Positions 1 to 64,000 are shown, numbered from the stretch's first letter. The stretch: DNA of 64,000 nt from Candidatus Magasanikbacteria bacterium RIFOXYD1_FULL_40_23 (GCA_001783215.1 MFRA01000001.1:157449-221448); one strand, 5' to 3'. Notes: a model not told the origin generated them from the sequence alone. Numbers and translations: made by a program.

Positions 1-308
1 AAGAAAGTATTACTACTCAACATTTTGACTGGGGGTATTTAGAAATTATTGCCGAAATGGGAGTTATCGGTTTGATTGCTTGGTTATCTTTGATTGGCTA
101 CACCATATACCATATAAGAAAATATAAAAACTTCTTTGCACCCTTAATCGCACTCTTATTTATAAATCTTACTTCCCCCGCCCTGTTTCATGTTATGGGA
201 ATAATATTTATTATTACATTTTTGGCAAATACAAAACCGGCCATCGAGACCGGTACAAATAACTTTCCTCCCCTTTTCTCCTTAAACAATCGCCCTCGCC
301 ACTGGTAA
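1..308 (+). CDS. membrane protein, C-terminal fragment (5' end lies outside the window)
   Basis: The frame is open back to the window start with no upstream stop. The sequence is hydrophobic with TM-like segments. The ORF track lists 57..308. Confidence 0.3.
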   Translation, partial: ESITTQHFDWGYLEIIAEMGVIGLIAWLSLIGYTIYHIRKYKNFFAPLIALLFINLTSPALFHVMGIIFIITFLANTKPAIETGTNNFPPLFSLNNRPRHW

Positions 309-959
309 TTCTTGGCGCGTTTTCTGCCGCATATATCGACGATAAGAAATCGCACGTACCACATTAACTGCCAGTGCAATTGCGCAAACCGTGACAGGGT
401 ATGCCAACTGCTCGAAGGTAAATTCCGAAACCGTGAATATCACGGCTGTATTGGCTACTTGGAAAAGAATCCATTCAAACAAATCCTCTGTCGTATAGTC
501 ACCCCACACCGCATAAAGCGTAGGGATGACCGCCGTAAAATCAATCATGAGATAGCAAACCAGAGCAACAAGCGCTGAGGACGTCTGCCACCAAACCGTT
601 GTAGCTACGGCGATTGCGGCCAAACAGCCTAGTTCGACAGCGTTCTTCTGGCACCACTCTTTTTTTGTTTGACTCTGGTTCTCCCTCAGCTTAGAAAAGT
701 TCCTTATCGTTTGGATAGACAAGGCCAAAGCCGTAAAGGAGATGCATCCCAAATCATTGAACAGCAAGGATAGTGCCCAAGTAGCACCGATCGCTTCGTA
801 CTCACTCTTGAGAAGAGCGATGGCCAGAATCGCCCACACAAACCAGGTAAACAGGTTTGGGCGAACCGTACCGCGTCGCATGCATTGCCACATGCGTATA
901 AAGGCTGCCAAGGCAGCCACTACAGTAATCGCTGCGGCCACGATGTTGATTGTTTGCAT
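282..959 (-). CDS. hypothetical multi-pass membrane protein
   Basis: 225-aa ORF with several hydrophobic helices. No recognisable motif. Confidence 0.45.
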   Translation of the reverse strand: MQTINIVAAAITVVAALAAFIRMWQCMRRGTVRPNLFTWFVWAILAIALLKSEYEAIGATWALSLLFNDLGCISFTALALSIQTIRNFSKLRENQSQTKKEWCQKNAVELGCLAAIAVATTVWWQTSSALVALVCYLMIDFTAVIPTLYAVWGDYTTEDLFEWILFQVANTAVIFTVSEFTFEQLAYPVTVCAIALAVNVVRAISYRRYMRQKTRQELPVARAIV

Positions 960-1029
960 GACTACCTCCCTTGGACATCAGCATAGCAAAAATGGTTTAT
1001 AAAAGCAACGAAAATTCCCCCATAACCTC

Positions 1030-1058
1030 TTGACAAAATTACAAATTATGATTAATAT
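1030..1058 (+). promoter_or_regulatory. sigma70-like promoter (TTGACA-17nt-TAATAT) upstream of the secreted-protein gene
   Basis: TTGACA at 1030-1035, a 17-nt spacer, then TAATAT at 1053-1058. The AGGAGGGG RBS and ATG at 1145 follow. Confidence 0.45.
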
Positions 1059-1144
1059 AGTCTGTCTTGCTGGTTGAGCGTGTTTAACCGTCAATCCGAC
1101 GGAAAACTACCTAAAAACAAGATCCCACCCAGGAGGGGCTGATC

Positions 1145-1786
1145 ATGAAAAAACTCATTCGTGCGTTCACACTTTTTGCACTACTGATGGCAACTACTGC
1201 CATTCTGACTACCACCCGCCAAGCTGAGGCCCAAACCTCTGGATTCTTGGGTGTGGAGTCCTCGACCAACCTCACTCCATGTGACTATCTCACCATCAAC
1301 ACTGGTCTCAACCGACAATTCAATAGTTGGTTGAGTGGAAGCGCTTTCTTCCAAGAGACGGGAGAGTGGGCTCAAGCCTATGCTGGCCCAACATGGACTC
1401 CAAACAAAGGGTTGGGCAGAGAATTAAGGGTAAACTTTTCGTTTGGAGTGGAACAAGGTCCAAACGGATTTAGACCACGCTACGCCACGTCCACATACGC
1501 CAAGTCTGGTAGACTAGTAATTTCATGGAGTGTTGAATTCAATCACAAAATATCCCGTATCAGTGATGTGTGGTATGACGCGAACCTGATGCTCGAGATC
1601 AGCCCATGGCTCTCCGTTGGTTTGAAGGATAGACTGCCAATAGGCGCCGGTCCATTCATGCAACTGCGAGTCGGCAAGGTCGAGATAGGTGCTCAGTGGG
1701 CAGTCACCCACTGGATTGAACAAGACCACCACAAAGGCTGGTTCCATCCTAAGAGCACGCTCATCTGGGCCAAGTACCACCTCTAA
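1145..1786 (+). CDS. secreted hypothetical protein
   Basis: AGGAGGGG RBS 6 nt before the ATG. N-terminal signal peptide (MKKLIRAFTLFALLMATTAILTT...AEAQ). Confidence 0.55.
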   Translation: MKKLIRAFTLFALLMATTAILTTTRQAEAQTSGFLGVESSTNLTPCDYLTINTGLNRQFNSWLSGSAFFQETGEWAQAYAGPTWTPNKGLGRELRVNFSFGVEQGPNGFRPRYATSTYAKSGRLVISWSVEFNHKISRISDVWYDANLMLEISPWLSVGLKDRLPIGAGPFMQLRVGKVEIGAQWAVTHWIEQDHHKGWFHPKSTLIWAKYHL

Positions 1787-1894
1787 TCAACTATCAGTAG
1801 ATATATACGAATGGTTACACGCGCCTTCGTACGAACTCTCAGCGTGCATAAATTTATGAACTGAATAAATAAAAATATTCAATTCCTGAACTAA

Positions 1895-1930
1895 ACAAAA
1901 AATCCTGATTTAATCAGGATTTTTTGTTTT
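1895..1930. terminator. bidirectional intrinsic terminator
   Basis: aaaaaATCCTGATTtaAATCAGGATtttttgtttt. A perfect hairpin flanked by A and T runs, sitting between convergent genes. Confidence 0.6.
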
Positions 1931-1935
1931 CTAAA

Positions 1936-2445
1936 TTATTTTCCAAGTTTTTTTCGTATCCAAGCCATTAACCTGTTCTCTTCCTTTGGGCTTGATTCTA
2001 GATGTTCAGAAATCCAAAGTTTTAATTTTAAAAAAAGTTCTTCTCTGCTAAAAGCTGGGGTATCTTTAAATTCGGCCACGTCTATCGCCCATTTGGCCAA
2101 TTCTTCATCGGATACTTTGAGCCAAAAATCATTTATCCAAAGAAATACAAGTAAGGATGTAGTAGCAACTCTCTTATTACCGTTTTGAAATGGATGATTT
2201 TTAATTAAAGAAAAGTAAAGAATAACCGCTTTATCCACTGCGGTTTCATATAAATCTTTGCCTCCATAGGTTTGTTTAGGCATTCCCAGCGAAGATTCTA
2301 ATAATTGGGTGGCATGCATCTGAAAAGAAGGAATCGGATCGTTACTATCATTAAAAATGGCCACCGCTAGAGGATGGCACATTTTTTCCATTAATTTAAT
2401 GTCGAGATAAAAAAACTTCTTGGCCATACACTCAAGCCTTATCAT
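1936..2445 (-). CDS. doc: Doc/Fic family toxin (death-on-curing-like)
   Basis: Contains HPFQNGNKRVA, matching the Doc/Fic motif HxFx(D/N)GNKR. Size is typical of Doc at about 170 aa. Confidence 0.7.
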   Translation of the reverse strand: MIRLECMAKKFFYLDIKLMEKMCHPLAVAIFNDSNDPIPSFQMHATQLLESSLGMPKQTYGGKDLYETAVDKAVILYFSLIKNHPFQNGNKRVATTSLLVFLWINDFWLKVSDEELAKWAIDVAEFKDTPAFSREELFLKLKLWISEHLESSPKEENRLMAWIRKKLGK

Positions 2446-2611
2446 GTTCTTCCAAAATCTTTAACGCACCTTTGTAATCTTTTACAGCTTTATTGGCGCC
2501 TTCCAAAACTTTTTTTTCCAGAATCTCTCTATTTTTATCTACTTTTTCTTCCGGAACAGTTTTGTTATTTGATTTTTTAAATAAATTGTAAGCCTTCTTT
2601 ATTATCGTCAT
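2433..2611 (-). CDS. small Lys-rich helical protein, putative antitoxin partner of Doc (not in ORF track, 59 aa)
   Basis: ATG at 2611 on the minus strand. Read by hand as MTIIKKAYNLFKKSNNKTVPEEKVDKNREILEKKVLEGANKAVKDYKGALKILEEHDKA*. Its stop overlaps the doc start by 13 nt, the classic type II TA arrangement. Confidence 0.4.
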
Positions 2612-2734
2612 ATATTAAAAATATATCATGAATTTACCAAGTTGTAAATATAGAGGCTTCGCCACATATATTATCATTCGTTCGAAAATTAAAAAACCCC
2701 GGCCTTAACCGAGGATTTTTAATATAAAGATTAT

Positions 2735-4279
2735 TTATACTTCGGGCTTGTTTAGTCTAGGAAACAACTGCTCTGGTTTGGCAATTTTGTTTCCTACAAT
2801 TAACTGTACCCAATTTTGTAATTCAGATAGTGGTTTGGCCAGTTCCGTGCCCACATTTAAACCTAACTGGGAGAGTAATTTTTCTGATGTTTCTGGCATT
2901 ATTGGCCAGATCATTACAGCCACATGTCGCAAACCCTCGGCCAAATGATGCAACATATTTTTTACTTCCACCTCTTTACCAGCTTTCATCATAGCCCAAG
3001 GTTGGCGATCGGAGATCATTTGGTCCGAATAAGAAATAAACTTCCAAACTGATTCTAGGGCGCGATCAAAACGCCATGCGTCCATATAATTTTTATAGTC
3101 TTTGTAAATTGTATTATTTAAAAAATCTACCATTTCTTGATTTACTTCGGTAGTTTCTGGAATTACGCTATCGCAATACTTTTCTACCATTACTAACACT
3201 CTATTGGTAAGATTTCCCAAACCATTGGCCAAATCAGCTTCATAACGTTCATCAAATTTTTTATAAGAAAAATCCCCGTCGTTATCAAATTGAATTTCTC
3301 TCATCAAGAAGTATCGTACAGCTTCTAATGGGTATTTTTCTACTAGTTCCAGAGGGTCAATTACATTGCCTACGCTTTTACTCATTTTTTGACCATCCAC
3401 GGTAATCCAACCATGCACAGCAATCTGTTTTGGTAAATCCACTCCGGCAGACATAAGCATGGCTGGCCATAAAAGAGAATGAAATCTGTTTATTTCTTTA
3501 CCGATTACGTGTGCGTTGGCAGGCCAATATGTTTTAAATAATTTATCATCGGCACTTCCCCATCCTAGGGCTGTAATATAATTGGTAAGAGCATCAAACC
3601 AAACATACATAACTTGAGTTTCGTCATCTGGAACGGCCACGCCCCAAGGTAATTTTTCTTTTACTCTAGAGATACTTACATCTTCCAAACCATTTTTTAA
3701 GATATTTTTCATTTCTTTGAAACGGTGTTCCGGATAAACAAATTCCGGATTTTTTTCAAACAAAAATTGAAGCGGCTCTTGATATTTGGATAATTTAAAA
3801 AAGTAATTTTCTTCTGATAAAGTTTCCGGCACTTTGTTGTGATCCGGGCATTTACCGTCTACTAAATCTGTTTCTAGCTTGAACGATTCACAACCAACAC
3901 AGTACAAACCTGTATAGCTTTTTTTATAAATATCACCCGTGGCCAAAGATTGTTTCCAAAACTCTTGAGCAGACTTCATATGCCTATCTTCGGTGGTACG
4001 AATAAAATCATTATTGGAAATATTCCATTCATCTGCCAACTTCAAGAATCTAGCGGACTTTTCGGCCGAAAAATCCTCTACCGTTCTATTTAGTTCCTTA
4101 GCTGTTTTAAGCATTTTTTGACCGTGCTCATCTGTACCAGTAAGAAAATATACATCCTTACCTAGCAGACGTTGATACCTAGCCATTACATCGGTATAAA
4201 GAATTTCCAAAGCAAAGCCAATGTGCGGATCTGCATTAGCGTACGGAATAGCGGTGGTGAGATAATATTTGTCCTGCAT
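2735..4279 (-). CDS. metG: methionine--tRNA ligase
   Basis: HIGH-type motif PYANADPHIGF and KMSKS motif both present. 514 aa. Confidence 0.9.
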   Translation of the reverse strand: MQDKYYLTTAIPYANADPHIGFALEILYTDVMARYQRLLGKDVYFLTGTDEHGQKMLKTAKELNRTVEDFSAEKSARFLKLADEWNISNNDFIRTTEDRHMKSAQEFWKQSLATGDIYKKSYTGLYCVGCESFKLETDLVDGKCPDHNKVPETLSEENYFFKLSKYQEPLQFLFEKNPEFVYPEHRFKEMKNILKNGLEDVSISRVKEKLPWGVAVPDDETQVMYVWFDALTNYITALGWGSADDKLFKTYWPANAHVIGKEINRFHSLLWPAMLMSAGVDLPKQIAVHGWITVDGQKMSKSVGNVIDPLELVEKYPLEAVRYFLMREIQFDNDGDFSYKKFDERYEADLANGLGNLTNRVLVMVEKYCDSVIPETTEVNQEMVDFLNNTIYKDYKNYMDAWRFDRALESVWKFISYSDQMISDRQPWAMMKAGKEVEVKNMLHHLAEGLRHVAVMIWPIMPETSEKLLSQLGLNVGTELAKPLSELQNWVQLIVGNKIAKPEQLFPRLNKPEV

Positions 4280-4287
4280 AGATTAGA

Positions 4288-4722
4288 TTAATTGCTACTA
4301 AGAGCGTTTTTTATTATATCAGAAAGTGGAACCGAATTTTTGAGTATATTATATGTGTAACTATCAACTTCGTCTAAACTAACCCAACGATATTCATCGT
4401 GTTCGTGGCTTAATTTAATTTCAGCGTTGTCATTTTTTATAATATAAATTAAACGAGACGTTGGAGTGTGATGCCCCATTGTATAACCAATCATACAACC
4501 AACCAAACGACCCATTTCAAACTCTGAGATTCCTAGTTCTTCTTGAATTTCTCGACGAAACGCCATTTCGGCAGTAGAGCTATCCAATTCTTCTACCTCA
4601 ATTCTCCCACCTGGCAATTCCCAATAATCAAAGCCGGCCGCACACATAATAAGGCACTTTCCATCGCGGATTAAAGCACCCCATTGGCTAATTGTAAATT
4701 TTTCATGCTCTTTATTCGCCAT
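4288..4722 (-). CDS. NUDIX hydrolase
   Basis: Nudix box GGRIEVEE...REIQEELGI. Confidence 0.75.
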   Translation of the reverse strand: MANKEHEKFTISQWGALIRDGKCLIMCAAGFDYWELPGGRIEVEELDSSTAEMAFRREIQEELGISEFEMGRLVGCMIGYTMGHHTPTSRLIYIIKNDNAEIKLSHEHDEYRWVSLDEVDSYTYNILKNSVPLSDIIKNALSSN

Positions 4723-4725
4723 ATT

Positions 4726-5418
4726 CTATCTTGAATTTATCACAACCACAAACTCACCTCTTTCGTCCTGCATAACTTCAGAAACTTCTCCAATAGTCCC
4801 TCGATAGATAGTTTCAAATTTTTTTGTTACCTCCCTGCAAATCATTACTTGTCTTTTTGCATCCAACACTTCTTTTAATTCTTGCAAACATTTTTTTATT
4901 CTATGACCAGATTCGTAAAACACCACCATAAATTCGCAAGCCGATACTTCCTTAAAATATTTTTGGCGTTTATTTTTGTGTGGCGGGAATCCCATGAAAA
5001 CAAACTTATCTGTCGGAAAACCAGATATAGACAGAGCTGCCACAATAGCCGAAGCGCCTGGTATCGGTACAACTTCTACTAGTTTAGAAAAACTTACAAT
5101 TTGTTTAATAAGCAATCCACCCGGATCACTAATTCCTGGTGTGCCCGCATCGGTTACCAGAGCCAAATTTTTGCCATCTTCCAACATTCCTATGATTTCC
5201 TTTATCTTTTTACCTTCGGTATGCTGATGATAACTGATAAGTGGCTTGGATATCTCATAATGCTCTAGCAAATTTTTGGTTACCCTAGTATCTTCGCACA
5301 AAATAAGATCAGCATTTTTCAATGTTTCTATGGCTCTAAGCGTTATGTCACCCAAATTACCAATGGGAGTAGCTACAATATATAGTTTTCCTGAGGTCAT
5401 ATAGCCATATATTAGCAA
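4726..5418 (-). CDS. rsmI: 16S rRNA (cytidine1402-2'-O)-methyltransferase RsmI (tetrapyrrole methylase family)
   Basis: N-terminal LYIVATPIGNLGDITLRAIETLKNADLILCEDTR is characteristic of RsmI. Confidence 0.8.
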   Translation of the reverse strand: MLIYGYMTSGKLYIVATPIGNLGDITLRAIETLKNADLILCEDTRVTKNLLEHYEISKPLISYHQHTEGKKIKEIIGMLEDGKNLALVTDAGTPGISDPGGLLIKQIVSFSKLVEVVPIPGASAIVAALSISGFPTDKFVFMGFPPHKNKRQKYFKEVSACEFMVVFYESGHRIKKCLQELKEVLDAKRQVMICREVTKKFETIYRGTIGEVSEVMQDERGEFVVVINSR

Positions 5419-5441
5419 TAATGCCTGGAAAAATCAATTAT

Positions 5442-5873
5442 CTAGGGCTTTTTATCTGCTCTGAAGAATAGGCATACTGCCCAGCTAACCCCAAAGATTG
5501 TGGCGCCAAGCATACCCATAAACATATCTTTCATTGTATCTGCCACGCTAGGCTGGGCATTTGTAAGAAGGTATAAATCCGAAAGATACTCATAAAACTC
5601 CCAAACTACCGTAATAGACATAACAAAAATCAGGATTATAAAAAAATCTACTACTTTGTTTAAGGTGTTAAGCAATTTAAACTTCTTAACTAAATCCAAA
5701 AGATAATATGCAAATATAGCTGTGCTTACTCCGCCCAAAAAATGCACCAACCTGTTTGGCCACCAGATAGTATGGTAACCATCCCAACCAATATCCCAAG
5801 CATACCCAAGTAGATAAACAAAAAGCATGGGTAATAGCATTTTGGCAAATAATTTTATACTCAGGTGTTGCAT
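5442..5873 (-). CDS. hypothetical membrane protein
   Basis: Four hydrophobic helices. No recognisable motif. Confidence 0.45.
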   Translation of the reverse strand: MQHLSIKLFAKMLLPMLFVYLLGYAWDIGWDGYHTIWWPNRLVHFLGGVSTAIFAYYLLDLVKKFKLLNTLNKVVDFFIILIFVMSITVVWEFYEYLSDLYLLTNAQPSVADTMKDMFMGMLGATIFGVSWAVCLFFRADKKP

Positions 5874-5874
5874 A

Positions 5875-6186
5875 TTAATCTTCTAGCAGTTTATCTAAAT
5901 TAGCTTCCTTTTCTTTTTGAGTTAGTGGTTTTGTTTCTGCAGCTTTTTCTATTTTATCCATTACATTGTCCGGAGTTGCTCCCATAACAAAATTGCTATT
6001 TACCAACATGTTTGGACCAAAATCACAACCCCCTAAACAGGCGCTATAATCTAGATCAAAATTTTTGTTCTTTTCTCCAAGAGCAAGACCGGTTTCGTCT
6101 TCTATTTTTTTCAACACTGCCTCGGCTCCGTTCTCCATACAAGAACAATCTTGGCATACTCTTACCACTGTAGGTTTTTTAGCCAT
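5875..6186 (-). CDS. thioredoxin-like [2Fe-2S] ferredoxin family protein
   Basis: Cys pattern CxxCxC ... CxxxC. Located immediately downstream of the cysteine desulfurase. Confidence 0.5.
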   Translation of the reverse strand: MAKKPTVVRVCQDCSCMENGAEAVLKKIEDETGLALGEKNKNFDLDYSACLGGCDFGPNMLVNSNFVMGATPDNVMDKIEKAAETKPLTQKEKEANLDKLLED

Positions 6187-6187
6187 A

Positions 6188-7414
6188 CTAATTCATTCTC
6201 GATATTTCTCGTAATTTTTTTACAGTCGCTGGCAAATATTTCATTAAATAATCTATATCTTTTTTGGTATTGCGCATGCCAAGCGAAAATCTGGCTGCAC
6301 CTCTGGCTTCAACTGCTGGAATACCTAAAGCTTTTAGCACATGAGATGGTTCTAATGTTCTGGCAGCACAAGCAGACCCCGTAGAACACATAATGCCGTA
6401 TTCATCTAAGTATAGAAGCAATGCCTCGCCCTCTGTGTCTAAAAAAGAAATATTTAAATTGTTTGGCAATCTTTGTGGGCCTATTTCCGGACCATTTAGC
6501 CTAATATCTGGAATTAATTTGTGGATTTTTTCCCAAAGATATTTGAGTAGAACTTCCAAACGAGCTGATTCTTTTTCTCTATTTTTTTGCGCTAATTCTA
6601 AAGCTTTTACCAAACCTGCAATACCAGGGGTATTTTCTGTACCAGAACGTGCACCTCTCTCTTGATCTCCACCCATAATTTGAGGCTTAATTGTTACGCC
6701 CCTGCGAACGTAGAGCATGCCGACCCCCTTTGGTCCGTAAATTTTACTGCCGCTTATCGCCATTAGGTCTACATGTAATTTTTCTACATCCAAATCTAAA
6801 TACCCAGCCGCCTGGCAAGCATCTGTGTGAAAAAATGGATAGATAGTATTGTTTGTTTTTCTGTATTGCAAAATCTGTTTGCCTATTTCGGGGATCGGAT
6901 AAATAGTACCAATTTCGTTGTTGGCATAAGCCAAGGAAATAAGTACTGTATCTGGGCGGATAGCCTTTACGATATCTCCGATTTTAATAAATCCTTTGCT
7001 ATCTGGCTGAACGTATGTGATTTCCCAGCCTTGTTTTTTTAAGTCTTCCAGAGAATTGATAACTGCATGGTGTTCTATCGGTGAAGAGATAATATGCTTG
7101 CCATGCTTTTCGTGAGCTTTGGCTATGCCATAAATTGCCAAGTTGTCGGATTCTGTACCACCGCTGGTAAAGACAATATTTTCTGGTAAAGCACCAATTA
7201 AATCTGCTGCCATACGACGGCTGTCCTTTAGCCCCATCTCCGCTTTTTTGCCTTCACTATGCAAAGAAGATGGATTACCAAAATCTTTATTAAAAAAAGG
7301 CATCATGGCAGCGAGCGCCTGATTACTCAAATAAGTCCCAGCCGCATGATCGAAGTATGCGCTTTTTTTGTCTTTGCTTTTTGAGTTAGGTTTTTTCTTT
7401 GGTGCCGTAAGCAT
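6188..7414 (-). CDS. cysteine desulfurase (NifS/IscS family, class V aminotransferase)
   Basis: PLP-lysine region SGSKIYGPKG, and the active-site loop MCSTGSACAAR. Confidence 0.85.
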   Translation of the reverse strand: MLTAPKKKPNSKSKDKKSAYFDHAAGTYLSNQALAAMMPFFNKDFGNPSSLHSEGKKAEMGLKDSRRMAADLIGALPENIVFTSGGTESDNLAIYGIAKAHEKHGKHIISSPIEHHAVINSLEDLKKQGWEITYVQPDSKGFIKIGDIVKAIRPDTVLISLAYANNEIGTIYPIPEIGKQILQYRKTNNTIYPFFHTDACQAAGYLDLDVEKLHVDLMAISGSKIYGPKGVGMLYVRRGVTIKPQIMGGDQERGARSGTENTPGIAGLVKALELAQKNREKESARLEVLLKYLWEKIHKLIPDIRLNGPEIGPQRLPNNLNISFLDTEGEALLLYLDEYGIMCSTGSACAARTLEPSHVLKALGIPAVEARGAARFSLGMRNTKKDIDYLMKYLPATVKKLREISRMN

Positions 7415-7418
7415 ACAT

Positions 7419-8000
7419 TTAGAAAGGCAAGGTTAAGTTTATGTTTTTAGCTGCACTTGATTTTGATTTATCCGAAGATATTGTTTCAAAATTAACGCCA
7501 AATGGTAAAACTTCTCCGGTTAGGTTTTTATAAAATAACTGTTTGTTATTTTTTCCAAACTCATATACTTCTTTAGTTACTTTTACATCTTGTTCACAAT
7601 ACTTTTTTATTTCGTCTATTTTACCTTCTTTCCACCACTTCATAGCTTGCAAACCGTCTGCGCTTTTGGTTATGTCTAGAGTTGCTTCGGCTACATCATT
7701 TAATCTTAGTCTTCGACCGATTGATTCTTTAATCACTTTGAGCAAATCTAAATGAGGAAAAACGGTAAGATCTCCTGGGTAATAACGATTAAGAATTGGA
7801 ATATCAAAATGTTCGCTATTATATCCAATAAGTCTGGTAGTTTTTTCTAAAATTGGCCATAGTTTGCCAAGCTCGCTACGTTCAAAAGAACTGTATTTGT
7901 CGTGTTCGTATTCATAAATAGAGACAACCGTAACCTCCATAGTTGTAAGGTCGGTAATATCGCCTATTGTTTCTATATCGAAAACTATTTCACTTGGCAT
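7419..8000 (-). CDS. DnaQ-like (DEDD) 3'-5' exonuclease domain protein
   Basis: Exo I motif FDIETIGD and Exo II-like GYNSEHFDIPIL. Confidence 0.45.
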   Translation of the reverse strand: MPSEIVFDIETIGDITDLTTMEVTVVSIYEYEHDKYSSFERSELGKLWPILEKTTRLIGYNSEHFDIPILNRYYPGDLTVFPHLDLLKVIKESIGRRLRLNDVAEATLDITKSADGLQAMKWWKEGKIDEIKKYCEQDVKVTKEVYEFGKNNKQLFYKNLTGEVLPFGVNFETISSDKSKSSAAKNINLTLPF

Positions 8001-8001
8001 A

Positions 8002-9135
8002 TTAATTTGTGCTAATAGGATATAAAATTACTTCAACGTTATCTATTATTTTTTGATCTATACTTTCTTCTATTTTTAAAATTCGGTCCAGCTTGGCTTT
8101 GGTTTCCGGATGTTTGGCTACAAACAAACTACAACAATCTTCGTATGGACGAATAGAGGTAGCCAGAGTGCCAATGGTTCGGGCGGTGTCTATTATATCT
8201 TTTTTATTTGTTCCTATCAACGGGGACATTTTGAGAAGCGAAGATGCGGCATAGATAACGGACATATTTTCCAAAGTCTGCGAAGCTACCTGGCCCAAAC
8301 TATCTCCAGTCACTAGTGCCAAACATTTATTTTCACGCGCTACTCTGTCGGCAATTTTGTTAAAAATTCTGCGAGTCACAATCATTCTATATTGAGCCGG
8401 AATCTTCATGATAATTTGTTTTTGGATCTCAGCAAACGGCACCATAAACAACTGTACTCCCGGCTGGTATCGCGACAAAATTTTGGCCAAATCAAATATT
8501 TTGGCGCTTACCTCTTCGGTAACAGTTGTTTGATTTTGAAAATGGATCAAATCTACATTGGCGCCTCTAGTCATCATTTTGTATACAGCCACAGGGCTAT
8601 CTATACCACCCGAAAGTAGAGCCATTACTTTGCCACAACTGCCAGTTGGCAGACCACCAGCAGCATTGTGAGTATTACCAAAAATATATGTATCGTCTTT
8701 ACCAACAGAGATATGTACATTTAAATCAGAATTGTTCAAAGCTACTTTCCAACCATATTTTACTCGCACATACTCGCCTATTTCTTTTTCTATCTCCAAA
8801 GACGAAGAAGGAAATTTCTTGTAAGATCTTTCGGCAGAAATACGAAATGTTTTTGTATTACCCTCGCTTTTTACCAGCTCATCTACAGCCTGCTTAATAC
8901 TTTCTATGGAACTGTCTGCTTTAAAGGCTATAGCGTAATTGGCAAACCCTGGCACAAGAGCCAACTGTTCCAACTGTTCGGGTAATACATTTTCCACCCA
9001 CAAAGACCCCTCTGTGCGTTTTATGTTTATTTTCGGAAAAAGCACTCTTAAATTATCCATTAGGCGTTTATAAAAAATAGGTTGGTTAGAGCCTTTTAGG
9101 AAGATTTCATCTATATGGATAATCAGGTTTAACAT
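8002..9135 (-). CDS. thiI: tRNA 4-thiouridine synthase ThiI (THUMP + PP-loop)
   Basis: PP-loop SGGIDSPVA. Length and domain order are typical. Adjacent to the cysteine desulfurase. Confidence 0.85.
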   Translation of the reverse strand: MLNLIIHIDEIFLKGSNQPIFYKRLMDNLRVLFPKINIKRTEGSLWVENVLPEQLEQLALVPGFANYAIAFKADSSIESIKQAVDELVKSEGNTKTFRISAERSYKKFPSSSLEIEKEIGEYVRVKYGWKVALNNSDLNVHISVGKDDTYIFGNTHNAAGGLPTGSCGKVMALLSGGIDSPVAVYKMMTRGANVDLIHFQNQTTVTEEVSAKIFDLAKILSRYQPGVQLFMVPFAEIQKQIIMKIPAQYRMIVTRRIFNKIADRVARENKCLALVTGDSLGQVASQTLENMSVIYAASSLLKMSPLIGTNKKDIIDTARTIGTLATSIRPYEDCCSLFVAKHPETKAKLDRILKIEESIDQKIIDNVEVILYPISTN

Positions 9136-9270
9136 AAATCTTGATTTGCCTCTATTCTACAGTCTTTTTTTAAATTGTAAACCCCCACAAGTTGACTTTT
9201 TAAATAATTTTAACTATCTTTATCATTAAAGGAGCTGTGCTAATGCCACCAAAAAACTTCACTATCCCAG

Positions 9271-9498
9271 ATGATAGCTTGCTTGAACAAATGCCGTGTA
9301 GATACCGGGCGAGAAAGTCAGGCTAAAGTCATAGGTGATGCAATTTACGTCTACAATCTGTTGGTGGAAGCGGCCAAAAACGGCGACAGAATCTTCATCG
9401 GCAAGTTTATGGACGTTAAAAATAGAGAAGTCGTGATGAAGGCACTTAACGAAGCCCGAGAAAAAGCACGCAAAGCTAATCTCCACCTAGTTCCTTAG
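9271..9498 (+). CDS. hypothetical protein
   Basis: 75-aa ORF in a GC-elevated segment. A competing minus-strand ORF (9262..9486) looks less protein-like. An AAGGAG RBS at 9229 precedes an out-of-frame ATG at 9243, so a frameshift is possible. Confidence 0.25.
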   Translation: MIACLNKCRVDTGRESQAKVIGDAIYVYNLLVEAAKNGDRIFIGKFMDVKNREVVMKALNEAREKARKANLHLVP

Positions 9499-9509
9499 CG
9501 TTCCATTTT

Positions 9510-9818
9510 ATGAACCAGAAGTCACACTTTCATAATCTGGCCAAACGATGCATGCTCTTTATAAAACGCAACGGAACAATCATAAGTATTGAAGCTATGT
9601 CGGATTTTTGTTTTTCGTCCATAAGGCTGGAATACCAGCACGAAAATCTTGCAACAGAATTTGAACATACCTACTCGAAGAATAGCCAAGATTGCTGGAT
9701 ACGCATAAAGAAAGGCGTTGGGTTGGTTTTCGAAACTAGCGGGCTATTCACAAAATCATGGCACTTCATTACTTTGAGATACGTTGCCGGTGATTGGGAA
9801 AAGGAAATTATCATATGA
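9510..9818 (+). CDS. hypothetical protein
   Basis: 102-aa ORF with no recognisable motif. Confidence 0.35.
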   Translation: MNQKSHFHNLAKRCMLFIKRNGTIISIEAMSDFCFSSIRLEYQHENLATEFEHTYSKNSQDCWIRIKKGVGLVFETSGLFTKSWHFITLRYVAGDWEKEIII

Positions 9819-9955
9819 TAAGCTCTTTGGCTCCAAAGGTGCCTGGCCATTTACAATACGTAAGTGGCCAATTTTTTAAATTATAAAGCAGAGGCTGTTG
9901 ACCTTTTTTCCAATTTATTGCATGCTACCTAAACATACTGATAAGAGCAACCAGC

Positions 9956-10423
9956 TTGCTCAAAAATAATCTAGTTCAAAACCTGCATAAACCACCTAAA
10001 GTGGTTAAGCAAAAACATGGAACGGAGGGGCACGTGACAAAAAAACCTCCAGAGTCACTGGTCGCGACTCTTCTAGTCTGCGCTGTTTGCGGAGGAAATG
10101 CGCACACTTTCTGCGCTACTTGCAAAAGCAAGCGAGGAAAACAGATCTTTATCTGTAGCACTGCTTGCGCTAAGACGCACCTAAAGAGCCATCCGAAGCT
10201 TACCGAAACAGGTTGTATTACCTGTCAGAAACCACCCGATGGCACATGCGCCTACTGCCCTGCTCCAGTATGCAATGGCCTGGCTTGCGAAGATAGTTGT
10301 CGAAACGAATCAGACGGTTCTTGCCACGAATATTGTGGAAAAACTTGCCGAGAAGTTCACGAGGCGAAACACTTCGACGCACGAAGCGACGAAGACAAGA
10401 AGAATAAGAAAAGGAAACCGTGA
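9956..10423 (+). CDS. Cys-rich zinc-finger protein (MYND/HIT-like CxxC spacing) with a Lys-rich tail
   Basis: CAVCGGNAHTFCATCKSKRGKQIFICSTACAKTHLKSH gives Cx2Cx7Cx2Cx9Cx3Cx3Hx3H. A second Cys cluster lies downstream. The annotated start is TTG, and a GTG with a GGAGGGG RBS is an alternative start. Confidence 0.45.
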   Translation: MLKNNLVQNLHKPPKVVKQKHGTEGHVTKKPPESLVATLLVCAVCGGNAHTFCATCKSKRGKQIFICSTACAKTHLKSHPKLTETGCITCQKPPDGTCAYCPAPVCNGLACEDSCRNESDGSCHEYCGKTCREVHEAKHFDARSDEDKKNKKRKP

Positions 10424-10436
10424 AACGGCTCATACT

Positions 10437-10478
10437 GGGATATCTACAAGTGTAGCTCTATCCCATCTATTTTTTTAA
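10437..10478 (+). terminator. intrinsic terminator
   Basis: GGGATA...TATCCC stem followed by atctatttttttaaaa. Confidence 0.4.
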
Positions 10479-10507
10479 AACTAAATTTAATTTCTCTAAT
10501 TTTACTT

Positions 10508-10912
10508 ATGTCCAAAAATATCGCCGTAATCTGTGGGGAATTTCACAAAAAAGAAGCAACAGAAATGCTAAATGAAGTTCGCAAAGTGGCCGCTGAAAAT
10601 AATTTAACTATTGCCGAAGAAATTTGGGTAAACGGAAGTTACGAAAAACCGTTGGCTCTAAAACGAGTACTAATGAAAGAAAATATAGATGGAGCGATTG
10701 CTCTTGGAATAATTGAACGCGGAGAAACAAAACATGGACTGGTAATGGGTCACACAGTAATGCAAACGATTCTAAACTTAGAATTAGAATTTATGAAGCC
10801 AGTTGGTGTTGGAATTTTGGGTCCAGAAATTTTACCAAGCCAAATTCCTTCTCGTTTACTTCCTACTGCACAAAAAGCAACCTTGGCTGTGGTACGAATG
10901 TTAGAAAAATAA
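10508..10912 (+). CDS. 6,7-dimethyl-8-ribityllumazine synthase family protein
   Basis: Collinear with RibH. IAVICGEFHKKEATEMLNEV matches the N-terminal region and GAIALGIIERGETKHGLVMGHTV matches the core. Confidence 0.5.
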   Translation: MSKNIAVICGEFHKKEATEMLNEVRKVAAENNLTIAEEIWVNGSYEKPLALKRVLMKENIDGAIALGIIERGETKHGLVMGHTVMQTILNLELEFMKPVGVGILGPEILPSQIPSRLLPTAQKATLAVVRMLEK

Positions 10913-10920
10913 ATAACACA

Positions 10921-11526
10921 CTACACACTCATCAGTTGAACTAACTTATCTAAATCATTCTTCCTTTCAAAATCGATATTGCTTCGCTCTAAAACAATCA
11001 ACTTTGTAGTTGATGGAACAAGAGCAAATATTTTTTCATATTTTTGCTGCAGCAACGCAATAGTGTCTTGATAGGAATCATCCATATCAAAATTCCTGCT
11101 CCCAAGTTCTGTAAATTTTTTTGTTCCTTCTTTATTATTTTTTAGATAAATAATAATATCAGGCCATTGTAAAGTTTTTAAATCTATTTCTATCAGTTCA
11201 TTTACCACGTCTTTGTCGTGCCCGCTCAATAAAACATCAACGTACATTTGGTTATCAACCCAAAAAGTATCCAGCACCACTCCCTTCTGTATTTTTTTCA
11301 ATTTTACAGCCTCTAACAAATGAGAAATTTGCCGATTGCGAAACCACAAAATCCTACGAAGATTATTTTCGCTATTTTTTATATCGTCTTCTATAAACTT
11401 TGGAAACTTGTCACCATAACCTTCTAAAAATGCCTGTGCCCCCAACACGGAAGCAAGCTTATTTACCAAAAATGTTTTTCCACTTCTGGGAGCGCCTATT
11501 ACCGCAATAATTTTTTCCTCGGGCAT
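10921..11526 (-). CDS. deoxynucleoside kinase family P-loop NTPase
   Basis: Walker A VIGAPRSGKTF. About 200 aa with dNK-like architecture. Confidence 0.55.
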   Translation of the reverse strand: MPEEKIIAVIGAPRSGKTFLVNKLASVLGAQAFLEGYGDKFPKFIEDDIKNSENNLRRILWFRNRQISHLLEAVKLKKIQKGVVLDTFWVDNQMYVDVLLSGHDKDVVNELIEIDLKTLQWPDIIIYLKNNKEGTKKFTELGSRNFDMDDSYQDTIALLQQKYEKIFALVPSTTKLIVLERSNIDFERKNDLDKLVQLMSV

Positions 11527-11527
11527 A

Positions 11528-13807
11528 CTACTTTATAGCCTTCAAAATCTTTTCTTTAATATCGTTTGGATTCATATCGGCCAAATCGTATAATTCTTCT
11601 ACATTGCCAGATTTTAAATATTGGGTTATGCCAATTGCTTTTTTGTCGTAATCGACTGGAAGCATAAATGGATACAAGAAACCTGGCCAACCGTTATGCA
11701 GAGTAACAACTAATCCCCTTTCTTCGTCTGCTAAAATACTTTGCGCTTTCTCTGGATTATTTTTTCGCAAATCTTCAAATAATTCCGGTGAAGTAACTGC
11801 GATAATTTTTACATCAAACCCTTGCGCTTCTAGCTCTGGCAAAATTTCCAGTGTATTTTTTAGTACTTGCATACCAGAAATTGCAAGGACGATTTTTTTA
11901 TTTTTAGGAATAGATCCCTCGTCGGCTACGGCCTCGCTCGGGATGACAACATTGGAGAATTGTTTATAAACATAAGCACCATTGTTTGCTTCTATCGCCT
12001 CTGGTACTTCGCTACGATCTATTACTGGTTGCTCTGGTCTGTAAGCAGAAAGCACAATCGGTTCGCCTTTTTCTAATGCACCAAACAACATCTCTACAGT
12101 TTCGTTGGCATCCAGTGGCTTGTACACCTTTATTCCTGGCAAAGCGTTATAAAGTGACATCCAATACATTCCTTGGTGTGTAGGGCCATCCTCGCCAGTT
12201 TCTGGGCCATCGTGGGCTGCCAGACAGATAAAAAATCCTTTTGTTTCTGGATTAAGATGATTACCTATTACTGCCAAACGGATAGAATTGGCCATCATAT
12301 TTGTAAACACAGCGAATGTACCAAATACCGAAACCGGTTTATATCCGCCAGGCAAAATATCTTGGGTTATAGCTGCACCCATCATAGCCATATTTTGTTC
12401 GGCAATTCCATAACGGATTCCACGCCCAAACGGATTTTCTTTACTAATCAATCCATAAACTTCTTCGGCAGAATTTGTAAAAACAGATTTCGCCAAATCC
12501 CCTGCTCCGGCATAAAAAAATGCAGTCTGTTTCATATACCAAGCAAACCAAGCTTGCACTGCTTTGCGTGTAGAAATTTTTTCTCCAGCTTTAAAAACTA
12601 ATTCTGGAGGCAAAACTTTTGGACGTTTGATACTTAACGGCTGAACAAACGGTCTGCCATCCAAAGCTTTCTTCATTTGGTTTACTAAGGAGTGTTCGGG
12701 CACAATTTTCTGCGCGCCGATTTCTAATCTTTCCAAAATATATTTTTCATCTTCTGGAGTAATATTCACTAGCACTTCTTGAATATCTTCTAAAACTCTC
12801 CCCTGCTCGCCCGGAATATTAAATCCTAACTTTTTCATTATACTTACATACTCGTCGTGCTTTACCGGAGATCCATGTGACGCAGCTGTGTTTTCTTTAC
12901 TTCCATAACCTTTGCCTTTGAGTGTATGACAAATAATTACAGTTGGCTGGCCGTTTTCAAATCCCTGCGCAGCCAAACGATACGCATATACCATTTCCAA
13001 AACATTGTGACCGTTTGTTTCAATTACATTCCAACCCAAACCTAGCCAGTGATTTATATATGGCGAAGAAATTACCTGTTCTATTTCGGCATCAATTCCA
13101 AAATGATTATAATCCAAACTTACAATCATGTTTTTTAATCCATTGGTGGCGATAATATTTCGCGCTTCATAGGTCATACCCTCTTCACTTTCGGCATCAC
13201 CCATAAACACCCAAGTTTTGGTATCTAGCCCGCAAGAAGAATGCGCCAACGCCATACCGCCAGCAGCAGCAAATCCGTGGCCAGATGGGCCAGTAGTAAA
13301 ATCAGAATAAGGATACTGCGCTTCGGCGTGGCCTTGTGGGCCGTCTGCATGACGAAAGCGTAATAAATCTTGTGGTAAAACTGCTTTGATTACAGCTTCG
13401 GAAAATTGTCTGCCCGTGCGTTTTAAAATTTCATAATATAGTGCTTGTCCAGCAAAAAGTAATGGCGTGCAATGCCCGGCACTCCAAATTAATCTATCTC
13501 TGCCAGGATTTTTGGGATTGATTGGATCAAATGCCATTACTCCACTTAGCGTCATTGCCAAGAATTGCTCTACTTTGCCGCTACTGCCAGGATGTCCGGA
13601 TTGACCAGCTTCTACAGCTGCAAAAATAAGGCCGCGAATAACTTTGGCTAATTTATCTAATCTAACGACATCTATACCGTCTAGGTTTTCTAGTTTTAAA
13701 TCTTTTATATTTAAGTATTCGGCTCCAGCAAATTCAAACTTCACCCTATCTTTTTCTTTTTTCTTAAATTTTTCTAAATCTTTTTTGTCTAAGAGATTGT
13801 AGGACAT
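11528..13807 (-). CDS. tkt: transketolase
   Basis: TPP-binding SGHPGSSG and GDAESEEGMTYEA (GDG-x-E type). Carries an N-terminal extension of about 50 aa. Confidence 0.85.
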   Translation of the reverse strand: MSYNLLDKKDLEKFKKKEKDRVKFEFAGAEYLNIKDLKLENLDGIDVVRLDKLAKVIRGLIFAAVEAGQSGHPGSSGKVEQFLAMTLSGVMAFDPINPKNPGRDRLIWSAGHCTPLLFAGQALYYEILKRTGRQFSEAVIKAVLPQDLLRFRHADGPQGHAEAQYPYSDFTTGPSGHGFAAAGGMALAHSSCGLDTKTWVFMGDAESEEGMTYEARNIIATNGLKNMIVSLDYNHFGIDAEIEQVISSPYINHWLGLGWNVIETNGHNVLEMVYAYRLAAQGFENGQPTVIICHTLKGKGYGSKENTAASHGSPVKHDEYVSIMKKLGFNIPGEQGRVLEDIQEVLVNITPEDEKYILERLEIGAQKIVPEHSLVNQMKKALDGRPFVQPLSIKRPKVLPPELVFKAGEKISTRKAVQAWFAWYMKQTAFFYAGAGDLAKSVFTNSAEEVYGLISKENPFGRGIRYGIAEQNMAMMGAAITQDILPGGYKPVSVFGTFAVFTNMMANSIRLAVIGNHLNPETKGFFICLAAHDGPETGEDGPTHQGMYWMSLYNALPGIKVYKPLDANETVEMLFGALEKGEPIVLSAYRPEQPVIDRSEVPEAIEANNGAYVYKQFSNVVIPSEAVADEGSIPKNKKIVLAISGMQVLKNTLEILPELEAQGFDVKIIAVTSPELFEDLRKNNPEKAQSILADEERGLVVTLHNGWPGFLYPFMLPVDYDKKAIGITQYLKSGNVEELYDLADMNPNDIKEKILKAIK

Positions 13808-13950
13808 ATTTAAATAATGGCATTATTACTTACATTGTACCGATTTTATCGGTTTAAAACAAGGTTTGTATATTTCAACATAATTTATCATTGACATTTT
13901 CCACAAAATATAATACGGTTTGGATCCCCCCCTCCAATAAGGAGCTCCCG

Positions 13951-14256
13951 ATGAGAGAATTGGTCATGCAGGCCATCCAACAAGCGATGAATGGCTCCCG
14001 TAAACTCAGAATTACGTTCAGTCAAGAGTTTTCCCAAGAGAGCGCTCGCAACCTTTTGACGATGATGTCAGTCCATCTCATTTGGATGCTGCCACAAGCT
14101 TGGCAGGCACTAGGCTTCCTGTCTAAAAATGGTCACTGGGGAAAAAATAGCAATCCAGTCGTGGAGATTACCCTGAACCAAGGTGATGGTGGCTTAGGGG
14201 CAATAATCAACGAGGTCTTCTTGTCTGGCATCGAAAAAGTTGAAGTCGTCAGCTAG
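13951..14256 (+). CDS. hypothetical small protein, paralog of 16043..16390
   Basis: AAGGAG RBS 6 nt before the ATG at 13951. The ORF track began it at 13891. Shares GS(R/H)KL(R/K)(I/V)xF and the C-terminal xVEVV(S/E) with the 16043 gene. GC is above surroundings. Confidence 0.5.
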   Translation: MRELVMQAIQQAMNGSRKLRITFSQEFSQESARNLLTMMSVHLIWMLPQAWQALGFLSKNGHWGKNSNPVVEITLNQGDGGLGAIINEVFLSGIEKVEVVS

Positions 14257-14357
14257 AAAGCACTTTATAGCAGAGGCCTACGAACAAGATGTTCGAGGCC
14301 TCGTATTTTTTTTAAAGCTATGCTACAGTAATTTAAGTTTATTATTAATAATAAAAT

Positions 14358-14768
14358 ATGGACGAACAAAACCCAAGCACTTCACCAGAAAGCGCACCCG
14401 TAGTGCCACCAGCAAACCCACAACCAACCCCTCAAGCTGAACAACCACATACTCCACCTCCAGCTGCCGAGCCAAAACACAACACTCTTATGGCAGTAGT
14501 GGCCTATATCCTATTCTTCGTTCCCCTACTTACCGATGCAAAGAATGATCCTTTTGTTAAATTTCATGTAAAACAAGGTCTAATACTATTTATCGCCTGC
14601 GTTGCTTCGGCAATATTTATCCGATTACCTGTAATTGGTTGGATACTTATGGTTCCTCTAAATATTTTCCTCTTTGTAGCTTGGATAATGGGCATACTTA
14701 ATGCTCTAAGCGGCAAACAAAAACATTTACCTTTTATTGGTGAATACGCAGACAGTTTCAAATTCTAA
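14358..14768 (+). CDS. DUF4870-family membrane protein with Pro-rich N-terminus
   Basis: Signature TDAKNDPFVKFHVKQGL followed by two TM helices. Confidence 0.6.
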   Translation: MDEQNPSTSPESAPVVPPANPQPTPQAEQPHTPPPAAEPKHNTLMAVVAYILFFVPLLTDAKNDPFVKFHVKQGLILFIACVASAIFIRLPVIGWILMVPLNIFLFVAWIMGILNALSGKQKHLPFIGEYADSFKF

Positions 14769-14780
14769 ATACTGATACCA

Positions 14781-14812
14781 AAAAAAGACCCCTGATAGGG
14801 TCTTTTTTGTTT
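14781..14812 (+). terminator. intrinsic terminator
   Basis: aaaaaAGACCCctgataGGGTCTtttttgtttg. Confidence 0.65.
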
Positions 14813-14860
14813 GACACTCTGCAATACCTAGACGATAATACAACTCAAGGAGAGACCAGC

Positions 14861-15055
14861 ATGGCAATCGATCTGGCAACGAAAATTAAACTAGTAAGCA
14901 TAGACGGCTTTGCCGCTTGCGCAGACGACACCGACAGGTCGGGTCTGTTGCGTGTGTACTTACTAACAGACACACCCGAAATGCGAGAAGCTGTTCTGGC
15001 TATCATCGGAAATCAGCTAACCGCGGACAAAGTGCTCTTCGAAAGGAAGTCGTAA
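14861..15055 (+). CDS. hypothetical small protein
   Basis: AAGGAGAG RBS before the ATG at 14861. The track began it at 14807. Confidence 0.35.
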   Translation: MAIDLATKIKLVSIDGFAACADDTDRSGLLRVYLLTDTPEMREAVLAIIGNQLTADKVLFERKS

Positions 15056-15325
15056 ATGAACTTGAACAATTTGGATTTTCCACCTAACCGACACAACCTT
15101 GTAAATGGTAGTATGCTAAAAGCTACCAGAGAAGGGTCGGGGTTCATTACTGATTTGATGATTGTGATTGGTTGGAATGGCAGCCAAGCTTGCTTCAAAT
15201 CTCTTCGCTGGAGCGTCGAACAGATCTGCCAAGATATTGACACTGGTATTTGGGTAATAATGGACAAGGCCTTGGATCTCTCGGACCCGAAGCAACTCCA
15301 GGCTTTCTCTATGTTCTGCAGATAA
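15056..15325 (+). CDS. hypothetical small protein
   Basis: TAAATG stop/start overlap with the previous ORF suggests translational coupling. Confidence 0.35.
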   Translation: MNLNNLDFPPNRHNLVNGSMLKATREGSGFITDLMIVIGWNGSQACFKSLRWSVEQICQDIDTGIWVIMDKALDLSDPKQLQAFSMFCR

Positions 15326-15387
15326 GCTGCGCCACACCTTTATCGGCGAGTAACTATCGCTGGTTGGTGTGGCTTTTTTTGCTTTAC

Positions 15388-15891
15388 TTATTTTACAATT
15401 CTTACCCCAACAGACAATCCTTCTTGAATTTTTTTCAAATCCGCTTCGGAATAATTATTGCCGGAAATATTTAATGTTATGAGGTTTTTTAGATTGGCCA
15501 GTTCGTATGGTAAACCGGTAAGTTTATTGTAAGAAACATCTAGAACTTCTAAATATTGTAGTTGCCCTATTTCGGCAGGAAGACCAGTCATTTCGTTATT
15601 ACTCAAATTTAATACTTTTAAGTTTTTTAGTTTTCTAATTTCGGCTGGAATTGCGCCGGTTAATTTATTATTGGATAAATCAAGCTCTACCAAGTTTGTT
15701 TGATTAAAAAGATCTTCGGGTACTTTTGCTAGTTCTCGCCCACTAAGATTTAAGCTATTTTCTGTGGTAGATTTTACTTCTGGAGTAGCGTCTGTTCCAG
15801 CTGGTTCGCTATTGGATTGATTTGAAGCAGGTAAACAGCCGGCGCCTAGTAACAAGACAGAAACAACAAGCAGAAAAAGGTTGTATCTCAT
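15388..15891 (-). CDS. leucine-rich repeat (LRR) protein with signal peptide, possible lipoprotein
   Basis: Repeated LxxLxLxxNxLTGxIP units. N-terminal MRYNLFLLVVSVLLLGAGC. Confidence 0.65.
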   Translation of the reverse strand: MRYNLFLLVVSVLLLGAGCLPASNQSNSEPAGTDATPEVKSTTENSLNLSGRELAKVPEDLFNQTNLVELDLSNNKLTGAIPAEIRKLKNLKVLNLSNNEMTGLPAEIGQLQYLEVLDVSYNKLTGLPYELANLKNLITLNISGNNYSEADLKKIQEGLSVGVRIVK

Positions 15892-15965
15892 ATGTTTTAA
15901 TTAGCTTGAATAAATATAGTATTTATCTAGGGTACCTTACTTAATCACCTAATACAATGAATAGA

Positions 15966-15994
15966 TTGACAAAAACGCTAAATTATAGTAATCT
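15966..15994 (+). promoter_or_regulatory. sigma70-like promoter (TTGACA-17-TAATCT)
   Basis: TTGACA at 15966-15971, a 17-nt spacer, then TAATCT at 15989-15994. A 5'UTR hairpin CGGGTT..AACCCG and an AGAGGAAAA RBS follow. Confidence 0.5.
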
Positions 15995-16042
15995 ATTTAA
16001 TCGGGTTGCTACAACTTAACCCGTAGAATAGAGGAAAACGTC

Positions 16043-16390
16043 ATGCAGACAATGCGAGATAGTCTGTCCAAGGTCTTCGACGAAGCGCTTGCTGGCAGCC
16101 ACAAGCTCAAGGTGATCTTCAAGCACGGCCGAGAAGGCTTTGATGTGATTTACTACCTGGCAGGTATGGTGGAGAGCAAGCTGGTGAAGCTGCCACCTGA
16201 CCAGGAAATTGCCTATATTGGCATCCGCACCGCCACCATCGAGGGGTGGCGGGACTACTGGAACGATATCAGCAATCGCACCACCACAATCGAGCTCACA
16301 GAGCTATTTCTGAACAACTACAAAAATTACAAGTTCTGGTTCTGTGACAGGTTGCATGAAGGCATGGCAAGTGTCGAAGTCGTCGAGTAG
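16043..16390 (+). CDS. hypothetical small protein, paralog of 13951..14256
   Basis: Carries GSHKLKVIF and the ASVEVVE C-terminus. Has its own promoter and RBS. Confidence 0.55.
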   Translation: MQTMRDSLSKVFDEALAGSHKLKVIFKHGREGFDVIYYLAGMVESKLVKLPPDQEIAYIGIRTATIEGWRDYWNDISNRTTTIELTELFLNNYKNYKFWFCDRLHEGMASVEVVE

Positions 16391-16410
16391 ATTGATATCG
16401 ACCAATAGCC

Positions 16411-16450
16411 AAGAGCCCCGAGGACGCTGTCCCGGGGCTCAAATTATTTT
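16411..16450. terminator. bidirectional intrinsic terminator between convergent genes
   Basis: GAGCCCCGaggacgctgtcCCGGGGCTC followed by aaattatttt. Confidence 0.6.
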
Positions 16451-17279
16451 ATAAAAGATAAGTTTTGTTTTTAAAAACATCCATTAACCATTTCGTATTT
16501 TCACCCACTTTGGCATTGCCAATTTTATTACTATCAATTTTTACTACCGGCAAAACTTCTCTAGTGGTAGATGTAAGAAATGCTTCTGTAATACTTTTTA
16601 TCTCGTTTACTTTTACATCTCTTTCTTCTACTTTAAACTTCTTTTTGGCTAATCCCAATACAAATTTTCTAATGGTGCCGGCAAGAATATTATTTTTTGG
16701 CGTAATTAACGTGTTTTTCTTAAAAAAGAATATGTTGCTGGTTGCGCCTTCTAGAACAAGTCCTCTGTTTACATAAAGTATTTCAAACGCTTTTTGTTTT
16801 TCTTTTTTATTTTGTAATTTAAGCATCGTAATATAATCTGTAGTTTTCGCCCCAGAATTATTTCTTTGAAAATCGTAAGTAATCATTTTTACTCCTTTTT
16901 TATAAAGCTCAACTTGGAGCTGATGGATTTCTTTGGCAATGATAATGACTGTAGGCGAATTTATATCAAAAGTTAACCCATCTTTGCTTGCGCCTCCAGT
17001 AACAATAATTTTTATCGTCGTTTCTTTTAATTTATTTTTCTTTAATAATTCATCTATAATCTTGCTTATCCTAACTTTTGATAAAGGAACTTTTAGCCCA
17101 ACCAACTTGGCAGAGTTTTCTAAACGATTCAAATGTTCTTGCAAAAGAAAAGGTCTGCCATTGTACGTTCGTAAAAAATCAAAAACCGCGTACCCTCTAA
17201 GCAACCCTAGATCATTTATGCTTACTGAAGCATCTTCTTCAAGAAGAATTTTTCCATTTATATGGCAAAACTTTTTCAT
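16449..17279 (-). CDS. class IV aminotransferase (branched-chain/D-amino-acid aminotransferase family)
   Basis: Fold-type IV length and architecture. Conserved blocks are ...RGLVLEGATSNIFFF... and ...AGTIRKFVL... Confidence 0.7.
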   Translation of the reverse strand: MKKFCHINGKILLEEDASVSINDLGLLRGYAVFDFLRTYNGRPFLLQEHLNRLENSAKLVGLKVPLSKVRISKIIDELLKKNKLKETTIKIIVTGGASKDGLTFDINSPTVIIIAKEIHQLQVELYKKGVKMITYDFQRNNSGAKTTDYITMLKLQNKKEKQKAFEILYVNRGLVLEGATSNIFFFKKNTLITPKNNILAGTIRKFVLGLAKKKFKVEERDVKVNEIKSITEAFLTSTTREVLPVVKIDSNKIGNAKVGENTKWLMDVFKNKTYLL

Positions 17280-17311
17280 ATTTTGTGAGCGCCGTTTAGA
17301 TCATGTGGATT

Positions 17312-19582
17312 TTACTTCCCCCAAAATCGCCCCTGTTCAAACATCTGGCGTTTCCATTTATAGAACTCTAAATATTCGCAGAGGGTAAGCGGTGTACTGG
17401 TAGAAGCGCTAGCAATTTCATCTTCACACTTTAATTCGCTTGGAATTTCGTAGCTTATATCTCGCCTATCTTCATTCAATCTTTGGTTGATATACAATCC
17501 GTACTCATGCATACCCAAAACATTCTGGTATTTGTTTCTGTCATCAAAAATTGAATGCCCTTCAAAGCTGTTTGGTGTATTTATATTTAAAACTTGCAAA
17601 AGTGTTGGGGCCATATCTATGCTGGACGAATACATATCTACTTCTTTTGGCAATTTATTCTGCGGCACATACATCATAAACATAGTCTCGTCATAAAAAC
17701 TAAGCTTATCCGCATCTGGCGGAAATAGTTTTTTGATTTCTGCGCCCGGGAAAACAGCATGGTCGGCTACAGCCACTACGATAGTGTTGTTGTAATATTT
17801 ACTTTGCTTAAACTCTTTCCAAAATTTGGCAAAGGCGTCATCGGCAGTGCGATAAGAGTTTAAAACATTACTTTCTCCATCTCTATACATCACCATATCT
17901 TGAGCCAAATCGTACGGCGCATGAGTATCTACGGTAGAAAGCATCATTAGGAAAGGTTCTTGCTTTTTCTTTTCTATAAGTTGCCACATCGCTGGGTAAA
18001 GCTGATGGTCCGAATAGCCCCAGGATAACGGCGCCCCTTTTATAATATTTTTTAATTCATCTTGGCCGTAGATGCCGTCGGTATCCATGCTGGTAAAAAT
18101 AGAATTTTTGTTTTCAAATTCTTTGTCTACAGCTGTAATATAAGTGGCAGATTTGTAGCCATTATTTTTTAAAATAGTAGGCAAGCAAAGCAAGCGCAAT
18201 CTTTGTAAGTTTTTATTATCCTCTACTTCGGTATAGCCAGTAGGAGGCAAGAATGAACAGAGTTGAGAAATAATTCCATTTATAGTTGGTGTAGATGCGT
18301 TGTAGAACTTTTTAAATACAGTAGTGTCACGATCATTGGCCATGCGCTCTAAACCAGGAGTAAGGCCTACCACATTTTGGTTATAGACACTGGTAAGCCG
18401 GCTAGAAAATGATTCAAAGAAAACAATGATTACATTTGGTTTGTTTATTGCGAATTGTTCGGGCAAAAGAACCTGGCTTGGAGCAAAGGCCTGCTCTTTA
18501 TGAGCCAAGTGAAAATCATCGGTATTATAAAATAAACCAAACTTCTCCATTTTTTCTTTTAATACCGGACTTAATTTCGCTTCGGTTTTTACACCCAAGA
18601 AAAAATTATAAAAATTTCTGGCAACTGTAAATTCCGGTGTGTTTTTAAAAGAACTTAAACCAAACAAGGAAAACAAAGAAACTGCCACCAAGGCCAAACT
18701 GTAGTAAGCCCATTGGCGAAACGAGCTGCTGTGGTAGGTATGAATAATTTTACGAAATACAAAACCAAAGATTATTAAAATAACAAGAATACCCGCCCCA
18801 AGCAGAGCGGTAAGAGTGCCAGAAGCCACACCGGTGGCACCATCAGCCACTTCTAGCATAAGAGGGCTTAGGTATAGCCCGGTAAAATACATAATACCGA
18901 TATTGATTCCCCAGATACAAACAAGCAACACAAACGAAATACCCCACAAAGCAACAGCAAAATAGCGCCAAGGTGAGCGAAGTTTCCAAAATATAAGGGT
19001 AGATACTACAAACCCTAAAATCCAAAACATGGTCATAGCCCAAGAACGGAAAAGAACTATATTGTAAAATTTTAGGTACGCATCAAAATTGGCAAAACGA
19101 TAAGCCAAATATTGGAACGAGGAAAACATTATAAATAAAAAGAAAATGATAGTAAAAACATTTTTGTTTACAATTTTCCATTCGTGCGCGCTTGGGTGAT
19201 GCGACAAATACGCTTGAGTTTTGTAATAAAACAACCCCATTAAGCCAAGAAATACAAACACACTAAATAGTTGGTTGCGACAAAAAAATACTAAGAAGAA
19301 AAGCGACGACAGAAAAAATAAACTGTCTAAAAACCTACCGAATTCCTTTTGCCAAAACATATGGCGATTGAATTTGGCGGTAAGAAAATGATAGAGCCAT
19401 CTAAACACTCTGTAACCAACAAAAACAACCAACCAGGTGGCTAAAACATAAATAAAAAATCGGTCGTATGGCTTATGCTTGGTATGATACCAATTCCATC
19501 CGGCCGAAATTACAAACGCGCCTGCCAAACTTTGCATTATCCCCCACAATGACTTGAGTTTATCTAAAATAATTTTAAGCAC
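17312..19582 (-). CDS. LTA synthase / sulfatase-family membrane protein (LtaS/MdoB-like)
   Basis: A multi-TM N-terminal half plus a C-terminal alkaline-phosphatase-like domain (VIIVFFESFSS...DTHAPY). Confidence 0.7.
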   Translation of the reverse strand: MLKIILDKLKSLWGIMQSLAGAFVISAGWNWYHTKHKPYDRFFIYVLATWLVVFVGYRVFRWLYHFLTAKFNRHMFWQKEFGRFLDSLFFLSSLFFLVFFCRNQLFSVFVFLGLMGLFYYKTQAYLSHHPSAHEWKIVNKNVFTIIFFLFIMFSSFQYLAYRFANFDAYLKFYNIVLFRSWAMTMFWILGFVVSTLIFWKLRSPWRYFAVALWGISFVLLVCIWGINIGIMYFTGLYLSPLMLEVADGATGVASGTLTALLGAGILVILIIFGFVFRKIIHTYHSSSFRQWAYYSLALVAVSLFSLFGLSSFKNTPEFTVARNFYNFFLGVKTEAKLSPVLKEKMEKFGLFYNTDDFHLAHKEQAFAPSQVLLPEQFAINKPNVIIVFFESFSSRLTSVYNQNVVGLTPGLERMANDRDTTVFKKFYNASTPTINGIISQLCSFLPPTGYTEVEDNKNLQRLRLLCLPTILKNNGYKSATYITAVDKEFENKNSIFTSMDTDGIYGQDELKNIIKGAPLSWGYSDHQLYPAMWQLIEKKKQEPFLMMLSTVDTHAPYDLAQDMVMYRDGESNVLNSYRTADDAFAKFWKEFKQSKYYNNTIVVAVADHAVFPGAEIKKLFPPDADKLSFYDETMFMMYVPQNKLPKEVDMYSSSIDMAPTLLQVLNINTPNSFEGHSIFDDRNKYQNVLGMHEYGLYINQRLNEDRRDISYEIPSELKCEDEIASASTSTPLTLCEYLEFYKWKRQMFEQGRFWGK

Positions 19583-19602
19583 GGAAATAATAAATTAAAA
19601 TA

Positions 19603-19815
19603 TTAAAATTTATAAAACGGAATACAGACTTTGCCACTCTTCTTAACTTTGGTTTTGCAGTATCCACCCTCTTCGGCTTGATTATTTATCAGACAACCTC
19701 TAAAAGAGTTTAGAACAGCACACTTTTTGGATAAATGGGAGTTTACAAAATAAAAAATTATCGCTACAGAAAAAATTAGCGCGAGCAATAAATGATATTT
19801 AAGCTCTTTGGACAC
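19603..19815 (-). CDS. small hypothetical membrane protein
   Basis: 70-aa ORF with one TM helix. Confidence 0.3.
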   Translation of the reverse strand: MSKELKYHLLLALIFSVAIIFYFVNSHLSKKCAVLNSFRGCLINNQAEEGGYCKTKVKKSGKVCIPFYKF

Positions 19816-19826
19816 AAAAAAGTCGA

Positions 19827-20186
19827 TTAAAGCTCCACTTGGTATTCTTTATTCTTTCGGGAGATTTTTTTATCTTTTTCACTTATGCGCTGCTTGAGCT
19901 TGTATTTTTTTAATTCACCCTGCAAATAATCCTTTACTTGATCTATAGCAAAATAGAGGTTTTCTGCCTGTTTGGCGGAAAAAAGGCTCTTTCCAGGCAC
20001 GTCTAGCTTAAATTCGGCTATGAACATGTCGCCTTTGCGGTGGTGACGATTGTTTATGCCTACTACTATTTCGGCCATGGTAATACGATTGTTATAAAAT
20101 TTATTTAAAGATTCTACTTTTTGACTAGCATAGTCTTTTATAGCTGGTGTTAATTCTATACCCTTGCCGGTTATTTGGATTATCAT
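19827..20186 (-). CDS. hpf: ribosome hibernation promoting factor (RaiA/HPF family)
   Basis: MIIQITGKGIELTPAIKDYASQKVESLNKFY... is a typical HPF N-terminus. Confidence 0.8.
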   Translation of the reverse strand: MIIQITGKGIELTPAIKDYASQKVESLNKFYNNRITMAEIVVGINNRHHRKGDMFIAEFKLDVPGKSLFSAKQAENLYFAIDQVKDYLQGELKKYKLKQRISEKDKKISRKNKEYQVEL

Positions 20187-20223
20187 ATGTATTACAAAAT
20201 TAAACTAATAAACCGCACTGTTT

Positions 20224-20295
20224 TGTCATCCTGAACGGAGTGAAGGATCCCTTTCGTTCGGACAAGAGGGATTCTTCGCTTTACTCAGAATGACA
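20224..20295. repeat. 72-bp imperfect palindrome (29-nt arms) between murB stop and hpf start
   Basis: One arm is tgtcatcctgaacggagtgaaggatccct and the other is agggattcttcgctttactcagaatgaca. The arms pair with T.G wobbles and a 6-nt internal bubble. Confidence 0.5.
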
Positions 20296-20309
20296 GGTGA
20301 GTGAAAAAT

Positions 20310-21257
20310 CTACTTAACAATTTGAACTTCGGGCTCCAACTCTACCTTGTATTTATCATACACTTTTTGTTTGATTTCTTCAACCAAAGATAGCACATCC
20401 GCTTGGGTGGCATTATCAAAATTTATCAAATAGTTTCCGTGCTCATCAGATATTTTGGCACCGCCGACTGCCAAACCGCGCAAACCCATCTGTTCGGTAA
20501 TCCAGCCGATTGGCACCGTACCGCGTTGCAAAAATAATTCTGGCAATTCTTTTGTATCACCAACCCATTGCGCGAGTTTGAGATTTTTGAAAAAACTACC
20601 GGCAGATGGATACGGCGTATGTTTGCGTTGGGCCAAATATTTCTGCATTCTTTCCATGATTTCCTGTTTGTTTCCTGGTTCCAAATATATACCCCCTCGC
20701 AAAACTATGCTTTTATCATGTTTAAAATCACTATTGCGATAACTAAAACCGCATTCTTCTGGCTTGAGCCTAACTACTTCGCCATTGCGCCATATTTCTA
20801 CCCAAGTGAGGACTTTGGATATTTCTTTGCCCATAGCACCAGCATTGCCACGTACAGCCCCGCCAAAGGTACCTGGAATGCCTATTGCCCAATCCATACC
20901 CGCTAAACTGTTCTTGGATGCCAAATTTACCACAGCGCTTAACATTACCCCTGCTTCTACCTCTATATCAAACCCGGCGCCTTTTGGAGTGACTTTTGGG
21001 GGCTGGTTGGTAGCAATTTTTATTACTATACCGTCAAAGCCCTGATCGTTCATGAGCAGATTAGATCCGCCAGCCAATATAAAATAATCTACGCCTTCGC
21101 CGCTTAAATAATTTAATAAACCGATTAGCTTTTCTGTATCATTTACAGTCACAAAAAGACCCGCTGGACCCCCTATTTTGAAGGTAACGTGTTTGGCAAG
21201 AGATTCGTTGATTTTGGCGTCTCCAAATTCTTTTAATTTTTCGTAAAGTTCATGCAT
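20310..21257 (-). CDS. murB: UDP-N-acetylenolpyruvoylglucosamine reductase
   Basis: FAD-binding domain FKIGGPAGLFVTV...GGSNLL. Start set at MHELYEKL (21257). The track extended it to 21431 with an implausible leader. Confidence 0.8.
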   Translation of the reverse strand: MHELYEKLKEFGDAKINESLAKHVTFKIGGPAGLFVTVNDTEKLIGLLNYLSGEGVDYFILAGGSNLLMNDQGFDGIVIKIATNQPPKVTPKGAGFDIEVEAGVMLSAVVNLASKNSLAGMDWAIGIPGTFGGAVRGNAGAMGKEISKVLTWVEIWRNGEVVRLKPEECGFSYRNSDFKHDKSIVLRGGIYLEPGNKQEIMERMQKYLAQRKHTPYPSAGSFFKNLKLAQWVGDTKELPELFLQRGTVPIGWITEQMGLRGLAVGGAKISDEHGNYLINFDNATQADVLSLVEEIKQKVYDKYKVELEPEVQIVK

Positions 21258-21306
21258 ATATCTAACTTGCTTTATAGTACTTTTTAGGCTATAATACAGG
21301 AAATTT

Positions 21307-22611
21307 ATGGTAAATTCAACTGTGGTAAATAAGGCCATTTCTAAGCGGCTAATTAAGCACCGCTTATTTTTTGGTCGAATGAGAGAAAAGAAAATAAATT
21401 TTCTTTTCCGAATGAGGGTAAAAAATACCAAAGTATTTTATGTTTGTCGAGATATAGAAAGAGCTGTTGGGGCTGGATTGGATTTAAATAATTACTTTAT
21501 TATTACCAACAAAAGCGACCTATCCCAAAAGCTAGCTAAACAGACTTCTAATATTATTATAATTAACAACAAAAATCAACTAAATACGGCCGAACTACTA
21601 AACCATACCGAAACAAAAAAACAGATAAAACCAAAAGATTATGTTTTGGTTTTTAAAAACAACTCTATTGTAGAAAAAATCTGCAAAGAAAATAAATGGG
21701 TACTGCTAAACCCAAAAGCAGAGCTGGGAGAACAAATAGAAAGCAAAGTATCGCAAGTTGCTTGGCTAGGAAAATTGGCAAAATATTTACCGCCGCACAA
21801 AGTAGACATCTGCCAAAATATAAAATGGAACAATGCGCCTTTTGTTCTGCAATTTAATCATTCCCATACCGGTAGCGGTATATTTTTTATAAAATCCAAA
21901 AAAGAATTAGAAAAATTACAAAATAAATTTGCTCGCCGACCGGTACGCACAATGGAATACATAAATGGTCCGGTTTTTACAAACAACAACGTGGTTTGGG
22001 GGAACAAAACTTCTATGGGCAATATTAGCTACCAAATTACCGGCCTATCCCCTTTTACCGAAAATAAATTTACTACTATTGGCAACGACTGGGCATTACC
22101 AAACAAAATTTTGGATAAAAAACAGATTAAACAGTACAAAAAAATAGTAACTGACATTGGCAAAAAATTAAATAACGATGGTTGGAAAGGATTGTTTGGA
22201 GTAGACATAATTGTAAACGAAAAAACCGGGCAGCTTTATTTACTAGAAATCAATGCTCGCCAACCGGCTTCTACTACCTTTGAATCGCAATTGCAGATTT
22301 TACAAGACGAAACAGAAGAATCCAAGACAACCACTTTTGAGGCGCATTTGGCCGCCGTTCTGGGGATTAAACCGACTAATACTGAATTAATCACTATAAA
22401 TAATGGGGCGCAGATAGTGCAAAGAGTTACAAGTAAAATTACTAAACTAAACAAATTAACAATCAAAAATCCCGCTATAATAAATATACTAAACTACAAC
22501 AATACTGCCTTGGGGGCCGATTTAGCTCGCATCCAATGCACCCAGTCTATTATGGAAAAACATAATACTCTTAACGCTTTAGGAAAAACAATTTCTATAT
22601 CTATATGTTAA
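21307..22611 (+). CDS. ATP-grasp domain protein (D-Ala-D-Ala-ligase-like C-terminal motif)
   Basis: GVDIIVNEKTGQLYLLEINARQPAS resembles the ATP-grasp / Ddl block RxDFF..dG..YLLEINTxPG. The start is uncertain; internal ATGs exist. Confidence 0.5.
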   Translation: MVNSTVVNKAISKRLIKHRLFFGRMREKKINFLFRMRVKNTKVFYVCRDIERAVGAGLDLNNYFIITNKSDLSQKLAKQTSNIIIINNKNQLNTAELLNHTETKKQIKPKDYVLVFKNNSIVEKICKENKWVLLNPKAELGEQIESKVSQVAWLGKLAKYLPPHKVDICQNIKWNNAPFVLQFNHSHTGSGIFFIKSKKELEKLQNKFARRPVRTMEYINGPVFTNNNVVWGNKTSMGNISYQITGLSPFTENKFTTIGNDWALPNKILDKKQIKQYKKIVTDIGKKLNNDGWKGLFGVDIIVNEKTGQLYLLEINARQPASTTFESQLQILQDETEESKTTTFEAHLAAVLGIKPTNTELITINNGAQIVQRVTSKITKLNKLTIKNPAIINILNYNNTALGADLARIQCTQSIMEKHNTLNALGKTISISIC

Positions 22612-23375
22612 ACCAAACAAGATTATCTACCCAGGCTGAAAAAGTAATTGAAGGTTACTTAAATTTGCCTTTCTCACAAATAACTGGCGTGCGTTGCCCT
22701 TATTTTAATAATGCCAGATTAGGACAGCGTGGCCAACTAAAAGTACTAATTGGCAAAGGCACACCCCAAGAAATATTGGAAGAAGCCAAAATAATAGCTA
22801 TCCAATATAAACAAGATATTTTTTCTGTAAACGACCCAGAACAAATTCGTAAATTTTTAATAGAACATAACTTGGGCATAGATTGTTCCGGATTTATTAC
22901 CAATGTTTTAAAAGCGCAATTTGCCGCCAAAGGAAAGAACCTAACCAAACAAATTTTCATTACACCAAAAAGAAATATTTTGCGCTGGATGATTAGCCAA
23001 CTACGACCGGTGGAACAAATGAATGTAAAGGTTTTTGCAAACGATAAAAACACAAAAACAATAACAGATTTAAAAGAAGTAGAGGCTGGCGACTTGATAG
23101 CTATGATTGATACTGGTCCAAACAAAAACCACGACCATATTTTGCTTGTTACCGAAACAGATGGAAATGTAATCAAATATGCGCACGCTCGCGCTTGGTC
23201 TAGCGAAGGCAGATACAAACACGGCGTATCTACCGGAACAATTACAATAAATAATCCAGACAAAGGTTTACTTGATCAAACTTGGGAAGAAAAAGACATG
23301 TTTAATCATGATAATGAAACATTCTGGGAAGCCAAAGACGCTACTATTTTACAAATTAGAAGATTGAAGTTTTAA
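22605..23375 (+). CDS. putative NlpC/P60-like cysteine peptidase domain protein
   Basis: GIDCSGFITNVL resembles the NlpC/P60 catalytic Cys block, with a downstream His (DHILLVTE). Overlaps the ATP-grasp gene by 7 nt. Confidence 0.35.
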   Translation: MLNQTRLSTQAEKVIEGYLNLPFSQITGVRCPYFNNARLGQRGQLKVLIGKGTPQEILEEAKIIAIQYKQDIFSVNDPEQIRKFLIEHNLGIDCSGFITNVLKAQFAAKGKNLTKQIFITPKRNILRWMISQLRPVEQMNVKVFANDKNTKTITDLKEVEAGDLIAMIDTGPNKNHDHILLVTETDGNVIKYAHARAWSSEGRYKHGVSTGTITINNPDKGLLDQTWEEKDMFNHDNETFWEAKDATILQIRRLKF

Positions 23376-23404
23376 TCTACACGGTCTAAAACCATATACA
23401 CTGT

Positions 23405-24520
23405 ATGAGTATCCAAATTATCCAAACTGCACTCGCCTATTTACTCTTCTCCGCCATTGGCGCTTTTGTTTGGGCTCCCCTGCTTACCAAATTTTTGTAT
23501 AAATACAAAATTACCAGACGCGACGAATTTGACTTCACTCTAAGAGGAGAAAGAAATCAAAAAGTTGGCACACCCATTATGGGCGGATTGTTGGTGGTAG
23601 TAACAGTCACAATAATTACAGTGCTTTTTAACTGGAATCGCGAAAATACCTATGTGCCTATGGGTGTAATGGGAATAGCGGCGCTACTTGGCGGAGCAGA
23701 TGACTTGTTGAATATCTTTGGTAAAAAAAGACGTGAACGAAAAATTGCTCATATTGCCAACCTAATTATCGTGCACAAAGTTTGGTATATGAAATTATGG
23801 TACATCTTTATTTTGCCTTGGGAATTATTTAGAAAAACTGTTTCTATTTTTGGTTCTCACCCAGGCCGCGGAATACAGGTGCACGAAAAGTTAATTTTTC
23901 AATTCTTGGCCGGAGCCATTACTGCTTGGTGGATATATTTCAAATTAGGCATACAGTGGCACAGTTTGTGGATACCGTTTGATGGTAGCCCATACGTTGG
24001 CTGGTGGATTATCCCAATTGTTATATTTTTCGTAATGTTTACTGCCAACGCTGTAAACTTTGCCGACGGTTTAGACGGACTGGTTGGCGGCTCGCTTATC
24101 CTTACCTTCTTGGGGCTAATGATAATCAGCTGGACCGAAGGACGCATATCTTTTACCTACTTAAATGCCACGGTAGTGGGTGCACTGATTGCTTATACAT
24201 ATTTCAATGTTAAACCGGCCAGGTTCCAAATGGGAGATGTCGGGTCGCTTGGGCTGGGGGCGCTTCTAGCCATAAACGCCATAGCTATAAACCGCACCCT
24301 GCTCATACCTTTCTTAGGCTTTGTATTCTATGTAGAAATTGTTTCGGTAATAATCCAAGTTTTCTTCCGCAGATTACTCGGACGCAGATTTTTCAAAATG
24401 GCACCACTACACCACCACTTCGAAATGCAGGGTTGGAGCGAAGAAAAAATTGTTATGCGATTTTGGTTAATTCACGGATTCTTTGTAATTTTGGCAGTTT
24501 GGATGAGTCTATACAAGTAA
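23405..24520 (+). CDS. mraY: phospho-N-acetylmuramoyl-pentapeptide transferase
   Basis: ANAVNFADGLDGLVGG and HHHFEMQGWSE, with multiple TM helices. Confidence 0.85.
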   Translation: MSIQIIQTALAYLLFSAIGAFVWAPLLTKFLYKYKITRRDEFDFTLRGERNQKVGTPIMGGLLVVVTVTIITVLFNWNRENTYVPMGVMGIAALLGGADDLLNIFGKKRRERKIAHIANLIIVHKVWYMKLWYIFILPWELFRKTVSIFGSHPGRGIQVHEKLIFQFLAGAITAWWIYFKLGIQWHSLWIPFDGSPYVGWWIIPIVIFFVMFTANAVNFADGLDGLVGGSLILTFLGLMIISWTEGRISFTYLNATVVGALIAYTYFNVKPARFQMGDVGSLGLGALLAINAIAINRTLLIPFLGFVFYVEIVSVIIQVFFRRLLGRRFFKMAPLHHHFEMQGWSEEKIVMRFWLIHGFFVILAVWMSLYK

Positions 24521-24530
24521 TTAAAACAAT

Positions 24531-25181
24531 ATGTACTTAGCCTGGAACGAAAAAACTATAGCCGATTTTTCTAATAAAAGTATAGAGTCCGCATACAATG
24601 ACGGTTATGTTTTTACGCGCGTGGGCCGAGGCAACATGAACCAAACTAGAATTCTACGTATAGATTTAAGCAAATTTAAACTATCTTCGGAAAACAAACG
24701 TATATTAAAAAAAACAGAAGATCTAAATTTGTTTGTCTCACCTATCCCCTATGGCCACTACGATTGGGCTATACACAAAATGGGTAAAGATTTTTATGAA
24801 CAAAAATTCGGACCAAAAACTTTTAGCGCTCAAAAAATAAAAGAGCTAATCACCGACAAAACAAAAAGTAATTTTAATACACTATTTGTGTATTTTACCA
24901 AGGGGCAAAATGTTGGCTATTGTATCGTACTAGAAACACCGCAAATTCTGCACTATTGCTATCCGTTTTATAATCTAGGCCTTAACTACCCAAACCTTGG
25001 CATGGGCATGATGCTGCGAGCCATTGTCTGGGCACAAGAAAATAACAAAAAATATATTTATCTTGGCTCTGCCCAACGCCCAACCGACACCTACAAAATG
25101 CAGTTTTCTGGATTAGAGTGGTTTGATGGAAAAGAATGGAGTGAAGATTTAACAAAATTAAAAAATATATTACAAAAGTAA
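24531..25181 (+). CDS. hypothetical protein (possibly acyl/aminoacyl-transferase fold)
   Basis: 216-aa ORF sitting in the cell-wall cluster. No firm motif. Confidence 0.4.
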   Translation: MYLAWNEKTIADFSNKSIESAYNDGYVFTRVGRGNMNQTRILRIDLSKFKLSSENKRILKKTEDLNLFVSPIPYGHYDWAIHKMGKDFYEQKFGPKTFSAQKIKELITDKTKSNFNTLFVYFTKGQNVGYCIVLETPQILHYCYPFYNLGLNYPNLGMGMMLRAIVWAQENNKKYIYLGSAQRPTDTYKMQFSGLEWFDGKEWSEDLTKLKNILQK

Positions 25182-25182
25182 T

Positions 25183-25716
25183 ATGCCTGAAGAAGCAGAT
25201 ATTAATCTCTCTAAAATAGACGTATCTAGACGTCAACTAGATCACGCTCTTAAGTTATTCTTTTTTAACGGGGACCCTATAGTAATTCATGTTTTAACAA
25301 GCAATGCACATGAAGTTTTGCACTCATTGGGTAAAAAGACTGGAATTAAATCATTTATAAAGGACGATATTTATGAAATGGTAAAACCTGAAAAAAAGGA
25401 CCACTTTTTAAAAGTAATTAATGCCCCTAGGAATTTTTTTAAGCACTCTAATAACGACGGAGAAAAAACAATACTTTTTAGTGAAGATAAAAATCATCAT
25501 TTACTCTGGGATGCCTGCCAACTTTATATTAAATTAACAAAAGAAACGACAGACATAATACAGACATATATAAATTGGTTCTGGGCTGATAATCCAGAAT
25601 TACTTCTTAGAAAAGAAGATATAGAAAAATATAAAAATTTCCCTTATAATCCAAAAAATAGGCCAGAATTTTACCAACAGGTGATGGAGGTTCTGAGCCA
25701 GAAATATACATTATGA
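25183..25716 (+). CDS. hypothetical protein
   Basis: 177-aa ORF tightly packed against neighbours, 2 nt after the previous stop. Confidence 0.4.
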   Translation: MPEEADINLSKIDVSRRQLDHALKLFFFNGDPIVIHVLTSNAHEVLHSLGKKTGIKSFIKDDIYEMVKPEKKDHFLKVINAPRNFFKHSNNDGEKTILFSEDKNHHLLWDACQLYIKLTKETTDIIQTYINWFWADNPELLLRKEDIEKYKNFPYNPKNRPEFYQQVMEVLSQKYTL

Positions 25717-27128
25717 GAATTCACTTCATCGGCATTTGCGGCGTAGCCATGAGCGCGCTGGCAACTGCTTTTCACAATGATAGCTGGGACGTAACTGGCA
25801 GTGATGTAGGATTTTTCCCGCCTATTTCTGATTACCTAAAAAATAATAAAATAAAATTTTATCCGGGTTGGCATGTAGACAAAATGATGGCTGGCGGCAC
25901 ACCGAATATAATAGTGGTGGGCAATGTGGCCGGATCTACCAACCCGGAATTTGCTTTTGCGCAAGAAAATAATTTGCACTATTTGTCTTATCCGGAATTA
26001 ATTGCCGAATATATTGTCCAAAAAAATTCTATTGTTTGCGCCGGTACTTATGGCAAAACTTCTAGCACGGCTCTGCTTACCCAAATACTACAAAAAGCCA
26101 ACATGGATCCAAGTTATATGTTTGGCGGCTTAAGCATAAACCTAAAGCACAGTGCCAAATTAAAAACCGACAAAAATACCTGGAGCGTCCTAGAAGGAGA
26201 CGAATACAAAACTGCTCGTTGGGACAACAGGCCAAAATTTGCGCTGTATTCCCCTACTCATTTACTACTTACTTCCGCATCTTGGGATCATGCCGATATT
26301 TACCCGACAGAAGAATCATACTTCCAAGCCTTTAGAGATTTAATTACAGCCATTCCAGACGACGGCTTAATTGTTGCTTGTACAGATGCCAAACAAATAA
26401 AAGAACTGATAAACACCAAGGAAAATAAAACCCGAACTATAACTTATAGCAAAAACGAATCTGCAGATTACCGATATTACGACTTAAAACAAGCACAAGA
26501 CGGTATTAGTTTTAAAATAAGAAATAACGACAAAGAATACGCTGTGCAAGCGCCTGTACTGGGCGAACATATGGCCGAAAATATTTGCGGATCATTTGCT
26601 TTGGCCAAAGAAATTGGCGTAGATCCAAATATTATTTTAAGCGCCATAGCCGAATTTAAAGGTGTAAAAAGACGTTTGGAAAAAAGATATACAAACGATA
26701 TAACTATTTACGACGACTTGGCTCACTCTCCAACCAAAGCCACAGCTACACTCTCTACACTACGAACTATTTATCCAAATAGCAAAATAGTGGCAGTTTT
26801 TGAACCAAATACCGGTAACCGCAAATCACAATCTGCTCCGGGATATGCAAATGCCTTTAAAAACGCAGACGAAGTAATAATTCCTACACTTACCAAAGTA
26901 AAAGTAAATAAAGACGACATAGACCCTCCTTTTGACGCAGATGCTTTGCAAAATATAATTTCTCAAACTCACCCAAACGCTTTGTTTATCCCAGAAGACA
27001 AAGATTTAATTGAGCACATTAAAAAAACTACCAGCAAAGGAGACGTGGTAGTTTTTTTGGGGTCGCATGGATTTAGAGGTATGATAGACAGCCTGATTAC
27101 TTCCCTTCATCCACCACTTCCGCGCTAA
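25713..27128 (+). CDS. Mur ligase family protein (MurC / Mpl-like)
   Basis: N-terminal MRIHFIGICGVAMSALA and GSDxxxxPPxS are MurC/Mpl-like. ATP site VCAGTYGKTSSTALL. Confidence 0.7.
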   Translation: MRIHFIGICGVAMSALATAFHNDSWDVTGSDVGFFPPISDYLKNNKIKFYPGWHVDKMMAGGTPNIIVVGNVAGSTNPEFAFAQENNLHYLSYPELIAEYIVQKNSIVCAGTYGKTSSTALLTQILQKANMDPSYMFGGLSINLKHSAKLKTDKNTWSVLEGDEYKTARWDNRPKFALYSPTHLLLTSASWDHADIYPTEESYFQAFRDLITAIPDDGLIVACTDAKQIKELINTKENKTRTITYSKNESADYRYYDLKQAQDGISFKIRNNDKEYAVQAPVLGEHMAENICGSFALAKEIGVDPNIILSAIAEFKGVKRRLEKRYTNDITIYDDLAHSPTKATATLSTLRTIYPNSKIVAVFEPNTGNRKSQSAPGYANAFKNADEVIIPTLTKVKVNKDDIDPPFDADALQNIISQTHPNALFIPEDKDLIEHIKKTTSKGDVVVFLGSHGFRGMIDSLITSLHPPLPR

Positions 27129-27261
27129 CAGTTTCGCCTTTAATGTCATTAACAAGTAAAGTAATTCCGCAAACATCGCATTCAATAACATTGCCTACAG
27201 CCAAATTTACATAAGCAGAAAGATTTACTTCGTTTTGACATTCTGGACAATTTAAATGCAT
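27097..27261 (-). CDS. LysW-like zinc-ribbon small protein (54 aa, not in ORF track)
   Basis: Read by hand as MHLNCPECQNEVNLSAYVNLAVGNVIECDVCGITLLVNDIKGETVSAEVVDEGK*. The CPEC..x20..CxxCG spacing and length match the LysW/ArgW carrier proteins. Convergently overlaps the Mur ligase 3' end by 32 nt. Confidence 0.35.
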   Translation of the reverse strand: MHLNCPECQNEVNLSAYVNLAVGNVIECDVCGITLLVNDIKGETVSAEVVDEGK

Positions 27262-27331
27262 ATATATAAAATTTAAAATTATTCAAACAGTAAATAGATT
27301 ATATAGCAAACTTTATTTTACTGCAACTACT

Positions 27332-28243
27332 ATGCAAACCCCACAGACACAAGCCAAAAATCTAGCAACTGCACTGGGCTTAAATGTAGACCTTTATTTG
27401 AAGCGTGAAGATCTGCACCCATACGGTTCACACAAAGGGCGCTCTATACCAATAATGATAGAAAAACACCAAAAAGAAGGTTGGGAAAGTTTTTGTCTTT
27501 CTTCTTCTGGCAACGCCGCTCTGGCAGCTATCTACACCATAAAAGAACTAAACAACCACCGCCACAGCGGGGCCCCGCTTCATAGCGGTGGAAAAACACC
27601 TACATTGCCAATTAAACTATATATATTTGTTGGTAAACATATTGACCAACACAAACTAGAACGTTTGCGCCAAACTACAGGCAACGATGTAAATATCAAA
27701 ATAGAAATGGTAGATGCTCCAAAGCGCGCAGCTTTTCAAATGGACAAAGATTTTAAAGCAAAAAATTTACGCCAATCAAACGACGATACAGCCTTGCTTG
27801 GTTACGAAACATTGGCAGACGAACTAGGAGAAATAAAAAATCTCTCTGCCATATTTATTCCAACTTCTAGCGGCACTACAGCCCAAGCGCTTTACCAAGA
27901 ATTTCTTACCCTAGATTCAATTCCTCAAATTCATATTGTGCAAACTCCCGCTTGTCATCCAATTGTAAAAAACACCGAACCAACTGGACCTTCTACAGCC
28001 ACTGCCATCGTAGACAAAACTGCTTTCCGCAAAAAAGCTGTGCGCGAAGCAATACAAAAAACAAAAGGAGCTGGTTGGATAGCCACCGACCAGGATATCG
28101 CCGAAATAAAAAAATTAGTAAAAGAAACCGAAGGTATAGACATTTCTTCCAACAGCGCTTTGTCTGTAGCGGGTCTAAAGCTTGCCCTACAAAAAAACTG
28201 GCAATTTAATGGGCCAGTCGCTTGCCTAATTACCGGCGAATAA
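27332..28243 (+). CDS. PLP-dependent enzyme, fold type II (Trp-synthase-beta/Thr-synthase superfamily)
   Basis: LHPYGSHKGRS resembles the PLP-lysine block xPTGSFKDRG. Confidence 0.5.
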   Translation: MQTPQTQAKNLATALGLNVDLYLKREDLHPYGSHKGRSIPIMIEKHQKEGWESFCLSSSGNAALAAIYTIKELNNHRHSGAPLHSGGKTPTLPIKLYIFVGKHIDQHKLERLRQTTGNDVNIKIEMVDAPKRAAFQMDKDFKAKNLRQSNDDTALLGYETLADELGEIKNLSAIFIPTSSGTTAQALYQEFLTLDSIPQIHIVQTPACHPIVKNTEPTGPSTATAIVDKTAFRKKAVREAIQKTKGAGWIATDQDIAEIKKLVKETEGIDISSNSALSVAGLKLALQKNWQFNGPVACLITGE

Positions 28244-28261
28244 AGACTTAACTCTCCCACC

Positions 28262-28360
28262 TAAAATAAAAATACAATAATTTTAGCAGCGACCATCGCA
28301 CCCTCGAGAGGGCGACCAGAGGGAGTTTGGGCGCAAAAAAATTATTGTATTTTTATTTTT
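28262..28360. terminator. long palindrome (22-nt AT-rich arms around a GC-rich 50-nt loop) acting as bidirectional terminator
   Basis: taaaataaaaatacaataatttt ... aaaattattgtatttttatttttt. The loop contains ccctcgagaggg. Lies between convergent genes. Confidence 0.55.
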
Positions 28361-30408
28361 TACTGCCTATTCATCAAAACTACTTCGTCTTTTCCATCAA
28401 AATCAACATCCACCGCACCCACATTTACCGGGCCAGTAGCAAAACTGGTAGAAACTTTAAATTGAGATAATAATTTACCAGCTAAATTATATATTTTTAC
28501 TTGTTTATTTGCGCCCGCATCAAAGGCTATAATAATTTCTTTTAATTTGTCGCCATTTAAATCGCCCACAGCCACACTCAACTCCCCTTTTAATCTGTAA
28601 GCATCGACAAAAAATCTTTTATTTATTTTGGAAAGATTGTTGTTATAAATAATAACTTCGGGACGATTGCCATTTCCTACCCCCATTACAATTTGGCCGT
28701 TCTTTTCTGCGCCCACAGCCGCATCTTCGGCAACAGCCACAGATAATCCGGATTTAAAGCTCTTTCCTAAAGGAAAAATATTTTCTCGCACCACTCCCCC
28801 ATGATAATTATAGATTACAGCTTGTCCGCCCTTATTTTGAGAAATAATTATAGATTTTGTTTTCTGACCAGCTAATTTACCAATCGCAATATTTAATTCA
28901 CCTTTATAACTTCCAGCGAAAGGAAAACCTTCAAACCAAACTTGGCCCAGACTATTAAATATCTGCACCTTCTGGCCATTTATTATTATTTTTTCTTGAG
29001 TTTCATCTCCGTCCAAATCACCCCTATATATTGTAGCTCCACCTAAACTACCTTCTTCATAGATAAACAACCCATTGCGAGAACGGTTCCCTTTTATATC
29101 AAAAAATCTAACAAAATTACCATTGCCAAAAACAATATTTTTTAAAGTTTGAAAAGTGCGCAACATTACCACACCGTCTTTGGCAGATAAGTTTAATTGA
29201 CTAACTATGGCGCCACTATTTATATTCTTGTCCTGTAAGCCGGTTATTTTTTCGTATTCTCCTCCCAAATCTATATCCTGAGAAATACCGGTGGCGTTTA
29301 CCACCGCAATTCCATTTTCGTATTCTCTGCGCCAAACATCTTCTTCAAATTTCGGTTTATTATTCAAAGATAAAGGTCCGCCAAGCGGTTGGCCTAGCTC
29401 TACATCATATTCGTCATACCACCAAGTTTCATTGTGGCTAGTATCGCCAAAATCAAAGGAATAATGGCCGTCTAACAACAAAGTGCTAGCCAAACCAAAT
29501 CTAAACTTTTGAAAACTTTGTGAATTGCCTTTATTACCCGTATTTGCATTTATTACCATAAAACGCGGCAAAACTGCGCCTTGCTGGTTGGCAGCATAGA
29601 CTCGCATAGTTTCTTTCCACCCCATAGATGGAAAGCTTTCTAACATAATACCGTTTAGATCATTTTTATAAACATCGCTGGTAGCGTTTCCCATAATAAT
29701 AAACTTGGCTCCGGCCAACCTTCTGGTTTCCAAATAAATAGAGCGCATACCCTCTCGCCAATGCAGATCTATATCCGTATCTGGCAATCCATCTTTGTTC
29801 AAATCGGCATTATCGCCGGCCACCCATCTTACATCTGCCCAAGCATTATCATAAAAAACACCGTCCCAAACTCCGGTAGATAAAATTTCTTTATTAACAA
29901 ATTGAGCTAAATACTGATTAAACCTAATCCCATTTACTTGTGGAGCATTGTCGGCCACATTAAGCATCCAAGTACCTGGCCAAAAAGTTTTTTTATTATT
30001 TGAAGTATCTGTAAGGTACCAGTTTTGACTTATACCAGATACCAATTTACGGCGCATAATACTATAACCAGTAGCAGCATCTGCTTTTATTTCTTGCGGA
30101 GTAATATAGGCAAGCATCACTATCTCCGGATTTATTTCCTTAATTTTGCGTAAATTTCCAAGACTGTTTATTTGCGTTTCCATATCCAGAATAAGCAAAT
30201 CCCATTTAGCCAGCTCTTGCACTTTGGAAGCTGGGATTTCCCACCCCAAAAAATAATTTGCTCTACGCGGAGAAATGCGCAAAGCTGAAGAACTACGTGG
30301 AAATAACACACCCACATAAGCGACTAAAACCAAAACCAAAGCAGCGGATACCAAATGGTACCGCTTTATTTTTCTATGCCTTATGCCCTTTTTTACACGT
30401 ACACGCAT
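28360..30408 (-). CDS. membrane-anchored secreted protein with FG-GAP/VCBS-like repeats and a putative glycosyl-hydrolase-like N-domain
   Basis: N-terminal TM anchor. C-terminal repeats GDLDGDETQEKII, GDLNGDKLKEIII and DVDFDGKDEVVLM. Confidence 0.45.
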   Translation of the reverse strand: MRVRVKKGIRHRKIKRYHLVSAALVLVLVAYVGVLFPRSSSALRISPRRANYFLGWEIPASKVQELAKWDLLILDMETQINSLGNLRKIKEINPEIVMLAYITPQEIKADAATGYSIMRRKLVSGISQNWYLTDTSNNKKTFWPGTWMLNVADNAPQVNGIRFNQYLAQFVNKEILSTGVWDGVFYDNAWADVRWVAGDNADLNKDGLPDTDIDLHWREGMRSIYLETRRLAGAKFIIMGNATSDVYKNDLNGIMLESFPSMGWKETMRVYAANQQGAVLPRFMVINANTGNKGNSQSFQKFRFGLASTLLLDGHYSFDFGDTSHNETWWYDEYDVELGQPLGGPLSLNNKPKFEEDVWRREYENGIAVVNATGISQDIDLGGEYEKITGLQDKNINSGAIVSQLNLSAKDGVVMLRTFQTLKNIVFGNGNFVRFFDIKGNRSRNGLFIYEEGSLGGATIYRGDLDGDETQEKIIINGQKVQIFNSLGQVWFEGFPFAGSYKGELNIAIGKLAGQKTKSIIISQNKGGQAVIYNYHGGVVRENIFPLGKSFKSGLSVAVAEDAAVGAEKNGQIVMGVGNGNRPEVIIYNNNLSKINKRFFVDAYRLKGELSVAVGDLNGDKLKEIIIAFDAGANKQVKIYNLAGKLLSQFKVSTSFATGPVNVGAVDVDFDGKDEVVLMNRQ

Positions 30409-30421
30409 AGGTTAACTCCAG

Positions 30422-31855
30422 TTGAATTTTAGCATAAAATCATGCTATACTCAAACTATTATGACCAACCACCTAAATAAATTTTCTTTTAGCGCCTTGA
30501 TGGTGATTTTTTTGTCATTTTTTATAATAATCAACCCAAACATTGGCTTCGATATCCTGGCTTTTTTGCTAATTCTATTTATAATTTTACAAAAACTATT
30601 TGGCGAATATTTTATTCTAATCCTACTGGCCATGCGCCCCACACTTGATTATTGGCGCGATTTTAATCTTTTTTCCGTTGGCTTAATTGATTTCAACATC
30701 AATGCTAGCTTATCAGTATTTTTGCTTGGCTGGTCTATCATTTTCTTTATAAAAAACTACGAATATTTTAGACGTGTCCCTCTCAAAATTTCGTGGCTAC
30801 TTTTTATTCTCTGGTGCACCATCTCGCTTACTTATACCTATCACGCATCCTCCACTATTATAGAAACCATGAAGTTAGCCAACCTGTTTGCCTTGTTTGG
30901 TATTACCTATATATTGGCAGAAAAAGATCGGCTTGGATTTAAAGCTAAATTTTTAAAGGCTGGGGTTGCCGCCGCAATAGCGCCCTTACTTCTTGGACTC
31001 TACCAATTCATATCAAAAACTGGCATGGATATAGATGAAGTTTCCAATAGAATTTACGGAACTTTGGCTCATCCAAATGTGCTCGCTACTTTTGCTCTTT
31101 TGCTTCTTATGGTTCTGGCCAACGAAATTATCGCCAAACAAAAAAATAAAGGCTCTTTGCTTAACCTAAAAACCGACACATTACCAAAACTGCTAGGATT
31201 ATTTCTACTGATAATTATTGCGCTTACATACACTCGTATAGCTTGGATTGGCGCAGCTATTTTATTTATCATTATAGGTATAATTTATTACAAAAAAACA
31301 CTTATCTACTCAATAGCTGGACTGATTTTATTTTTTATTCTCTTCTACCCTATCAATAATTTTTTAATTAGTTCCTACAATATAAATCTGCAGGCTTCTG
31401 GTTTGATTTCTAGACTAACAACCCGCAACCAAGACTCCGACTCCGTACGCTGGCGCACCAACCTAGTTACAAAAGTTTTGCCTTTATTTAAGAAAGAATA
31501 TATTAAAGGATACGGTTACGGCACTTTTGCCCGCGTTTGGGATGACAACAAAGACCTGACTAATCTTTGGGACAATACTTCCGAAGCTCACAATGATTAT
31601 ATAAAAGTTGCTTTTGAGTCTGGAGTGGTTGGATTGTTTTTATTTCTTGTTATTTTTGCCACTCTCCTTTATAGACAAATTACTTTTGCTATAAAAAACA
31701 ACTGGAAAAACATCGTCTTTATTGCCAGTATTTTTGTTTATCTAATCTTAAGCTTCTCGGACAATATGCTTCATCACACACCTACAATTTGGTGGTTCTG
31801 GGCAGTTTGGGGTTGGTGGGCAAACGAGTATCGGATTGAAAAAAATAAAGAATAA
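30422..31855 (+). CDS. O-antigen ligase/polymerase family membrane protein (Wzy_C-like)
   Basis: More than 10 TM helices, plus the ...YTRIAWIGAAILFII... block typical of O-antigen ligases. Confidence 0.6.
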   Translation: MNFSIKSCYTQTIMTNHLNKFSFSALMVIFLSFFIIINPNIGFDILAFLLILFIILQKLFGEYFILILLAMRPTLDYWRDFNLFSVGLIDFNINASLSVFLLGWSIIFFIKNYEYFRRVPLKISWLLFILWCTISLTYTYHASSTIIETMKLANLFALFGITYILAEKDRLGFKAKFLKAGVAAAIAPLLLGLYQFISKTGMDIDEVSNRIYGTLAHPNVLATFALLLLMVLANEIIAKQKNKGSLLNLKTDTLPKLLGLFLLIIIALTYTRIAWIGAAILFIIIGIIYYKKTLIYSIAGLILFFILFYPINNFLISSYNINLQASGLISRLTTRNQDSDSVRWRTNLVTKVLPLFKKEYIKGYGYGTFARVWDDNKDLTNLWDNTSEAHNDYIKVAFESGVVGLFLFLVIFATLLYRQITFAIKNNWKNIVFIASIFVYLILSFSDNMLHHTPTIWWFWAVWGWWANEYRIEKNKE

Positions 31856-32043
31856 AGATTAAATCATCACTCATTTTATCCGCCTCTCTGCCCGCCGCAC
31901 ACCCATTCGGCTCTTTAGCAGAAAATTCGGCGGATTTTCAACTGACACAAAATTATTTCTCTCGGACTTATAATTTTGGTCGTTGAAAACAAAAAACCAC
32001 CCGGAGAGAGTTACCTAAATAAGTACTAAGGTATTTACTCATT

Positions 32044-32118
32044 CGCTCGAAAAAGTAAATAAATTTACTCTTTCTCACTCATTTCGCAAATAAAAAATTA
32101 TTTATTCGGGTAATCGGG
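32044..32118 (+). repeat. orphan copy of the ACTCATTYCG leader-element family
   Basis: actaaggtattTACTCATTCGCTCGaaaaagtaaataaatttactctttctCACTCATTTCGcaaataaaaaa. It matches the elements abutting the start codons at 44045 and 53731. Confidence 0.4.
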
Positions 32119-32235
32119 TGGATGTTTTGCGAGGCAGATAAATCTGCCCATTTTTTTTCACTAATTTTTTAGTGAAGACAAACGGACAGACAATGCCAGA
32201 AAGAATTCGTTAGAACTCTTAAATTTTTTTTACCA

Positions 32236-32345
32236 TTTTCTACTCGCCTTCGTCTTTTACTTCGGCGTAGCGAAGAGTGATACAAAAGATTTAAGAGAGG
32301 AAGAGTGCTGTTGGTATTTATCCAACAAAGCTTTTTCTTCCTACC
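32236..32345 (-). terminator. island 3' module A (duplicate of 37002..37110): two-hairpin terminator-like element
   Basis: About 75% identical to module B over about 110 nt. Contains the hairpins CTTCGgcgtagCGAAG and GAGGAAGagtgctgttggtatttatccaacaaagctttttCTTCCT. Confidence 0.5.
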
Positions 32346-32374
32346 TCAGCGTTTGCCAAGGATTTGGGGTGGTG

Positions 32375-33166
32375 TTAGGGCGGGGGCGGAATCACCTCAA
32401 TGTAGATGGATGCTTGATGGGTGGTGTTACCCATTCCATCGAAGCAGGTGAAGGTGTGCATGGCACTAGAGAGCGGCGCGAACTGCGGTCTGGAACCCGC
32501 CACTTCGTACGCCCCGCTTGAGAGCCCGCCTTGAACCGACGGTTGGCTCATGCCACCACAGCTAGTGGAGACGGTGTTGTCACCATCCCAGACGAGCGGC
32601 ACTTGCTGCCCTCTGGGGATTGAGTAATTACCGTCGGAGACAACTGTCGCATTGGTTACCGACATGCGCATCGCTCGGACTGCCACCGACTTCGGCTCTG
32701 ACACTGCTCCGGACTGGTCGAAACAAATCAGGGTATAGGTAGTCGTCCTGAAGAGCGGAACAACGTCCACCAAACCATTCGCAGCTTGAGAGCCGGAAAA
32801 GTCTGTGGCGCCGTTGTTCGCGGTAGCAGCGCAAACAACAACGGAGGCGTTGGTCGTCCAGGTCAACGAGACGGTTTCGCCTACGCGAACTTTGTCGTCA
32901 CTGACCGTGAACTCGACAATGTTCGGCGGTTCTGCCGCAGCGTCGATGATAGTCATACCACCATCGGTGCCAGCGTCATCATCCATAGGCATTGCATCCA
33001 TCTCAGCATCATCGTCAGCAGCTTCGCCACTCGGGTCGAATGCACAGGCAACGATAATGAGTGCTGACGCGACAATACCAGAAATAAACACTGCAGTGCG
33101 ATGCATGACATGCTCCCCCGACCAAAAAGGCCGTAAAATGGTTTTAACTACGTGGCAACTTGCCAC
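32375..33166 (-). CDS. lipoprotein with Ig-like domain (same domain family as 33415..35664); probable true start at 33106
   Basis: GGGGGAG RBS before the ATG at 33106 (MHRTAVFISGIVASALIIVAC, lipobox IVAC). The domain block is ...VSLTWTTNASVVVC...TYTLIC.... High GC. Confidence 0.6.
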   Translation of the reverse strand: MASCHVVKTILRPFWSGEHVMHRTAVFISGIVASALIIVACAFDPSGEAADDDAEMDAMPMDDDAGTDGGMTIIDAAAEPPNIVEFTVSDDKVRVGETVSLTWTTNASVVVCAATANNGATDFSGSQAANGLVDVVPLFRTTTYTLICFDQSGAVSEPKSVAVRAMRMSVTNATVVSDGNYSIPRGQQVPLVWDGDNTVSTSCGGMSQPSVQGGLSSGAYEVAGSRPQFAPLSSAMHTFTCFDGMGNTTHQASIYIEVIPPPP

Positions 33167-33287
33167 CCTAAATTTAACAAAGAATTTCTCTATTAAATTT
33201 TAGGTGGCAAATATATTTTTCAAAGAAATTTTTTTATAATTCGATCTGTATCATCTTCCTAAAAATTATTTAAGAAGATAATTAGAT

Positions 33288-33317
33288 CGTGTGAGCTTGT
33301 TGGTACAAGCTCACACG
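33288..33317 (-). terminator. hairpin H1 downstream of island gene 2 (covaries with H2)
   Basis: CGTGTGAGCTTGttggtaCAAGCTCACACG, preceded by the shared motif tcttcctaaaaattatttaagaagata. Confidence 0.45.
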
Positions 33318-33414
33318 TGGCTGACTGTCGCTTGTCCGATTTGCTTGCGCATTTCAGGCTTGCGAACTTCCGACTGTTGTCATGAGTGTCGGAGAACTCT
33401 CCTGATTCCTGCCG

Positions 33415-35664
33415 CTACAGGTTCGTGTTGGGCGGACCCGTCAACACCGTGACCGGCGTTGCGCACTGCAGATCCCAGGTGATCCCACTCGGCGGATTCG
33501 CATCCGTCGCGTGGCCTGGCAGCAGCGAACACCCAGTGGTGTATCGACGCGCACTGTCCTGAACTGCCCCTGGCGTCCAGATGCTCGATCCGCCCACAGG
33601 CATGACCGTGAGGAACGACGCGTAGTGGCAGGTGATGGCACAGACGCCATCGGGACCTGAGACCTTGTTGCCGACGAGGGTCAGAACCTGCGGAACTCCC
33701 GTTGCCGACCAGCCCTTGCAAACATCTATGCTTGGCAGATCGGAGTTCTTGTAGAACGCCTCCATTCCGTGACACATCGTGTTGGCGGGCGGAGCGGTCA
33801 CGCTGATGTTGACGAACTTGGTGATGGTGCCACCAGCGACACGGGTGCAGGTAAGCGTGTAGGTGTGCGTCGCGATCATCGTGGGGTTCACGATGATGTT
33901 GCCGTCCACCGGACGATCACCAGTCCAGGCGTTGCTTGCGGTACAAGCGTCGGCGTGGGTGCTATCCCACTCGAGCTTGTAACCACCACCCAATTGCACG
34001 GCCACAGGCGTGGCAGTGAGAGTCAGCGCCAGATCGGGCAGTTGCGGAGCCGTTACGGTCACGTCGGCCGTCGCGTTCACGCTACCACCAGGGCCGGTGC
34101 AGGAAAGCTGGTACTTGGCATCGCTGGTGGGGCTAACCACCAAGGTGCCATTTACCGGCTTCGATCCACTCCAGCTACCCGTGGCCGTACAACTCGTCGC
34201 GTTGGCCGTGCTCCAGCTCAGCGTGCTGCTCTGCCCCATGGTGATGGTGGCAGGCGTTGCGCTGAACGAGAGCGTTGGAAGCGGATGTTGAACCACGGTC
34301 ACAGTCGCCGTGCGAGTGATCTGCTGTCCACCTGGACCGTTGCAGGTCGCGGTGTAGGTCTTCGTTGCGTTCGGGCTGACCGTCATCGTTCCGCTGGTCG
34401 GCTTTGACACCGACTCGATCGTACAGCTAGTCGTGTTCGTACTCGCCCAGCTCAGGCAGCTGCTATCACCGGCGTCGATCGTCGATGGGGAAGCAGAGAA
34501 ATTGAGCGTGAGCAAGGGGTTGACGGTCACAAGCGCGCCGCGAGTGATCGACCCTCCAGGACCTTCGCAGGTCAAGGAGTAGGTCGTCGTCGAGGTCGGC
34601 ATGAGATTCGTCCACGAACCGCTCAAGGGTTGTGTCACCCAGTTGCCGCTGCTGTTGAGGCTACGGCAACTCGTCGCGTTCGCGCTCGTCCAGGTCACGG
34701 TCGTCGTCCCGCCCACATTGATAGTGGCTGGGCTGGCCGTGACGGTCAGAGTCGGAAGCGGCGGAGGCGGTGCGGCGTTGACGACCACAGTAACCGAATC
34801 GGTGACCACATCGTATGAACTGTTGTAGCAGGTCAAGGAGTAGGTCGTCGTCGTGGTCGGCATGAGTCCCGGCCACGATCCATCGATCGGCTGGGGTACC
34901 CAGTAGCCGCTAGCGTTCAGGCTCAAACAGTTCGTAGCGTTCTCGCTGTTCCAGCTCACTGTGGTGCTCTGCCCCACAGTGATGCTGGTCGACGTCGCGG
35001 TGACGTCGAGGGTCGGCAGTGGCGGTTGGATCACGGTCACGGTGACCGATCCATTGTAGCCATGGCCATCCAGACCAGTGCAAACCACCGTGTAGGCGGT
35101 CGTCTGGATCGGAGAGACCACGAAGGTGCCGTTGGGCATCTGCGACCACGTCTCGCTGTTGGTACAGCTCGACATGTTCGTGCTCGTCCAAACCACTGTG
35201 GCGCTCTGCCCCCTGCTGATTGTCATCGGAGTCGCCGTGACTTCGAGAGTCGGATCCGGCGGCGGAGGCGGCTGGATCACCGTCACATCGACGTGATCCA
35301 TGATGCCGACGCCGTTAAGACCGGTACACACCACCGTGTAGGTGGTGTCCACGGTCGGCGAGACCGTGTAGGTACCGTTGACCGGCTGGGACATGCCCAT
35401 GCTGGTGCAGTTGGCCGTGTTGGTAGACAGCCAGTTGATCGTTGCGCTCCCACCGAGGTTGATCTCCATCGGCGTGGCAGTCACGACCAAGGTCGGAGCA
35501 CCGGGCGGTGCATCCGGCGGCGGTGCGTCGGGCGGGGGCGTCGAAGCATCCTCTCCCATCGCATCCACCTCCGGCACGCTGCCGTCGGCTCCCAGGCCTT
35601 GTCCATCCACGACACATGCGGTGACCGAAGCCACCAGGAACAGCAAACTGATTGCCTTACGCAT
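33415..35664 (-). CDS. lipoprotein with about 7 tandem Ig-like domains (about 85 aa each, conserved Cys pair)
   Basis: GGAAGGAG RBS and lipobox VTAC. Repeats follow the pattern PTLxVTATPxxIxxGQSxTVxWxSxNATSC....TYTLTC. High GC. Confidence 0.65.
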   Translation of the reverse strand: MRKAISLLFLVASVTACVVDGQGLGADGSVPEVDAMGEDASTPPPDAPPPDAPPGAPTLVVTATPMEINLGGSATINWLSTNTANCTSMGMSQPVNGTYTVSPTVDTTYTVVCTGLNGVGIMDHVDVTVIQPPPPPDPTLEVTATPMTISRGQSATVVWTSTNMSSCTNSETWSQMPNGTFVVSPIQTTAYTVVCTGLDGHGYNGSVTVTVIQPPLPTLDVTATSTSITVGQSTTVSWNSENATNCLSLNASGYWVPQPIDGSWPGLMPTTTTTYSLTCYNSSYDVVTDSVTVVVNAAPPPPLPTLTVTASPATINVGGTTTVTWTSANATSCRSLNSSGNWVTQPLSGSWTNLMPTSTTTYSLTCEGPGGSITRGALVTVNPLLTLNFSASPSTIDAGDSSCLSWASTNTTSCTIESVSKPTSGTMTVSPNATKTYTATCNGPGGQQITRTATVTVVQHPLPTLSFSATPATITMGQSSTLSWSTANATSCTATGSWSGSKPVNGTLVVSPTSDAKYQLSCTGPGGSVNATADVTVTAPQLPDLALTLTATPVAVQLGGGYKLEWDSTHADACTASNAWTGDRPVDGNIIVNPTMIATHTYTLTCTRVAGGTITKFVNISVTAPPANTMCHGMEAFYKNSDLPSIDVCKGWSATGVPQVLTLVGNKVSGPDGVCAITCHYASFLTVMPVGGSSIWTPGAVQDSARRYTTGCSLLPGHATDANPPSGITWDLQCATPVTVLTGPPNTNL

Positions 35665-35687
35665 GAGAATCTCCTTCCGTAACGGTT

Positions 35688-35796
35688 GAGTGAGGCCGAA
35701 ATGGCCACTTGATGGCCACCATGGCCGAGAAACTACTCGGAGCTTACTACTTGTTGCCTCCGAATTAAATAAATATATTTTTTATATTTACTAAAT
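35688..35796 (-). promoter_or_regulatory. island 5' leader module L1 (near-identical to L2 at 36846..36963)
   Basis: About 110 nt and about 92% identical to L2. Contains two TGGCCAT direct repeats about one helical turn apart, a CTCGGAG/CTCCGA hairpin and an AT-rich promoter-like tract. Runs into the GGAAGGAG RBS and ATG of gene 2. Confidence 0.6.
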
Positions 35797-35903
35797 TCGA
35801 AGGCAACTTTTTGATTTTAATTTACTTTGGTTTTTTGAAAAGAACGCTTTTGTTTTTTAAGCTTCTCATCCTCCTAAATTTAATTAAGAAGATAAGATAC
35901 TAT

Positions 35904-35940
35904 CGCGACGTGTTCTCTGTATGAGAGAGAACACGTCGCG
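35904..35940 (-). terminator. hairpin H2 downstream of island gene 3 (covaries with H1)
   Basis: CGCGACGTGTTCTCTgtatgagAGAGAACACGTCGCG. It sits in the same position and after the same aagaagata motif as H1 but has a different stem sequence. Confidence 0.45.
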
Positions 35941-35987
35941 AACGCCTGCCTACACTTCCGATCGCTCGGTTGCGTAGATTGCGCTTG

Positions 35988-36812
35988 TCAGAACCAGCCG
36001 GTCCTGATGCCCAAACGGACACCCAGACCGAATCCGGTCCACCTGCCGACGTACATCGGCTCGGTGCTTACGGCTCCGACCACATCGGCGAACATGCCGA
36101 AGTGTTCCCAGTTGCCGGCCAACCGCAAGCCTGCATCCACGGCACGGAGCTGAACCAGCTCCTCTCCGGGATCGTCGACGTTGGAACAGAAGCTGAGGTT
36201 GACGGTGGGGCCGAGACCGAAGTGATCGCTGCGCTTGTTCAAGAGCGCCGCACCGGCCGTGGCCGCCACCTCGCTCTTGCCACAACCACCAACGCCAACG
36301 TTGGCGCTCCACTCCCAGGAACGGGTGTTGAGCGTCCCGACGAAGCCGGCGGTGAGCATCTCTTCGACGCTCTCGTCGTACCCGTCGCGATCATCGCGAG
36401 GTTGGAGCAGGACGAACCCACTGCCGAACAGGCCACCGCCAAAGCGGTACCTGCTCGTCTCCACCACCGTCACCGGGAACGGATCGAGCGTGACCGCCGG
36501 CGAAACCGCCGGTGCCTCCTCGTCCTTGCCGTTGTAGGTGTGGTTGATCACCTCGACGCACGCCGTGTCGATGTTCTTGACCGTGTGGATGACACCGGTG
36601 ACGGCGTCGACTTGGATCTCGGTGCGCGGCTTGCCCTCGGCACAGTCATCGTCGACCGGGACGACGCTGGTCTCCACCACCACATCGGCGGGAGGATCTT
36701 CGTTGCTCTGGGCTGCGACTTCCTGCGCCATCATGCCGATGAGGCAGATGCTGGCAAGGGTCAACAGACCATTCTTCTTCCACTGCATGTGCGAAACCTT
36801 CTTGACGAACAT
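35988..36812 (-). CDS. secreted protein with beta-barrel OMP-like C-terminus (ends ...GIRTGWF)
   Basis: GAAGGAG RBS before the ATG at 36812 (MFVKKVSHMQWKKNGLLTLASICLIGMMAQEVAAQ signal peptide). C-terminal alternating hydrophobics ending in Phe. High GC. The track began it at 36833. Confidence 0.55.
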   Translation of the reverse strand: MFVKKVSHMQWKKNGLLTLASICLIGMMAQEVAAQSNEDPPADVVVETSVVPVDDDCAEGKPRTEIQVDAVTGVIHTVKNIDTACVEVINHTYNGKDEEAPAVSPAVTLDPFPVTVVETSRYRFGGGLFGSGFVLLQPRDDRDGYDESVEEMLTAGFVGTLNTRSWEWSANVGVGGCGKSEVAATAGAALLNKRSDHFGLGPTVNLSFCSNVDDPGEELVQLRAVDAGLRLAGNWEHFGMFADVVGAVSTEPMYVGRWTGFGLGVRLGIRTGWF

Positions 36813-36845
36813 GGCGAGTTCTCCTTCTTCCAAAAACTGGTTGCG

Positions 36846-36963
36846 TGAGGCCGAAGTGGCCAGTAACGATGGCCACCATGGCCGAGAAACTTCTCGGAGC
36901 TTACTACTTGTTGCCTCCGAATTAAATAAATATATTTTTTATACTTACTAAATTCGAAGGCAA
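36846..36963 (-). promoter_or_regulatory. island 5' leader module L2 (duplicate of L1)
   Basis: See L1. Differs mainly by a 2-nt indel in the spacer between the TGGCCA hexamers. Confidence 0.6.
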
Positions 36964-37001
36964 TGTTTTTTGTTTTGTAAAGAACTTTTCCAATTTTTTC
37001 T

Positions 37002-37110
37002 TTTCACCACTCGCCTTTGCTTTTTGCTTCGGCGTAGCGAAGTGATGAGCAGAAAATTTGGGAGGAAGGGAGTGGTTGGTATTTCTCCAACAAGACTTCC
37101 CTTCCTCTTT
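37002..37110 (-). terminator. island 3' module B (duplicate of module A)
   Basis: ttttcaccactcgcctttgctttttgCTTCGgcgtagCGAAGtg...GAGGAAGGGAGtggttggtatttctccaacaagaCTTCCCTTCCTC, downstream of 37138..38025. Confidence 0.5.
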
Positions 37111-37137
37111 GACGACTGCCTCGAACTACTCGAGGCG

Positions 37138-38025
37138 CTACTTGCGCGTCACCTTGGCCGGCCGCGGGGTCTTCGGCGGCGGACCAGGGTGATTGACGGT
37201 CTTAATCCTGACCGTCACGGGCTTGACCGTTTCTTCTGCGGGCATCCCGGGCAGATCGCTTACCTTGATCCGATCCATCTTCTTGATCTGCTCAACATCG
37301 AGCTTGATGGAGTCGATGTCCTTCCGGACGTCGACCATCTGCTTGTTCAGCTTGCCGATGGCGGTCCACTGACCGCGCTGTCCCTTCTCGAATTTCTCGA
37401 GCTTCTCCACCCGCTCCTCGATCGTGGGCGGATCCACTTCCTCTTCCTGCGCAGCAGCACGCTCCGCACAGGGATCGTCGGCGGGAGCAGCTTCCTCCTC
37501 GGTCTCCTCCTCTTCGGTAGGCGTCACCACAGCCTGAGGCTGAGGCACTTCCTCCACCGCCGCGGGCGCGGGAGCCGGGGCGGCGACCGGCGGCGGAGCG
37601 TTCTCCGTCGGGGCAGCAGCACCGGAACCCTTGCCCACGTTGGTGACCTTGGTGCTGGCGGACTTGGACGAGTCCGAGCCACCGGACTTGAGCAGCATGA
37701 CGACGACGCCGAGAGCGACCAGGATCGCGATGGTGATCGCGAAGACGGTCCACGACTTCTTGTCGTCGGGCGGCGACGGGTCCGGCTGCTGGTACTGCAT
37801 GGTCTGCGGCGGCAGATTGATCTGCGCCGTGGGCGCCGCCGACTGCTGATACTGCGGCGGGAGCGTCGGGGGCGGGAGCGTCGGCTGGGGCGGGCTGCTG
37901 GGCAGCGGACGCTGCGGGGCCGGCGGCATGCCGGGGAGCGGGCGCTGCGGACTGATGGTCCCAGCAACAGGGGCTTGTGACCGAACAGTGGGCGAACCAT
38001 ACGGGGGCGTGGTCTTCTGCGGCAT
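37138..38025 (-). CDS. Pro-rich, single-pass membrane-anchored coiled-coil protein
   Basis: AAGGAG RBS. N-terminal PxxP-rich region, TM helix WTVFAITIAILVALGVVVMLL, Ala/Pro/Glu-rich linker, then C-terminal coiled-coil (EERVEKLEKFEK...). Two alternative high-GC frames were rejected. Confidence 0.6.
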   Translation of the reverse strand: MPQKTTPPYGSPTVRSQAPVAGTISPQRPLPGMPPAPQRPLPSSPPQPTLPPPTLPPQYQQSAAPTAQINLPPQTMQYQQPDPSPPDDKKSWTVFAITIAILVALGVVVMLLKSGGSDSSKSASTKVTNVGKGSGAAAPTENAPPPVAAPAPAPAAVEEVPQPQAVVTPTEEEETEEEAAPADDPCAERAAAQEEEVDPPTIEERVEKLEKFEKGQRGQWTAIGKLNKQMVDVRKDIDSIKLDVEQIKKMDRIKVSDLPGMPAEETVKPVTVRIKTVNHPGPPPKTPRPAKVTRK

Positions 38026-38191
38026 GGCGGTCTCCTTCTGTGTCTACCGAATCGTTGACTCGTGAGTTTCTTTCCCGCCTGATCAAATTGATCTTGCGAG
38101 AATCCACGAGTTGAAATACGTTGCTGCTAACTAATTCAAGGTACTACTTTTTTCTTTTGAACGACCACCTTTTTATCAGTGATAGTTCCAA

Positions 38192-38228
38192 TTAAAAACA
38201 GTAAAACCTCTTCTTTGCGAGAGAGGTT
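38192..38228 (-). terminator. putative intrinsic terminator downstream of the giant gene
   Basis: Minus strand: AACCTCTctcgcaaagaAGAGGTT then tttactgtttttaat. Confidence 0.35.
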
Positions 38229-38450
38229 GCAAGCTTAAATGCCCTTTATTGATCTGTTTAAATGGCTAAAACAACACCTCTCAATATTGCTCTAACCTCT
38301 AAATTTTCAACGATAGGCCACTATACCATAAAACCTAGTTTTTGTCAATAGGATGACAGGGGGAAATTATCTTTTTGGCTAACTACAAACAAAAAGTACC
38401 CCTTTTTAGAGATACTCTTTGTTTAAAATTTATAAAACTAAGTCATTTAG

Positions 38451-41400
38451 CTATTCAATAGGCGCGCCCGGCTCATTTTTTAGCATATCATTTGCCAGAT
38501 TTACTGCCTCTTCATAAGAATATTTTTGTACAATTTTTCCATCATCCATCTTTAATAAAACACCATCTTTAACGACAAAGGTATTATCCAAATCAGAAAT
38601 AAGAAATTCTTTACCTTCTCTGTCTGTAATTCTAGCAATATGACTATCGTTGGCCAGCATTTTAACACCGTCTTTATTAGGATCTAAAAATAATTTAAGC
38701 TCTTCACCTTCAAGATTTTTGTACCAATCCGGATTCTTATCTATATGATTAAACGCATCCAGTGTATCCTTCATTGTTCTGACGCTTTCAACTACTTTTT
38801 CATCTAAATTAGAAACATCGCCGGCAAAAACTTTTTTGGCATACTCTTTAAAGCTTGCCATTGACGGCTCATTTTCTATTTGTTTTTTAAGTATATCTTG
38901 GCCATCACCTACCATAATAAATTCCGTTTTTTGCAGCGCAATATTAGCTTTCATTGATTCAAAATTCTGATACATAACTTTAAAGCTTTCCACACTTTTC
39001 TCTGTCAATTCTGCAGGTTCTCCTGCAATCGCTTCGCTCTTTTCTGCCTGCTGCTTAGCGGACTCTTCTACTGTAGGTGATACTGGTTTTATTTCAGATG
39101 TTGACTTCGCAGTGTTTTCTAAACTAGTTTTAATTTCTACCTGCTTCGCTCCAGGAGCTGCTTGCACCACTTCCCCGCTAGCCTTAAAAGTTTTGATTGT
39201 TTTACCAACTAAAGTTTTTTCTGTCGTAGTTTCTTCACCTACTACCTCTGGTCCTTGAATATCATTTATAATATTGGCATTTGCCCAAAGCTTATCATCA
39301 ACAGACATTCCGTCATTGATACTTGTTCCGTTTAAGTTACCGGCTTTTTCTTTGGCTGCATTTATCACATATGTTCCTACGGGCTCTCCAGCACGTGCTC
39401 TATCAGAAATATTTATTGCTTCTTCTCCCATTTTGGCAAACTTAGCTTTGTCTGCTTCAATTTCTGCAAGTACAGCGCGATCACCCTCTGGCAACTCGAC
39501 AGCAGGAGCGTTTTTAAAATCACCTTCGTATGGAGCCTCTTCAATTGTTGTAGGAGAAGTTGTAATTTTAACCATTACCGTTTCTTTCAAAACCACTCTG
39601 CCCTGACCGCTCAAAATAGGTTCACCTTTTTCATCTAAACCAAAATATTTAAGCTCACCACCCTGCAAACTTACAGTTCTGCCAGTTCTATCTTCGGTAG
39701 CAGCCCTAAAGAAACCGGCATTGGCCAAATCTGTATTACCCTTGCCTTGCATGGCTCTAAATAAACCATAGACCATCTTTTTATCTGGTTTTTCGTCGTA
39801 TTGCTCTACAAATTTTAAGTAATCTTCGTGCGTGCCTTTGCCAATATATTCGGCCAAATAAGATTTATGCCTACTACTAAAATCTTGACTCTCCAAATAT
39901 TTAGCCGCACCTTCATAATCTTTTGCTTTTACAAGTTCTTCAAAAATTACAGATCTGCGTTCGCCTTCAGCCTCTATAAGAGTGTCTACATCGCCACGAA
40001 CAAGATCGGCATGATGGAATTTAACCCCATCACCCACTTTACTTGCTTCCAAAATCCTACTCAAGGATTCTTCTTTTAAGCTTGGATACTGTTCAACTAA
40101 TTTTTGTAACGGAACCAAGGACTCTTCACTTAATTTATGTTCGGCAGCAAAATCTTGCACAGAAAATAGTGCTGTTTCTGGTGCTATTGCTTCCGGAACT
40201 GGTTCTACACTAACCGTATTCACTGGCGCCACAATATCTTCTTTTGGTAATTCGGCAACTGAACTTGGCAATGCTATTTCTGGTGCAATACTTTCATGTC
40301 CAGTTACCTTGTCCCAAGCGCTCTCAGCTAGATGTCCAATATTTCCTGGGGTCTCCCAAACACGCTTTGCGTTTTGTACAAAACTATCAGATATAATAGA
40401 TGCATCTTTTTCTTTTATCGCTTGGATTAAATTATCTATACTTTCTTTTGGAGAACCTCCATGCAAAACTGTGATATTAAATATACCCACGCCGCGAGCA
40501 ATGGTGCCCAATGCTTTTACAAAATCCATAGCTCTAGCGACACCAGAAGAACCTTCCTTGGCGCCACGGAAAGTAAGCGCACGAGCAGTTTCTTTAGCAG
40601 TACTTGATATTATATCTTTCGTAAATGTTTTTGCATCTTTTTTGTCTTTTAAAGAGCCGGCGATATCTTTTATTTCTTCTTTTTTAACTTGCTTTATTTT
40701 TTCAAAAGCAGAAGCAGCAAGATACACTGCACCTCGCAACAAAGAAATGCCGGTAACTGTAAGTCCTAAATTTAAAGCGTCTTTGGCAATTTTAACTCCC
40801 GAAACTTTTCCATGTATATATGATTCTAAAAGCTCTCTCACTTCACTATCCCTATCATTTCTAGACTTAGTTGTTTCTGTTTTATGTTTTATGGAAATAG
40901 CCCATAATCTTTCTAAAATTTGTTTTTTGGCTTCTTCTTTAATATTTGCAGATCCAATTTTTTCTTTCAAATACTCTATACGTTTTTCAATTCGTTCATT
41001 TTCTGACAAAGCCTCCCCTTTTTTATTTTTTTCGGAAGCCACTAATAAATCTTGGTGGGCTGCAAAAATACTTTCTACGGCTGTTTTGGATTCTTTTGAT
41101 CCCTTTCTCCATTCTGCAAAATCTCCTCTTCCAGTTAAACCACCATATACAATATCTGTAATAATTTTTACACCAAAAAGAGTGGTTACAGTATCATAGC
41201 TTGCTTTTCCAATCGCAAGCCCAAATTCTTTACTAATGACAGCTTTTTTTAAACCGCTCGCTTTTTCTTTTACCCAACCCCACACACCTTTTTTCTCAGG
41301 AGCAGGCGCTGCCGGTACTTGAGGAGATATCTTTTGTATGAATTCCGCATGCAATTTTGGATAGTGTTTTTGCAAATCCTCTGCAAAAGCTTGCATATTA

Positions 41401-44045
41401 TAAAGAACCGTTTCATCCAATTTATTGTGCTGAGACATTTCTTTCTTAGCTTTATCAATATTCGTACGGATAACTTCCATTCTCCATTTAAAACTTTCCA
41501 TAACTTCCGGATTACCACTATTTTGTATAATTTTTTCTAAGGTACCAAAATCACGCTCATACATTTGTAAAAGCATTTTCTGTTCTGGAGATGGAAGGTT
41601 TTCTTCCCCAGATATTCGAGCTGTCGTAGGCGTCTCTAATGTATTTTTATCTGTTTCTGGAAAAGGTAAATCTACAGATGTCGGTTGAGATTTTTTATTG
41701 ATTTCAGCCAACCTACCATAAAATTTATTTTTTACTTCTTTTAACTCTTCTGGTAAGGTCAACTTACCAAAGGCTCTCATCAGTTTATCCAATTTTTCTT
41801 CGTATACATCTTCATTGTCCAAATTATTTTTTGCCTCTGCTATAGCATCCTTTACAGCTTGCAAGTCAGCAGTAAACTTAACACGTAAATTTTTATCCTG
41901 CTCATCCATTACCATCTCAAACAAAGACAAATCATCTTCTGTCTTCTTTATTCTATTTTCATATTCCTCTCTTTCCTGCTTTGTTCCAGAAGTTTCTTTT
42001 CCATTTAATCTAAGCTGATGCTCTTTTTTTACATTATTAGGAAGGGAATTCCACAACTCATTAATTAATACTTTTGCTTCCTTTAAATGAAGCTCGTGCG
42101 CCACACTGTCTTTTTCTACCAAACTTGCCTTCGCCTTATTTAAAAGCTGTATTGCAGCATCTACTAATAAAGATGTACGAGTTTCATAAAAATTATAACT
42201 TTTGTCTTTGCTATGAAAACGCTGTCGCATTATACGTTCAACCATCTTTATTCTCCTTATCTCTTCAAGGATAAGATCTACCCCTGAATCTTTGTCTTCT
42301 ACCTTGTCTTTAATTTCTTTTATAGAAGTCGTATCTTTTTTAACCATCTCTTCTCTTCTCAAAGAAGGTGTCTTGTCGGCAAGCTGGCTTTCGTACTCTA
42401 ATTTTACTTCTGATGGGACTTTGGTCAAAAGTTCAGTAAAGGCACTTTCGGCTCTATCTATTTCTCTGCTATGTACTCGAGGATTTCTGGCATGGTAAGT
42501 AAGGTCCAAGCTTTCCTCAATTTCTTCAACTAAAGACCTAATATTATCTGCTTGATCATCGGTCAAAATTTCTTCGGCAATATTTTTAAACAAAGCAAAC
42601 TTATCGTTCATTTCTTGATATCTTTTTTGTCTATATTCTGGAGCATCTTTATCAACAACCGCATCACCCACTACGACACTTGATTCTTTTTCGTCTTTTT
42701 CAACAACTGGTACCACTTTTTTCTTTTCACCTTTACCCAAAGAAGCTTTCTGGAGATTAAATTCTTTTCTTACCGCTTCTGAAACATTCAAAAAAACTTT
42801 GGTAAAATTGTGTTCAAATACTCTAAGCTGCTCTCTATATTCATCCCAATCATCGGTAGCTTCTATTTTTTCCAAAGCACTTTCAATTTTCTCTTCGTTT
42901 TCTTTGGTTTCTGCTCTTTCTTCTTTGGTCATTTTTTCCATAGCAAGAGACCTAAGCAACTCCCATCGCTCATCCGCATATTGCAATGTTTTATCCCTAT
43001 CTTCTTGCCAGTCTTTTTCCACAACTGGTTCTGCTTCTTTTTCTTTAGTCTTAACCTCTTCCTTTTCCCAGAATGGAGGGTTACCATTTAACTGACTAAA
43101 ATATTCCAACCTTGCTTTTGTTGGAATAGTGCGAATGATTAAATCAAAATTACGTTCAAACGCCGACATGGCGTTTTCGTATTCTTCTGCGTCATTAGAT
43201 TCAAGCGCTGTTTTTAAACCACCATTAATCGCATCCGTGGTTTCTTCGCTAACCGAACCTTCTCTCAACATTTTACCTATTATTTCCTGGAGAATATCCC
43301 ATCTTTTAACAGCATCCTGGTGTCTTTCTACTCTCTGCTCTTGCCCATTCTCAACAGCACCAGCTTTTCTTTTAGAGGCCTTCTTGGTTTTGTGCTCTGG
43401 CTTTTCTTTTTCGTCTTCTTCAGGCTCCGGCTGTAATTGTTCTGGAACCGCAATTTCTTTAGAATCAGTCTCAGCCTTATTTTCTCCTTTTTTTATATCC
43501 AAGAGAGCCAAGGTCTCTGTTTCTATTTCTAATTTTTTAGCCTCATAGCCTGCTGGGTCTTTAATCTCTAACAGTTCGGTAATTTCTCCCTTTATTTTTT
43601 TATATTTTCCAAAATTTTTAAACAAAACATTATCGCTCGCACTAGACTGTCCAACCAAATGCAACCTAGCTTCTTCGAGGTCTGCAAACAATTTAGCCTG
43701 CTCTATTTCTCTATCTTTTTTACCTTTATACTCTTTGAAGCTAAACGGCTTAGCTTCTGCCGATTTTCTTTTGGAATTTTTTGCTCCTTGAAACTCCAGC
43801 CCCAGGCTAGCAATTTCTAAATGAATTTTATTTTTAAATTCTTTTTTATTATCTGCACCATCATAAGAATCTAATTTTTCAGAAATCTTTCTTAAAGCCA
43901 AAATAAGATGGTCTTTTTTATCTTGAGGTATATCGGCCGAATTAATTTCGGCCTCTAACGAAGCCAGCCTAGTAGCTGTATCTTTTTGAAATGTGCTTTC
44001 ATTTTTATCTGGGGACGATCCCCTCTCCGGACCTCTTTTTGCCAT
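38451..44045 (-). CDS. giant K/E-rich surface/membrane protein (1864 aa), hypothetical
   Basis: The first about 900 aa are highly charged coiled-coil. A central region has hydrophobic helices (GLAIGKASYDTVTTLFGVKIITDIVYGGLTG, LNLGLTVTGISLLRGAVYLAASAF). The C-terminal region is globular. Start set at ATG 44045 (MAKRGPERG), which directly abuts the conserved leader. The track TTG at 44066 is less likely. Confidence 0.7.
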   Translation of the reverse strand: MAKRGPERGSSPDKNESTFQKDTATRLASLEAEINSADIPQDKKDHLILALRKISEKLDSYDGADNKKEFKNKIHLEIASLGLEFQGAKNSKRKSAEAKPFSFKEYKGKKDREIEQAKLFADLEEARLHLVGQSSASDNVLFKNFGKYKKIKGEITELLEIKDPAGYEAKKLEIETETLALLDIKKGENKAETDSKEIAVPEQLQPEPEEDEKEKPEHKTKKASKRKAGAVENGQEQRVERHQDAVKRWDILQEIIGKMLREGSVSEETTDAINGGLKTALESNDAEEYENAMSAFERNFDLIIRTIPTKARLEYFSQLNGNPPFWEKEEVKTKEKEAEPVVEKDWQEDRDKTLQYADERWELLRSLAMEKMTKEERAETKENEEKIESALEKIEATDDWDEYREQLRVFEHNFTKVFLNVSEAVRKEFNLQKASLGKGEKKKVVPVVEKDEKESSVVVGDAVVDKDAPEYRQKRYQEMNDKFALFKNIAEEILTDDQADNIRSLVEEIEESLDLTYHARNPRVHSREIDRAESAFTELLTKVPSEVKLEYESQLADKTPSLRREEMVKKDTTSIKEIKDKVEDKDSGVDLILEEIRRIKMVERIMRQRFHSKDKSYNFYETRTSLLVDAAIQLLNKAKASLVEKDSVAHELHLKEAKVLINELWNSLPNNVKKEHQLRLNGKETSGTKQEREEYENRIKKTEDDLSLFEMVMDEQDKNLRVKFTADLQAVKDAIAEAKNNLDNEDVYEEKLDKLMRAFGKLTLPEELKEVKNKFYGRLAEINKKSQPTSVDLPFPETDKNTLETPTTARISGEENLPSPEQKMLLQMYERDFGTLEKIIQNSGNPEVMESFKWRMEVIRTNIDKAKKEMSQHNKLDETVLYNMQAFAEDLQKHYPKLHAEFIQKISPQVPAAPAPEKKGVWGWVKEKASGLKKAVISKEFGLAIGKASYDTVTTLFGVKIITDIVYGGLTGRGDFAEWRKGSKESKTAVESIFAAHQDLLVASEKNKKGEALSENERIEKRIEYLKEKIGSANIKEEAKKQILERLWAISIKHKTETTKSRNDRDSEVRELLESYIHGKVSGVKIAKDALNLGLTVTGISLLRGAVYLAASAFEKIKQVKKEEIKDIAGSLKDKKDAKTFTKDIISSTAKETARALTFRGAKEGSSGVARAMDFVKALGTIARGVGIFNITVLHGGSPKESIDNLIQAIKEKDASIISDSFVQNAKRVWETPGNIGHLAESAWDKVTGHESIAPEIALPSSVAELPKEDIVAPVNTVSVEPVPEAIAPETALFSVQDFAAEHKLSEESLVPLQKLVEQYPSLKEESLSRILEASKVGDGVKFHHADLVRGDVDTLIEAEGERRSVIFEELVKAKDYEGAAKYLESQDFSSRHKSYLAEYIGKGTHEDYLKFVEQYDEKPDKKMVYGLFRAMQGKGNTDLANAGFFRAATEDRTGRTVSLQGGELKYFGLDEKGEPILSGQGRVVLKETVMVKITTSPTTIEEAPYEGDFKNAPAVELPEGDRAVLAEIEADKAKFAKMGEEAINISDRARAGEPVGTYVINAAKEKAGNLNGTSINDGMSVDDKLWANANIINDIQGPEVVGEETTTEKTLVGKTIKTFKASGEVVQAAPGAKQVEIKTSLENTAKSTSEIKPVSPTVEESAKQQAEKSEAIAGEPAELTEKSVESFKVMYQNFESMKANIALQKTEFIMVGDGQDILKKQIENEPSMASFKEYAKKVFAGDVSNLDEKVVESVRTMKDTLDAFNHIDKNPDWYKNLEGEELKLFLDPNKDGVKMLANDSHIARITDREGKEFLISDLDNTFVVKDGVLLKMDDGKIVQKYSYEEAVNLANDMLKNEPGAPIE

Positions 44046-44066
44046 ATACGATATGAGTGAGTGCAA

Positions 44067-44125
44067 AAGTTAAATGTATTTAACTTTACACGAGCGAATG
44101 AGTATATATGCGGCTTTAGCCCATA
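44067..44125 (-). promoter_or_regulatory. ACTCATTYCG leader element abutting the giant-gene start
   Basis: Minus strand: atatatGGGCTaaAGCCgcatataTACTCATTCGCTCGtgtaaagttaaatacatttaacttttgcaCTCACTCATATCGTAT-ATG. Confidence 0.45.
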
Positions 44126-44146
44126 TATTTTTTAAATGAATGGCCA

Positions 44147-44437
44147 TTAAACAATGGAATCAAGTGCTTTTATAGTATCAGCATTTACCTTTCCCAATTC
44201 TTCTTGAAACTTATCATCTACGGCCTGTAAATCGTCAGCTAGCTTTTTATCTGTATCTTTGGTAGCGGCTTGTAAATATTTGACCTCCAAAACATTTGTA
44301 AATTCTTCTAGTTGAGCCTCCGTCATTTGCGGCAACAGAGACAACAAAGCCTCCCTTTCTTCTTCTGAAATATTTAAGGAAGCAATAAGTACTCCTAATT
44401 TTCTACCTTTTTCTTCGGCTGTTTGTAAATCTGACAT
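44147..44437 (-). CDS. hypothetical small acidic helical protein
   Basis: 96-aa ORF between the Wzz-like gene and the giant gene. Confidence 0.45.
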   Translation of the reverse strand: MSDLQTAEEKGRKLGVLIASLNISEEEREALLSLLPQMTEAQLEEFTNVLEVKYLQAATKDTDKKLADDLQAVDDKFQEELGKVNADTIKALDSIV

Positions 44438-44451
44438 AAATTTATTATTTA

Positions 44452-45078
44452 TTACCCTCCAAACAAATTATGTTTTTTGTATCGGATTACCCACAAAGAG
44501 AAAATTAAAAAGCCTACCAAAAATCCTACCGCACCATTTAGTGGCACGCTAGGGCGTACTGGCCATTTGGAAACAAGTGGTTCGCTTACTATTTTGATAG
44601 CAACATCTCCACCCAAATATTCCCAACCTTGAGTAACCAGTGTTTGAGAAACTGCTTTGGACAGCGCAGCTGCTTCGGCCTGGCTATAGCTAAAAACTTT
44701 TACATTCATTAGACTAACACCATAAAGCATGTTGGCAGAAATATCTTTATTCCATTTTTTTCTTTGTCCACGGTCTGTTAATTTGGACCAGGGAGTTTTA
44801 TCAAAAGAAGCTGGAGAGCTCATTACTTTGTTATAAAAATCAGTAGTCTTCATGATTTGAGCCAAATTCGCGCCGATTTTTTCGGCAGATCTTGCTTGAG
44901 TGTATGGGTCTGTGCCTTCTTTGTCTCTAGATATAATTAGAACCTGACTGGTAGCACTATACTGCTTTGGAAAAAACAGACTACTAACCATGGATAAAAT
45001 CGCAAAAACAAAACTCCAGACTAATATTAGTTTTATGTTTTTAACTAGCAAGTGCCACATAACGGTTGAAATTAACAA
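44452..45078 (-). CDS. polysaccharide co-polymerase (Wzz-like chain-length determinant) family protein
   Basis: N- and C-terminal TM helices around a periplasmic-type domain (...PKQYSATSQVLI...). Confidence 0.5.
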   Translation of the reverse strand: MLISTVMWHLLVKNIKLILVWSFVFAILSMVSSLFFPKQYSATSQVLIISRDKEGTDPYTQARSAEKIGANLAQIMKTTDFYNKVMSSPASFDKTPWSKLTDRGQRKKWNKDISANMLYGVSLMNVKVFSYSQAEAAALSKAVSQTLVTQGWEYLGGDVAIKIVSEPLVSKWPVRPSVPLNGAVGFLVGFLIFSLWVIRYKKHNLFGG

Positions 45079-45164
45079 TGAATTAAGAATTGTGAATTAG
45101 GAATAACGCAAACAATTTTTCCACTAATCATTATTCATACTTCCTTATTCGTAATTCAACAGGT

Positions 45165-46229
45165 TTACTTTGTTGCTACAACTTTAACTTCTACTTCCAA
45201 AGTTTTACCAGATCTTAATATTTTTACTTTTACGCTTTCGTTGTTATTTATAATATACCATAAATTATCGGGCGCTACAATTCTACCATTAACTTCTAAA
45301 AGCAAATCGCCTTTACGCAACACACTGCCAACCGACCATACACCTGAAACCAAAAAACCACGGGCCTTTTCTCCCGCCTTTAGCTTGGTTTCCGAAACAG
45401 TAAATATTGTCTGCTCTTCACCAAACCATCCCTCTACTCCCAGAGACGGATAAGACAAAGCTTGCTGGCTTAAAACTTGAGATAAAACTCTGGTAATATA
45501 AAACCCAGGCAATAATAAATTATTATCTGCAACAAAACCAACTACTCTACCTTGATTATTTATAGCAATCTGCCCGGCATTAAAGGATCCGTTTAGGGAG
45601 TAGGATTTTATCGGAGCAGTGTCTAAATGAGGAATTTTGTAATTAAAAATTGGATAAAGTACTGTGCCATGATACCAATTATCATTTTGCCAAACAAAGA
45701 TATCGTCCAAATCAGACCCTTCGTCTGCAAATCCAACCACTTTAAACTGTTCGTTTTGAATTTTCAAATAAAGAACGCCGGAATATTTATCCCAAACAGC
45801 TTTTTCTGGTTGAAAAATATTTCCACCGTCGACTGCTATATAGATATTTTTATAATTTCCATCATAACGAGGCTGATACATGGCAAGCCAACCGTCTGAG
45901 CTTAACATAATGCCATCCCCTATTTTTTTATTAAAATAATTTACACCACCTACGCTGGTTGTTCCTCTATGCACAGACACAACCCGAGTAGAAATTTCTT
46001 CTCGTATACGAGTCTCTAGCTGTGCTCGCGACATTCCAGAGTTGGTATAAGAAGTTATCCATACATCACCATCAGCAAATCTTGGCCAAATCCATCCGAT
46101 CATCATGCTTGCGCCGCTGGCACCAGCAATAACGCTAAAAACAACTATGGCCAACAGTAATTTAAGCCTTTGTAAGTGGCGATGGGTTTCTATACTGCTA
46201 GTTTTAGGCGGAAGGTGTGGAGGAACCAT
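45165..46229 (-). CDS. membrane-anchored PDZ domain protein
   Basis: N-terminal TM segment. C-terminal PDZ-like GDLLLEVNGRIV...VKVKILR. Confidence 0.5.
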   Translation of the reverse strand: MVPPHLPPKTSSIETHRHLQRLKLLLAIVVFSVIAGASGASMMIGWIWPRFADGDVWITSYTNSGMSRAQLETRIREEISTRVVSVHRGTTSVGGVNYFNKKIGDGIMLSSDGWLAMYQPRYDGNYKNIYIAVDGGNIFQPEKAVWDKYSGVLYLKIQNEQFKVVGFADEGSDLDDIFVWQNDNWYHGTVLYPIFNYKIPHLDTAPIKSYSLNGSFNAGQIAINNQGRVVGFVADNNLLLPGFYITRVLSQVLSQQALSYPSLGVEGWFGEEQTIFTVSETKLKAGEKARGFLVSGVWSVGSVLRKGDLLLEVNGRIVAPDNLWYIINNNESVKVKILRSGKTLEVEVKVVATK

Positions 46230-46345
46230 ACATTTTGATTTCTAATTACTAATTTCTAAATTCTATTTTCGGACAAAGTGAGGGAAATGAAAATTTATTA
46301 TCATTTCCGAACGTGTCCAGAAAATACCTTAGTATTTTCTAATTT

Positions 46346-47143
46346 TTATTTCCAACGAACTACAAAAATTAAAAAGCTAATAAATAAAACTGTGTTTATT
46401 CCCAAAAACCATATTTGTTTTTTCCAAACTATACCTTCGGGAGTAAGATTAAATCTCGCCATAAGCCAAGCCATATACCAACACCAAATTAAAATTAGAC
46501 TGCTAATCAAATAACCCAGCGGCAAAAGATTTACCACCCAAAGCAATTCTAACATGAGCACAAACCATAAACCAACCCATACCCAAAAACGTTTGTTTAC
46601 GCTAGCACCATACTCTAACCACCACCAACCAGCAAAAAGTGCAGCACATATGGCTGTGATCACAAACCAAACCATAGCACTTACTCCTGGCACAATCTGA
46701 AAAGAAACAATAGCTTGAGCGCCTTCAAATATGCCGGCCAAACCAATTATTGACATAACAAAACGCCAACGCAGGTGGGGTTTTAAAAATACAGACAAAC
46801 TGACGTTGGAAGATGGCAATAACCAAAAACTGAAAAAAGAGAAAAAGGAAAAAAATGCTCCAAATAAATACCAAGCAAAGTTCCATTCTATAAACAATAG
46901 AAACGCCATTGAGCCTATGGTCATTACCACTAGCGACAGCAAATGTTTAAGGCGACTCATTTCTTTTGGATAATAAACCACCAACATAAATGCTAACCAG
47001 ACAAGCGTACGGATAATTAACCACATACCCACCATCCACCAAGCATTGAGCTGTTTTACCCACCCCAGCATTATGAGGTTTATAAACAAATCCAGCACGG
47101 CTGCCAGTTTTGGATGGAAAGATATTGGCTTAAAATTAAGCAT
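46346..47143 (-). CDS. hypothetical multi-pass membrane protein
   Basis: 265-aa ORF with about 8 TM helices. Confidence 0.5.
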   Translation of the reverse strand: MLNFKPISFHPKLAAVLDLFINLIMLGWVKQLNAWWMVGMWLIIRTLVWLAFMLVVYYPKEMSRLKHLLSLVVMTIGSMAFLLFIEWNFAWYLFGAFFSFFSFFSFWLLPSSNVSLSVFLKPHLRWRFVMSIIGLAGIFEGAQAIVSFQIVPGVSAMVWFVITAICAALFAGWWWLEYGASVNKRFWVWVGLWFVLMLELLWVVNLLPLGYLISSLILIWCWYMAWLMARFNLTPEGIVWKKQIWFLGINTVLFISFLIFVVRWK

Positions 47144-47308
47144 AATATAACTATGATTTTACCCTAAAAAAGGAGAAAGGGCAAGGTTGTATAAAAAAAC
47201 AACCCTTGGAATTTCTCCCAAGGGTGGACATTGTTCCAATCCACGTTTGAAAGTGTTGAAACAATACATTATTTTAAAGGTCATTACATGGCCGTTTTTC
47301 TACTGACT

Positions 47309-47542
47309 CTAGATTTGGCAAACAGCCTGGTTCAGCTTGCAGAACGAACTGACCATCTTGTATGCAAAGTACTGAAACTCTGCAACCGAACCAGCACACA
47401 ACACACCCAGCCAAAACACTGCTACCGAGATGATAACACACCTGGCGATGTTATTGGAAATGCGCGTAAGGCTTGATTCTTGCCGAAGGTACGGGTACAT
47501 GGAGAACCCCCTGTTTGACTTTAGGGATTTTGAAGCTGCCAC
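47309..47542 (-). CDS. possible small membrane protein (GTG start); competes with + ORF 47231..47476
   Basis: Contains a TM-like segment CVIISVAVFWLGVLCAGSV. The strand assignment is uncertain. Confidence 0.2.
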   Translation of the reverse strand: MAASKSLKSNRGFSMYPYLRQESSLTRISNNIARCVIISVAVFWLGVLCAGSVAEFQYFAYKMVSSFCKLNQAVCQI

Positions 47543-48267
47543 GAATCGGCTGCTCTGTACTTACAAACAACTGGTGACCAGAGCGGCTTTCTCACGGAGC
47601 TGAGAGTGTGAAGCATAGTACCTCGACCATCGCATTCATCTGGAAAGCGCTCGCCACTCATCTCCGCTTTTAGCTTGGCAACCTCTTCTGCGCCCAGCTG
47701 CTTCTCCAGCTCTGGCGAAAACCGAACTTCTTGCTCGGTCTCAACAGCAGATGACATCTGCGCTTCCATAATCACACGTCTTTCCTCGAGCTCTTTGGCC
47801 TGACCATCGGAATGGCTGAGCCTAACCGGACCGCAATATGATTCATAAGCCAGATTACTACAGGCTCTTTCCTTCATATCTCGACGGACAATGAACTCCA
47901 CCTCTTCGGTATAACGTGGAACACGACCACTGAACGAGCCGTCTTGGTGCCTTACCGGCAGCATCGTTACGGTGTATGAACGCCCATCATATTGGTAGCG
48001 CATTTCCACCAAAAACGGAATTTCCTTACCTGAGAACCTGTTCTGGTAAGGTTTCTCCAACACCTGAAGAGTATAAGTTTCAACATCATACCCATCAAGA
48101 TTGCCAGGATCCAAACGTTGATCCAAGCGTACTGTCTGCCTACAAGAATCGCTCTTGCAAACATTCTGTCCGTTAGGACCAGCACAGCCACAGCTATACA
48201 ACATGATAGCTAGGCCAATAAGGATAGAAACCAAAGTAATCAGCAGTCTGCGCATCGACATGGCCAT
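47521..48267 (-). CDS. hypothetical secreted/anchored protein
   Basis: GGAGG RBS before ATGGCCATG (MAMSMRRLLITLVSILIGLAIMLYSCGCAG). GC is above background. The track began it at 48345. Confidence 0.5.
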   Translation of the reverse strand: MAMSMRRLLITLVSILIGLAIMLYSCGCAGPNGQNVCKSDSCRQTVRLDQRLDPGNLDGYDVETYTLQVLEKPYQNRFSGKEIPFLVEMRYQYDGRSYTVTMLPVRHQDGSFSGRVPRYTEEVEFIVRRDMKERACSNLAYESYCGPVRLSHSDGQAKELEERRVIMEAQMSSAVETEQEVRFSPELEKQLGAEEVAKLKAEMSGERFPDECDGRGTMLHTLSSVRKPLWSPVVCKYRAADSWQLQNP

Positions 48268-48486
48268 TGCCTCCGTACTCCCCTTTTGCTGGGAAGATTT
48301 GTTTGGTACTACATGCGTAGAGCACTTACTCCAACGCACATACAAACAATCAATTTAAATTACTTGTATGTGCGTTAGAATTTTAAATTTTTAAATAACA
48401 AATACTTTCTCAACCATCTCTATTTTTAATAAAGATGATAATTGAAAGTGCGAAATATCTCGCACCGTATTTAAAGAGCAAATCGA

Positions 48487-48978
48487 TCACTTGAGCAACC
48501 TCACTTTTGGCAATTCCGGACGCTCTCCAGGATACCAAGCTGATGGGTCACAGAACATATCGATATATTCTACTCCGTCATAGTAGAATCGCTTTGCCAA
48601 CGATTCAAGAAAACACTGCGCAATTTCACGTAAATGCGGATTGTCCGAAAACAACTCACACTTCAATGGCCCTTTGGAATCATAGCGGCGGTCTCCTCCA
48701 AACACATCCTCCTGTGGCTTTGGTATCACAGCACCCGTGATGCGTAAAACATTTCGGCGCACAGTCTTTTCCCACAAGAATGGCCACCGACCACACCGCC
48801 TTGTTTTTCCAACCTGGAATGTGTAAATAACACTATCATCCAAGGTTTTTCTCGTTATTTCACCAACCCCTTCATAGTCTTTGAGATACAAACTAAACGA
48901 GTAGCAAATAAGTTCCGTGGCCAATTTAATTTCATCTATCCTCGAAAGCGCTTCTTTATCCGAAAGAAGATTTGACAT
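48487..48978 (-). CDS. hypothetical protein
   Basis: AAGGGTGG RBS before the ATG at 48978 (MSNLLSDKE...). The track used a GTG at 48987. Confidence 0.45.
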   Translation of the reverse strand: MSNLLSDKEALSRIDEIKLATELICYSFSLYLKDYEGVGEITRKTLDDSVIYTFQVGKTRRCGRWPFLWEKTVRRNVLRITGAVIPKPQEDVFGGDRRYDSKGPLKCELFSDNPHLREIAQCFLESLAKRFYYDGVEYIDMFCDPSAWYPGERPELPKVRLLK

Positions 48979-49133
48979 TATTACCACCCTTCCGAAATGT
49001 GATTAACCCAAATTGCTCGGGTAAATGTTCCGCTTATTTAGCGGATGGATTAAATTAACATAAAAAATATAAGCTGTCAAAGCTGGACACTTAATATGTT
49101 TTTTTGATACTATTAGGCCCAAAGGAGAACGAC

Positions 49134-49298
49134 ATGGAAACTGCAGAGGTAAGTTTCTGGGTGCTGATGCTTGTCGCGGCTTTATTTGCAATTTCTGGCA
49201 TGAACGGCAACAGAAGTTCTGCGGTAGTGGCTGCTGTAGCAACTACTGCTGCGATCGCTCTTGTAATCGCAATCCACATTACTGTAGCTCTACGATAA
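49134..49298 (+). CDS. small membrane protein (54 aa)
   Basis: AAAGGAGAA RBS before the ATG at 49134. METAEVSFWVLMLVAALFAISGMNG... has two hydrophobic helices. Confidence 0.4.
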   Translation: METAEVSFWVLMLVAALFAISGMNGNRSSAVVAAVATTAAIALVIAIHITVALR

Positions 49299-49319
49299 AA
49301 CAATTGTTCTTTGCGCTAA

Positions 49320-49352
49320 AGTACGGCCCGCTGACGGTCGTACTATTTTTTG
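49320..49352 (+). terminator. intrinsic terminator
   Basis: AGTACGgcccgctgacggtCGTACT followed by attttttgcc. Confidence 0.5.
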
Positions 49353-49366
49353 CCTAACAATAAAAT

Positions 49367-49825
49367 TTGTGCTATTGTTTGCCTATGTCCCTTGCCGAAA
49401 ATAAAAAAGCTTTTTTTGACTATGAAATCCTAGAGAAAATCGAGGCTGGTTTAAAGTTGACAGGGCAAGAAGTAAAATCCGCTAAAGCTGGCCAAATAAA
49501 CCTAAAAGGCACTTTCGTCACCTTTCATAACGGCGAAGCCTACGTAACAAACATGCATATAAACAAATACAAAGCCGCAGGCCCTATGCCAGACTATGAC
49601 CCTACTCATTCTCGCCAATTACTCCTACGCAAGAAACAAATCGCTTATTTACAGGCAAAATCCCATGAAAAGGGCTTGACAATTATGCCTTTATCCGTGT
49701 ATACTAAGGGACGATTGATAAAGATTGAAATCGCTGTAGCTAGAGGAAAAAAGTTATACGACAAAAGAGAATCAATCAAAAATCGAGAACTCAAAAGAGA
49801 GCTTGATCGAGCGAGAAAAAACTAA
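49367..49825 (+). CDS. smpB: SsrA-binding protein SmpB
   Basis: ...KKAFFDYEILEKIEAGLKLTGQEVKS...GKKLYDKRESIKNRELKRELDRA is typical of SmpB. The likely start is an internal Met (MSLAENKK). Confidence 0.85.
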   Translation: MCYCLPMSLAENKKAFFDYEILEKIEAGLKLTGQEVKSAKAGQINLKGTFVTFHNGEAYVTNMHINKYKAAGPMPDYDPTHSRQLLLRKKQIAYLQAKSHEKGLTIMPLSVYTKGRLIKIEIAVARGKKLYDKRESIKNRELKRELDRARKN

Positions 49826-49826
49826 A

Positions 49827-50220
49827 GGGGGTGCCGGGCTTCGATAGAGGCTGCTGGCTACGCTGGCATACCGAGGAAGCTCTGATCCTCGTAAATCACA
49901 AAGAGCAACATAATAAGTGCAAACTTGTTATCAAAAGCTAAAGTTGCTGTAGCAAATTTATTTGCTGTCAGAGCTTTCGCTCCGGTAATGGCTTAATAGC
50001 CTGTTACCCATCGCGCCGATAATACTCAGTAATCGAACCGCGGTGTCATTAACTGAGAGTAGCTAATATGGAGCGCCGACTGTATATTAGTGAAGTTACC
50101 CGGCTCGTCAATCCAATTTTCGTCCTCTTTTATCGGGTTGATTAAATAACAAGAGACACTAAGTATGTAGAAGGTTTAGTCAAAGTTATCTACACGCGAG
50201 TTCAACTCTCGCCACCTCCA
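49827..50220 (+). ncRNA. ssrA: tmRNA (ssrA), 394 nt
   Basis: Begins GGGGGUGCCGGGCUUCGA 1 nt after the smpB stop. GCAUACCGAGG...CCUCGUAAA and the tag ORF with GCAAAC resume codon and UAAUAG double stop parallel E. coli tmRNA. T-arm GCGAGuucaacuCUCGC. Acceptor GGGGGUG/CACCUCC with discriminator A. Confidence 0.75.
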
Positions 50221-50303
50221 CTGTGTCGCGCCGAAGCTTTAGCGGAGGCGGACAACAAAATTAAACAGTCGCCTTCGCCTTTTAGGGCTTCGGCGTACCA
50301 AGT

Positions 50304-50849
50304 ATGCGTATATCCCACAAAAAACATAAACCAGAACCAAAACGAACGTACTTTTTTAATTTAGGTATTACCGTACCCGAAGTAATGGTCTTGGATAATG
50401 ATGGAACAAATTTAGGAGTAATGGCACCAGCCGAAGGATTAAAGCTTGCCAAAGAGCAAGAGCTAGATCTGGTTCTTATCAACCCTAAATCTACTCCACC
50501 AGTAGCCAAAATTATTGACTTTGGACAATTCAAATACCAACAAGAAAAAGAAGAACGATTGAAACTGGCTCATGCGCACGTCACCGAGGTAAAGACTGTC
50601 CGACTTTCATTGCGCATCAGTCCACACGATATGGAAATTCGCCAAAATCAAACTATTCAATTTTTAAACGAAGGCGACAAAGTAAAAGCGGAAATAATCC
50701 TAAAGGGAAGAGAAATGCAGCAAAAACCGATGGCTGCCGCTGTAGTAGAAAAATTTATAAACAACGTTAACGCAGCTTTACCAATCAGAAAAGACCAAGA
50801 GATAGAACACCAGTTCAATAAGGTAACTGCCATAATTGCCAAAAAGTAA
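50304..50849 (+). CDS. infC: translation initiation factor IF-3
   Basis: EVMVLDNDGTNLGVMAPAEGLKLAKEQELDLVLINPKSTPPVAKIIDFGQFKYQ... matches IF-3. The infC-rpmI-rplT order is conserved. Confidence 0.85.
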   Translation: MRISHKKHKPEPKRTYFFNLGITVPEVMVLDNDGTNLGVMAPAEGLKLAKEQELDLVLINPKSTPPVAKIIDFGQFKYQQEKEERLKLAHAHVTEVKTVRLSLRISPHDMEIRQNQTIQFLNEGDKVKAEIILKGREMQQKPMAAAVVEKFINNVNAALPIRKDQEIEHQFNKVTAIIAKK

Positions 50850-50906
50850 AAGATTGTCTTCCTTAGCAGAAGCTGTCTCTAAAAAAATAATTTTTATTAG
50901 AATACT

Positions 50907-51101
50907 ATGCCAAAAATGAAAACACACAAGGCTACAGCCAAAAGATACAAACTTACCAAAAAAGGTAAAATCATAAAGCGTACCGCTGGACAAAACCATT
51001 TTAACGCTCGTGAAAACGGCAATACTGGCCGCAACAAAAAATCAGATGTAATTGCCAGCACAACCCTAAACCGAGTAATGAAAACTAATCTACCTAATTA
51101 A
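50907..51101 (+). CDS. rpmI: 50S ribosomal protein L35
   Basis: MPKMKTHKATAKRYKLTKKGKI... Confidence 0.9.
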   Translation: MPKMKTHKATAKRYKLTKKGKIIKRTAGQNHFNARENGNTGRNKKSDVIASTTLNRVMKTNLPN

Positions 51102-51171
51102 CATAACTCAAGATACACGCATCACTATTCACTATGAATCATGCTGTGTGCATCATGTATCATGAAATGAT

Positions 51172-51519
51172 ATGACAAGAATTAAAGGTGGTTTACTCCA
51201 CGCAAAACGCAGACGAGGAATTTTAAAACATACCAAAGGTTTCCGCTGGGGCAGAAAATCCAAAATCAAGTTGGCAAAACCTGCCAAAATGAAAGCTGGC
51301 CAATATGCCTTCAATGATCGCAAGATTAAAAAGCGCACAAACCGCGGAGTATGGAATATCAAAATCAATGCTGCTGTACGAGAATTCGGTTTAAGCTACA
51401 GTCGCTTGATAGACGCAATGAAAAAAAGCAATGTTGCTATCGATAGAAAAATCTTGGCAACACTTGCCGAACACCACAAAGCTGTTTTTGCCAAAGTAGT
51501 TGAAGCTGTAAAGAAGTAG
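51172..51519 (+). CDS. rplT: 50S ribosomal protein L20
   Basis: MTRIKGGLLHAKRRRGILKHTKGFRWGRKSK... Confidence 0.9.
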   Translation: MTRIKGGLLHAKRRRGILKHTKGFRWGRKSKIKLAKPAKMKAGQYAFNDRKIKKRTNRGVWNIKINAAVREFGLSYSRLIDAMKKSNVAIDRKILATLAEHHKAVFAKVVEAVKK

Positions 51520-51598
51520 TCCACAAGCACAATCTTGACAAAAACTGCAAAATTAGTAATATATACTCAAAATTAAAACTCCTTAAGGCCCCGACAAT

Positions 51599-51670
51599 GC
51601 GTGGTATAAGGAGGAAACGTACCCTCCTTCGTTTCCTCTCCTCTTACCACGCACTGTCTGGGTCTTTTTG
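51599..51670 (+). terminator. long stem-loop terminator after rplT
   Basis: GCGTGGTAtaAGGAGGAAACGtaccctcctt CGTTTCCTCtCCTctTACCACGC, then ...ggtctttttg. Confidence 0.5.
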
Positions 51671-51746
51671 ATTTAATGATGGCGGATATACAAATAAACA
51701 ACCGCCCAACACATAGTGCTAAGCGGCCAATAATCTTCCCCTTTAA

Positions 51747-53099
51747 TTATTCCTGTTCGGAATGCCAGCGGTGTACCGCCCTTGCCCAAGCTTTTTCAAA
51801 CTGAGGCGTAATATTTTGCGGATTTTCTACCCAGTACAACTGGAACCGATGGTAGTTTACTCTTTTCTTAAACGATTCTTCAAGCACCGCGCTTTGCACA
51901 GGGAATCCCAGACTATACGGCACAGCCTTGCCATATCTATCCAATACATTGTATTTGTCTGTTTTGGATTTACTGATCTGAAAATCTCCTGGGTCGACTA
52001 CCAAAGTAAAACAACCTTTGGCACGCAGTTCGTTTTCACACTCCAAGAGATCTTTCTTGAAATCAAACTCTCTTCGCATAGGCCAGCCACCCAACAAATC
52101 TAGGTTAAACACAGCGTCGCTTGGCCAACCAAAAACATCTTCAACTATGTTCCAAAGCCAAGCATCATCCTGCTTTAGCAAACCTTTCAGATCTACCATT
52201 CCCTCCTCTACCAAATACGGGTAAACTACTTTGTGCATCAATAGCTCCAAGAATTTCGTGGCTGGGGTGTTATACACTCCACCCCACAACAAAGCTCTCA
52301 GCCAAAGAAAGTTTTCCAGGACTTCCGGCTTAAGAACAACAACTTTGTCATCCACTAAATGAGTATAATGCCAAATATCCCATGGATTATCATTGGCAAA
52401 ACTCAAGATTTTACCAAAATTTTCAACTCCATGCCGATTGGCAATCCTGGAGATTTCTGCCAAATCACCCAACATATAACTGGCTGTATCGGCTATCTCT
52501 TGGATTTGCCCACGCAAACCATTGCCCCACACAATTGATTGCACTTCTTTTAGTGTGACGTGAGCATTTAGGCCATGACGCTTACAGAGTTTTCTCCATT
52601 CCTTCCCATTTAGCTGTAACATTTTCTGCATAAACCCATCGTCTTCATCACACATGCTCAACTGTCCAGCCATAGCTTTTTGCTGATTGGCAGACTTCCA
52701 CGAATCTCCACCCGAAAGTAACCACATATCGTGCAAAAGAGCAGCAAGTTGCCCAACAACCAACTCTCGCTCACCCACCCTAACTTTGGCGCCAATCAGC
52801 TGAAATATAGCTGCCGCTAGAAGTGAGTGATTCCAACGAGTATGGCAAAAAGTATGCGGCCCCACAAAAGGATTTGCCGTTTCTCCAATCAAAGCCCAGC
52901 TAATAAGTTGGAGCTGGTTTCTTCCTTTCAAGCTTCTATCCAAGCCTAGCAAATGAATAGCATCTGATAGCAGGCCCGAACTAAAGGAGAAAGATACGCT
53001 CCTATCGAGAGGCAAGACACCCTTTTGAGATACAGACTCACCTGAGAGCAGCGCAATGCCGCTCTCAAGGCCTTTTTTGTCCCTGGTCTTGATTGACAT
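51747..53099 (-). CDS. HD-domain phosphohydrolase (dNTP triphosphohydrolase-like)
   Basis: HD motif pair ...CHTRWNHSLLAAAI... and ...LAALLHDMW.... Confidence 0.55.
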   Translation of the reverse strand: MSIKTRDKKGLESGIALLSGESVSQKGVLPLDRSVSFSFSSGLLSDAIHLLGLDRSLKGRNQLQLISWALIGETANPFVGPHTFCHTRWNHSLLAAAIFQLIGAKVRVGERELVVGQLAALLHDMWLLSGGDSWKSANQQKAMAGQLSMCDEDDGFMQKMLQLNGKEWRKLCKRHGLNAHVTLKEVQSIVWGNGLRGQIQEIADTASYMLGDLAEISRIANRHGVENFGKILSFANDNPWDIWHYTHLVDDKVVVLKPEVLENFLWLRALLWGGVYNTPATKFLELLMHKVVYPYLVEEGMVDLKGLLKQDDAWLWNIVEDVFGWPSDAVFNLDLLGGWPMRREFDFKKDLLECENELRAKGCFTLVVDPGDFQISKSKTDKYNVLDRYGKAVPYSLGFPVQSAVLEESFKKRVNYHRFQLYWVENPQNITPQFEKAWARAVHRWHSEQE

Positions 53100-53171
53100 T
53101 TCGCATTACTCCTCTGGTTGTGAGTTGTAAAACAACAAAAATTGACTAACTATATTATAGCCAATTACAAA

Positions 53172-53201
53172 ACAAAAATCCCACCCTTTGTAAAGGTGGG
53201 A
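53172..53201 (-). terminator. intrinsic terminator of 53222..53731
   Basis: Minus strand: CCCACCtttacaaagGGTGGGattttt. Confidence 0.55.
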
Positions 53202-53221
53202 CCATTGTATTGAAGTTTTTA

Positions 53222-53731
53222 TTACGGAGTTGTGCTAGCAGAAGGGGTGGTGGTAGGGGTAGGAGTAGAAGTTGGACTTGGGGTGGTAGTTGGGGCTGGT
53301 GGAACTACCAATAATTTCCTAGCTTCTTTTAGAGCTGCTTGGTAAGCTCTGTTGGCTGCCAATATAGCGGCTCTATGTTCGGCTTGAGCTTTTTTAACAG
53401 CTGCCTGATAGGCTGCGTTTCTGGCTCTGCGTTCCGCGTCTTTTCTTTTTAATTCTGCTTTTCGCGCTTCAACTTTTGCTTTTCGTTCTGCAAGCAATTT
53501 TTCCTGTTGTTCTTTTTTTGCTTCTCTAGTATTTTTTACTTCTTCCTGCTTTTTTTCCATTTCTATCTTTTGAGCTGTGCGTAAGTTTTTCATCTCTTCT
53601 ACTTTTTTTTCATAAGCCTCTCTGGCATTGATGCTGGTTGTCATAGCATCAGTTTCTTCTGCGCTGACCAAAGAAGGAACAACGGAGAACATGACTGCCG
53701 CCATCAAAAAAATTGATAGAAACTTCTTCAT
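53222..53731 (-). CDS. secreted K/E/A-rich coiled-coil protein with Thr/Pro-rich C-terminal tail
   Basis: Signal peptide MKKFLSIFLMAAVMFSVVPSLVSA. C-terminal tail PPAPTTTPSPTSTPTPTTTPSASTTP. The start codon abuts a leader element. Confidence 0.55.
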   Translation of the reverse strand: MKKFLSIFLMAAVMFSVVPSLVSAEETDAMTTSINAREAYEKKVEEMKNLRTAQKIEMEKKQEEVKNTREAKKEQQEKLLAERKAKVEARKAELKRKDAERRARNAAYQAAVKKAQAEHRAAILAANRAYQAALKEARKLLVVPPAPTTTPSPTSTPTPTTTPSASTTP

Positions 53732-53805
53732 ATACGAAATGAGTGAGAGAAATAATCAAATGTTGTTGATTATTTCCGAGCGAATGAGTATATATGGGCT
53801 TTAGC
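53732..53805 (-). promoter_or_regulatory. ACTCATTYCG leader element abutting the start of 53222..53731
   Basis: Minus strand: cCACTCATTTCattaTATGGGCTaaAGCCCATATAtACTCATTCGCTCGgaaataatcaacaacatttgattatttctCTCACTCATTTCGTAT-ATG. The palindrome is perfect. Confidence 0.45.
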
Positions 53806-54020
53806 CCATATAATGAAATGAGTGGGCGTAGTAATTAAATACGCTTATCATTATATTAAATAAATAAATTTATATTTAAATTTTAACATACCAGCTAGCA
53901 TTTCGCAACTACCTAAATTTTGTAGTAGCTACGAAATACAGACGAAGCTTACGATAGCGGGTGGAGATCTTTTTTTCACCACCTTCTGACTGGCTTCGTC
54001 AATGTTTATCTCCTTTTCAT

Positions 54021-54239
54021 TCATCGGCGCGGGCCACGCATACGCCCAAGCACTGTTACCCTTAGAATCTTATACCACTCACCTACCGGTGGACCGTCTC
54101 GCAAAGCGATATCGCACAAACACTCCCGCTCGAGCTCTTCTAGAAGTTCGGAACTTTCCAATGTCGCTGCAAAAGCCTTAAGGTTGGTTGGATTATTTCT
54201 GTTAGAATCCACAAAGTGACGCTGACCTGTTGAAAGCAT
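54021..54239 (-). CDS. hypothetical small protein
   Basis: AGGAGGA RBS 5 nt before the ATG. 72-aa ORF. Confidence 0.45.
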   Translation of the reverse strand: MLSTGQRHFVDSNRNNPTNLKAFAATLESSELLEELERECLCDIALRDGPPVGEWYKILRVTVLGRMRGPRR

Positions 54240-54435
54240 GGCTGTCCTCCTAATAAAAGTATAGCACTTAAATAAAAAAATTGACAGTGCTTAGGTTATA
54301 TAATAGACTAAAAATATAATTCGATGCGAATATAAGCAATTATTTAATTATAATTATTTACATACGCGTTGAATTCTAAAAAACAAAACGTGTAGGCTTG
54401 ACCCTGCCAAAATGGGTACAGAAGGGTGTCGCGCC

Positions 54436-54756
54436 ATGAATCCCCTAACCCGAGAAGTTAACCCTCCAAGGTGGAGACTTAACCTTGCTAGCGCCTCGCT
54501 CTTCCATAGAGCCAAACCCTTTGCAAATGTTGCTCTGTACGTACTGCTGGTCTCTGGACTGGCCTGCAGCTTCCTCGCCCTTTTTCACCATATGACTACC
54601 AGGCCCGTGCCGACTTTTTTTCACGGCATGAACCATGCATTCATCATCTACCCACAGAACCAGTACGCACTTCTTCCATCCACGATACGCCTACAAGCAG
54701 GCTACGCATCGCACAACAAACGACTGAGAACTACAATCTTCTCAGACAATCATTAA
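54436..54756 (+). CDS. possible small membrane protein (alternatively a structured non-coding transcript)
   Basis: GAAGGGTG RBS-like tract before the ATG at 54436 (MNPLTREV...) and one TM segment. A strong terminator immediately follows. Coding status is uncertain. Confidence 0.25.
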   Translation: MNPLTREVNPPRWRLNLASASLFHRAKPFANVALYVLLVSGLACSFLALFHHMTTRPVPTFFHGMNHAFIIYPQNQYALLPSTIRLQAGYASHNKRLRTTIFSDNH

Positions 54757-54781
54757 AGGCCATTCAATGGCCGTTTTTTTT
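54755..54781 (+). terminator. intrinsic terminator
   Basis: aaaGGCCATTcAATGGCCgtttttttt. Confidence 0.6.
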
Positions 54782-54943
54782 ACTCACGCTCTCGGTATCA
54801 CCGAGGGCAATTTTTTTAATATATGGGCTTTGCATAAAAAATATTAGCTACACTATATTTTCTCATTCATTCAGAAATAGCCAGGCTCAATATTTATATC
54901 TTGCAAGCAGTCTATAAACATCTCACTGTCTATTTCACTCACT

Positions 54944-55030
54944 CATTTCGAAAATACTAAGGTATTTTTCATACACGCTCGTAAATGAAAATAAATTTTC
55001 ACTTATCTCACTTTGCATAAAAAATAAAAA
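54944..55030 (+). repeat. degenerate copy of the leader-element family
   Basis: CACTCACTCATTTCGaaaatACTAAGGTATTTttcatacacgctcgtaaatgaaaataaattttcacttatctcactttgcataaaaaa. Confidence 0.4.
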
Positions 55031-55137
55031 AGCCACCAACCAATCATACTTCCATCTAGTGAAAATATGGTTGGTATGGTGGTGGCTTTTTTGCAAACAC
55101 CCCATCATACACAGATCGTAAACAGATGTTGCGACGG

Positions 55138-55518
55138 CTACTTAACCGGCGCAGACCAAGTATGCACCCACTTGAATCGTTCCAGCAATTGCTTGCGGTC
55201 CATCTCCCAAATGTCCTTCGGGATAGAGACGCCCATCATCCGAACCAGGTCCGTGATCAACAGAATCAAACCGTACTCGATCTTAGACCAATCATCCCTG
55301 GGTTGCGGCTTCTCAAGGTGAGTAATGAGCTCTGCCAAGGCTTCCACAGGCTTACGTCGCAACTTTTCAGCAGCAATGGAAGCCGTCACACTGTCTGCGA
55401 TAGATGGCCCCTGACACAACCGAAGCTCGCGAATGAACATATTTGCATGCGTCTTCACAAGCACAGCAATCGGAACTTTCATTCTCGTAAACAGGCTAGC
55501 ACTGTCTGTTGTGTACAT
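55138..55518 (-). CDS. putative all-alpha NTP pyrophosphohydrolase (MazG-like) protein
   Basis: ...EALAELITHLEK...EYGLILLITDLVRMMG resembles the EExxE...D...L(I/V)YLLRLA blocks of MazG-like enzymes. GGAGAA RBS before the ATG at 55518. The track TTG is at 55545. Confidence 0.3.
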   Translation of the reverse strand: MYTTDSASLFTRMKVPIAVLVKTHANMFIRELRLCQGPSIADSVTASIAAEKLRRKPVEALAELITHLEKPQPRDDWSKIEYGLILLITDLVRMMGVSIPKDIWEMDRKQLLERFKWVHTWSAPVK

Positions 55519-55668
55519 GATGTTCTCCAATTCTATAACCTGCAATGACCATACTATAAAAATACAAAAAAGTCAATGCTGGACAAAAAAACACCGTTAT
55601 TTATGCGGTATTTTTATTGGCGGAGAGTAAGGGGCGAAGTGGAAACTTGAGCTAATATTAATTATTAA

Positions 55669-55745
55669 AAATACCAAGGTATTTTCTTCACACGTTCAGA
55701 AATTAAAATAAATTTTATTTCATTCACTTTGCTTGAAAATAAAAG
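55669..55745 (+). repeat. degenerate copy of the leader-element family
   Basis: ACCAAGGTATTTtcttcacacgttcagaaattaaaataaattttatttcattcactttgcttgaaaataaaagcc. Confidence 0.4.
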
Positions 55746-55787
55746 CCGCACCAGTGTATTGGCGCAGCCGTAACGAAAAACGAATGA

Positions 55788-56252
55788 TCAATCATCGGGG
55801 TTGAGCCAGTAACGAAATTGGCCCAATCCTTCATGGTCGTGTGTGATGAGAACAAAATTTCCACGGTTTGTTCCCCACAGCCACCATTCTCTTTTTTTCG
55901 CGGTAGAACGAATATTATTTTCCATGTCTCCCACAATGCAGAGTGCTAGCGCTAAGGGCCAGCGTCCCTTGTTGTGGTCGGTGCCTACAGCAAGCCCGTT
56001 CATATCCAAAACTTTATACACAACATCACTCCCGGGATTCCGTTCAATCTGATAAATAATGATGTTACCCTGACCATCTTTCCACTCATGATAATCGTCC
56101 GTACCCAATCTTATCAAAGATTCCATGGTCAGCTTAAGCAGTCTTTCGGGGATTACTCCGTTGGGCTTGTTTCTTTCCAGTAGGAAATCAACCCGTTCCT
56201 TACCGCCTCTGATTTCGTTTATGACTTCATCACCATGCAGAAGTTTGGACAT
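55788..56252 (-). CDS. hypothetical protein
   Basis: AGGAGGA RBS 4 nt before the ATG. 154-aa ORF. Confidence 0.45.
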   Translation of the reverse strand: MSKLLHGDEVINEIRGGKERVDFLLERNKPNGVIPERLLKLTMESLIRLGTDDYHEWKDGQGNIIIYQIERNPGSDVVYKVLDMNGLAVGTDHNKGRWPLALALCIVGDMENNIRSTAKKREWWLWGTNRGNFVLITHDHEGLGQFRYWLNPDD

Positions 56253-56499
56253 GTTTCCTCCTGGCTGGATTTAACAACATTAAACGTGTTTTGTCAATGT
56301 ATAATCCGTTATTTCCCTCCACGCAAAAAGAAGGCTGCATACGGAACCTGCTTTTTCGCGGGGTGTATGGGACGACGTGGGAACTTGTTTAAACAAAAAC
56401 AACCCAGTTATATGAGTTGCTTTTGATAATACCGCGAATGTTTTTATCGACATCTTATTAGGCGTTTCGCGGTGGTACGCCAGTAATCGTTGTGGAACT

Positions 56500-56781
56500 C
56501 TAGTCGTTAATGATAATCTCGAAGTCACCCCAGTCAATCGGCTTACCATTATTAAGGTGATGGGGATTGTCGACGAGTTCCCCGTTTTTCCATTGCCGCC
56601 AAGCACCTTCAGCCATGCCGACCATGGTTCCTTTTATGACTAGCCAGTTACCATTGTGACCGAGCGGATTGGGAATGCGCTCCAGCTCAAAGTCACCTGG
56701 CCCCCTTTCCACCTTGCTTCTGTTGGGAGAAGAAGCGTCAATAAGTTCCCAGACTCGCTTGAGTGTTGCCTTCATGACCAT
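56500..56781 (-). CDS. hypothetical protein
   Basis: AAGGGG RBS before the ATG at 56781 (MVMKATLKRVWELI...). The track began it at 56844. Confidence 0.4.
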   Translation of the reverse strand: MVMKATLKRVWELIDASSPNRSKVERGPGDFELERIPNPLGHNGNWLVIKGTMVGMAEGAWRQWKNGELVDNPHHLNNGKPIDWGDFEIIIND

Positions 56782-56893
56782 GGCCCCTTGTGTATTTGTT
56801 GGTAACCGATGAATAAAGATAACATAAAAAAATATTAAAGTCAATGATACTAAAACAAAAAACAGCCTTTTATGAAAGCTGCTTTTTGTTTAG

Positions 56894-56914
56894 AGCGGGT
56901 CGGACGGGACTCGG
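56894..56914 (-). repeat. duplicate of the tRNA-Asp 3' end (GCGGGTCGGACGGGACTCG) 166 bp downstream of the tRNA
   Basis: 19 to 21 nt are identical to 57079..57099. A candidate att-site remnant. Confidence 0.4.
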
Positions 56915-57079
56915 CTTCACCTCTCACTCGCTTCCACTCGTTCGGGTTAGCCACCACCTCGCGGTCGCACTCGCCTGCCTGCGTCGTGCGACATCGCTCC
57001 GGCGTTCTCGTCCCGACGTAATGCAAACTATTGCATTACTTCCGCCCACGCAAAAAGAAGGCTTTCGCCTTCTTCTTTT

Positions 57080-57153
57080 GCGGGTCGGACGGGACTCGAA
57101 CCCGCAACTTCTGCCGTGACAGGGCAGTGCTCTAACCAGTTGAACTACCGACC
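57080..57153 (-). tRNA. tRNA-Asp (GTC)
   Basis: Minus strand: GGGTCGGtaGTTCAACTGGTtAGAGCACTGCCCTGTCACGGCAGaagtTGCGGGTTCGAGTCCCGTCCGACCCg. 7-bp acceptor stem, anticodon loop CUGUCAC, T-loop GGTTCGAGTCC. CCA is not encoded. Confidence 0.8.
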
Positions 57154-57339
57154 CAAATTGTTTGATTTATCCTGTTAAATGCTGCTTTGCAGACCCCGCC
57201 TTGCGGGGATTTAACAGGATGAACAAGAAAATTATACAAAAAAACCAAGAATATGTCAACTTTACTGTTCTGGCTTGAATATTATGAAGGGATAGGCTAG
57301 GATAGATTTTACATACTCTCATCCAAGGAAAAACATCCA

Positions 57340-57639
57340 ATGGACAAAATCGTCAGAACAAAACTTGCTCCTTCAGCTCATTCCGAAGAAAAATGGTCCG
57401 CCGAAATGCGACCTACATTGCTAGGGCTACTGGTCCACGCAACCCTTAGAAACCACCCGGATAACAACGGTGGAACCATTTACTTCTACTTCATCCCCCG
57501 TTCAGAAATCTTGGATGCCCTGCGCCTAAACAACCCTACGGCTCACGCCTACTGGGAAAAAGAGATGGCCACACACTTTGGCCTCATGTTCTACACAGAG
57601 GAAGCTACTCTCTGCGAAGACTTGAGAGCGCAATACTAA
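57340..57639 (+). CDS. hypothetical small protein, paralog family member A (YWE motif)
   Basis: AAGGAAAAA RBS. Shares ...SEILDALRLNNPTAHAYWEKE with paralogs B and C. Confidence 0.5.
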   Translation: MDKIVRTKLAPSAHSEEKWSAEMRPTLLGLLVHATLRNHPDNNGGTIYFYFIPRSEILDALRLNNPTAHAYWEKEMATHFGLMFYTEEATLCEDLRAQY

Positions 57640-57658
57640 GCACCGTGCCAACTTTAAC

Positions 57659-57747
57659 CAAAGGTGCTCTGCGCAACAAATCCCGTTCGCATCACCTGAT
57701 TTATTTCTAAATAATTGGAAACAAATCAGGGCGAACGGGATTTTTGG
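57659..57747 (+). terminator. structured 3' element R1 (extended hairpin + U-run), family of three
   Basis: aaaggtgctctgcgcaacAAATCCCGTTCGCatCACCTGATTTatttctaaataattggaaacAAATCAGGGCGAACGGGATTTttggttt. Confidence 0.55.
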
Positions 57748-57877
57748 TTTAACGAAACCATATCGCGTAACGTCATTTGAAACGCGACGCTTTTATAAAT
57801 TTTAAGAACAGATAAGGTCTTGAAAAATAATTATATATGGTATATAGTGGCGTCAAATCAAATCGGAGATTCGCACC

Positions 57878-58150
57878 ATGAAAATCACGCTAAAGAACCC
57901 TCGTTTCAGCTGTCGTAAACCCGACGGCCATAGAGATTGCAAACATGCAGATCAAGGCATGACTCAAGAACTTGCCGGACTAAGCCTAGAAGCATCCTTG
58001 CAAAGCTGCGGGCACTATCGATGTGACAGAGATACTTTGCTTAAGGCAATAGAGCTGAGAAACGGTCTCAACTCACCCTTGTACAAGTATTGGGAAGACT
58101 TCTTGCCCACCGACCAACCTATCCACTTTCCACAAGAAGAAATTGAATAG
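57878..58150 (+). CDS. hypothetical small protein, paralog family member B
   Basis: Shares ...RDTLLKAIELRNGLNSPLYKYWEDF with A and C. Confidence 0.5.
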   Translation: MKITLKNPRFSCRKPDGHRDCKHADQGMTQELAGLSLEASLQSCGHYRCDRDTLLKAIELRNGLNSPLYKYWEDFLPTDQPIHFPQEEIE

Positions 58151-58180
58151 GAGCTAGTCAGTTAGCATAAAATAACGCTC

Positions 58181-58278
58181 ACAAAGGGTGCTCTCCGAAC
58201 AAATCCCGTTCGCAACACCTGAAATATTTCTAAATTTTTGGAAGTATCTCAGGGAGGATAGCGAGCGGGTTTTTGTTT
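58181..58278 (+). terminator. structured 3' element R2
   Basis: acaaagggtgctctccgaacAAATCCCGTTCGCaaCACCTGAaatatttctaaatttttggaagtatCTCAGGgaggataGCGAGCGGGTTTttgttt. The outer stem is kept with a wobble. Confidence 0.55.
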
Positions 58279-58351
58279 ATACCCACTCTTGTAAAAAATA
58301 GATAAAATCTTTATACTAGCAACCAAGACAACAACCTTTGAGGTACAAACC

Positions 58352-58885
58352 ATGGAACCTGCCACAAAAGTTTTGGTAAGGTTTATCAAGGCTCCAAACG
58401 GTCATTCGCGCCTAAGAGAAGACATGCGCAACGCTCTAGTGGGCGTTATGGTAAAAGCAGTCCCAGATCCCAACTGCTTTATTATTGAAAACAGCAATGT
58501 CTTACTAGAAGCGATCGCAGCGCAGCGCCCTCCGAGCGTACACTTCTACTGGGAAGAAGTTCTTGCCCATGACTCAAAGCCTATTTTTCTAGGACGAAGC
58601 GAGTGCGAACCTGTCTACGGCTTCCAACTAGAGCTTATCACACCTCTGCCCAGCACGAGCCTTCATAAAGAAATTTGCAGAGCCTGTGTCGGTTTAAAAA
58701 TCAGGCTAGAGCCTGGAGCTTTTGAACCACAGAAAAATGGCTTCTACGCCAACCTACTGATGGTAACTGACCAACTACAACAACACAATCACGTGGTCTT
58801 CTCGCGTTACGTGGCTAACTTGCCTACCACAGAGACTGTTCGCACATTGTTCTTGCCAGCCCATACATACAAAATCTTGCCATAG
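58352..58885 (+). CDS. hypothetical protein, paralog family member C (N-terminal paralog domain + about 90-aa extension)
   Basis: GAGGT RBS. Shares VRFIKAPNGHSR...LLEAIAAQRPPSVHFYWEEV with A and B. Confidence 0.55.
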   Translation: MEPATKVLVRFIKAPNGHSRLREDMRNALVGVMVKAVPDPNCFIIENSNVLLEAIAAQRPPSVHFYWEEVLAHDSKPIFLGRSECEPVYGFQLELITPLPSTSLHKEICRACVGLKIRLEPGAFEPQKNGFYANLLMVTDQLQQHNHVVFSRYVANLPTTETVRTLFLPAHTYKILP

Positions 58886-58899
58886 ATATGGCTACGCAT

Positions 58900-58995
58900 C
58901 AAAAGGTGTTGCGTTACAACCCCGTTCGCACCACCTGATTTACTCCCAACACATTGGAGGTAGATCAGGAGGATGACCGCGAACGGGGTTTTGTT
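58900..58995 (+). terminator. structured 3' element R3
   Basis: caaaaggtgttgcgttacAACCCCGTTCGCacCACCTGATTTACTCCcaacacattGGAGGTAGATCAGGaggatgaccGCGAACGGGGTTttgttt. The compensatory t-to-c / a-to-g change relative to R1 preserves the outer stem. Confidence 0.55.
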
Positions 58996-59036
58996 TACAG
59001 GAGATATTTTTTATTATATGCTTATATAGTATTAAA

Positions 59037-59624
59037 ATGCTAAATAGACCTATGTCCGAAACAAAATTTACACCGCCAGAAGCGCAGGCTAAACCAAAAA
59101 CCGAAAAAGAAGACCTTCTCAAGAGACTGCTCTCTCCAGAAATAAAAAAATTAATACTTAGCATAGCTTACAAATACAGCGTCAAACCAAGCGATGCGGA
59201 AGATGTTGTGCAAACTGTTCTATTTAATGCCTACAGAGCTATTTCTGAAGGAAGATTTGATGAAAAAGATGCAAAATTAACAAGTTGGTTACACACAATA
59301 ACAAAAAATGAATGCATAAATTTATTTAGAAAAGAAAATCGACTATCAAAAAACGACTTAACTGCCGTAGAATTTGACGACAATAGAGTAGAAGGCCACC
59401 TTCCTACAAGCGTAGATCATATAGAAAACAAAGAAAAAGATGAGGCACTGCAAGGTTTATTAAGGAAATTAAAACCAAAACAACAAGCAGTTATGGAGTT
59501 GTACTTACAGGGATACAGCCAAAAAGAAATTGGAGAAAAACTAGACATGCCGACTAATACAGTAGGCGTCCAAACACACTATGCAAAAAAGCGAATGCTA
59601 GAATTGCTAGAAGAAGAGAAATAA
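59037..59624 (+). CDS. RNA polymerase sigma-70 family (ECF-type) sigma factor
   Basis: Region 2-like DAEDVVQTVLFNAYRAISEGRFD...SWLHTITKNECINLFRKE. Region 4 HTH LKPKQQAVMELYLQGYSQKEIGEKLDMPTNTVGVQTHYAKKRM. Confidence 0.75.
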   Translation: MLNRPMSETKFTPPEAQAKPKTEKEDLLKRLLSPEIKKLILSIAYKYSVKPSDAEDVVQTVLFNAYRAISEGRFDEKDAKLTSWLHTITKNECINLFRKENRLSKNDLTAVEFDDNRVEGHLPTSVDHIENKEKDEALQGLLRKLKPKQQAVMELYLQGYSQKEIGEKLDMPTNTVGVQTHYAKKRMLELLEEEK

Positions 59625-59658
59625 AAAAACCTCGATAAACTCGAGGCTTTTTTATTTT
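59623..59658. terminator. bidirectional intrinsic terminator
   Basis: aaaaaaaCCTCGAtaaaCTCGAGGcttttttatttt. Confidence 0.65.
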
Positions 59659-59663
59659 AAAAA

Positions 59664-59978
59664 TTATTTCTTTTCGGTAGTAGAAACAACAGTATTTTCT
59701 ACAGGGGCACCCACATTGCGCCATCCGCTCATCATACCCGGACCGAAGTTACCGTTGCGGTACATCATGTTATATCCGCCATAATTGTCGTATCCCCAAC
59801 CGCCAAAATAACCGCGTAACACACCCAATTTATATCCAAAGCAAAAAACTATAATAAGCACTACTGCGCCTATTACCCAATGCAACAAAGACTTGTGGCC
59901 CCAACCACAACCCGTTTTGCCTCCCCCACAACAACTTCCACCTTCTTTGTTACCACAACCCATTTTGTCGTCACACAT
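59664..59978 (-). CDS. Gly/Cys-rich small membrane protein
   Basis: N-terminal CxxC/GG-rich region, one TM helix (HWVIGAVVLIIVFCFGY), and a Gly/Tyr/Asn-rich tail. Confidence 0.45.
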   Translation of the reverse strand: MCDDKMGCGNKEGGSCCGGGKTGCGWGHKSLLHWVIGAVVLIIVFCFGYKLGVLRGYFGGWGYDNYGGYNMMYRNGNFGPGMMSGWRNVGAPVENTVVSTTEKK

Positions 59979-59996
59979 ATGGTTTATATTAAAAAA

Positions 59997-62993
59997 TTAA
60001 TTAACTTTAAAATCAGTCATTGAACTAAAAATAAACTCATTAAACTTACTTGTATTGCCCATTATTTTTATTACTGTTTTGGATTTATTATATCCATCAG
60101 GGTAAATTTCTAATAATCTTACAGCGTATTCGGATTTAAACGGTAGGGTAAAAAAGAATTTTGCCGGATAGCCACGCCACGTATTTGTCGGATAACCCTC
60201 GTTTTCAGCTGTAGAAGTAGTTTGGCTAAATTCCTTAAAATCTCTGCTCTGGGCTGGTTTCCCTTCTGATATACTAAACCACTCTTGCGAACCGTTGACT
60301 GAAGAAAACTTGACCATACCATCTTCATGGCTTATAACCCAGCCTAATGGATACGCTAAAGTAAACTTTGCAAAACTATCTTCTACATAATTAGACCTTC
60401 CCTCTGATTGTTTTCTTTCAAATTCCTGCTCCATTTCTCTTTTCAACTCCGATTTAGCCAAAGCCACCTGGTTTGCTACCTCTATCTGCACATCGGCCGC
60501 CGACATTTTATTATCATTTACAGTCTGGCAAGTATACCCACCCAAACTAGTGGCCAAACCCAAAACACCAAAAATCAAAAGCATTTTGGAAGCCACACCC
60601 ATTTTAAAACTTGAGGGTGGTTTGGCAGCTACTTTTTTCTCCATTGCAAAGATGCGTTCACGAGTTTTTAAAACGGTATCGGGGTTAAGAGAAATACTGT
60701 CTATCCCCTCTTGTACCAAAAATTCAGCAAATTCCGGATAGTCACTTGGCGCTTGGCCACAAATACCTACTTTTCTTTTATTTTCATGAGCTACTTTTAT
60801 CACTTGTCTGATAAGTGTTTTTACAGCTTCGTTTTTTTCATCATACACATGACTTACCAATGCCGAATCTCTATCTACCCCAAGAGTTAACTGAGTTAGA
60901 TCGTTGGAGCCAATACTAAACCCATCAAAGATTTCCGAAAATTCTTTGGCCAAAATAACATTGGCAGGGATTTCACACATTACATACACTTGCAGACCAT
61001 CTTTACCCCGCTCTAACCCAAATTCCTTCATGGTAGCCAAAACTTTTTTACCTTCTTCTACCGTACGGCAAAATGGCACCATTACAATTAAATTCTTCAT
61101 CCCCCACTGGTTGCGAACTTTTTTTATCGCTTCGCATTCTAATTTAAATCCGGCTTTATATTTTTCGTCATAATAACGAGAAGCTCCACGCCAACCAATC
61201 ATTGGGTTTTCTTCTTTTGGTTCGTAGGCTCCACCACCAACAAGAGTGGCGTATTCATTTGTTTTAAAATCAGACAATCGAACAATCACATCGTTTGGAT
61301 GAAAAGCGGCTGTAATAAAGGCGATGCCTTCTGCCAGTTTGTCTACACAATATTTGGCTTTATCTTTATAGCCAACAGTTAGCTCGTCTATTTTTTGTTT
61401 TATTTCTTTTGGCTGATCTTTGTAATTTACAAGCGCAAGCGGATGAATCTTAACAAAATTTGTAAAAATAAATTCTTCTCTGGCCAAACCTACACCATCG
61501 TTTGGCAATGCAGATAGCGTAAACGCGCTACTTGGATCGCCGACATTCATCATTATTTTTGTTCTGGTATCTGGTACAGATTTTATTTCGGTTTTTAATA
61601 CTTCAAATGGTAATAACCCTTTGTAAACATAGCCGGCTTCTCCTTCGGCGCAAGATACGGTAATTTCTTGTCCGTTTTTTATTACCTGGCGCGCCTTGGC
61701 TGCACCCACAATAGCCGGTGTACCCAACTCTCGACTTACAATAGCCGCATGAGAGGTCTTGCCACCTTGTTCGGTAACGATTGCGCTTGCCATACGCATA
61801 ATAGGCTCCCAATCTGGATCAGTGATACGAGTAATCAAAACTTCACCAGGCTTGAACTGTTTCATCTGTTTTGGTGAATTGATTACTCTAGCTCTACCCT
61901 GGCCAATCTTTTGACCAACACTAGTACCAGTAAGTAAAATTTTGCCTTTTTCTTTTTGTTTAAGTTGGTATTGCTCAATAACATTTACTATCTTGGAACG
62001 TACAGTTTCGGATCTAGCTTGCACTATATATAACTGGCCGTTTTGACCATCTTTGGCCCATTCTATATCCATAGGGTGGCCGTAGTGCTCTTCAATCATT
62101 ACTCCCCACTTAGACAATTGCAAAACTTCGTCGTCGGCAAGAGAATATACTTTCTGATCAGATAATTTTACTTTTTCTTGTTTGGTACCAACTTTACCAT
62201 ACACAAGTTTTACTTCTTTGGTACCAAGCTGTTTGCTAATTATAGATTTGAAGCCGTTTTTCAAGCCGTCTTTAAAAACATAAAACTGATCCGGTGTTAC
62301 CCGGCCTTTTACTACATATTCTCCCAAGCCGTAGGCAGCATTTATAAGTACCACGCCTTTGAATCCAGATTCGGTATCCAGTGTAAACATTACACCACTT
62401 GCACCCATATCGGAGCGCACCATTTCTTGCACACCCACAGACAACGCAATAGCTGTATGGTCGTAGCCTTTATCTTCTCGATAAGAAATTGCACGATCGG
62501 TAAAGAGTGATGCGATGCATTTTTTGCTAGCAAGCAATAATTCTTTGTCTCCGCGAACATTTAGGTATGTTTCTTGCTGACCGGCAAAACTAGCGTCTGG
62601 CAAATCTTCGGCAGTCGCACTACTACGCACAGCAACGTCTATATTTGTTTTTTTAGAAGATTTACAAAGTTCTTTATAGGCAGCGACAATTGCTTTTTCG
62701 GCATCTTTGGAGAAGCGCGACTCTAAAATCATTTTTCTTATCTTGGCACCCACCACTGCCAAATCATGTACGTTTTTTTTATCTAAACCTTTTAATGTAT
62801 CTTTGATTCGTTTATCTAATTTATTTTCTTTTATAAAATCCCAATAAACATCGGCGGTCAACGCAAAACCATTTGGCACCTTCATGCCTTTGGAAGTTAG
62901 TTTGGCGTACATTTCACCCAGAGAGGCGTTTTTACCGCCTACAGACGGAATATCTTTGATGGTTAAGTCTTTGAACCAACTGATATACATCAT
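59997..62993 (-). CDS. ppsA: phosphoenolpyruvate synthase (pyruvate, water dikinase) with C-terminal TM + about 200-aa extension
   Basis: N-terminal PEP/pyruvate-binding domain, phospho-His domain GGKTSHAAIVSRELGTPAIVG, and C-terminal PEP-utilising TIM barrel. Extra MLLIFGVLGLATSLGGY TM helix plus tail, in frame with no intervening stop. Confidence 0.85.
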   Translation of the reverse strand: MMYISWFKDLTIKDIPSVGGKNASLGEMYAKLTSKGMKVPNGFALTADVYWDFIKENKLDKRIKDTLKGLDKKNVHDLAVVGAKIRKMILESRFSKDAEKAIVAAYKELCKSSKKTNIDVAVRSSATAEDLPDASFAGQQETYLNVRGDKELLLASKKCIASLFTDRAISYREDKGYDHTAIALSVGVQEMVRSDMGASGVMFTLDTESGFKGVVLINAAYGLGEYVVKGRVTPDQFYVFKDGLKNGFKSIISKQLGTKEVKLVYGKVGTKQEKVKLSDQKVYSLADDEVLQLSKWGVMIEEHYGHPMDIEWAKDGQNGQLYIVQARSETVRSKIVNVIEQYQLKQKEKGKILLTGTSVGQKIGQGRARVINSPKQMKQFKPGEVLITRITDPDWEPIMRMASAIVTEQGGKTSHAAIVSRELGTPAIVGAAKARQVIKNGQEITVSCAEGEAGYVYKGLLPFEVLKTEIKSVPDTRTKIMMNVGDPSSAFTLSALPNDGVGLAREEFIFTNFVKIHPLALVNYKDQPKEIKQKIDELTVGYKDKAKYCVDKLAEGIAFITAAFHPNDVIVRLSDFKTNEYATLVGGGAYEPKEENPMIGWRGASRYYDEKYKAGFKLECEAIKKVRNQWGMKNLIVMVPFCRTVEEGKKVLATMKEFGLERGKDGLQVYVMCEIPANVILAKEFSEIFDGFSIGSNDLTQLTLGVDRDSALVSHVYDEKNEAVKTLIRQVIKVAHENKRKVGICGQAPSDYPEFAEFLVQEGIDSISLNPDTVLKTRERIFAMEKKVAAKPPSSFKMGVASKMLLIFGVLGLATSLGGYTCQTVNDNKMSAADVQIEVANQVALAKSELKREMEQEFERKQSEGRSNYVEDSFAKFTLAYPLGWVISHEDGMVKFSSVNGSQEWFSISEGKPAQSRDFKEFSQTTSTAENEGYPTNTWRGYPAKFFFTLPFKSEYAVRLLEIYPDGYNKSKTVIKIMGNTSKFNEFIFSSMTDFKVN

Positions 62994-63055
62994 AGTACAG
63001 ATATGATAACACTTTTTTAGCGAAAGTTCAATTATACAACCATCTCAAAAGAACG

Positions 63056-64000
<945 letters not shown>

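Follow-up and report, generated by a model that had tools for sequence, protein, structure and literature searches.

A short, repeated two-hairpin DNA element that runs into start codons in a groundwater Candidatus Magasanikbacteria genome

Results

Copies of the element in the window

Two minus-strand genes in the window (i.e. the whole stretch of 64,000 nucleotides from Candidatus Magasanikbacteria bacterium RIFOXYD1_FULL_40_23 that was analysed), one coding for a giant surface protein of 1864 aa and the other for a secreted coiled-coil protein of 169 aa with a signal peptide, are immediately preceded by a leader. In both cases the leader belongs to a family of short two-hairpin DNA repeats that were inserted ahead of some genes of this groundwater bacterium. 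The initial annotation had described a family of five such elements, two of which run into the start codons of these genes. The family is real, the two contacts with the ATG are exact, and all five copies were recovered close to where they had first been placed; the family was, however, under-described, as there are at least nine copies. The nhmmer and covariance model searches found nine in the window (A to I), five on the plus strand and four on the minus strand, all of them intergenic, and further copies occur in other genomes.

The element is 70-100 nt long and its parts follow one order, 5' to 3': hairpin 1 (X, loop, X'), box 1, hairpin 2, box 2 and a 3' X. Both boxes are C/T-rich; box 1 ends in ..CATTCGCTCG, and box 2 reads TCTCACTCATTTCG. 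In the alignments the conserved flanks are CATTCGCTCG and TCTCAC. Hairpin 2 is AT-rich, its sequence is unlike between copies and its pairing is kept in all of them; the corresponding stretch of about 45 nt had been taken for plain AT-rich sequence. A long-range helix, P2, joins the 3' X to X' of hairpin 1, that is, the bases at or around the ATG to those immediately 3' of hairpin 1. In copies B and C the 3' X includes the ATG. The copies and their parts are as follows (scores in bits are from the covariance model).

2640..2726, plus: copy I (newly found), 26.7 bits; hairpin 1 ATATAGAGGCttcGCCaCATATAT, box 1 TATCATTCGTTCG
21361..21441, minus: copy G (newly found), 24.5 bits; in the divergent gap between murB (minus) and an ATP-grasp gene (plus)
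32019..32095, plus: copy A, 55.4 bits; hairpin 1 of the AAGTAC..GTATTT kind
32036-32049, plus: box 1 of A, TACTCATTCGCTCG
32074-32086, plus: box 2 of A, CTCACTCATTTCG, preceded by hairpin 2, AGTAAATaaATTTACT
44043..44143, minus: copy B, B/C subtype, 77.4 bits
44143-44134, minus: box 0-like sequence of B, CCATTCATTT
44127-44105, minus: hairpin 1 of B, with one additional G
44104-44091, minus: box 1 of B
44087-44066, minus: hairpin 2 of B
44063-44049, minus: box 2 of B
44049-44043, minus: 3' strand of P2 of B, GTATATG
44045-44043, minus: ATG at the end of B, start of the 1864-aa giant gene
46261..46342, minus: copy F (newly found), D subtype, 33.1 bits; AAAATACtaagGTATTTT, CTGGACACGTTCGG, hairpin 2, CCTCACTTTGTCCGAAAATAG
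53729..53826, minus: copy C, B/C subtype, 93.8 bits, fold z -5.5
53824-53815, minus: box 0 of C, CACTCATTTC
53812-53791, minus: hairpin 1 of C, TATATGGGCTAAAGCCCATATA, a perfect palindrome
53790-53777, minus: box 1 of C, TACTCATTCGCTCG
53776-53749, minus: hairpin 2 of C
53748-53735, minus: box 2 of C, TCTCACTCATTTCG
53796-53788 with 53735-53729, minus: P2 of C, CATATATAC paired with GTATATG, backed by covariation
53731-53729, minus: ATG at the end of C, start of the 169-aa secreted protein
53809..53858, minus: partial unit with a weak match, adjoining C on its 5' side; hairpin GCGTATTTAATTACTACGC and then box 0
53880..53908, minus: sigma-70-like promoter TTGCGA-17-TAAAAT by consensus match, some 70 nt ahead of hairpin 1 of C
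54815..54949, plus: copy H (newly found), degenerate B/C-like, 23.5 bits
54950..55025, plus: copy D, D subtype, 22.3 bits
55666..55745, plus: copy E, D subtype, 23.7 bits

The surroundings of the copies differ. B occupies the gap past the stop codon (44149-44147) of a 96-aa gene, while F lies 6 nt past the stop of a 265-aa gene; the 45 nt that separate it from the ATG of a 354-aa gene consist of serial 7-nt repeats. The murB ATG is separated from G by a TTGAAT-17-TATTAT promoter, and the candidate start codon (21410) of the plus-strand ATP-grasp gene lies within the reverse complement of box 1 of G (CGAATGAG). No plus-strand gene follows A, and a terminator-like hairpin is found about 45 nt beyond it. 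H is directly 5' of D, so that the two form a tandem, and D in turn adjoins a large hairpin at about 55030-55092 that has a T-run on each strand and that, read from the sequence, looks like a two-way terminator and is absent from the terminator-scan list. E is located between the terminator of the gene at 55788-56252 (minus) and the promoter of the gene at 55138-55521 (minus), and in I a GC-rich terminator hairpin replaces, or doubles as, hairpin 2. The partial unit upstream of C has a marginal score (13.4 bits, E 0.77).

Motifs and subtypes

The sequence TACTCATTCGCTCG has three exact matches in the window, in A, B and C, and 12 matches at three or fewer mismatches (3.45 expected). CACTCATT occurs seven times as compared to 1.8 expected, a count reached in none of 100 shuffles. 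Two early descriptions hold in part. The perfect palindrome of hairpin 1 is found in C only, and the repeated ACTCATTYCG decamer is exact in three copies only (A, C and H); box 1 is in another register (ACTCATTCGC), and the truly common motif is (C)ACTCATT. Copies D and E, which had been considered progressively degenerate, belong together with F to a distinct subtype, AAAATAC-TAAG-GTATTTT .. CACGCTCGG .. CTCACTTTG, whose consensus is sharply conserved in other genomes. This D subtype has the same architecture as the B/C subtype but lacks the ACTCATT motif.

The ACTCATTYCG repeats had been thought to be sites of a dedicated regulator, e.g. a response regulator, for the secreted and the giant K/E-rich proteins. 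The enrichment of CACTCATT and the presence of two or three direct repeats ahead of two surface-protein genes agree with this suggestion. On the other hand, the spacing of the boxes tracks the length of the hairpin with no fixed helical phasing, the D subtype dispenses with the motif, no regulator gene was recognised beside the copies in the ORFs scanned, and, as detailed below, the downstream genes are functionally unrelated and orthologs of both genes are without the element. We consider a dedicated regulator very improbable.

Structure, covariation and strand

Both P2 and hairpin 2 covary. In the B/C type (18 copies) 93.4% of the cells are paired as compared to 79.1% in shuffles, and two-sided changes are found in 38 cells versus 9.7 expected, slid controls being 32-49% paired. 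The D type (17 copies) gave 92.8% versus 86.7% and 23 two-sided changes versus 9.7. The end repeats vary in a compensatory manner (ATATAC/GTATAT, ATATTC/GAATAT, ATAATC/GATTAT, ATAAAC/GTTTAT), and the mean X'/X duplex energy is -8.0 kcal/mol for cognate and -4.9 kcal/mol for non-cognate partners (p = 5e-12). In full-length folds of B and C, hairpin 1 prevails and P2 does not form, i.e. P2 is not part of the minimum-energy structure. Neither hairpin of B, C or F is in the terminator-scan list, and their tails (CTCATT.., TCTCAC..) are not those of intrinsic terminators.

The antisense strand gives the better whole-element fold in 68 of 75 copies; the P2 energies are equal on both strands. In 20 copies the hairpin 1 loop reads C-GNA-G, always from the antisense strand and never from the sense strand; runs of G.A face G.A in the antisense internal loop; and hairpin 2 is nearly pure Watson-Crick, with almost no G.U pairs on either strand. 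The antisense fold, the C-GNA-G loops and the G.U-poor hairpin 2 all fit a structure formed at the DNA level or in antisense. At one P2 position of the D type, U.G on the sense strand is the commonest pair (8/17).

Orthologous junctions in relatives

Related Magasanikbacteria retain the gene order. The 96-aa gene and the giant gene are adjacent in four relatives (L095-L098), which have 5-10 nt where B sits and no element. The junction of the 265-aa and 354-aa genes is filled by a D-type copy in the window and by a B/C-type copy (71.6 bits) in L098, and is without a copy in L095 and L096. An ortholog of the gene downstream of C (55% identity) has no element upstream. In all, junctions are empty or differently filled in L095-L098 and L101, and these relatives carry 0-1 copies per 20 kb versus six in the equivalent stretch of the window. 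The element is thus an accessory insert whose copies have been gained and lost at single intergenic positions, with an expansion in this Magasanikbacteria genome, and its absence ahead of the same genes in close relatives argues against a dedicated control site; conservation upstream of orthologs, on which the regulator idea depended, was found for neither gene.

The element is probably mobile. X is present on both sides of copies, the upstream X being joined to a box 0 that resembles part of a preceding unit, and comparison of filled and empty sites revealed no clean target-site duplication. The element may be a selfish mobile repeat, of the REP/REPIN kind or an IS200-type miniature, whose active form would be single-stranded DNA of the purine-rich strand, with the hairpins and X'/X serving a mobilising enzyme and the nearness to gene starts reflecting a target preference. 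Presence and absence at orthologous sites, lineage-specific expansion, the occupation of both orientations and the tandem units (H-D in the window, arrays in Prevotella loci) would be expected of such a repeat. The better antisense fold with its facing G.A runs, the 20 antisense C-GNA-G loops, which as a type have great stability in DNA, and the Watson-Crick character of hairpin 2 point in the same direction. However, the 64-kb window has no visible transposase or RAYT gene, the end repeats vary and covary among copies, unlike ends bound by a transposase, and the filled and empty sites compared show no clean target-site duplication. Furthermore, a core conserved in two phyla would require recent transfer of the whole system, and no matches were found in viral contigs or phage records. 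Such a selfish repeat appears to us unlikely.

Gene starts and neighbouring genes

A co-oriented ORF with an ATG follows 19 of the 27 B/C-type copies, and in 15 of these the ORF begins exactly 11 nt past CTCAC. These ATGs are true starts, as exemplified by the N-termini MKILVTGGAGF and that of RfbF. The genes following copies in the window encode the giant surface protein, the secreted coiled-coil protein, a PDZ-like membrane protein and MurB; elsewhere they encode RfbF, a glycosyltransferase, an epimerase, YidD and toxin-antitoxin proteins. No co-oriented gene lies downstream of five of the nine copies in the window, nor of 14 among 25 copies of the D/Moran type from elsewhere. It had been suggested that such orphans may mark decayed or relocated genes, but D, E and many relatives of the D subtype adjoin the terminators of convergent genes and have a well-conserved consensus of their own.

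The absence of a Shine-Dalgarno sequence at B and C, which had been taken as a sign of an unusual initiation context, is the norm here, since an SD-like motif precedes only 9 of the 48 genes in the window. Sigma-70-like promoters upstream of hairpin 1 are seen in C and in L029, L052, L056, L065 and L075; that of C would put the entire element into the 5' UTR. A leaderless promoter for B and C was rejected, as there is no -10 hexamer with A at position 2 located 6-8 nt before the ATG, and the CTCAC-to-ATG distance differs by subtype (11 vs 5 nt). A small antisense peptide was likewise discarded: the ORF on the reverse strand of C (MSERNN..) is interrupted in B.

Distribution beyond the window

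The family is present in many Patescibacteria (CPR) genomes and in about 40 metagenome-assembled genomes of Prevotellaceae and Bacteroidaceae, including rumen Prevotella, and some Prevotella loci have tandem arrays of units. Between CPR and Bacteroidales the stems differ, but the sequences of the loops are kept. In the Prevotellaceae and Bacteroidaceae the 3' half of the element coincides with the Bacteroidetes -33/-7 promoter boxes (PMC7366714). The Prevotella-type 3' X is TAnnTTTG, with a TTTG 20 nt upstream in the arm of hairpin 2, in 27 of the 28 copies listed, and it matches, spacing included, the published sigma-ABfr consensus (-33 TTTG / -7 TAnnTTTG; PMC7366714; dRNA-seq of Segatella copri, 10.1101/2024.04.05.588293). 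In Prevotellaceae this match speaks for a role at the DNA level. Here the "nn" bases vary, TA and TTTG are fixed, and an ATG follows 4-42 nt later. CPR copies have GAWAAT or GWWTAT at the equivalent position, 7 nt past CTCAC and 17 nt past the hairpin 2 arm, and a Phocaeicola plasmid copy has the same layout ahead of a gene.

These coincidences suggest a portable promoter cassette acting on DNA, in which the 3' arm of hairpin 2 would be the -35/-33 box and the 3' X the -10/-7 box at a fixed spacing of 17-20 nt, the conserved boxes would be spacer or upstream promoter sequence, and copies would carry promoters to new genes. The invariance of TA and TTTG while nn changes, the CPR hexamers and the Phocaeicola copy all support this reading. 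In B and C, however, the -10-like hexamer overlaps the ATG, so that a transcript would lack its start codon, and the N-termini of the B/C subtype are confirmed by orthologs and family-typical sequences. A promoter cassette also leaves the compensatory changes in hairpin 2 and P2 unexplained, and copies are found between convergent genes too. We regard it as unlikely, though less so than the other alternatives.

A further suggestion is that the element is a conserved cis-regulatory RNA for a universal factor, e.g. S1, the KH domains of NusA or Rho acting on the YCAY-like, C/U-rich loops. Alternatively, it might be a site of RNase III-type processing that trims the message near the AUG; phage T7 processing sites are similar in shape, with a lower stem, an internal loop and an upper stem. 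A role of this kind would account for loops that are conserved while stems vary and for the fixed distance to the AUG, and both lineages are SD-poor, the window by the count given above and the Bacteroidetes by their little use of Shine-Dalgarno sites (PMC7366714). Yet orthologous genes do without the element, a downstream gene is lacking for many copies and no Rfam family matches it, which makes this suggestion highly doubtful.

In the Rfam gathering scan the window gave only tmRNA and tRNA, and E-value scans of 11 element-carrying loci gave, over the element, only AaHKsRNA20 on one of them (L025; E = 6), far below threshold and attributable to chance. Viral contig scans and BLAST against phage records yielded no genuine copy; the single viral match considered (L011) is a stretch of coding sequence without hairpins and was put down to chance. 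The literature searched contained no account of the element. The sequence conservation of the boxes across two phyla is not accounted for by a purely selfish or a purely structural role.

Discussion

Comparison with known systems

Correia elements (CREE/NEMIS) of Neisseria are short intergenic repeats that are present or absent at orthologous sites, often beside gene starts; they are co-transcribed as hairpins and can carry or create promoters and alter the expression of neighbouring genes. The present element is like them in being a short intergenic repeat, in its presence/absence at orthologous sites and in its nearness to gene starts. However, the terminal inverted repeats of Correia elements are conserved and 26 bp long, and these elements duplicate a TA target, whereas the ends of the present element vary and covary, no clean duplication was seen, and it has two internal hairpins, conserved single-stranded boxes and a distribution over two phyla. 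With respect to MITEs in general (Correia elements included), it shows the presence/absence polymorphism but not the conserved terminal inverted repeats.

REP/BIME and REPIN sequences are also short intergenic palindromes. They are found in either orientation, may form tandems, frequently adjoin terminators and vary in copy number between relatives. In contrast to these, the hairpin of the present element has no GTAG-type tetranucleotide conserved at its foot in the alignments, and no RAYT (Y1 transposase) gene was recognised in the ORFs scanned in the 64-kb window and 20-kb flanks. Fusion to a start codon, as seen in B and C, is rare among REPs. BOX, RUP and ERIC elements share the modular build of boxes and hairpins, the stable structure once transcribed and the closeness to genes, but there is no sequence similarity, and the precise distance to the ATG (11 nt past CTCAC in 15 copies) and the occurrence in two phyla set the present element apart.

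The sigma-ABfr promoter resembles the Prevotella-type 3' half in both boxes and their spacing (PMC7366714), but its consensus includes neither hairpin 1, box 1 nor a palindromic partner of the -33 arm; moreover, the equivalent hexamer of the CPR B/C subtype overlaps the start codon, whereas the Prevotella-type boxes precede the ATG. Like a riboswitch or other cis-regulatory leader, the element has a secondary structure backed by covariation, but it is not conserved ahead of orthologs or tied to one pathway. Integron attC sites, invertible promoters, hammerhead and kink-turn motifs, BoxA/BoxC antitermination sites and IHF sites were discarded by inspection, as a defining feature of sequence or spacing fails in each case.

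Proposed role

We moderately favour the view that the sequence is a repeated accessory intergenic element which is co-transcribed as a structured leader where it is co-oriented with a gene, and not a regulon operator. Same-orientation copies ahead of genes (B, C and F) would be transcribed with the gene and form a 5' leader or an intercistronic spacer in its message. This is suggested by the geometry, B filling a former operon junction of 5-10 nt, and by the sigma-70-like promoters upstream of hairpin 1 in C and several relatives. In the B/C subtype the start codon is supplied by the 3' X or lies against it. A weak helix with X', of 7 bp and made of A-U and G-U pairs, may sequester the AUG, which would be freed when X' refolds into hairpin 1; both C/U-rich boxes would stay single-stranded on the sense strand. 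Since P2 is not the minimum-energy fold in B and C, the AUG may be only partly sequestered, or not at all. The likeliest effect in an SD-poor genome would be a modulation of translation initiation, of the stability of the downstream message, or of both; this effect on expression, and likewise the way in which the element spreads, is inferred.

A broader and decidedly speculative idea, to which we give little weight, is that there is one uncatalogued "gene-start cassette" common to Patescibacteria and Bacteroidales, two distant lineages that are both SD-poor. A universal machine (RNA polymerase, ribosome/S1 or NusA) would recognise its conserved C/U-rich boxes and its hairpin 2. The cassette would be a promoter in Bacteroidales, whereas in CPR it would be a leader that brings the start codon, and it would spread by pairing of X' with the sequence of the insertion site.

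Significance

The family is easily modelled and could join the RNA and repeat catalogues, as a safeguard against mis-annotation. Even if it is only a selfish repeat, the element is a useful marker: it shows that very compact CPR genomes can accommodate inserts of about 100 nt within operon junctions of 5-10 nt, directly against start codons, and it explains several "orphan" hairpins in these genomes. If, on the other hand, the boxes are read by a conserved factor, part of the Prevotella -33 signal might reflect the element, and the family would represent a novel expression module, widely distributed among bacteria with no reliance on Shine-Dalgarno sequences.

Copies of the element in the window

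These sequences are best explained as copies of an accessory intergenic repeat with two hairpins, nearest in kind to Correia, REP or BOX-type repeats. All five copies reported in the initial annotation (A-E) are present, but the family count was incomplete. Searching the window for repeats and scanning it with an nhmmer profile brought four extra copies (F, G, H and I), and a covariance model built after the profile and applied without filters lists nine copies.

Copies of the element in the window, with covariance model scores
Copy A: 55.4 bits
Copy B (44143-44043, minus): 77.4 bits
Copy C (53826-53729, minus): 93.8 bits
Copy D: 22.3 bits
Copy E: 23.7 bits
Copy F (46342-46261, minus): 33.1 bits
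Copy G (21441-21361, minus): 24.5 bits
Copy H (directly 5' of D, degenerate): 23.5 bits
Copy I (2640-2726): 26.7 bits

The 14-mer TACTCATTCGCTCG has three exact occurrences in the window, i.e. in A, B and C, and 12 matches at up to 3 mismatches (3.45 expected); CACTCATT occurs 7 times (1.8 expected). The ACTCATTYCG decamer noted initially is present, but its exact form occurs only 3 times in the window. The stretch described as about 45 nt of AT-rich sequence is also there, but it is actually a hairpin that pairs in every copy despite differing sequence (MAFFT alignment).

The order of the unit is hairpin 1 (X-loop-X'), box 1, hairpin 2, box 2 and a second X, the complement of X' (helix P2). 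Box 1 is ..CATTCGCTCG; the second subtype has ..ACACGCTCG instead. Box 2 is TCTCAC followed by TCATTTCG or by TT. Two subtypes are found in the window. The B/C subtype (B and C, partly A, H and I) has TATATGGGC..GCCCATATA as hairpin 1 and G(A/T)(A/T)TATG as 3' X, the ATG included. The D subtype (D, E and F) has AAAATAC-TAAG-GTATTTT as hairpin 1, and GAAAATAAA comes after an inner long-range helix (CATACA/TGTATG or a variant of it). Copy G is intermediate, with a D-type hairpin 1 and CTCATTCG-type boxes. We note that hairpin 1 of C (53810-53802) and of B (44125-44117) contains a mini-ORF of two codons, ATG GGC TAA, which repeats the sequence context of the downstream start codon.

Distribution in other genomes

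The source genome, a member of the Magasanikbacteria (CPR), recurs in many metagenomes, in one case as a 393-kb contig. A metagenome scan with the D-type pattern gave 17 loci, mostly from groundwater, and 15 of these hold real copies. A one-genome-per-species scan, whose pattern asked for no more than the two boxes and the foot of hairpin 2, gave 66 loci. About 40 rumen MAGs of Prevotellaceae/Bacteroidaceae account for part of them, and the others lie in CPR genomes: Magasanikbacteria, Moranbacteria, Parcubacteria, Nomurabacteria and several MAGs that carry the label 'uncultured Gammaproteobacteria'. One copy is carried by a Phocaeicola plasmid. Viral contigs and phage records gave no copies, the single match being judged chance, and no Rfam family matched the element.

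Several TPA MAGs deposited as 'uncultured Gammaproteobacteria' (L097, and some among loci L032-L088) appear to be mislabelled CPR. Locus L097 has the gene order of Magasanikbacteria, and the copies at L073 and L083 are identical to those of the Hainich groundwater contig L019.

Comparison with orthologous sites

The 96-aa protein encoded upstream of B has homologs at 58-70% identity in other Magasanikbacteria, and the gene order SmpB, 265-aa, 354-aa, Wzz, 96-aa, giant gene (the 1864-aa gene after B) is kept at four relative loci. In the relatives only 5-10 nt separate the 96-aa gene from the giant gene (TAA-TATAAAATAT-ATG and similar), whereas the window has a 101-nt gap, occupied by B. The F site, i.e. 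the 265-aa/354-aa junction, is 31-42 nt long and lacks the element in two relatives, has an unrelated GC-rich hairpin in one, holds a B/C-type copy against the ATG in L098 (71.6 bits) and holds the D-type copy F in the window. The ortholog (55% identity) of the 169-aa signal-peptide gene after C has no element upstream, where a plain AT-rich region with a TGGTATAAT promoter is found. Moreover, 20-kb stretches of two relatives have 0 and 1 copies, against six in the equivalent stretch of the window.

The empty or differently filled orthologous sites, together with the contrast in copy number, show that the copies are accessory insertions. These multiplied in this lineage, and the genes they precede do not need them for expression. 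The suggestion that the ACTCATTYCG repeats are sites of a dedicated regulator, and the genes its regulon, fails, since the element is missing before orthologs and the genes downstream of the copies share no function. Absence before orthologs is what the initial annotation itself had named as grounds for refutation.

In L098 the B/C-type copy is closely preceded by another long palindromic intergenic element (2035-2130), composed of CGAAATA-like repeats.

Relation to gene starts

The association with gene starts varies by subtype.

Co-oriented ATG-ORFs downstream of the copies
B/C subtype: after 19 of 27 copies; ATG exactly 11 nt past CTCAC in 15
D/Moran subtype: after 11 of 25 copies; ATG exactly 5 nt past CTCAC in 5
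Prevotella subtype: after 18 of 26 copies; ATG 19-57 nt past CTCAC

Judged from the encoded N-termini, the ATGs at B/C-type copies are true starts; examples are an epimerase (MKILVTGGAGF), an RfbF-type N-terminus and signal peptides. A further example is the giant protein, whose orthologs begin with MARSK, MARKT or MAKKS. The tail of five D-type copies includes the ATG and the first three or four codons (MKNK/MKIN/MKIK), and many other D/Moran copies adjoin terminators of convergent genes. The missing Shine-Dalgarno sequence at B and C, initially seen as an unusual initiation context, is ordinary for this genome, since only 9 of the 48 window genes have an SD-like motif, most of them in the slightly GC-richer 47-59-kb stretch.

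Two candidate ATGs of the ATP-grasp gene (plus strand; 21378 and 21410) lie within the reverse complement of the boxes of copy G (CGAATGAG), and a reverse-oriented copy may here be the source of an opposite-strand start codon. Between copy F and the ATG (46230-46262) there is a run of 7-nt repeats (AATTTAG AAATTAG TAATTAG AAATCAA), one further unit of which precedes F.

Covariation and folding strand

The comparison of copies indicates that the structure of the element is under selection. In 18 B/C-type copies standard pairs make up 93.4% of the cells (79.1% in shuffles), both sides are changed in 38 cells (9.7 expected), and pairing drops to 32-49% when partners are slid. P2 of this type covaries (ATATAC/GTATAT, ATATTC/GAATAT, ATAATC/GATTAT, ATAAAC/GTTTAT), and the helix ends with the three pairs made by the start codon's A, U and G. 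The 17 D-type copies covary in the inner helix and hairpin 2; their hairpin 1 is invariant and thus uninformative on selection for pairing. In 76 copies, all types included, X' and its cognate X form a duplex of -8.0 kcal/mol on average; the mean with mismatched partners is -4.9 (p = 5e-12).

The element might fold on the sense strand or as antisense/DNA, and both have points in their favour. U.G is the most frequent pair at one D-type P2 position, and T.G in TTTG/CGAA is seen in many Prevotella-type copies, as a sense-strand fold would have it. On the other hand, in 68 of 75 copies the antisense strand gives the better fold of the complete element, because its purine-rich loops are able to form G.A-flanked pairs. 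For hairpin 1, a C-GNA-G loop is seen in 20 copies when the antisense strand is read and in none when the sense strand is, and wobble pairs are nearly absent from hairpin 2 on either strand, which likewise favours antisense/DNA. P2 is not formed in full-length sense folds of B and C, where hairpin 1 is complete; AUG sequestration, if any, has to do so in competition with this hairpin. Over the common TATATG, both copies of X are possible partners for X'.

Transcribed leader or promoter

In the B/C subtype of CPR a transcribed leader is better supported than a promoter, because what B occupies was once an operon junction, hairpin 1 is preceded by sigma-70-like promoters in C and several relatives, and the sole internal -10-like hexamer overlaps the true ATG. 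The upstream site is TTGCGA-17-TAAAAT at C, and TTGACA-17-TATCAT, TTGCCT-17-TATAAT, TTGTTA-17-TATTAT and TGgTATAAT in the relatives. Promoter-like matches are near chance frequency in such AT-rich DNA (8 found, 5.6 expected), so these sites are suggestive, not proof, of a leader.

Of 28 Prevotellaceae copies, 27 have TAnnTTTG as their 3' X, its 'nn' being variable; a TTTG lies in the hairpin 2 arm 20 nt upstream of it, and genes start 4-42 nt past it. TAnnTTTG with an upstream TTTG is the published sigma-ABfr promoter (PMC7366714; also a Segatella copri study, 10.1101/2024.04.05.588293). In these bacteria the element may act as, or carry, a promoter.

Other features of the window

A 6-kb stretch adjoining the giant gene (32200-38100) has 51-61% GC in a genome of 37-39% GC and codes for repeat proteins that are rich in Pro/Thr and match nothing in Pfam; its internal repeats (35684-35812 and 36839-36969) share 92-96% identity. 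It is not an assembly chimera, since a related species likewise has a GC-rich stretch after the giant gene (L100, 16000-20291). The tmRNA gene (49827-50223), directly after smpB in the GC-richer 47-59-kb region, has a long predicted tag peptide (ANLLSKAKVAVANLFAVRAFAPVMA).

At 54281-54780 a strong promoter-like TTGACA-17-TAGACT and a terminator (GGCCATTCAATGGCC + T8) enclose about 470 nt whose sole ORF, of 114 aa, has no Pfam match; this may represent either a small gene or a non-coding RNA. Its terminator is followed by the H-D tandem. Three copies (57675-57731, 58198-58254 and 58914-58970; 70-84% identity) make up a second family of repeats, 57 nt in length, each with a CCTGAT..ATCAGG hairpin and a small plus-strand ORF downstream. 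An intergenic gap contains a perfect 22-nt inverted repeat (AAAATAAAAATACAATAATTTT; 28263-28284 and 28338-28359) with arms 53 nt apart.

Significance

Both function and mobility of the element are what we infer from these comparisons. In this genome it would be co-transcribed with the genes it precedes, and the start codon could sit in a weak helix that is able to switch. What places it above a routine repeat is its conservation across CPR and Bacteroidales, and its coincidence with promoter boxes in Prevotellaceae.

Follow-up and report, generated by a model that had tools for sequence, protein, structure and literature searches.

Morons, a concept that comes from the genomics of lambdoid phages, are autonomous units of promoter, open reading frame and terminator that have an atypical composition and are inserted between genes. 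In integron arrays, a Pc promoter is located at one end of a series of promoterless cassettes, and attC sites are organized as RYYYAAC...GTTRRRY at the base of the stem. The locus reported here has features of these systems and of classical genomic islands. Like classical genomic islands, it is a discrete block of atypical GC content and codon usage encoding secreted and surface proteins in the core chromosome; like integron cassette arrays and CALIN, it is comprised of co-oriented ORFs of foreign composition with repeated hairpin-forming elements between them. The locus is present in a metagenome-assembled genome of Candidatus Magasanikbacteria (CPR), a small, low-GC groundwater bacterium. 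The CPR bacteria, or Patescibacteria, are thought to live attached to other microbes and, to our knowledge, almost nothing is known of the proteins mediating this contact.

The window, which is the entire 64-kb stretch of DNA that was analyzed, contains an island of four ORFs with the same orientation on the minus strand, in agreement with the first-pass annotation. The proteins are deposited in NCBI as OGH93372-4.

32375..33106, minus strand: g1, a 243-aa lipobox protein (...IVAC) with an acidic linker and two Ig-like repeats (OGH93372.1).
33415..35664, minus strand: g2, a 749-aa lipobox protein (...VTAC) with an acidic/Pro linker, seven Ig-like repeats of ~85 aa and a 115-aa Cys-rich C-terminal domain.
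35988..36812, minus strand: g3, a 274-aa, predicted secreted, beta-rich orphan with an N-terminal signal peptide and the C-terminus ...GVRLGIRTGWF; GC3 of 0.82.
37138..38025, minus strand: g4, 295 aa, comprising a Pro-rich N-terminus, a single TM helix, an Ala/Pro/Glu-rich linker, a C-terminal region and a basic Pro-rich tail.

A high-GC island in a low-GC chromosome had been proposed, and analyses of windowed GC, GC3 and codon usage revealed that the deviation is real and sharp. The island at 32.3-38.1 kb is 55-79% GC against a background of 35-41%. In 1-kb windows the background is 0.34-0.47 and the island 0.50-0.64, while in 150-nt windows the ORFs peak at 0.55-0.79 and the three internal spacers drop to ~0.33. 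The GC3 values of g1-g4 are 0.61, 0.77, 0.82 and 0.82 (range 0.61-0.82), against a mean of 0.374 (sd 0.098) for the 50 other ORFs of the window. The codon preference is inverted, with AAG accounting for 95% of Lys codons in the island versus AAA for 79% in the host. In the frames of g3 and g4 GC3 is highest and GC2 lowest, and in that of g2 GC3 is highest and GC1 lowest, a pattern of GC-rich coding sequence; the gradient over codon positions is weak in the g1 frame. Besides GC3, the GC1 and GC2 of the island ORFs are displaced, and the amino-acid composition is shifted as well, the GARP fraction being 0.27-0.36 in the island versus 0.16-0.24 in three neighboring host proteins. The GC-richness is limited to the ORFs and their short tails, with GC-rich 3' tails of 46-97 nt following g2 and g3. 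Over their full length the spacers have a GC of 0.40-0.44, falling to 0.22-0.27 in their cores, and host intergenic DNA is 0.38 when pooled.

The extreme switch in composition, and the finding that several low-coverage assemblies stop short in the island, either in g3 or at the P1 duplication described below, are what an artefact of assembly or binning could produce by joining a GC-rich fragment of another organism to a CPR contig. This explanation is extremely improbable. The island is identical (100%) across many independent assemblies from ENA, JGI, NCBI and Logan, and at that identity each junction, and the island in full, is spanned by single contigs obtained with different assemblers from different samples. 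Contig L005 runs from a gene of 1864 aa to g4, L139 covers g2-g1-Wzy together with ~11.6 kb of host DNA, and the whole island is contained in L001 and in L138. Since many independent assemblies span both host junctions, the island is not chimeric. The breaks fall at the 125-nt P1 repeat or in very GC-rich sequence, where contigs overlap; furthermore, AT-rich modules are interleaved with every ORF, and a diverged relative (L008) independently has a GC-rich ORF in the same AT-rich flanks. Every recovered strain carries the island.

The neighbors of the island are envelope- or polysaccharide-related (Wzz, Wzy_C, GHL15+FG-GAP, Mur ligase, MraY-type transferase, MurB and sulfatase). The absence of mobility genes reported earlier was borne out, as no integrase, transposase or recombinase was found by Pfam scanning of the 50 window ORFs outside the island that are 110 aa or longer, or in public gene calls within ~10 kb, and the Pfam scans identified no intI tyrosine recombinase in the window. 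Neither a tRNA nor a tmRNA gene is at the island border; the tmRNA is at 49.8 kb, and the sole tRNA gene identified by ARAGORN in the window, tRNA-Asp, is at 57.1 kb, ~19 kb from the island. There are no convincing direct repeats flanking the island, with just a weak 25-nt similarity (72-76%) near the two ends. No phage genes or phage matches were found near the island, and g3 has no phage match.

The spacers are AT-rich as had been described, but they are not generic host DNA; rather, they are island-specific modules duplicated within the island. The sequence suggests that each ORF is a separate unit comprised of an AT-rich promoter block, a structured 5'UTR, a Shine-Dalgarno sequence, the ORF and strong hairpins, with promoter and terminator functions predicted. 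A Shine-Dalgarno sequence is located 5-8 nt before the ATG of each island ORF. The modules refine the limits of the island, with the g4 promoter and leader reaching ~38350 and the last terminator module stopping at ~32227.

38320..38348, minus strand: P0 upstream of g4, a predicted near-consensus sigma-70-type promoter (TTGACA-17-TATAGT with a TG extension).
38026..38319, minus strand: the g4 leader, ~295 nt, AT-rich and structured, with a terminator-like hairpin and U-tract at 38190-38228, ending in the Shine-Dalgarno sequence AAGGAG.
36995..37137, minus strand: TermA-1, the 3' tail of g4 with three stem-loops, homologous to the module downstream of g1.
36813..36969, minus strand: P1a, an AT-rich promoter-like block with a 13-nt inverted repeat, followed by a structured 5'UTR of ~100 nt and the g3 Shine-Dalgarno sequence.
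35868..35987, minus strand: TermB-1, the GC-rich 3' tail of g3 with two hairpins, the first a perfect one of 16 bp at 35903-35941 and the second AT-rich.
35665..35812, minus strand: P1b, the second copy of P1 (promoter-like block, 5'UTR and Shine-Dalgarno sequence), upstream of g2.
33255..33414, minus strand: TermB-2, the GC-rich 3' tail of g2 with a 13-bp hairpin and a second, AT-rich hairpin.
33107..33215, minus strand: P1', a promoter-like block of diverged sequence that contains an inverted repeat and is followed by a short 5'UTR and GGGGGAG, the g1 Shine-Dalgarno sequence.
32227..32374, minus strand: TermA-2, the 3' tail of g1, whose stem-loops are homologous to those of TermA-1, at the end of the island.

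P0 scored 11/12 in a consensus scan and is the best site of the region. The RNA fold of the g4 leader has a z of -5.2 versus shuffled sequences, with no match to an Rfam family. The inverted repeat of P1a is TTGCCTTCGAATT...AATTCGGAGGCAA and its 5'UTR contains the hairpins GGCCNNNNNGGCC, the 5'UTR folding at -32.5 kcal/mol (z -1.7); P1a and P1b are 91-96% identical depending on the aligned stretch. The inverted repeat of P1', TTGCCACCTAAAATTTAA...TTAAATTTAGGGTGGCAA, is 51 nt end to end with the same geometry as that of P1, and in a permissive Rfam scan it matched only a generic hairpin. TermA and TermB are each present in two copies, as is P1, with no further copy of the island modules elsewhere in the window. 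TermA-1 (fold z -7.7) is 72-81% similar to 32227-32333 within TermA-2 (fold z -3.4). The inverted repeat of TermB-1 is 100% complementary and the module folds at -47.5 kcal/mol (z -7.2); alignment with TermB-2 (fold z -4.3) revealed a common stem base (ACGTGT...ACACG) with different upper stems, and the second hairpin of TermB-1 is homologous to its counterpart downstream of g2. Overall, the 3' hairpins of the island have z values of -3.4 to -7.7. Manual reading of the 3' modules for R''-L''...L'-R' / GTTRRRY identified no attC core after any of the four ORFs.

The first-pass annotation had assigned g1 and g2 as lipoproteins with Ig-like domains and conserved Cys residues, an assignment with which the results agree. 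The signal peptides end in ...LIIVAC (g1) and ...SVTAC (g2) after hydrophobic cores, both judged by eye to match a lipobox defined as [LVI][ASTVI][GAS]C at the end of the signal peptide; lipid anchoring and lipoprotein processing are predicted. The proteins are paralogous (BLASTP E 2e-9), with the alignment starting at the signal peptide. The HMM counted seven repeats in g2 and two in g1, and each of the seven g2 repeats contains two conserved Cys. The repeat has an Ig fold: it was modelled by AF2 using an alignment of 50 repeat sequences with a pLDDT of 96.7 and pTM of 0.82, and the top PDB matches found with Foldseek were S-layer, PKD and Ig domains, with TM-scores normalized to the query of 0.59-0.69 and sequence identities of just 8-23% among the matches listed. 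No Pfam model was matched by g1 or g2 even at E = 0.01 and, since no Pfam family reaches threshold, the repeats constitute an unmodelled subfamily.

A total of 1231 homologues of g2 were found, with best local identities of 27-46%, and identities of 40% or less where most of g2 is covered, among the matches listed. The Cys-rich C-terminal domain has no relative among the g2 homologues compared. The contigs of the three best-scoring homologues for which contigs were retrieved are 56-63% GC. The higher bit scores to proteins from GC-rich genomes may partly mirror shared amino-acid composition. The Ig-repeat family is common in Patescibacteria, and therefore g1 and g2 could be native. The g2 homologues checked in other low-GC, CPR-like genomes have a host-like GC3 of 0.31-0.41, which argues that the composition of the island is not due to amino-acid content. 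The strain represented by L138 is without exactly one 261-nt g2 repeat, indicating that the number of repeats differs between strains.

The product of g3 is an orphan, being its own sole match in 5.8 billion clusters, and a phmmer search of 1.84 billion representatives returned just a spurious match to a repeat protein (E 2.5e-4). The single-sequence AF2 model, with a pLDDT of 37.6, is unusable. An outer membrane protein with a C-terminal beta-signal had been proposed, for which the last residue should be Phe or Trp and residues 3, 5, 7 and 9, counted from the C-terminus, should be hydrophobic. The terminal Phe alone fits; G, R, G and R occupy positions 3, 5, 7 and 9, the hydrophobic residues are displaced from the expected register to 6, 8, 10 and 12, and Trp is at 2. 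The beta hydrophobic moment is not above that of shuffled sequences (z 0.9), with a few amphipathic stretches in residues 167-273, and there was no Pfam match, not even to an outer membrane protein family at E <= 10, and no PDB match, results that do not support the assignment. CPR bacteria are generally thought to be without an outer membrane.

The g4 gene is 0.67 GC with a GC3 of 0.82, and its product has no Pfam match. The Pro-rich N-terminus and single TM segment described previously were found again, the helix spanning approximately residues 92-112 (KD hydropathy of 3.09 at 94-112); the coiled-coil part of that description corresponds to a conserved C-terminal region judged heptad-like from reading of the sequence. 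The single homologue, P0131, is 46% identical overall and ~74% over the C-terminal ~95 residues, and this sole known relative is found in the same AT-rich scaffold.

The relative is encoded on L008, a 1.1-kb contig from one diverged lineage, in which g4 shares 46% of amino-acid and 68% of nucleotide positions with the island allele and has a GC3 of 0.80, and the non-coding modules are 83-97% identical to those of the island. The last 191 nt of the g4 leader are 83% identical, the 3' half of the leader hairpin plus U-tract is identical at 27/27 positions, and TermA-1 is identical at 70/72 nt (97%). On the basis of this one contig, the arrangement persists in two lineages, and the sequences indicate rapid evolution of the ORFs next to strong conservation of the non-coding modules. 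The 4-fold sites of the two g4 alleles (n = 99) have 16 G<->C and 24 strong<->weak differences, and a stationary GC-rich model (lnL -218.3) fits them better than a model of decay to host composition (lnL -227.8) with an equal number of parameters. GC3 is near 0.8 in both alleles over a Ks of ~0.7. A GC-rich equilibrium is therefore the better fit for these 99 synonymous sites of one gene on one 1.1-kb contig, and the island arrangement appears to be old and maintained.

These results bear on when and from where the island came. Horizontal acquisition from a high-GC partner had been suggested; the deviation in composition on which it was based is real, but the homologue searches (5.8 billion clusters and 1.84 billion representatives) identified no donor lineage, with g3 and g4 having no homologues outside this scaffold and g2 at most 46% identical locally among the matches listed. 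A recent transfer from a present-day high-GC partner or host, with the composition of the donor and no time for amelioration, would explain the GC3 of 0.77-0.82 and donor-like codon usage, the GC-rich contigs of the best-scoring g2 homologues, and the 46-97-nt GC-rich tails after g2 and g3 as possible remnants of donor flanks. It is decidedly unlikely in view of the lineage that carries a 46%-identical g4 allele with GC3 still near 0.8 in the same AT-rich modules in another sample, a synonymous pattern of stationarity rather than one-way decay, and 5' junctions exact to the Shine-Dalgarno sequence of duplicated, host-type modules. The absence of a close homologue in collections of this size also counts against it.

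The same stationarity over a Ks of ~0.7 would be expected if native CPR surface genes had been driven to GC-rich codons in place, either by gene-specific selection (translational control by rare codons, mRNA stability or structure) or by GC-biased gene conversion at a recombining locus. The presence of the Ig-repeat family in Patescibacteria genomes, the lack of relatives of g3 and g4 outside this scaffold, the recombination of repeats in g2 and the host-type composition of the regulatory modules are also in agreement with a native origin, which we nonetheless regard as unlikely. Among the CPR homologues of g2, those checked are host-like in GC3, the shift extends to GC1, GC2 and amino-acid composition, and we know of no mechanism for an ORF-limited GC drive in bacteria. 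Furthermore, a recombination bias is not obviously expected in g3 and g4, as neither is repetitive.

Flanks that are 83-97% identical around an ORF that is 68% identical could also result from cassette exchange, with the AT-rich modules as homology anchors or landing pads between which ORFs are repeatedly replaced from a GC-rich gene pool; this would explain why non-coding flanks are more conserved than coding sequence. The unrelated ORFs g2 and g3 have a 5' module in common and resemble each other in their 3' module, and the order of modules is mosaic (TermA-P1, TermB-P1, TermB-P1', then TermA). The flanks are explained equally well if structured RNA elements are under purifying selection and the proteins evolve fast. 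The alleles of g4 align collinearly as orthologues, and their C-terminus is conserved. No recombinase was found, reading of the modules revealed no attC-like sites, and no other cassette with these modules was present in the window or, by pattern scan, in sequence collections. Exchange is accordingly a very doubtful explanation.

The reading preferred here, held with about even confidence, is that of a long-resident surface module of foreign type consisting of four moron-like units in which GC-rich coding is held in place. The coding parts probably came at one time, not recently, from a GC-rich lineage, and each GC-rich ORF would be expressed from an AT-rich promoter block of its own, with a structured 5'UTR and a strong Shine-Dalgarno sequence, and closed by stem-loops. 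The lipid-anchored g1 and g2, secreted g3 and bitopic g4 most likely form or decorate a surface structure for attachment or contact, a role that fits the position among envelope and polysaccharide genes. We infer a foreign origin, and the maintenance of GC-rich codons, rather than their decay to the AT bias of the host, may be due to selection or a GC-biased process. The role in adhesion or surface contact is a reasonable proposal from domain type and gene context.

The island provides four candidate contact proteins (the Ig-repeat lipoproteins g1 and g2, the secreted orphan g3 and the bitopic membrane protein g4), and GC-rich ORFs in conserved AT-rich modules are a signature with which similar loci can be searched for. 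If GC-rich codons are kept against mutational bias, the assumption that foreign genes ameliorate is challenged, and the maintenance would imply gene-specific selection on codon or GC content or an unrecognized mechanism of exchange. A more speculative reading, which we consider rather improbable, is that a CPR bacterium actively keeps its surface genes in GC-rich codons with each insulated in a conserved AT-rich module. The codon bias could be regulatory, with translation dependent on rare tRNAs or mRNA structure and stability shaped by it; alternatively, the modules could be landing pads for the exchange of ORFs with a GC-rich gene pool, which may be that of its bacterial host. Either would represent a previously undescribed organization of contact or variation genes in episymbiotic bacteria. 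Should larger data sets not bear out stationarity, the locus would be no more than an old genomic island of orphan surface proteins with no donor.

The tandem, ~85-residue, Ig-like beta-sandwiches of g1 and g2 are shared with Deinococcus HPI (8cka), the archaeal S-layer PKD protein (1l0q) and GhpA (9flx), the number in g2 being strain-variable. In contrast to these S-layer and adhesin proteins, to which identity is 8-23% among the matches listed, g1 and g2 have no Pfam match and are predicted to be lipobox-anchored, and the Cys-rich C-terminus of g2 is without a relative among the g2 homologues compared. The island hairpins, unlike those of integrons and CALIN, are without attC organization, with GTT/AAC motifs in the wrong order and position, and each unit has an apparent promoter of its own. 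Classical genomic islands differ in that this one is without integrase or transposase or border tRNA, no donor was found for it, its GC-richness is confined to ORFs and tails, and there are signs that its GC3 does not ameliorate. With phage morons the locus shares a promoter-like block and terminator-like hairpins for each ORF, deviant composition and accessory envelope or surface products; at the level of sequence, the promoter is represented by the 11/12 match of P0 and the AT-rich, palindromic P1, and the terminator by predicted hairpins. Unlike morons, the island is not in a prophage and has no phage genes; it consists of four tandem units that have duplicated modules in common, in an arrangement conserved in a diverged lineage.

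In 1-kb windows the GC content was 0.34-0.47 for the background and 0.50-0.64 for the island (32-38 kb). Windows of 150 nt placed the onset of the rise at ~32.35 kb and its end at ~38.08 kb, with three troughs of ~0.33 GC inside the island at 33.1-33.3, 35.7-35.9 and 36.9-37.0 kb. The four ORFs are present as named in the first-pass annotation:

32375-33106, minus strand: g1, 243-aa protein with lipobox, GC at third codon positions (GC3) 0.61
33415-35664, minus strand: g2, 749-aa protein with lipobox, GC3 0.77
35988-36812, minus strand: g3, 274-aa protein with signal peptide, GC3 0.82
37138-38025, minus strand: g4, 295-aa protein with one transmembrane segment, GC3 0.82

The mean GC3 of 50 other ORFs of the window was 0.374 (sd 0.098), and codon preference was reversed between island and host for Lys (AAG 95% vs AAA 79%), Pro (CCG 60% vs CCA 47%) and Val (GTC+GTG 79% vs GTA+GTT 70%). 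The windowed GC, GC3 and codon-usage tables bear out the compositional jump that had been estimated by eye. Homologues of g2 in three other low-GC, CPR-like contigs had a gene GC of 0.46-0.50 and a GC3 of 0.31-0.41; thus, amino-acid composition was rejected as the source of the high GC.

Some public gene calls place g3 and g4 on the plus strand, a typical gene-calling error in GC-rich DNA:

L001 (130-kb assembly contig), 7685-8695 and 8817-9686: wrong-strand ORFs of 336 and 289 aa called for g4 and g3
L138 (394-kb ENA contig), 2690-3700 and 3822-4691: the same wrong-strand ORFs for g4 and g3

In the minus-strand frames, GC was highest at the third codon position in all four genes and lowest at the second (g3, g4) or first (g2) position, the gradient in g1 being weak (0.57, 0.51 and 0.61). 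GC-rich coding DNA is expected to look like this, and the long plus-strand ORFs showed the mirror pattern. A Shine-Dalgarno sequence lies just 5' of the ATG of each of the four minus-strand ORFs. These results, together with a g4 homologue on the contig of a diverged relative (L008), favor the minus-strand frames of g3 and g4.

Exact-protein look-up recovered the island from many samples in ENA, JGI, NCBI and Logan assemblies, and the recovered contigs were 100% identical to the window by BLAST. Contig L005 crosses the upstream junction, running from the 1864/1871-aa host gene through g4, and L139 crosses the downstream junction, containing the g2 promoter, g2, g1, Wzy and then ~11.6 kb of host genes; L001 and L138 span the whole island, and the samples behind these two include ERZ27254749, ERZ4902915 and SRR2090173. 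Short low-coverage assemblies end at the duplicated P1 block or within the very GC-rich g3, and those contigs overlap, the outcome expected from repeats and GC bias. The probability of an assembly artefact, for which a chimeric join had been the concern, is close to negligible since single contigs from several sources cross both borders at full identity.

The alignment of the paralogous g1 and g2 proteins (E 2e-9) begins at the signal peptide and continues past an acidic linker into the repeats, and each signal peptide terminates in a lipobox (IVAC in g1, VTAC in g2). A search with an HMM of the g2 repeats detected seven units in g2 and two in g1. Neither protein matched a Pfam model at E = 0.01 or better. 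A single unit modeled from a 50-sequence repeat alignment was predicted to be all-beta with a pLDDT of 96.7, and the best PDB matches of the model were S-layer, PKD and Ig domains with TM scores of 0.5-0.7, among them Deinococcus HPI, an archaeal S-layer PKD domain, Dscam, titin and GhpA. The confident model and these matches uphold the earlier description of the repeats as Ig-like. The conserved Cys pairs attributed to both lipoproteins were found for g2, with two conserved Cys in each of its seven units. Homologues of g2 numbered 1231 from many phyla, including Patescibacteria; among the matches listed, the best local alignments had 27-46% identity, with a ceiling of 40% for those covering most of g2. 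The 115-aa Cys-rich C-terminal domain of g2 had no match among 120 listed homologues.

The island copies are nearly all clonal, with single amino-acid variants in g2. The g2 of L138 encodes 662 rather than 749 aa and is missing exactly one 261-nt Ig repeat, all else being identical. The loss maps to the following site:

34567-35025: g2 repeats 3 and 4, neighboring repeats, 72% identical

The L138 form is read as a true in-frame loss of one repeat by crossover, for which assembly collapse is a less likely alternative, and indicates that repeat number in the surface protein varies between strains. A 782-aa g2 variant was dismissed as a contig-end artefact.

The g3 protein has a signal peptide and a beta-rich sequence. 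The proposal that it ends in an outer-membrane beta-signal is not sustained: only the terminal Phe fits, G, R, G and R occupy positions 3, 5, 7 and 9 counted back from the C-terminus, the hydrophobic residues are off register, overall beta-amphipathicity (z 0.9) is not above that of shuffled sequences, and no OMP family matched in Pfam even at E <= 10. Pfam at this threshold and PDB sequence searches returned nothing meaningful, and a single-sequence AF2 model (pLDDT 37.6) was too poor for a fold search. A word-indexed search of 5.8 billion clusters yielded no homologues, and an exhaustive phmmer search of 1.84 billion representatives gave a sole match, P0132, which was rejected as a spurious match to a low-complexity repeat protein. 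The g4 protein, described earlier as Pro-rich and single-TM, contains a Pro-rich N-terminus, one strong transmembrane segment and a conserved C-terminal region that appears heptad-like when the sequence is read. Its only relative is P0131, encoded by L008; a locus search of GTDB genomes and JGI metagenomes guided by the g4 alignment gave pattern matches and no true relative. A phage collection contained no g3-like protein, and a plasmid collection contained no DNA similar to the island.

On the minus strand the island reads P0 and leader, g4, TermA, P1, g3, TermB, P1, g2, TermB, P1', g1, TermA, in which P0, P1 and P1' are promoter-like blocks and TermA and TermB are 3' hairpin modules. P0 is a predicted near-consensus promoter (TTGACA-17-TATAGT, 11/12). 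Positions of some of these segments are as follows:

38026-38319, minus strand: g4 leader of ~295 nt between P0 and g4
38190-38228, minus strand: terminator-like hairpin and U-tract in the g4 leader
35690-35730 and 36845-36885, minus strand: paired GGCCNNNNNGGCC motifs in the P1 5'UTRs

The leader folds much better than shuffled sequences (z -5.2), and the 3' half of its hairpin plus the U-tract is identical in L008 (27/27); it matches no Rfam family and could represent an undescribed kind of attenuator or riboregulator. In P1, an AT-rich block carrying a 13-nt inverted repeat precedes a structured, GC-richer 5'UTR of ~100 nt, in which the two GGCCNNNNNGGCC motifs form a stable hairpin, and the Shine-Dalgarno sequence comes last. 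The copies before g3 and g2 are 91-96% identical by aligned stretch up to the ribosome-binding site, despite the two proteins being unrelated. In P1' the inverted repeat keeps the geometry of that in P1 with a different sequence. The 3' modules are strong stem-loops (z -3.4 to -7.7) of two types, each present twice: TermA after g4 and g1, with 72-81% identity between copies, and TermB after g3 and g2, whose copies share a stem base and have homologous second hairpins but differ in the upper stems. The GGCCNNNNNGGCC motifs resemble SfiI sites and, with the modular layout, first hinted at an engineered construct; this candidate was rejected on the basis of the many environmental assemblies and a diverged natural allele.

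No module copies were found in the rest of the 64-kb window. Rfam at the gathering threshold returned only tmRNA and a tRNA and no module family, and at permissive E-values only matches of the P1 palindromes to miRNA precursors, as generic hairpins give. Scanning for the conserved TermA loop TTGTTGGANAAATACCAAC as a DNA pattern gave 78 and 50 loci, all chance matches by a BLAST screen. Spacer GC was 0.40-0.44 overall with cores of 0.22-0.27 (pooled host intergenic DNA, 0.38), rising to 0.49-0.59 in the tails after the g2 and g3 stop codons and in the three internal 5'UTRs; the tail-plus-TermA stretch after g4 was 0.48. The spacers had been described as AT-rich and host-like; AT-rich they are, but they consist of structured, duplicated modules particular to the island and are not ordinary host DNA. 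Exchange of cassettes via the conserved modules, weighed with near-identical P1 copies before unrelated genes on one side and modules confined to this locus within the window on the other, is quite improbable. With its own promoter-like block, structured 5'UTR, Shine-Dalgarno sequence and 3' hairpins, each ORF resembles an autonomous transcription unit.

The only g4 homologue found is encoded on L008, a 1.1-kb Logan contig assembled from the unrelated run SRR22388221, with 46% identity in protein, 68% identity in ORF nucleotides and a GC3 of 0.80. Its AT-rich leader is 83% identical and its TermA is identical at 70/72 nt. Counted only under identical residues (n = 99), 41 of the 4-fold sites differed: 16 G<->C, 24 strong<->weak and 1 A<->T. 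Two five-parameter HKY models were compared. Decay from a free ancestor to the host 4-fold composition gave lnL -227.8 and a kappa of 0.41, an implausible value, and a stationary model with a free GC-rich equilibrium gave lnL -218.3 with ~0.33 substitutions per site per lineage; the stationary model fits clearly better on these data, which comprise a single gene on one short contig and 99 sites. Taken at face value, and for the same single gene and sites, the divergence of the two lineages is old (Ks ~0.7), GC-rich synonymous sites have been kept since then, and the non-coding modules are strongly constrained, the g4 protein evolving fast outside its C-terminal region.

The host context is one of Patescibacteria: g1-g3 (OGH93372-4) and a flanking gene have NCBI/UniRef entries from Candidatus Magasanikbacteria MAGs. 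Pfam scans and public gene calls revealed an envelope-related neighborhood, with a Wzz-like protein and then a 1871-aa Glu/Lys-rich protein on one side of the island, a Wzy_C/O-antigen-ligase-like membrane protein and a GHL15 glycosidase with FG-GAP repeats beyond it, as well as a Mur ligase, an MraY-type transferase, MurB and a sulfatase-family protein. Among the 50 non-island ORFs of 110 aa or longer, Pfam scans detected no integrase, transposase or phage gene, in agreement with the reported absence of mobility genes, and the tRNA-type genes of the window are limited to tmRNA (49.8 kb) and tRNA-Asp (57.1 kb). Other genes and ORFs of the window are the following:

38451-44066, minus strand: 1871-aa Glu/Lys-rich protein gene directly upstream of the island, GC3 0.27 (host-like), sub-threshold DUF3347
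282-959, minus strand: 225-aa polytopic-membrane-like ORF, raised GC, no Pfam match
1145-1786, plus strand: 213-aa ORF, signal peptide, alternating beta-rich sequence, raised GC, no Pfam match
1936-2445, minus strand: Fic/DOC-family gene
9956-10423, plus strand: 155-aa Cys-rich ORF, GC 0.48, uncertain gene, no Pfam match
16043-16390, plus strand: 115-aa ORF, GC3 0.71, uncertain gene, no Pfam match
49367-50223, plus strand: SmpB and, directly 3' of it, the tmRNA gene
59037-59624, plus strand: ECF-type sigma factor

The 1871-aa protein may belong functionally with the island on account of its shared strand and position immediately before the g4 promoter. The ORFs at 282-959 and 1145-1786 have a GC of 0.49-0.50 and a GC3 of 0.54, and the latter is a further candidate for a secreted or barrel-like protein of a CPR bacterium. 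GC is also raised, though less so, at 54412-58885 (0.44-0.46); this second stretch lies immediately upstream of the sigma factor and contains five ORFs of 114-177 aa with a GC3 of 0.47-0.53 and no Pfam matches, as well as tRNA-Asp (57080-57154).

Of the g2 homologues whose contigs were fetched, the three with the highest scores lie in DNA of 56-63% GC with a gene GC3 of 0.73-0.85, one adjoining an exosortase; this fits a GC-rich source, shared composition inflating such scores. No donor lineage could be named, and g3 and g4 themselves were not found outside this scaffold. Recent transfer out of a GC-rich partner, with which the GC-rich g2 homologues would agree and the deep split from L008 would not, is improbable. 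That native genes turned GC-rich in place is rather unlikely; a GC-rich equilibrium in both g4 lineages would be compatible with it, and the low GC3 of the g2 homologues in CPR-like contigs speaks against it. We favor, with moderate confidence, a foreign-type surface module of long standing that has been domesticated into four moron-like units, its GC-rich coding maintained by selection or a biased process. The Ig-repeat lipoproteins, the secreted orphan g3 and the bitopic g4 would work jointly on the cell surface, with attachment as their probable role.

The locus is notable for a persistent GC-richness restricted to ORFs and for duplicated, conserved regulatory modules surrounding unrelated ORFs; a literature search turned up no account of GC-rich islands in Magasanikbacteria or CPR, nor of such a locus. 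An integron array has attC cores and intI, whereas the island has hairpins with neither attC core motifs nor intI and is thus not such an array. A phage moron is by definition an autonomous transcription unit, which the units of the island match, yet nothing here is of phage; the locus is a compositional island built of moron-like units.

Follow-up and report, generated by a model that had tools for sequence, protein, structure and literature searches.

What holds four GC-rich genes and the similar, AT-rich, structured spacers between them together in an AT-rich genome, and do these spacers act as RNA or as DNA? The question is raised by a locus within 64,000 nucleotides of Candidatus Magasanikbacteria bacterium RIFOXYD1_FULL_40_23 (the window, i.e., the whole stretch analysed; WIN), for which an earlier note had described an island of genes wired with duplicated leaders, 3' modules and hairpins.

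The GC-rich operon and its relatives

Four minus-strand genes, ordered G4, G3, G2, G1, make up the operon:

37138..38025, minus strand: G4, 295 aa, Pro-rich N-terminus, one membrane helix, coiled-coil C-terminus; GC3 0.82
35988..36812, minus strand: G3, 274 aa, signal peptide, beta-rich, C-terminal GWF; GC3 0.82
33415..35664, minus strand: G2, 749-aa lipoprotein, about eight Ig-like repeats, Cys-rich C-terminal domain; GC3 0.77
32375..33106, minus strand: G1, 243-aa lipoprotein, two Ig-like domains; GC3 0.61

In some public records, G3 and G4 have been annotated on the incorrect strand by gene callers. A Pfam search of G1-G4 returned no domain, and the AlphaFold prediction for G3 alone was unusable (pLDDT 37).

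The window was compared with the corresponding loci of relatives, named here as L092, L093, L094, L096, L098, L099 and L101. Overall, the same minus-strand operon was found between a wzy-like gene and the gene of a giant protein in at least eight related Magasanikbacteria-like genomes, including all those named; wherever a related locus extended far enough beyond wzy, which was the case in eight, it showed GC-rich minus-strand genes with AT-rich spacers. Gene types and the order G4-G3-G2-G1 are conserved across species, with G1-, G2- and G3-type genes as positional homologues and a G4-like architecture at the same position in L096, L098, L099 and L101. The G1 orthologue in L093 is 72-74% identical and the G2 orthologue in L092 is 65% identical, further G2 homologues being present in L098, L101, L099 and L096. 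G3 is related to L096_p2 (E=1.4e-9), and no homologue of it was found outside the clade.

The operon ORFs of the window are 56-67% GC (GC3 0.61-0.82), compared to 35-38% (GC3 0.27-0.36) in host genes; across the related loci, their GC3 ranges from 0.6 to 0.94 and the spacers are AT-rich. Between the window and L093, G1 has a dS of 1.03; the values of the host genes wzy and GHL15 are 0.95 and 1.02. With the same locus in relatives and a dS equal to that of host genes, the "island" of the earlier note cannot be upheld as a recent acquisition. Judged from these sequence comparisons, the four GC-rich genes are a vertically inherited envelope operon common to a Magasanikbacteria-like clade. The spacers of the window are 80-95% identical to those of L092 and L093 at a synonymous p-distance of 0.5-0.6, and hence strongly constrained. 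Many assemblies break at or inside the operon. The literature searched yielded nothing relevant on a GC-rich operon in Patescibacteria or Magasanikbacteria.

Promoter, leader and spacer modules

The operon begins with a near-consensus promoter and a conserved leader:

38320..38348, minus strand: sigma-70-type promoter, TTGACA-17-TATAGT with extended TG; 11/12 consensus matches plus the TG
38190..38319, minus strand: leader RNA, conserved in a five-species alignment

The promoter is also conserved in L096, L098, L099 and L101, and in each of the five species it is the one site per operon that reaches 11/12 plus TG. Most internal spacers contain no promoter site of at least 9/12 despite their AT-richness, measured against a scan consensus that may not fit CPR promoters. 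Within the leader, a hairpin with a GAGAG(AG) loop lies at 38270-38291, and a terminator hairpin, AACCUCUCUC..GAGAGGUU, occupies 38205-38228 and runs into a U tract; a leader model (R2) found exactly one copy per locus (93-112 bits). Similar to riboswitch and attenuator leaders, the stretch 38190-38319 carries a conserved hairpin and an intrinsic terminator, with the hairpin loop complementary to the 5' arm of the terminator; unlike them, it matches no Rfam family, and the comparison comprises only five sequences. The GAGAGAG loop could oppose the terminator and so permit regulated read-through.

The 5' parts of the spacers, including the leaders L1 (of G2) and L2 (of G3), contain the following features:

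38058..38111, minus strand: hairpin at the P position upstream of G4, a predicted fold with no match to model R1
36973..36985, minus strand: box GUUCUUUACAAAA, within an A-rich single-stranded linker
36904..36969, minus strand: P hairpin of leader L2; model R1, 61.3 bits sense, 17.2 antisense
36810..36883, minus strand: 5' UTR of G3, with a GC-rich hairpin (36849-36883), ribosome-binding site GGAAGAAGGAG and ATG (36812-36810)
35833..35845, minus strand: degenerate box GUUCUUUUCAAAA
35747..35812, minus strand: P hairpin of leader L1; model R1, 61.1 bits sense, 24.6 antisense
35662..35726, minus strand: 5' UTR of G2, with a GC-rich TGGCCA hairpin (35694-35726), ribosome-binding site GGAAGGAG and ATG
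33216..33228, minus strand: degenerate box UUUCUUUGAAAAA
33156..33214, minus strand: P hairpin upstream of G1; model R1, 73.5 bits sense, 42.8 antisense

L1 and L2, previously estimated to be about 92% identical over about 110 nt, were 93.6% identical over 125 nt (35684-35806 versus 36839-36963), while other alignments gave 96% over 102 nt ungapped and 91% over 138 nt. As had been stated, both run into a ribosome-binding site, GGAAGGAG-N6-ATG for G2 and GGAAGAAGGAG-N8-ATG for G3, and the similarity among modules is not confined to low-complexity AT tracts.

In an alignment of 11 P hairpins with 21 pairs, 92.2% of the cells were paired, compared to 40-57% with the partners slid, and 12 of the 21 pairs had changed on both sides, a number reached in none of 500 shuffles. 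The P hairpin of L1 has CGAAUUUAGUAA in common with that of the L099 G3>G2 spacer, and the one upstream of G1 has orthologues with compensatory changes in L092, L093, L094 and L099. Model R1 found P in operon spacers only (174 kb, the window plus related loci) and also recovered three copies absent from its building set. P scores higher on the sense strand (55-73 bits) than on the antisense strand (17-52 bits), and G-U pairs are frequent on the former, which indicates that the structure is read in the mRNA. The model found no P hairpin in L096 and only one in L098, and P is thus not indispensable. The box recurs before P hairpins in WIN, L093, L094, L098, L099 and L101. Its distance to P, counted by hand on the locus sequences, varies between 9 and 37 nt, so that it is no fixed -35 element for a start upstream of P; as there is also no -10 at a fixed distance, we rejected it as the -35 of internal promoters for most spacers.

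The 3' parts of the spacers and the end of the operon carry modules of two types, T1 and T2:

37005..37136, minus strand: module B (T1), with a post-stop hairpin at 37118-37136
37062-37107, minus strand: hairpin 1 of B, GAGGAAGGGA..UCCCUUCCUC plus U tract
37005-37047, minus strand: hairpin 2 of B, with a 30-nt insertion in common with A
35862..35941, minus strand: T2 module after G3, H2 (35903-35941, perfect 16-bp stem) and then H2b (35862-35896)
33243..33317, minus strand: T2 module after G2, H1 (33288-33317, 13-bp stem) and then H1b (33243-33288)
32216..32361, minus strand: module A (T1) at the operon end, with a post-stop hairpin at 32344-32361
32298-32342, minus strand: hairpin 1 of A plus U tract
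32216-32297, minus strand: hairpin 2 of A, flanked by U and A tracts

We confirmed that A and B, reported as about 75% identical, carry two hairpins each and agree at 75.4% over 118 nt (32212-32328 versus 36981-37093). The 30-nt insertion is common to these two only; apart from it, A is 80-95% identical to its counterparts in L092 and L093. Of the 13 consensus pairs of T1, eight are compensatory. The T1 stem GGAAGA..UCUUCC runs into CUCUUAAAUCUUUU and the T1 stem GAGGAAGGGA..UCCCUUCCUC into CCAAAUUUUCU, and hairpin 2 shows the order U tract, stem, A tract, as in the host-type arrangement. A consensus terminator scan called neither stem, nor did it report any other minus-strand terminator within the spacers, and H1 and H2 are followed by poor U tracts.

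H1 and H2, described earlier as equivalent hairpins with different stems, are strong hairpins of unrelated sequence, and the aagaagata motif said to accompany them is real (UAUCUUCUU on the coding, minus strand, 3' of H). This motif supplies the 5' arm of another hairpin (Hb), which is conserved and had been missed and in which 4 of 11 pairs are compensatory and many are U-G pairs; in L092 and L093, a C-G pair of the H1/H1b module is replaced by U-A, a compensatory change. Selection for structure, which the earlier note had deduced from covariation between H1 and H2, is supported through the cross-species covariation of P, Hb and T1, whereas H1 and H2 cannot be aligned and therefore give no covariation. 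Across species, the 3' hairpins (H1, H2, T1) are conserved or kept in position, and the spacer folds reach z values of -9 to -11 against shuffled sequence. The suggestion of a common regulatory design is supported, since the same set of modules recurs in all spacers of the orthologous operons of related species; further module copies, for which a search next to other surface-protein genes had been proposed, were not found in the other 58 kb of the window.

At the gathering score, Rfam recognised only tmRNA and tRNA in the window, and a permissive search of 31800-38500 (up to E=5) gave a best value of 0.032 and mostly microRNA families, all far below gathering. In exact-pattern scans, the A/B core TTCGCTACGCCGAAGNAAAA had no match in viral contigs and 12 in GTDB representative genomes, alike over about 30 nt only and attributable to chance. 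The L pattern AATTCGGAGGCAACAAGTAG had none in viral contigs, and TTCTCGGCCATGGTGGCCA had 75 in metagenome contigs, all in GC-rich sequence with a likeness of about 20-30 nt around the seed only. Small ORFs starting from an AUG inside Hb (AGGAGGAUGA) were discarded, with a Shine-Dalgarno-to-AUG spacing of 0-1 nt and neither lengths nor sequences conserved, and a candidate third T1 copy at 38120-38270, upstream of G4, was dropped because its likeness is confined to A-rich low-complexity sequence.

Readings of the spacers

The explanation that we favour, with a probability of about 0.5, is a single regulated polycistronic mRNA; termination would be partial, processing would take place in the spacers, and hairpins would protect the ends. 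The promoter at 38348-38320 would drive all four genes through a 130-nt leader ending in the terminator, and the AT-rich spacers would serve as RNA punctuation inside this transcript. Each spacer comprises, in order, a 3' module, either T1 (a terminator-like stem with U tract, and a second hairpin flanked by U/A tracts) or T2 (a perfect GC-rich hairpin H of arbitrary sequence and the conserved hairpin Hb); an A-rich single-stranded linker with the box; the AU-rich hairpin P of 21-25 bp; and one or two small GC-rich hairpins directly before a strong Shine-Dalgarno sequence. T1 modules may terminate a share of the transcripts, and cuts could be made by an endonuclease in the linker or by RNase III in P, after which the hairpins would shield the new 3' and 5' ends. 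Each cistron would then have a stability of its own, and selective RNA processing and stabilisation (SRPS) together with internal terminators could set the stoichiometry of the four proteins. The likeness between L1 and L2 and between A and B goes back to whole modules having been copied from one spacer of the operon to another and, as a by-product, the conserved modules could act as homology arms for replacing fast-evolving protein-coding parts. The mechanism has a precedent in clostridial cip-cel and ABC-transporter operons (PMC4423207, PMC10311766, PMC9045158). Several observations count against this explanation. B is built like the operon-end terminator A, and an efficient B would leave G3, G2 and G1 in need of a promoter of their own; moreover, a 9/12 promoter-like site upstream of G2 (35841-35814, TTTTCA-16-TAAAAT, in the L1 spacer) would place a transcription start on the first base of P. 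The poor U tracts behind H1 and H2, the terminator scan with no minus-strand call in the spacers, and the missing or single P hairpin of L096 and L098 also speak against it, and the scanned promoter consensus may not fit CPR promoters.

An alternative explanation, tenable if rather unlikely, takes up the observations on B and on the site upstream of G2 and makes each gene its own transcription unit, with T1 and T2 as full terminators and with linker, box and the start of P as a promoter. This promoter would consist of an UP-like A tract and a TTTACA or TTGCC -35, and P would be an operator or the 5'-terminal stem-loop of the primary transcript. The architecture shared by B and A is repeated in the L099 G4>G3 spacer, the box is similar to the sequence around the -35 of the leader promoter (CTTGACAAAA versus TCTTTACAAAA), and P, with TTGCCA or TTGTCA at its bases, itself offers -35-like sequence. 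However, neither the box nor TTGCC is accompanied by a -10 at constant spacing, most internal spacers stay below 9/12 and the box-to-P distance is variable. Transcripts initiating about 30 nt beyond the box would in most copies begin within P, yet both arms read as sense RNA, and covariation with changing sequence speaks against a protein-bound operator.

That the modules act primarily at the DNA level, as homology anchors or dedicated recombination sites exchanging surface-protein cassettes between strains, seems quite improbable to us. Mosaic change itself is present: in L092, the gene at the G1 position has had its mature-protein part precisely replaced; the 5' spacer together with the signal-peptide codons is retained at 70-93% identity and the 3' module at 80-97%, and the new C-terminal domain is related to one in L096. 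Within the operon, whole 5' modules (L1/L2) and the 30-nt A/B insertion have been copied, and the assembly breaks mentioned above would also agree with exchange. The same mosaic pattern, however, would result from ordinary homologous recombination across any conserved flank. Conserved gene types and order are at odds with a cassette array, no recombinase or integrase Pfam match occurs among the genes called within 10 kb, the hairpins have no attC core sites, and compensatory changes and strand-specific G-U pairs indicate an RNA function. The recombination anchors proposed in the earlier note are partly supported by the copying and the ORF replacement; given a conserved order, no nearby recombinase and modules with the behaviour of RNA, however, anchoring is probably a by-product and not the function.

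It is very improbable that a transcription factor bound to paired TGGCCA hexamers in L1 and L2 co-regulates G2 and G3. The pairs exist as described (35702/35713 and 36857/36870), but their spacing is 11 nt in L1 and 13 nt in L2, and the hexamer occurs 51 times in the window against 16 expected, a threefold excess that reflects a genome-wide bias. In each leader, the two hexamers are the arms of one RNA hairpin, and the differences between L1 and L2 lie in the loop or keep the pair (G-U in L1, G-C in L2). Most orthologous leaders inspected lack the pair and have unrelated GC-rich hairpins there, with a similar GGCCA/UGGCC hairpin in L092. The weakest reading, a recent foreign GC-rich island whose spacers are dispersed mobile repeats (MITE- or REP-like) or captured host promoters, can point to the atypical composition of the ORFs and to G3 with its homologues limited to the clade, but is contradicted by the presence of the locus in all eight related species examined, the operon dS equal to host-gene dS, the lack of module copies elsewhere in the window or in the 174 kb including related loci, the chance-only matches in viral, genome and metagenome collections, and a setting with no integrase among the genes called within 10 kb, no flanking direct repeats and no adjacent tRNA gene (the tmRNA and tRNA genes are 12 kb and 19 kb away).

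Known systems and the GC contrast

Classic SRPS cases are the puf, pap and malEFG operons. Similar to the cip-cel and ABC-importer operons of cellulolytic clostridia, the present locus is a multi-gene operon for extracytoplasmic proteins with only one strong promoter, lying upstream, strong stem-loops of differing stability after cistrons and terminator-like elements inside the operon; stable stem-loops are found at the cistron 3' ends (H1, H2 and the T1 hairpins). Unlike in those operons, P, Hb and the box are a reused homologous module set instead of unrelated hairpins, the composition of the ORFs contrasts sharply with the spacers and the rest of the genome, and RNA processing is a step that we infer. 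RNase III processing hairpins between cistrons are known from phage T7 early and late mRNAs and from rRNA operons. P resembles these as an intercistronic hairpin of about 20-25 bp recurring with related sequence in one transcription unit, but it is very AU-rich with a GC clamp and has no sequence similarity to T7 sites.

The vlp and vsp genes of Mollicutes are families of variable surface lipoprotein genes with conserved 5' regions. The operon has in common with them a small AT-rich genome, tandem-repeat lipoproteins, mosaic evolution, and highly conserved 5' non-coding and signal-peptide regions beside divergent mature-protein regions; it differs in its dissimilar gene architectures, fixed order, RNA-type covariation and GC-rich ORFs. 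Neither a homopolymer tract nor an inversion site that could serve phase variation was seen at the operon. Integron arrays with attC sites likewise have imperfect inverted repeats between unrelated ORFs, the repeats being more alike than the ORFs. The P-type hairpins, however, read (G)TTGCC...GGCAA(C) with GTT/AAC outermost and lie 5' of genes with ribosome-binding sites, RYYYAAC/GTTRRRY cores and a nearby integrase are missing, and we rejected an attC reading on the core sites and the gene order conserved across species. Dispersed intergenic repeats (MITE, REP/BIME, Correia-like) were also rejected, with no copy outside the operon in the 64-kb window or, using R1, in 174 kb.

The GC-richness of the operon ORFs within AT-rich genomes is unexplained. 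Un-ameliorated gene transfer cannot account for it, since a GC3 of 0.6-0.94 persists in genomes of 35-40% GC despite synonymous turnover, and this makes the locus a natural test case for GC-biased gene conversion versus selection on mRNA in bacteria. Tentatively, and with considerable doubt, we suggest a locus-specific process that keeps the coding parts GC-rich and the spacers AT-rich and structured. This might be strong GC-biased gene conversion at an envelope-protein recombination hot spot; alternatively, selection might strip AU-rich nuclease and termination signals from the ORFs, so that the mRNA is cut only at designated AU-rich linkers. If so, a bacterial mRNA would be partitioned by composition into protected coding blocks and signal-bearing spacers, and this partition would have persisted in a candidate-phylum lineage for longer than it takes to accumulate one substitution per synonymous site. 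To our knowledge, almost nothing is known of gene expression signals in candidate-phyla-radiation bacteria, for which the locus provides testable objects: a covarying RNA family (P, Hb, T1), a sequence box, a riboswitch-like leader and a near-consensus promoter. All of these are tied to one envelope operon; it adjoins polysaccharide genes and probably shapes the surface of these cells, which are presumed to be episymbionts.

Composition and inheritance of the envelope operon

The window belongs to a MAG of Candidatus Magasanikbacteria recovered from groundwater at Rifle and has roughly 37% GC, compared to 50-64% GC at 32.3-38.1 kb, where four envelope genes are found, listed here in the order in which they lie on the minus strand:

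G4, 37138-38025, minus strand: proline-rich region, one membrane helix, coiled coil
G3, 35988-36812, minus strand: signal peptide; C-terminal GWF
G2, 33415-35664, minus strand: lipoprotein signal peptide, Ig-like repeats
G1, 32375-33106, minus strand: lipoprotein signal peptide, Ig-like repeats

The minus-strand frames of G1-G4 displayed a GC3 of 0.61-0.82, with base composition across codon positions as in genuine GC-rich genes, while the plus-strand ORFs overlapping them are shadow ORFs. Such ORFs have been called as genes in an ENA contig (289- and 336-aa genes opposite G3 and G4, window 35970-36848 (+) and 36970-37980 (+)) and also in the orthologous loci L099 (G2- to G4-position genes) and L101 (two genes); we consider all of these calls shadow ORFs because the called frames have a high GC1, not a high GC3. 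None of G1-G4 had a Pfam match, and no homologue of G3 outside the clade was found among 1.8 billion representative proteins.

Ten loci from related species were retrieved through homologues of the wzy-like gene next to the operon (Wzy 63-85% amino-acid identity). The synteny of PALP, GHL15 and wzy was kept in all ten, and in each of the eight loci whose sequence extended far enough beyond wzy the next genes were minus-strand genes of 55-70% GC with AT-rich spacers between them, the highest operon GC3 among the relatives being 0.94 (L099). The full loci (L096, L098, L099 and L101) have 3-4 operon genes, of the same types and in the same order as in the window, and a homologue of the giant protein gene marks the end of the series. 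Compared to L093, the dS of G1 (1.03) was similar to that of wzy (0.95) and GHL15 (1.02), with a dN about twice as high for G1, so that the operon has diverged along with the genome, by about one substitution at each synonymous site, without losing its GC-richness. The earlier note had treated the region as an island; as a recent import this does not hold, since the same locus is GC-rich in 8/8 relatives and the dS of G1 matches that of host genes. The truly odd feature of the locus is that its ORFs have stayed GC-rich next to AT-rich spacers (310-325 nt, 20-30% GC in their AT-rich core).

Four assemblies gave an identical junction of the region with its flanking genes. Three independent short contigs stop at exactly window 36143, within G3, and the contigs of several related assemblies (L095, L100 and the ends of L092-L094) break inside the operon or just past wzy, a pattern suggestive of heterogeneity among strains or of reduced coverage here. 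One relative carries an additional gene (L096 14544-15107, 187 aa), with a GC content like that of the host (0.43), in the interval separating the operon promoter from the giant protein gene.

Spacer modules and their covariation

We confirmed that the leaders L1 and L2, located 5' of G2 and G3, are similar (93.6% identity over 125 nt; 96% over 102 nt ungapped) and that both lead into ribosome-binding sites, as well as the similarity of the 3' modules A and B after G1 and G4 (75% identity over 118 nt) and the hairpins H1 (13-bp stem) and H2 (perfect 16-bp stem). Spacer folds scored z -9 to -11 against shuffles, and the top two by length of the short-range inverted repeats listed for the 64-kb window were both within operon spacers, while no further copy of any module was found in the window. 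Overall, the earlier finding is real and richer than first described: the modules form a family of covarying RNA elements, new and specific to the clade, that punctuate a conserved envelope operon.

Coding-strand folds of all spacers in all loci revealed one design. A hairpin after the stop codon comes first, followed by a 3' module and an A-rich linker in which the box GUUCUUUACAAAA lies; next come a 21-bp hairpin (P), small GC-rich hairpins (one or two) and finally a Shine-Dalgarno sequence of the GGAGG type. Two types of 3' module occur. T1, to which A and B belong and which also closes the operon in most relatives, has a GGAAGAG..CUCUUCC stem with a U tract, followed by a second hairpin between U and A tracts. 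In T2, a conserved hairpin Hb (UUAUCUUCUUAA / UUAGGAAGAUGA) follows a perfect GC-rich hairpin H, which is unrelated in sequence and recurs at the same position in most T2-type spacers. The "aagaagata" motif described before H1 and H2 is real and, on closer view, is the 5' arm of Hb. Covariation was likewise borne out in part, with compensatory changes across species in P, Hb (4/11 pairs) and T1 (8/13 consensus pairs), while H1 and H2 themselves are unalignable and show no covariation in the strict sense.

In an alignment of 11 copies of P, 92.2% of cells in the 21 pairs were paired compared to 40-57% with slid partners, and both-sided changes occurred in 12 of the pairs, a number matched in 0/500 shuffles. 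Matches of the P covariance model were confined to operon spacers across 174 kb, three of them outside the model-building set. The model scored higher on the sense strand (55-73 bits) than on the antisense strand (17-52 bits) and sense-strand G-U pairs were frequent, so P is read in the mRNA and is no double-stranded DNA operator. Between the window and L092/L093, modules retained 80-95% identity, while the synonymous p-distance was 0.5-0.6. In several copies (window 33150-33175; L092 and L099 spacers) the base of the P 3' arm can also pair with a stretch immediately 3' of it, for example GGUGGCAA-G-UUGCCAC 5' of G1, GUGGC..GCCAC and GCGGU..ACCGC+UUUUU in L099, and UCGGAG..CUCCGA in L1/L2; this could be a switch, or a small 5' hairpin after P cleavage.

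The TGGCCA pair of L1 and L2 had been proposed as a helically phased protein-binding site, an idea that the data do not support. The palindrome is in excess throughout the window (51 copies versus 16 expected from dinucleotide-preserving shuffles; shuffle maximum 29), the pair is spaced unequally (11 nt in L1, 13 nt in L2), and the two copies are the arms of one RNA hairpin, in which L1 and L2 differ in the loop or with the stem pair kept (G-U in L1, G-C in L2). Most other orthologous leaders inspected have an unrelated GC-rich hairpin at this position, L092 having a similar one (GGCCA/UGGCC).

Gene replacement and probable module copying

The P hairpin of L1 has CGAAUUUAGUAA in common with P of the L099 G3>G2 spacer, while P of the L099 G4>G3 spacer differs, so that the whole 5' module, from the box through the start codon, was probably copied between spacers in the lineage of the window. 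Modules A and B have a 30-nt insertion in common, itself a small hairpin inside hairpin 2 and absent from all seven other aligned T1 copies:

32255-32285 (A) and 37012-37040 (B): CGCUACGCCGAAG.AAAA..C.AAGGCGAG

Because A is nearer to its L092/L093 orthologues than to B, the insertion is better explained by a short conversion tract than by copying of the whole module.

The G1-position gene of L092 has kept its 5' spacer (70-93% identity to L093), signal-peptide codons (78%) and 3' module (80-97%), while identity drops to random levels from about L092 5265 to 4808, and L096 has a relative of the new C-terminal domain. The part encoding the mature protein was thus replaced between conserved ends. 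This supports recombination at such anchors, as put forward in the earlier note, as an event, but anchoring is unlikely to be the function of the modules, given the conserved gene order and types and the RNA-type constraint.

Promoter, leader and proposed transcript processing

The operon has one strong sigma-70-type site, conserved in 5/5 full loci and followed by a leader:

38348-38320, minus strand: promoter TTGACA-17-TATAGT, extended TG
38190-38348, minus strand: promoter and leader of about 130 nt (L096 14299-14451, L098 7908-8057, L099 13308-13469, L101 9956-10104)

The leader contains a covarying hairpin, whose loop reads GAGAG(AG), and, at its end, a terminator (CCUCUCUC..GAGAGG and a U tract), to whose 5' arm the loop is complementary. 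Its model found exactly one copy per locus and it had no Rfam match; the leader is a candidate riboswitch or attenuator.

We propose, as the most likely mechanism, a variant of the selective RNA processing and stabilisation known from clostridial operons (PMC4423207, PMC10311766, PMC9045158). The four genes would be on one regulated polycistronic transcript, T1 modules would end a fraction of transcripts, and the transcript would be cut in the AU-rich linker or within P, with 3' ends shielded by H/Hb/T1 hairpins and 5' ends by P-derived and GC-rich hairpins. The main alternative explanation is that each gene is a separate transcription unit, as module B resembles a full terminator and a 9/12 promoter-like site with a predicted start at the base of P is present in the L1 spacer. 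Most internal spacers have no site of at least 9/12 despite their AT-richness, and the box lies at a variable distance from P (9-37 nt, counted on the printed spacer sequences), so it is no fixed -35 element for a start upstream of P.

Between the wzy-like gene and module A, window 31960-32200 shows higher conservation than the genes on either side (about 92% identity at 31986-32041) and has two long conserved hairpins, one of which precedes a U run on the minus strand (CCACCCG...CGGGUGGUUUUUUG), as well as a plus-strand terminator at 32133-32158 and an insertion at about 32036-32095 relative to other species; the stretch could encode a small RNA or form a pair of convergent terminators. A tmRNA gene was also found at window 49827-50223 (tag peptide ANLLSKAKVAVANLFAVRAFAPVMA).
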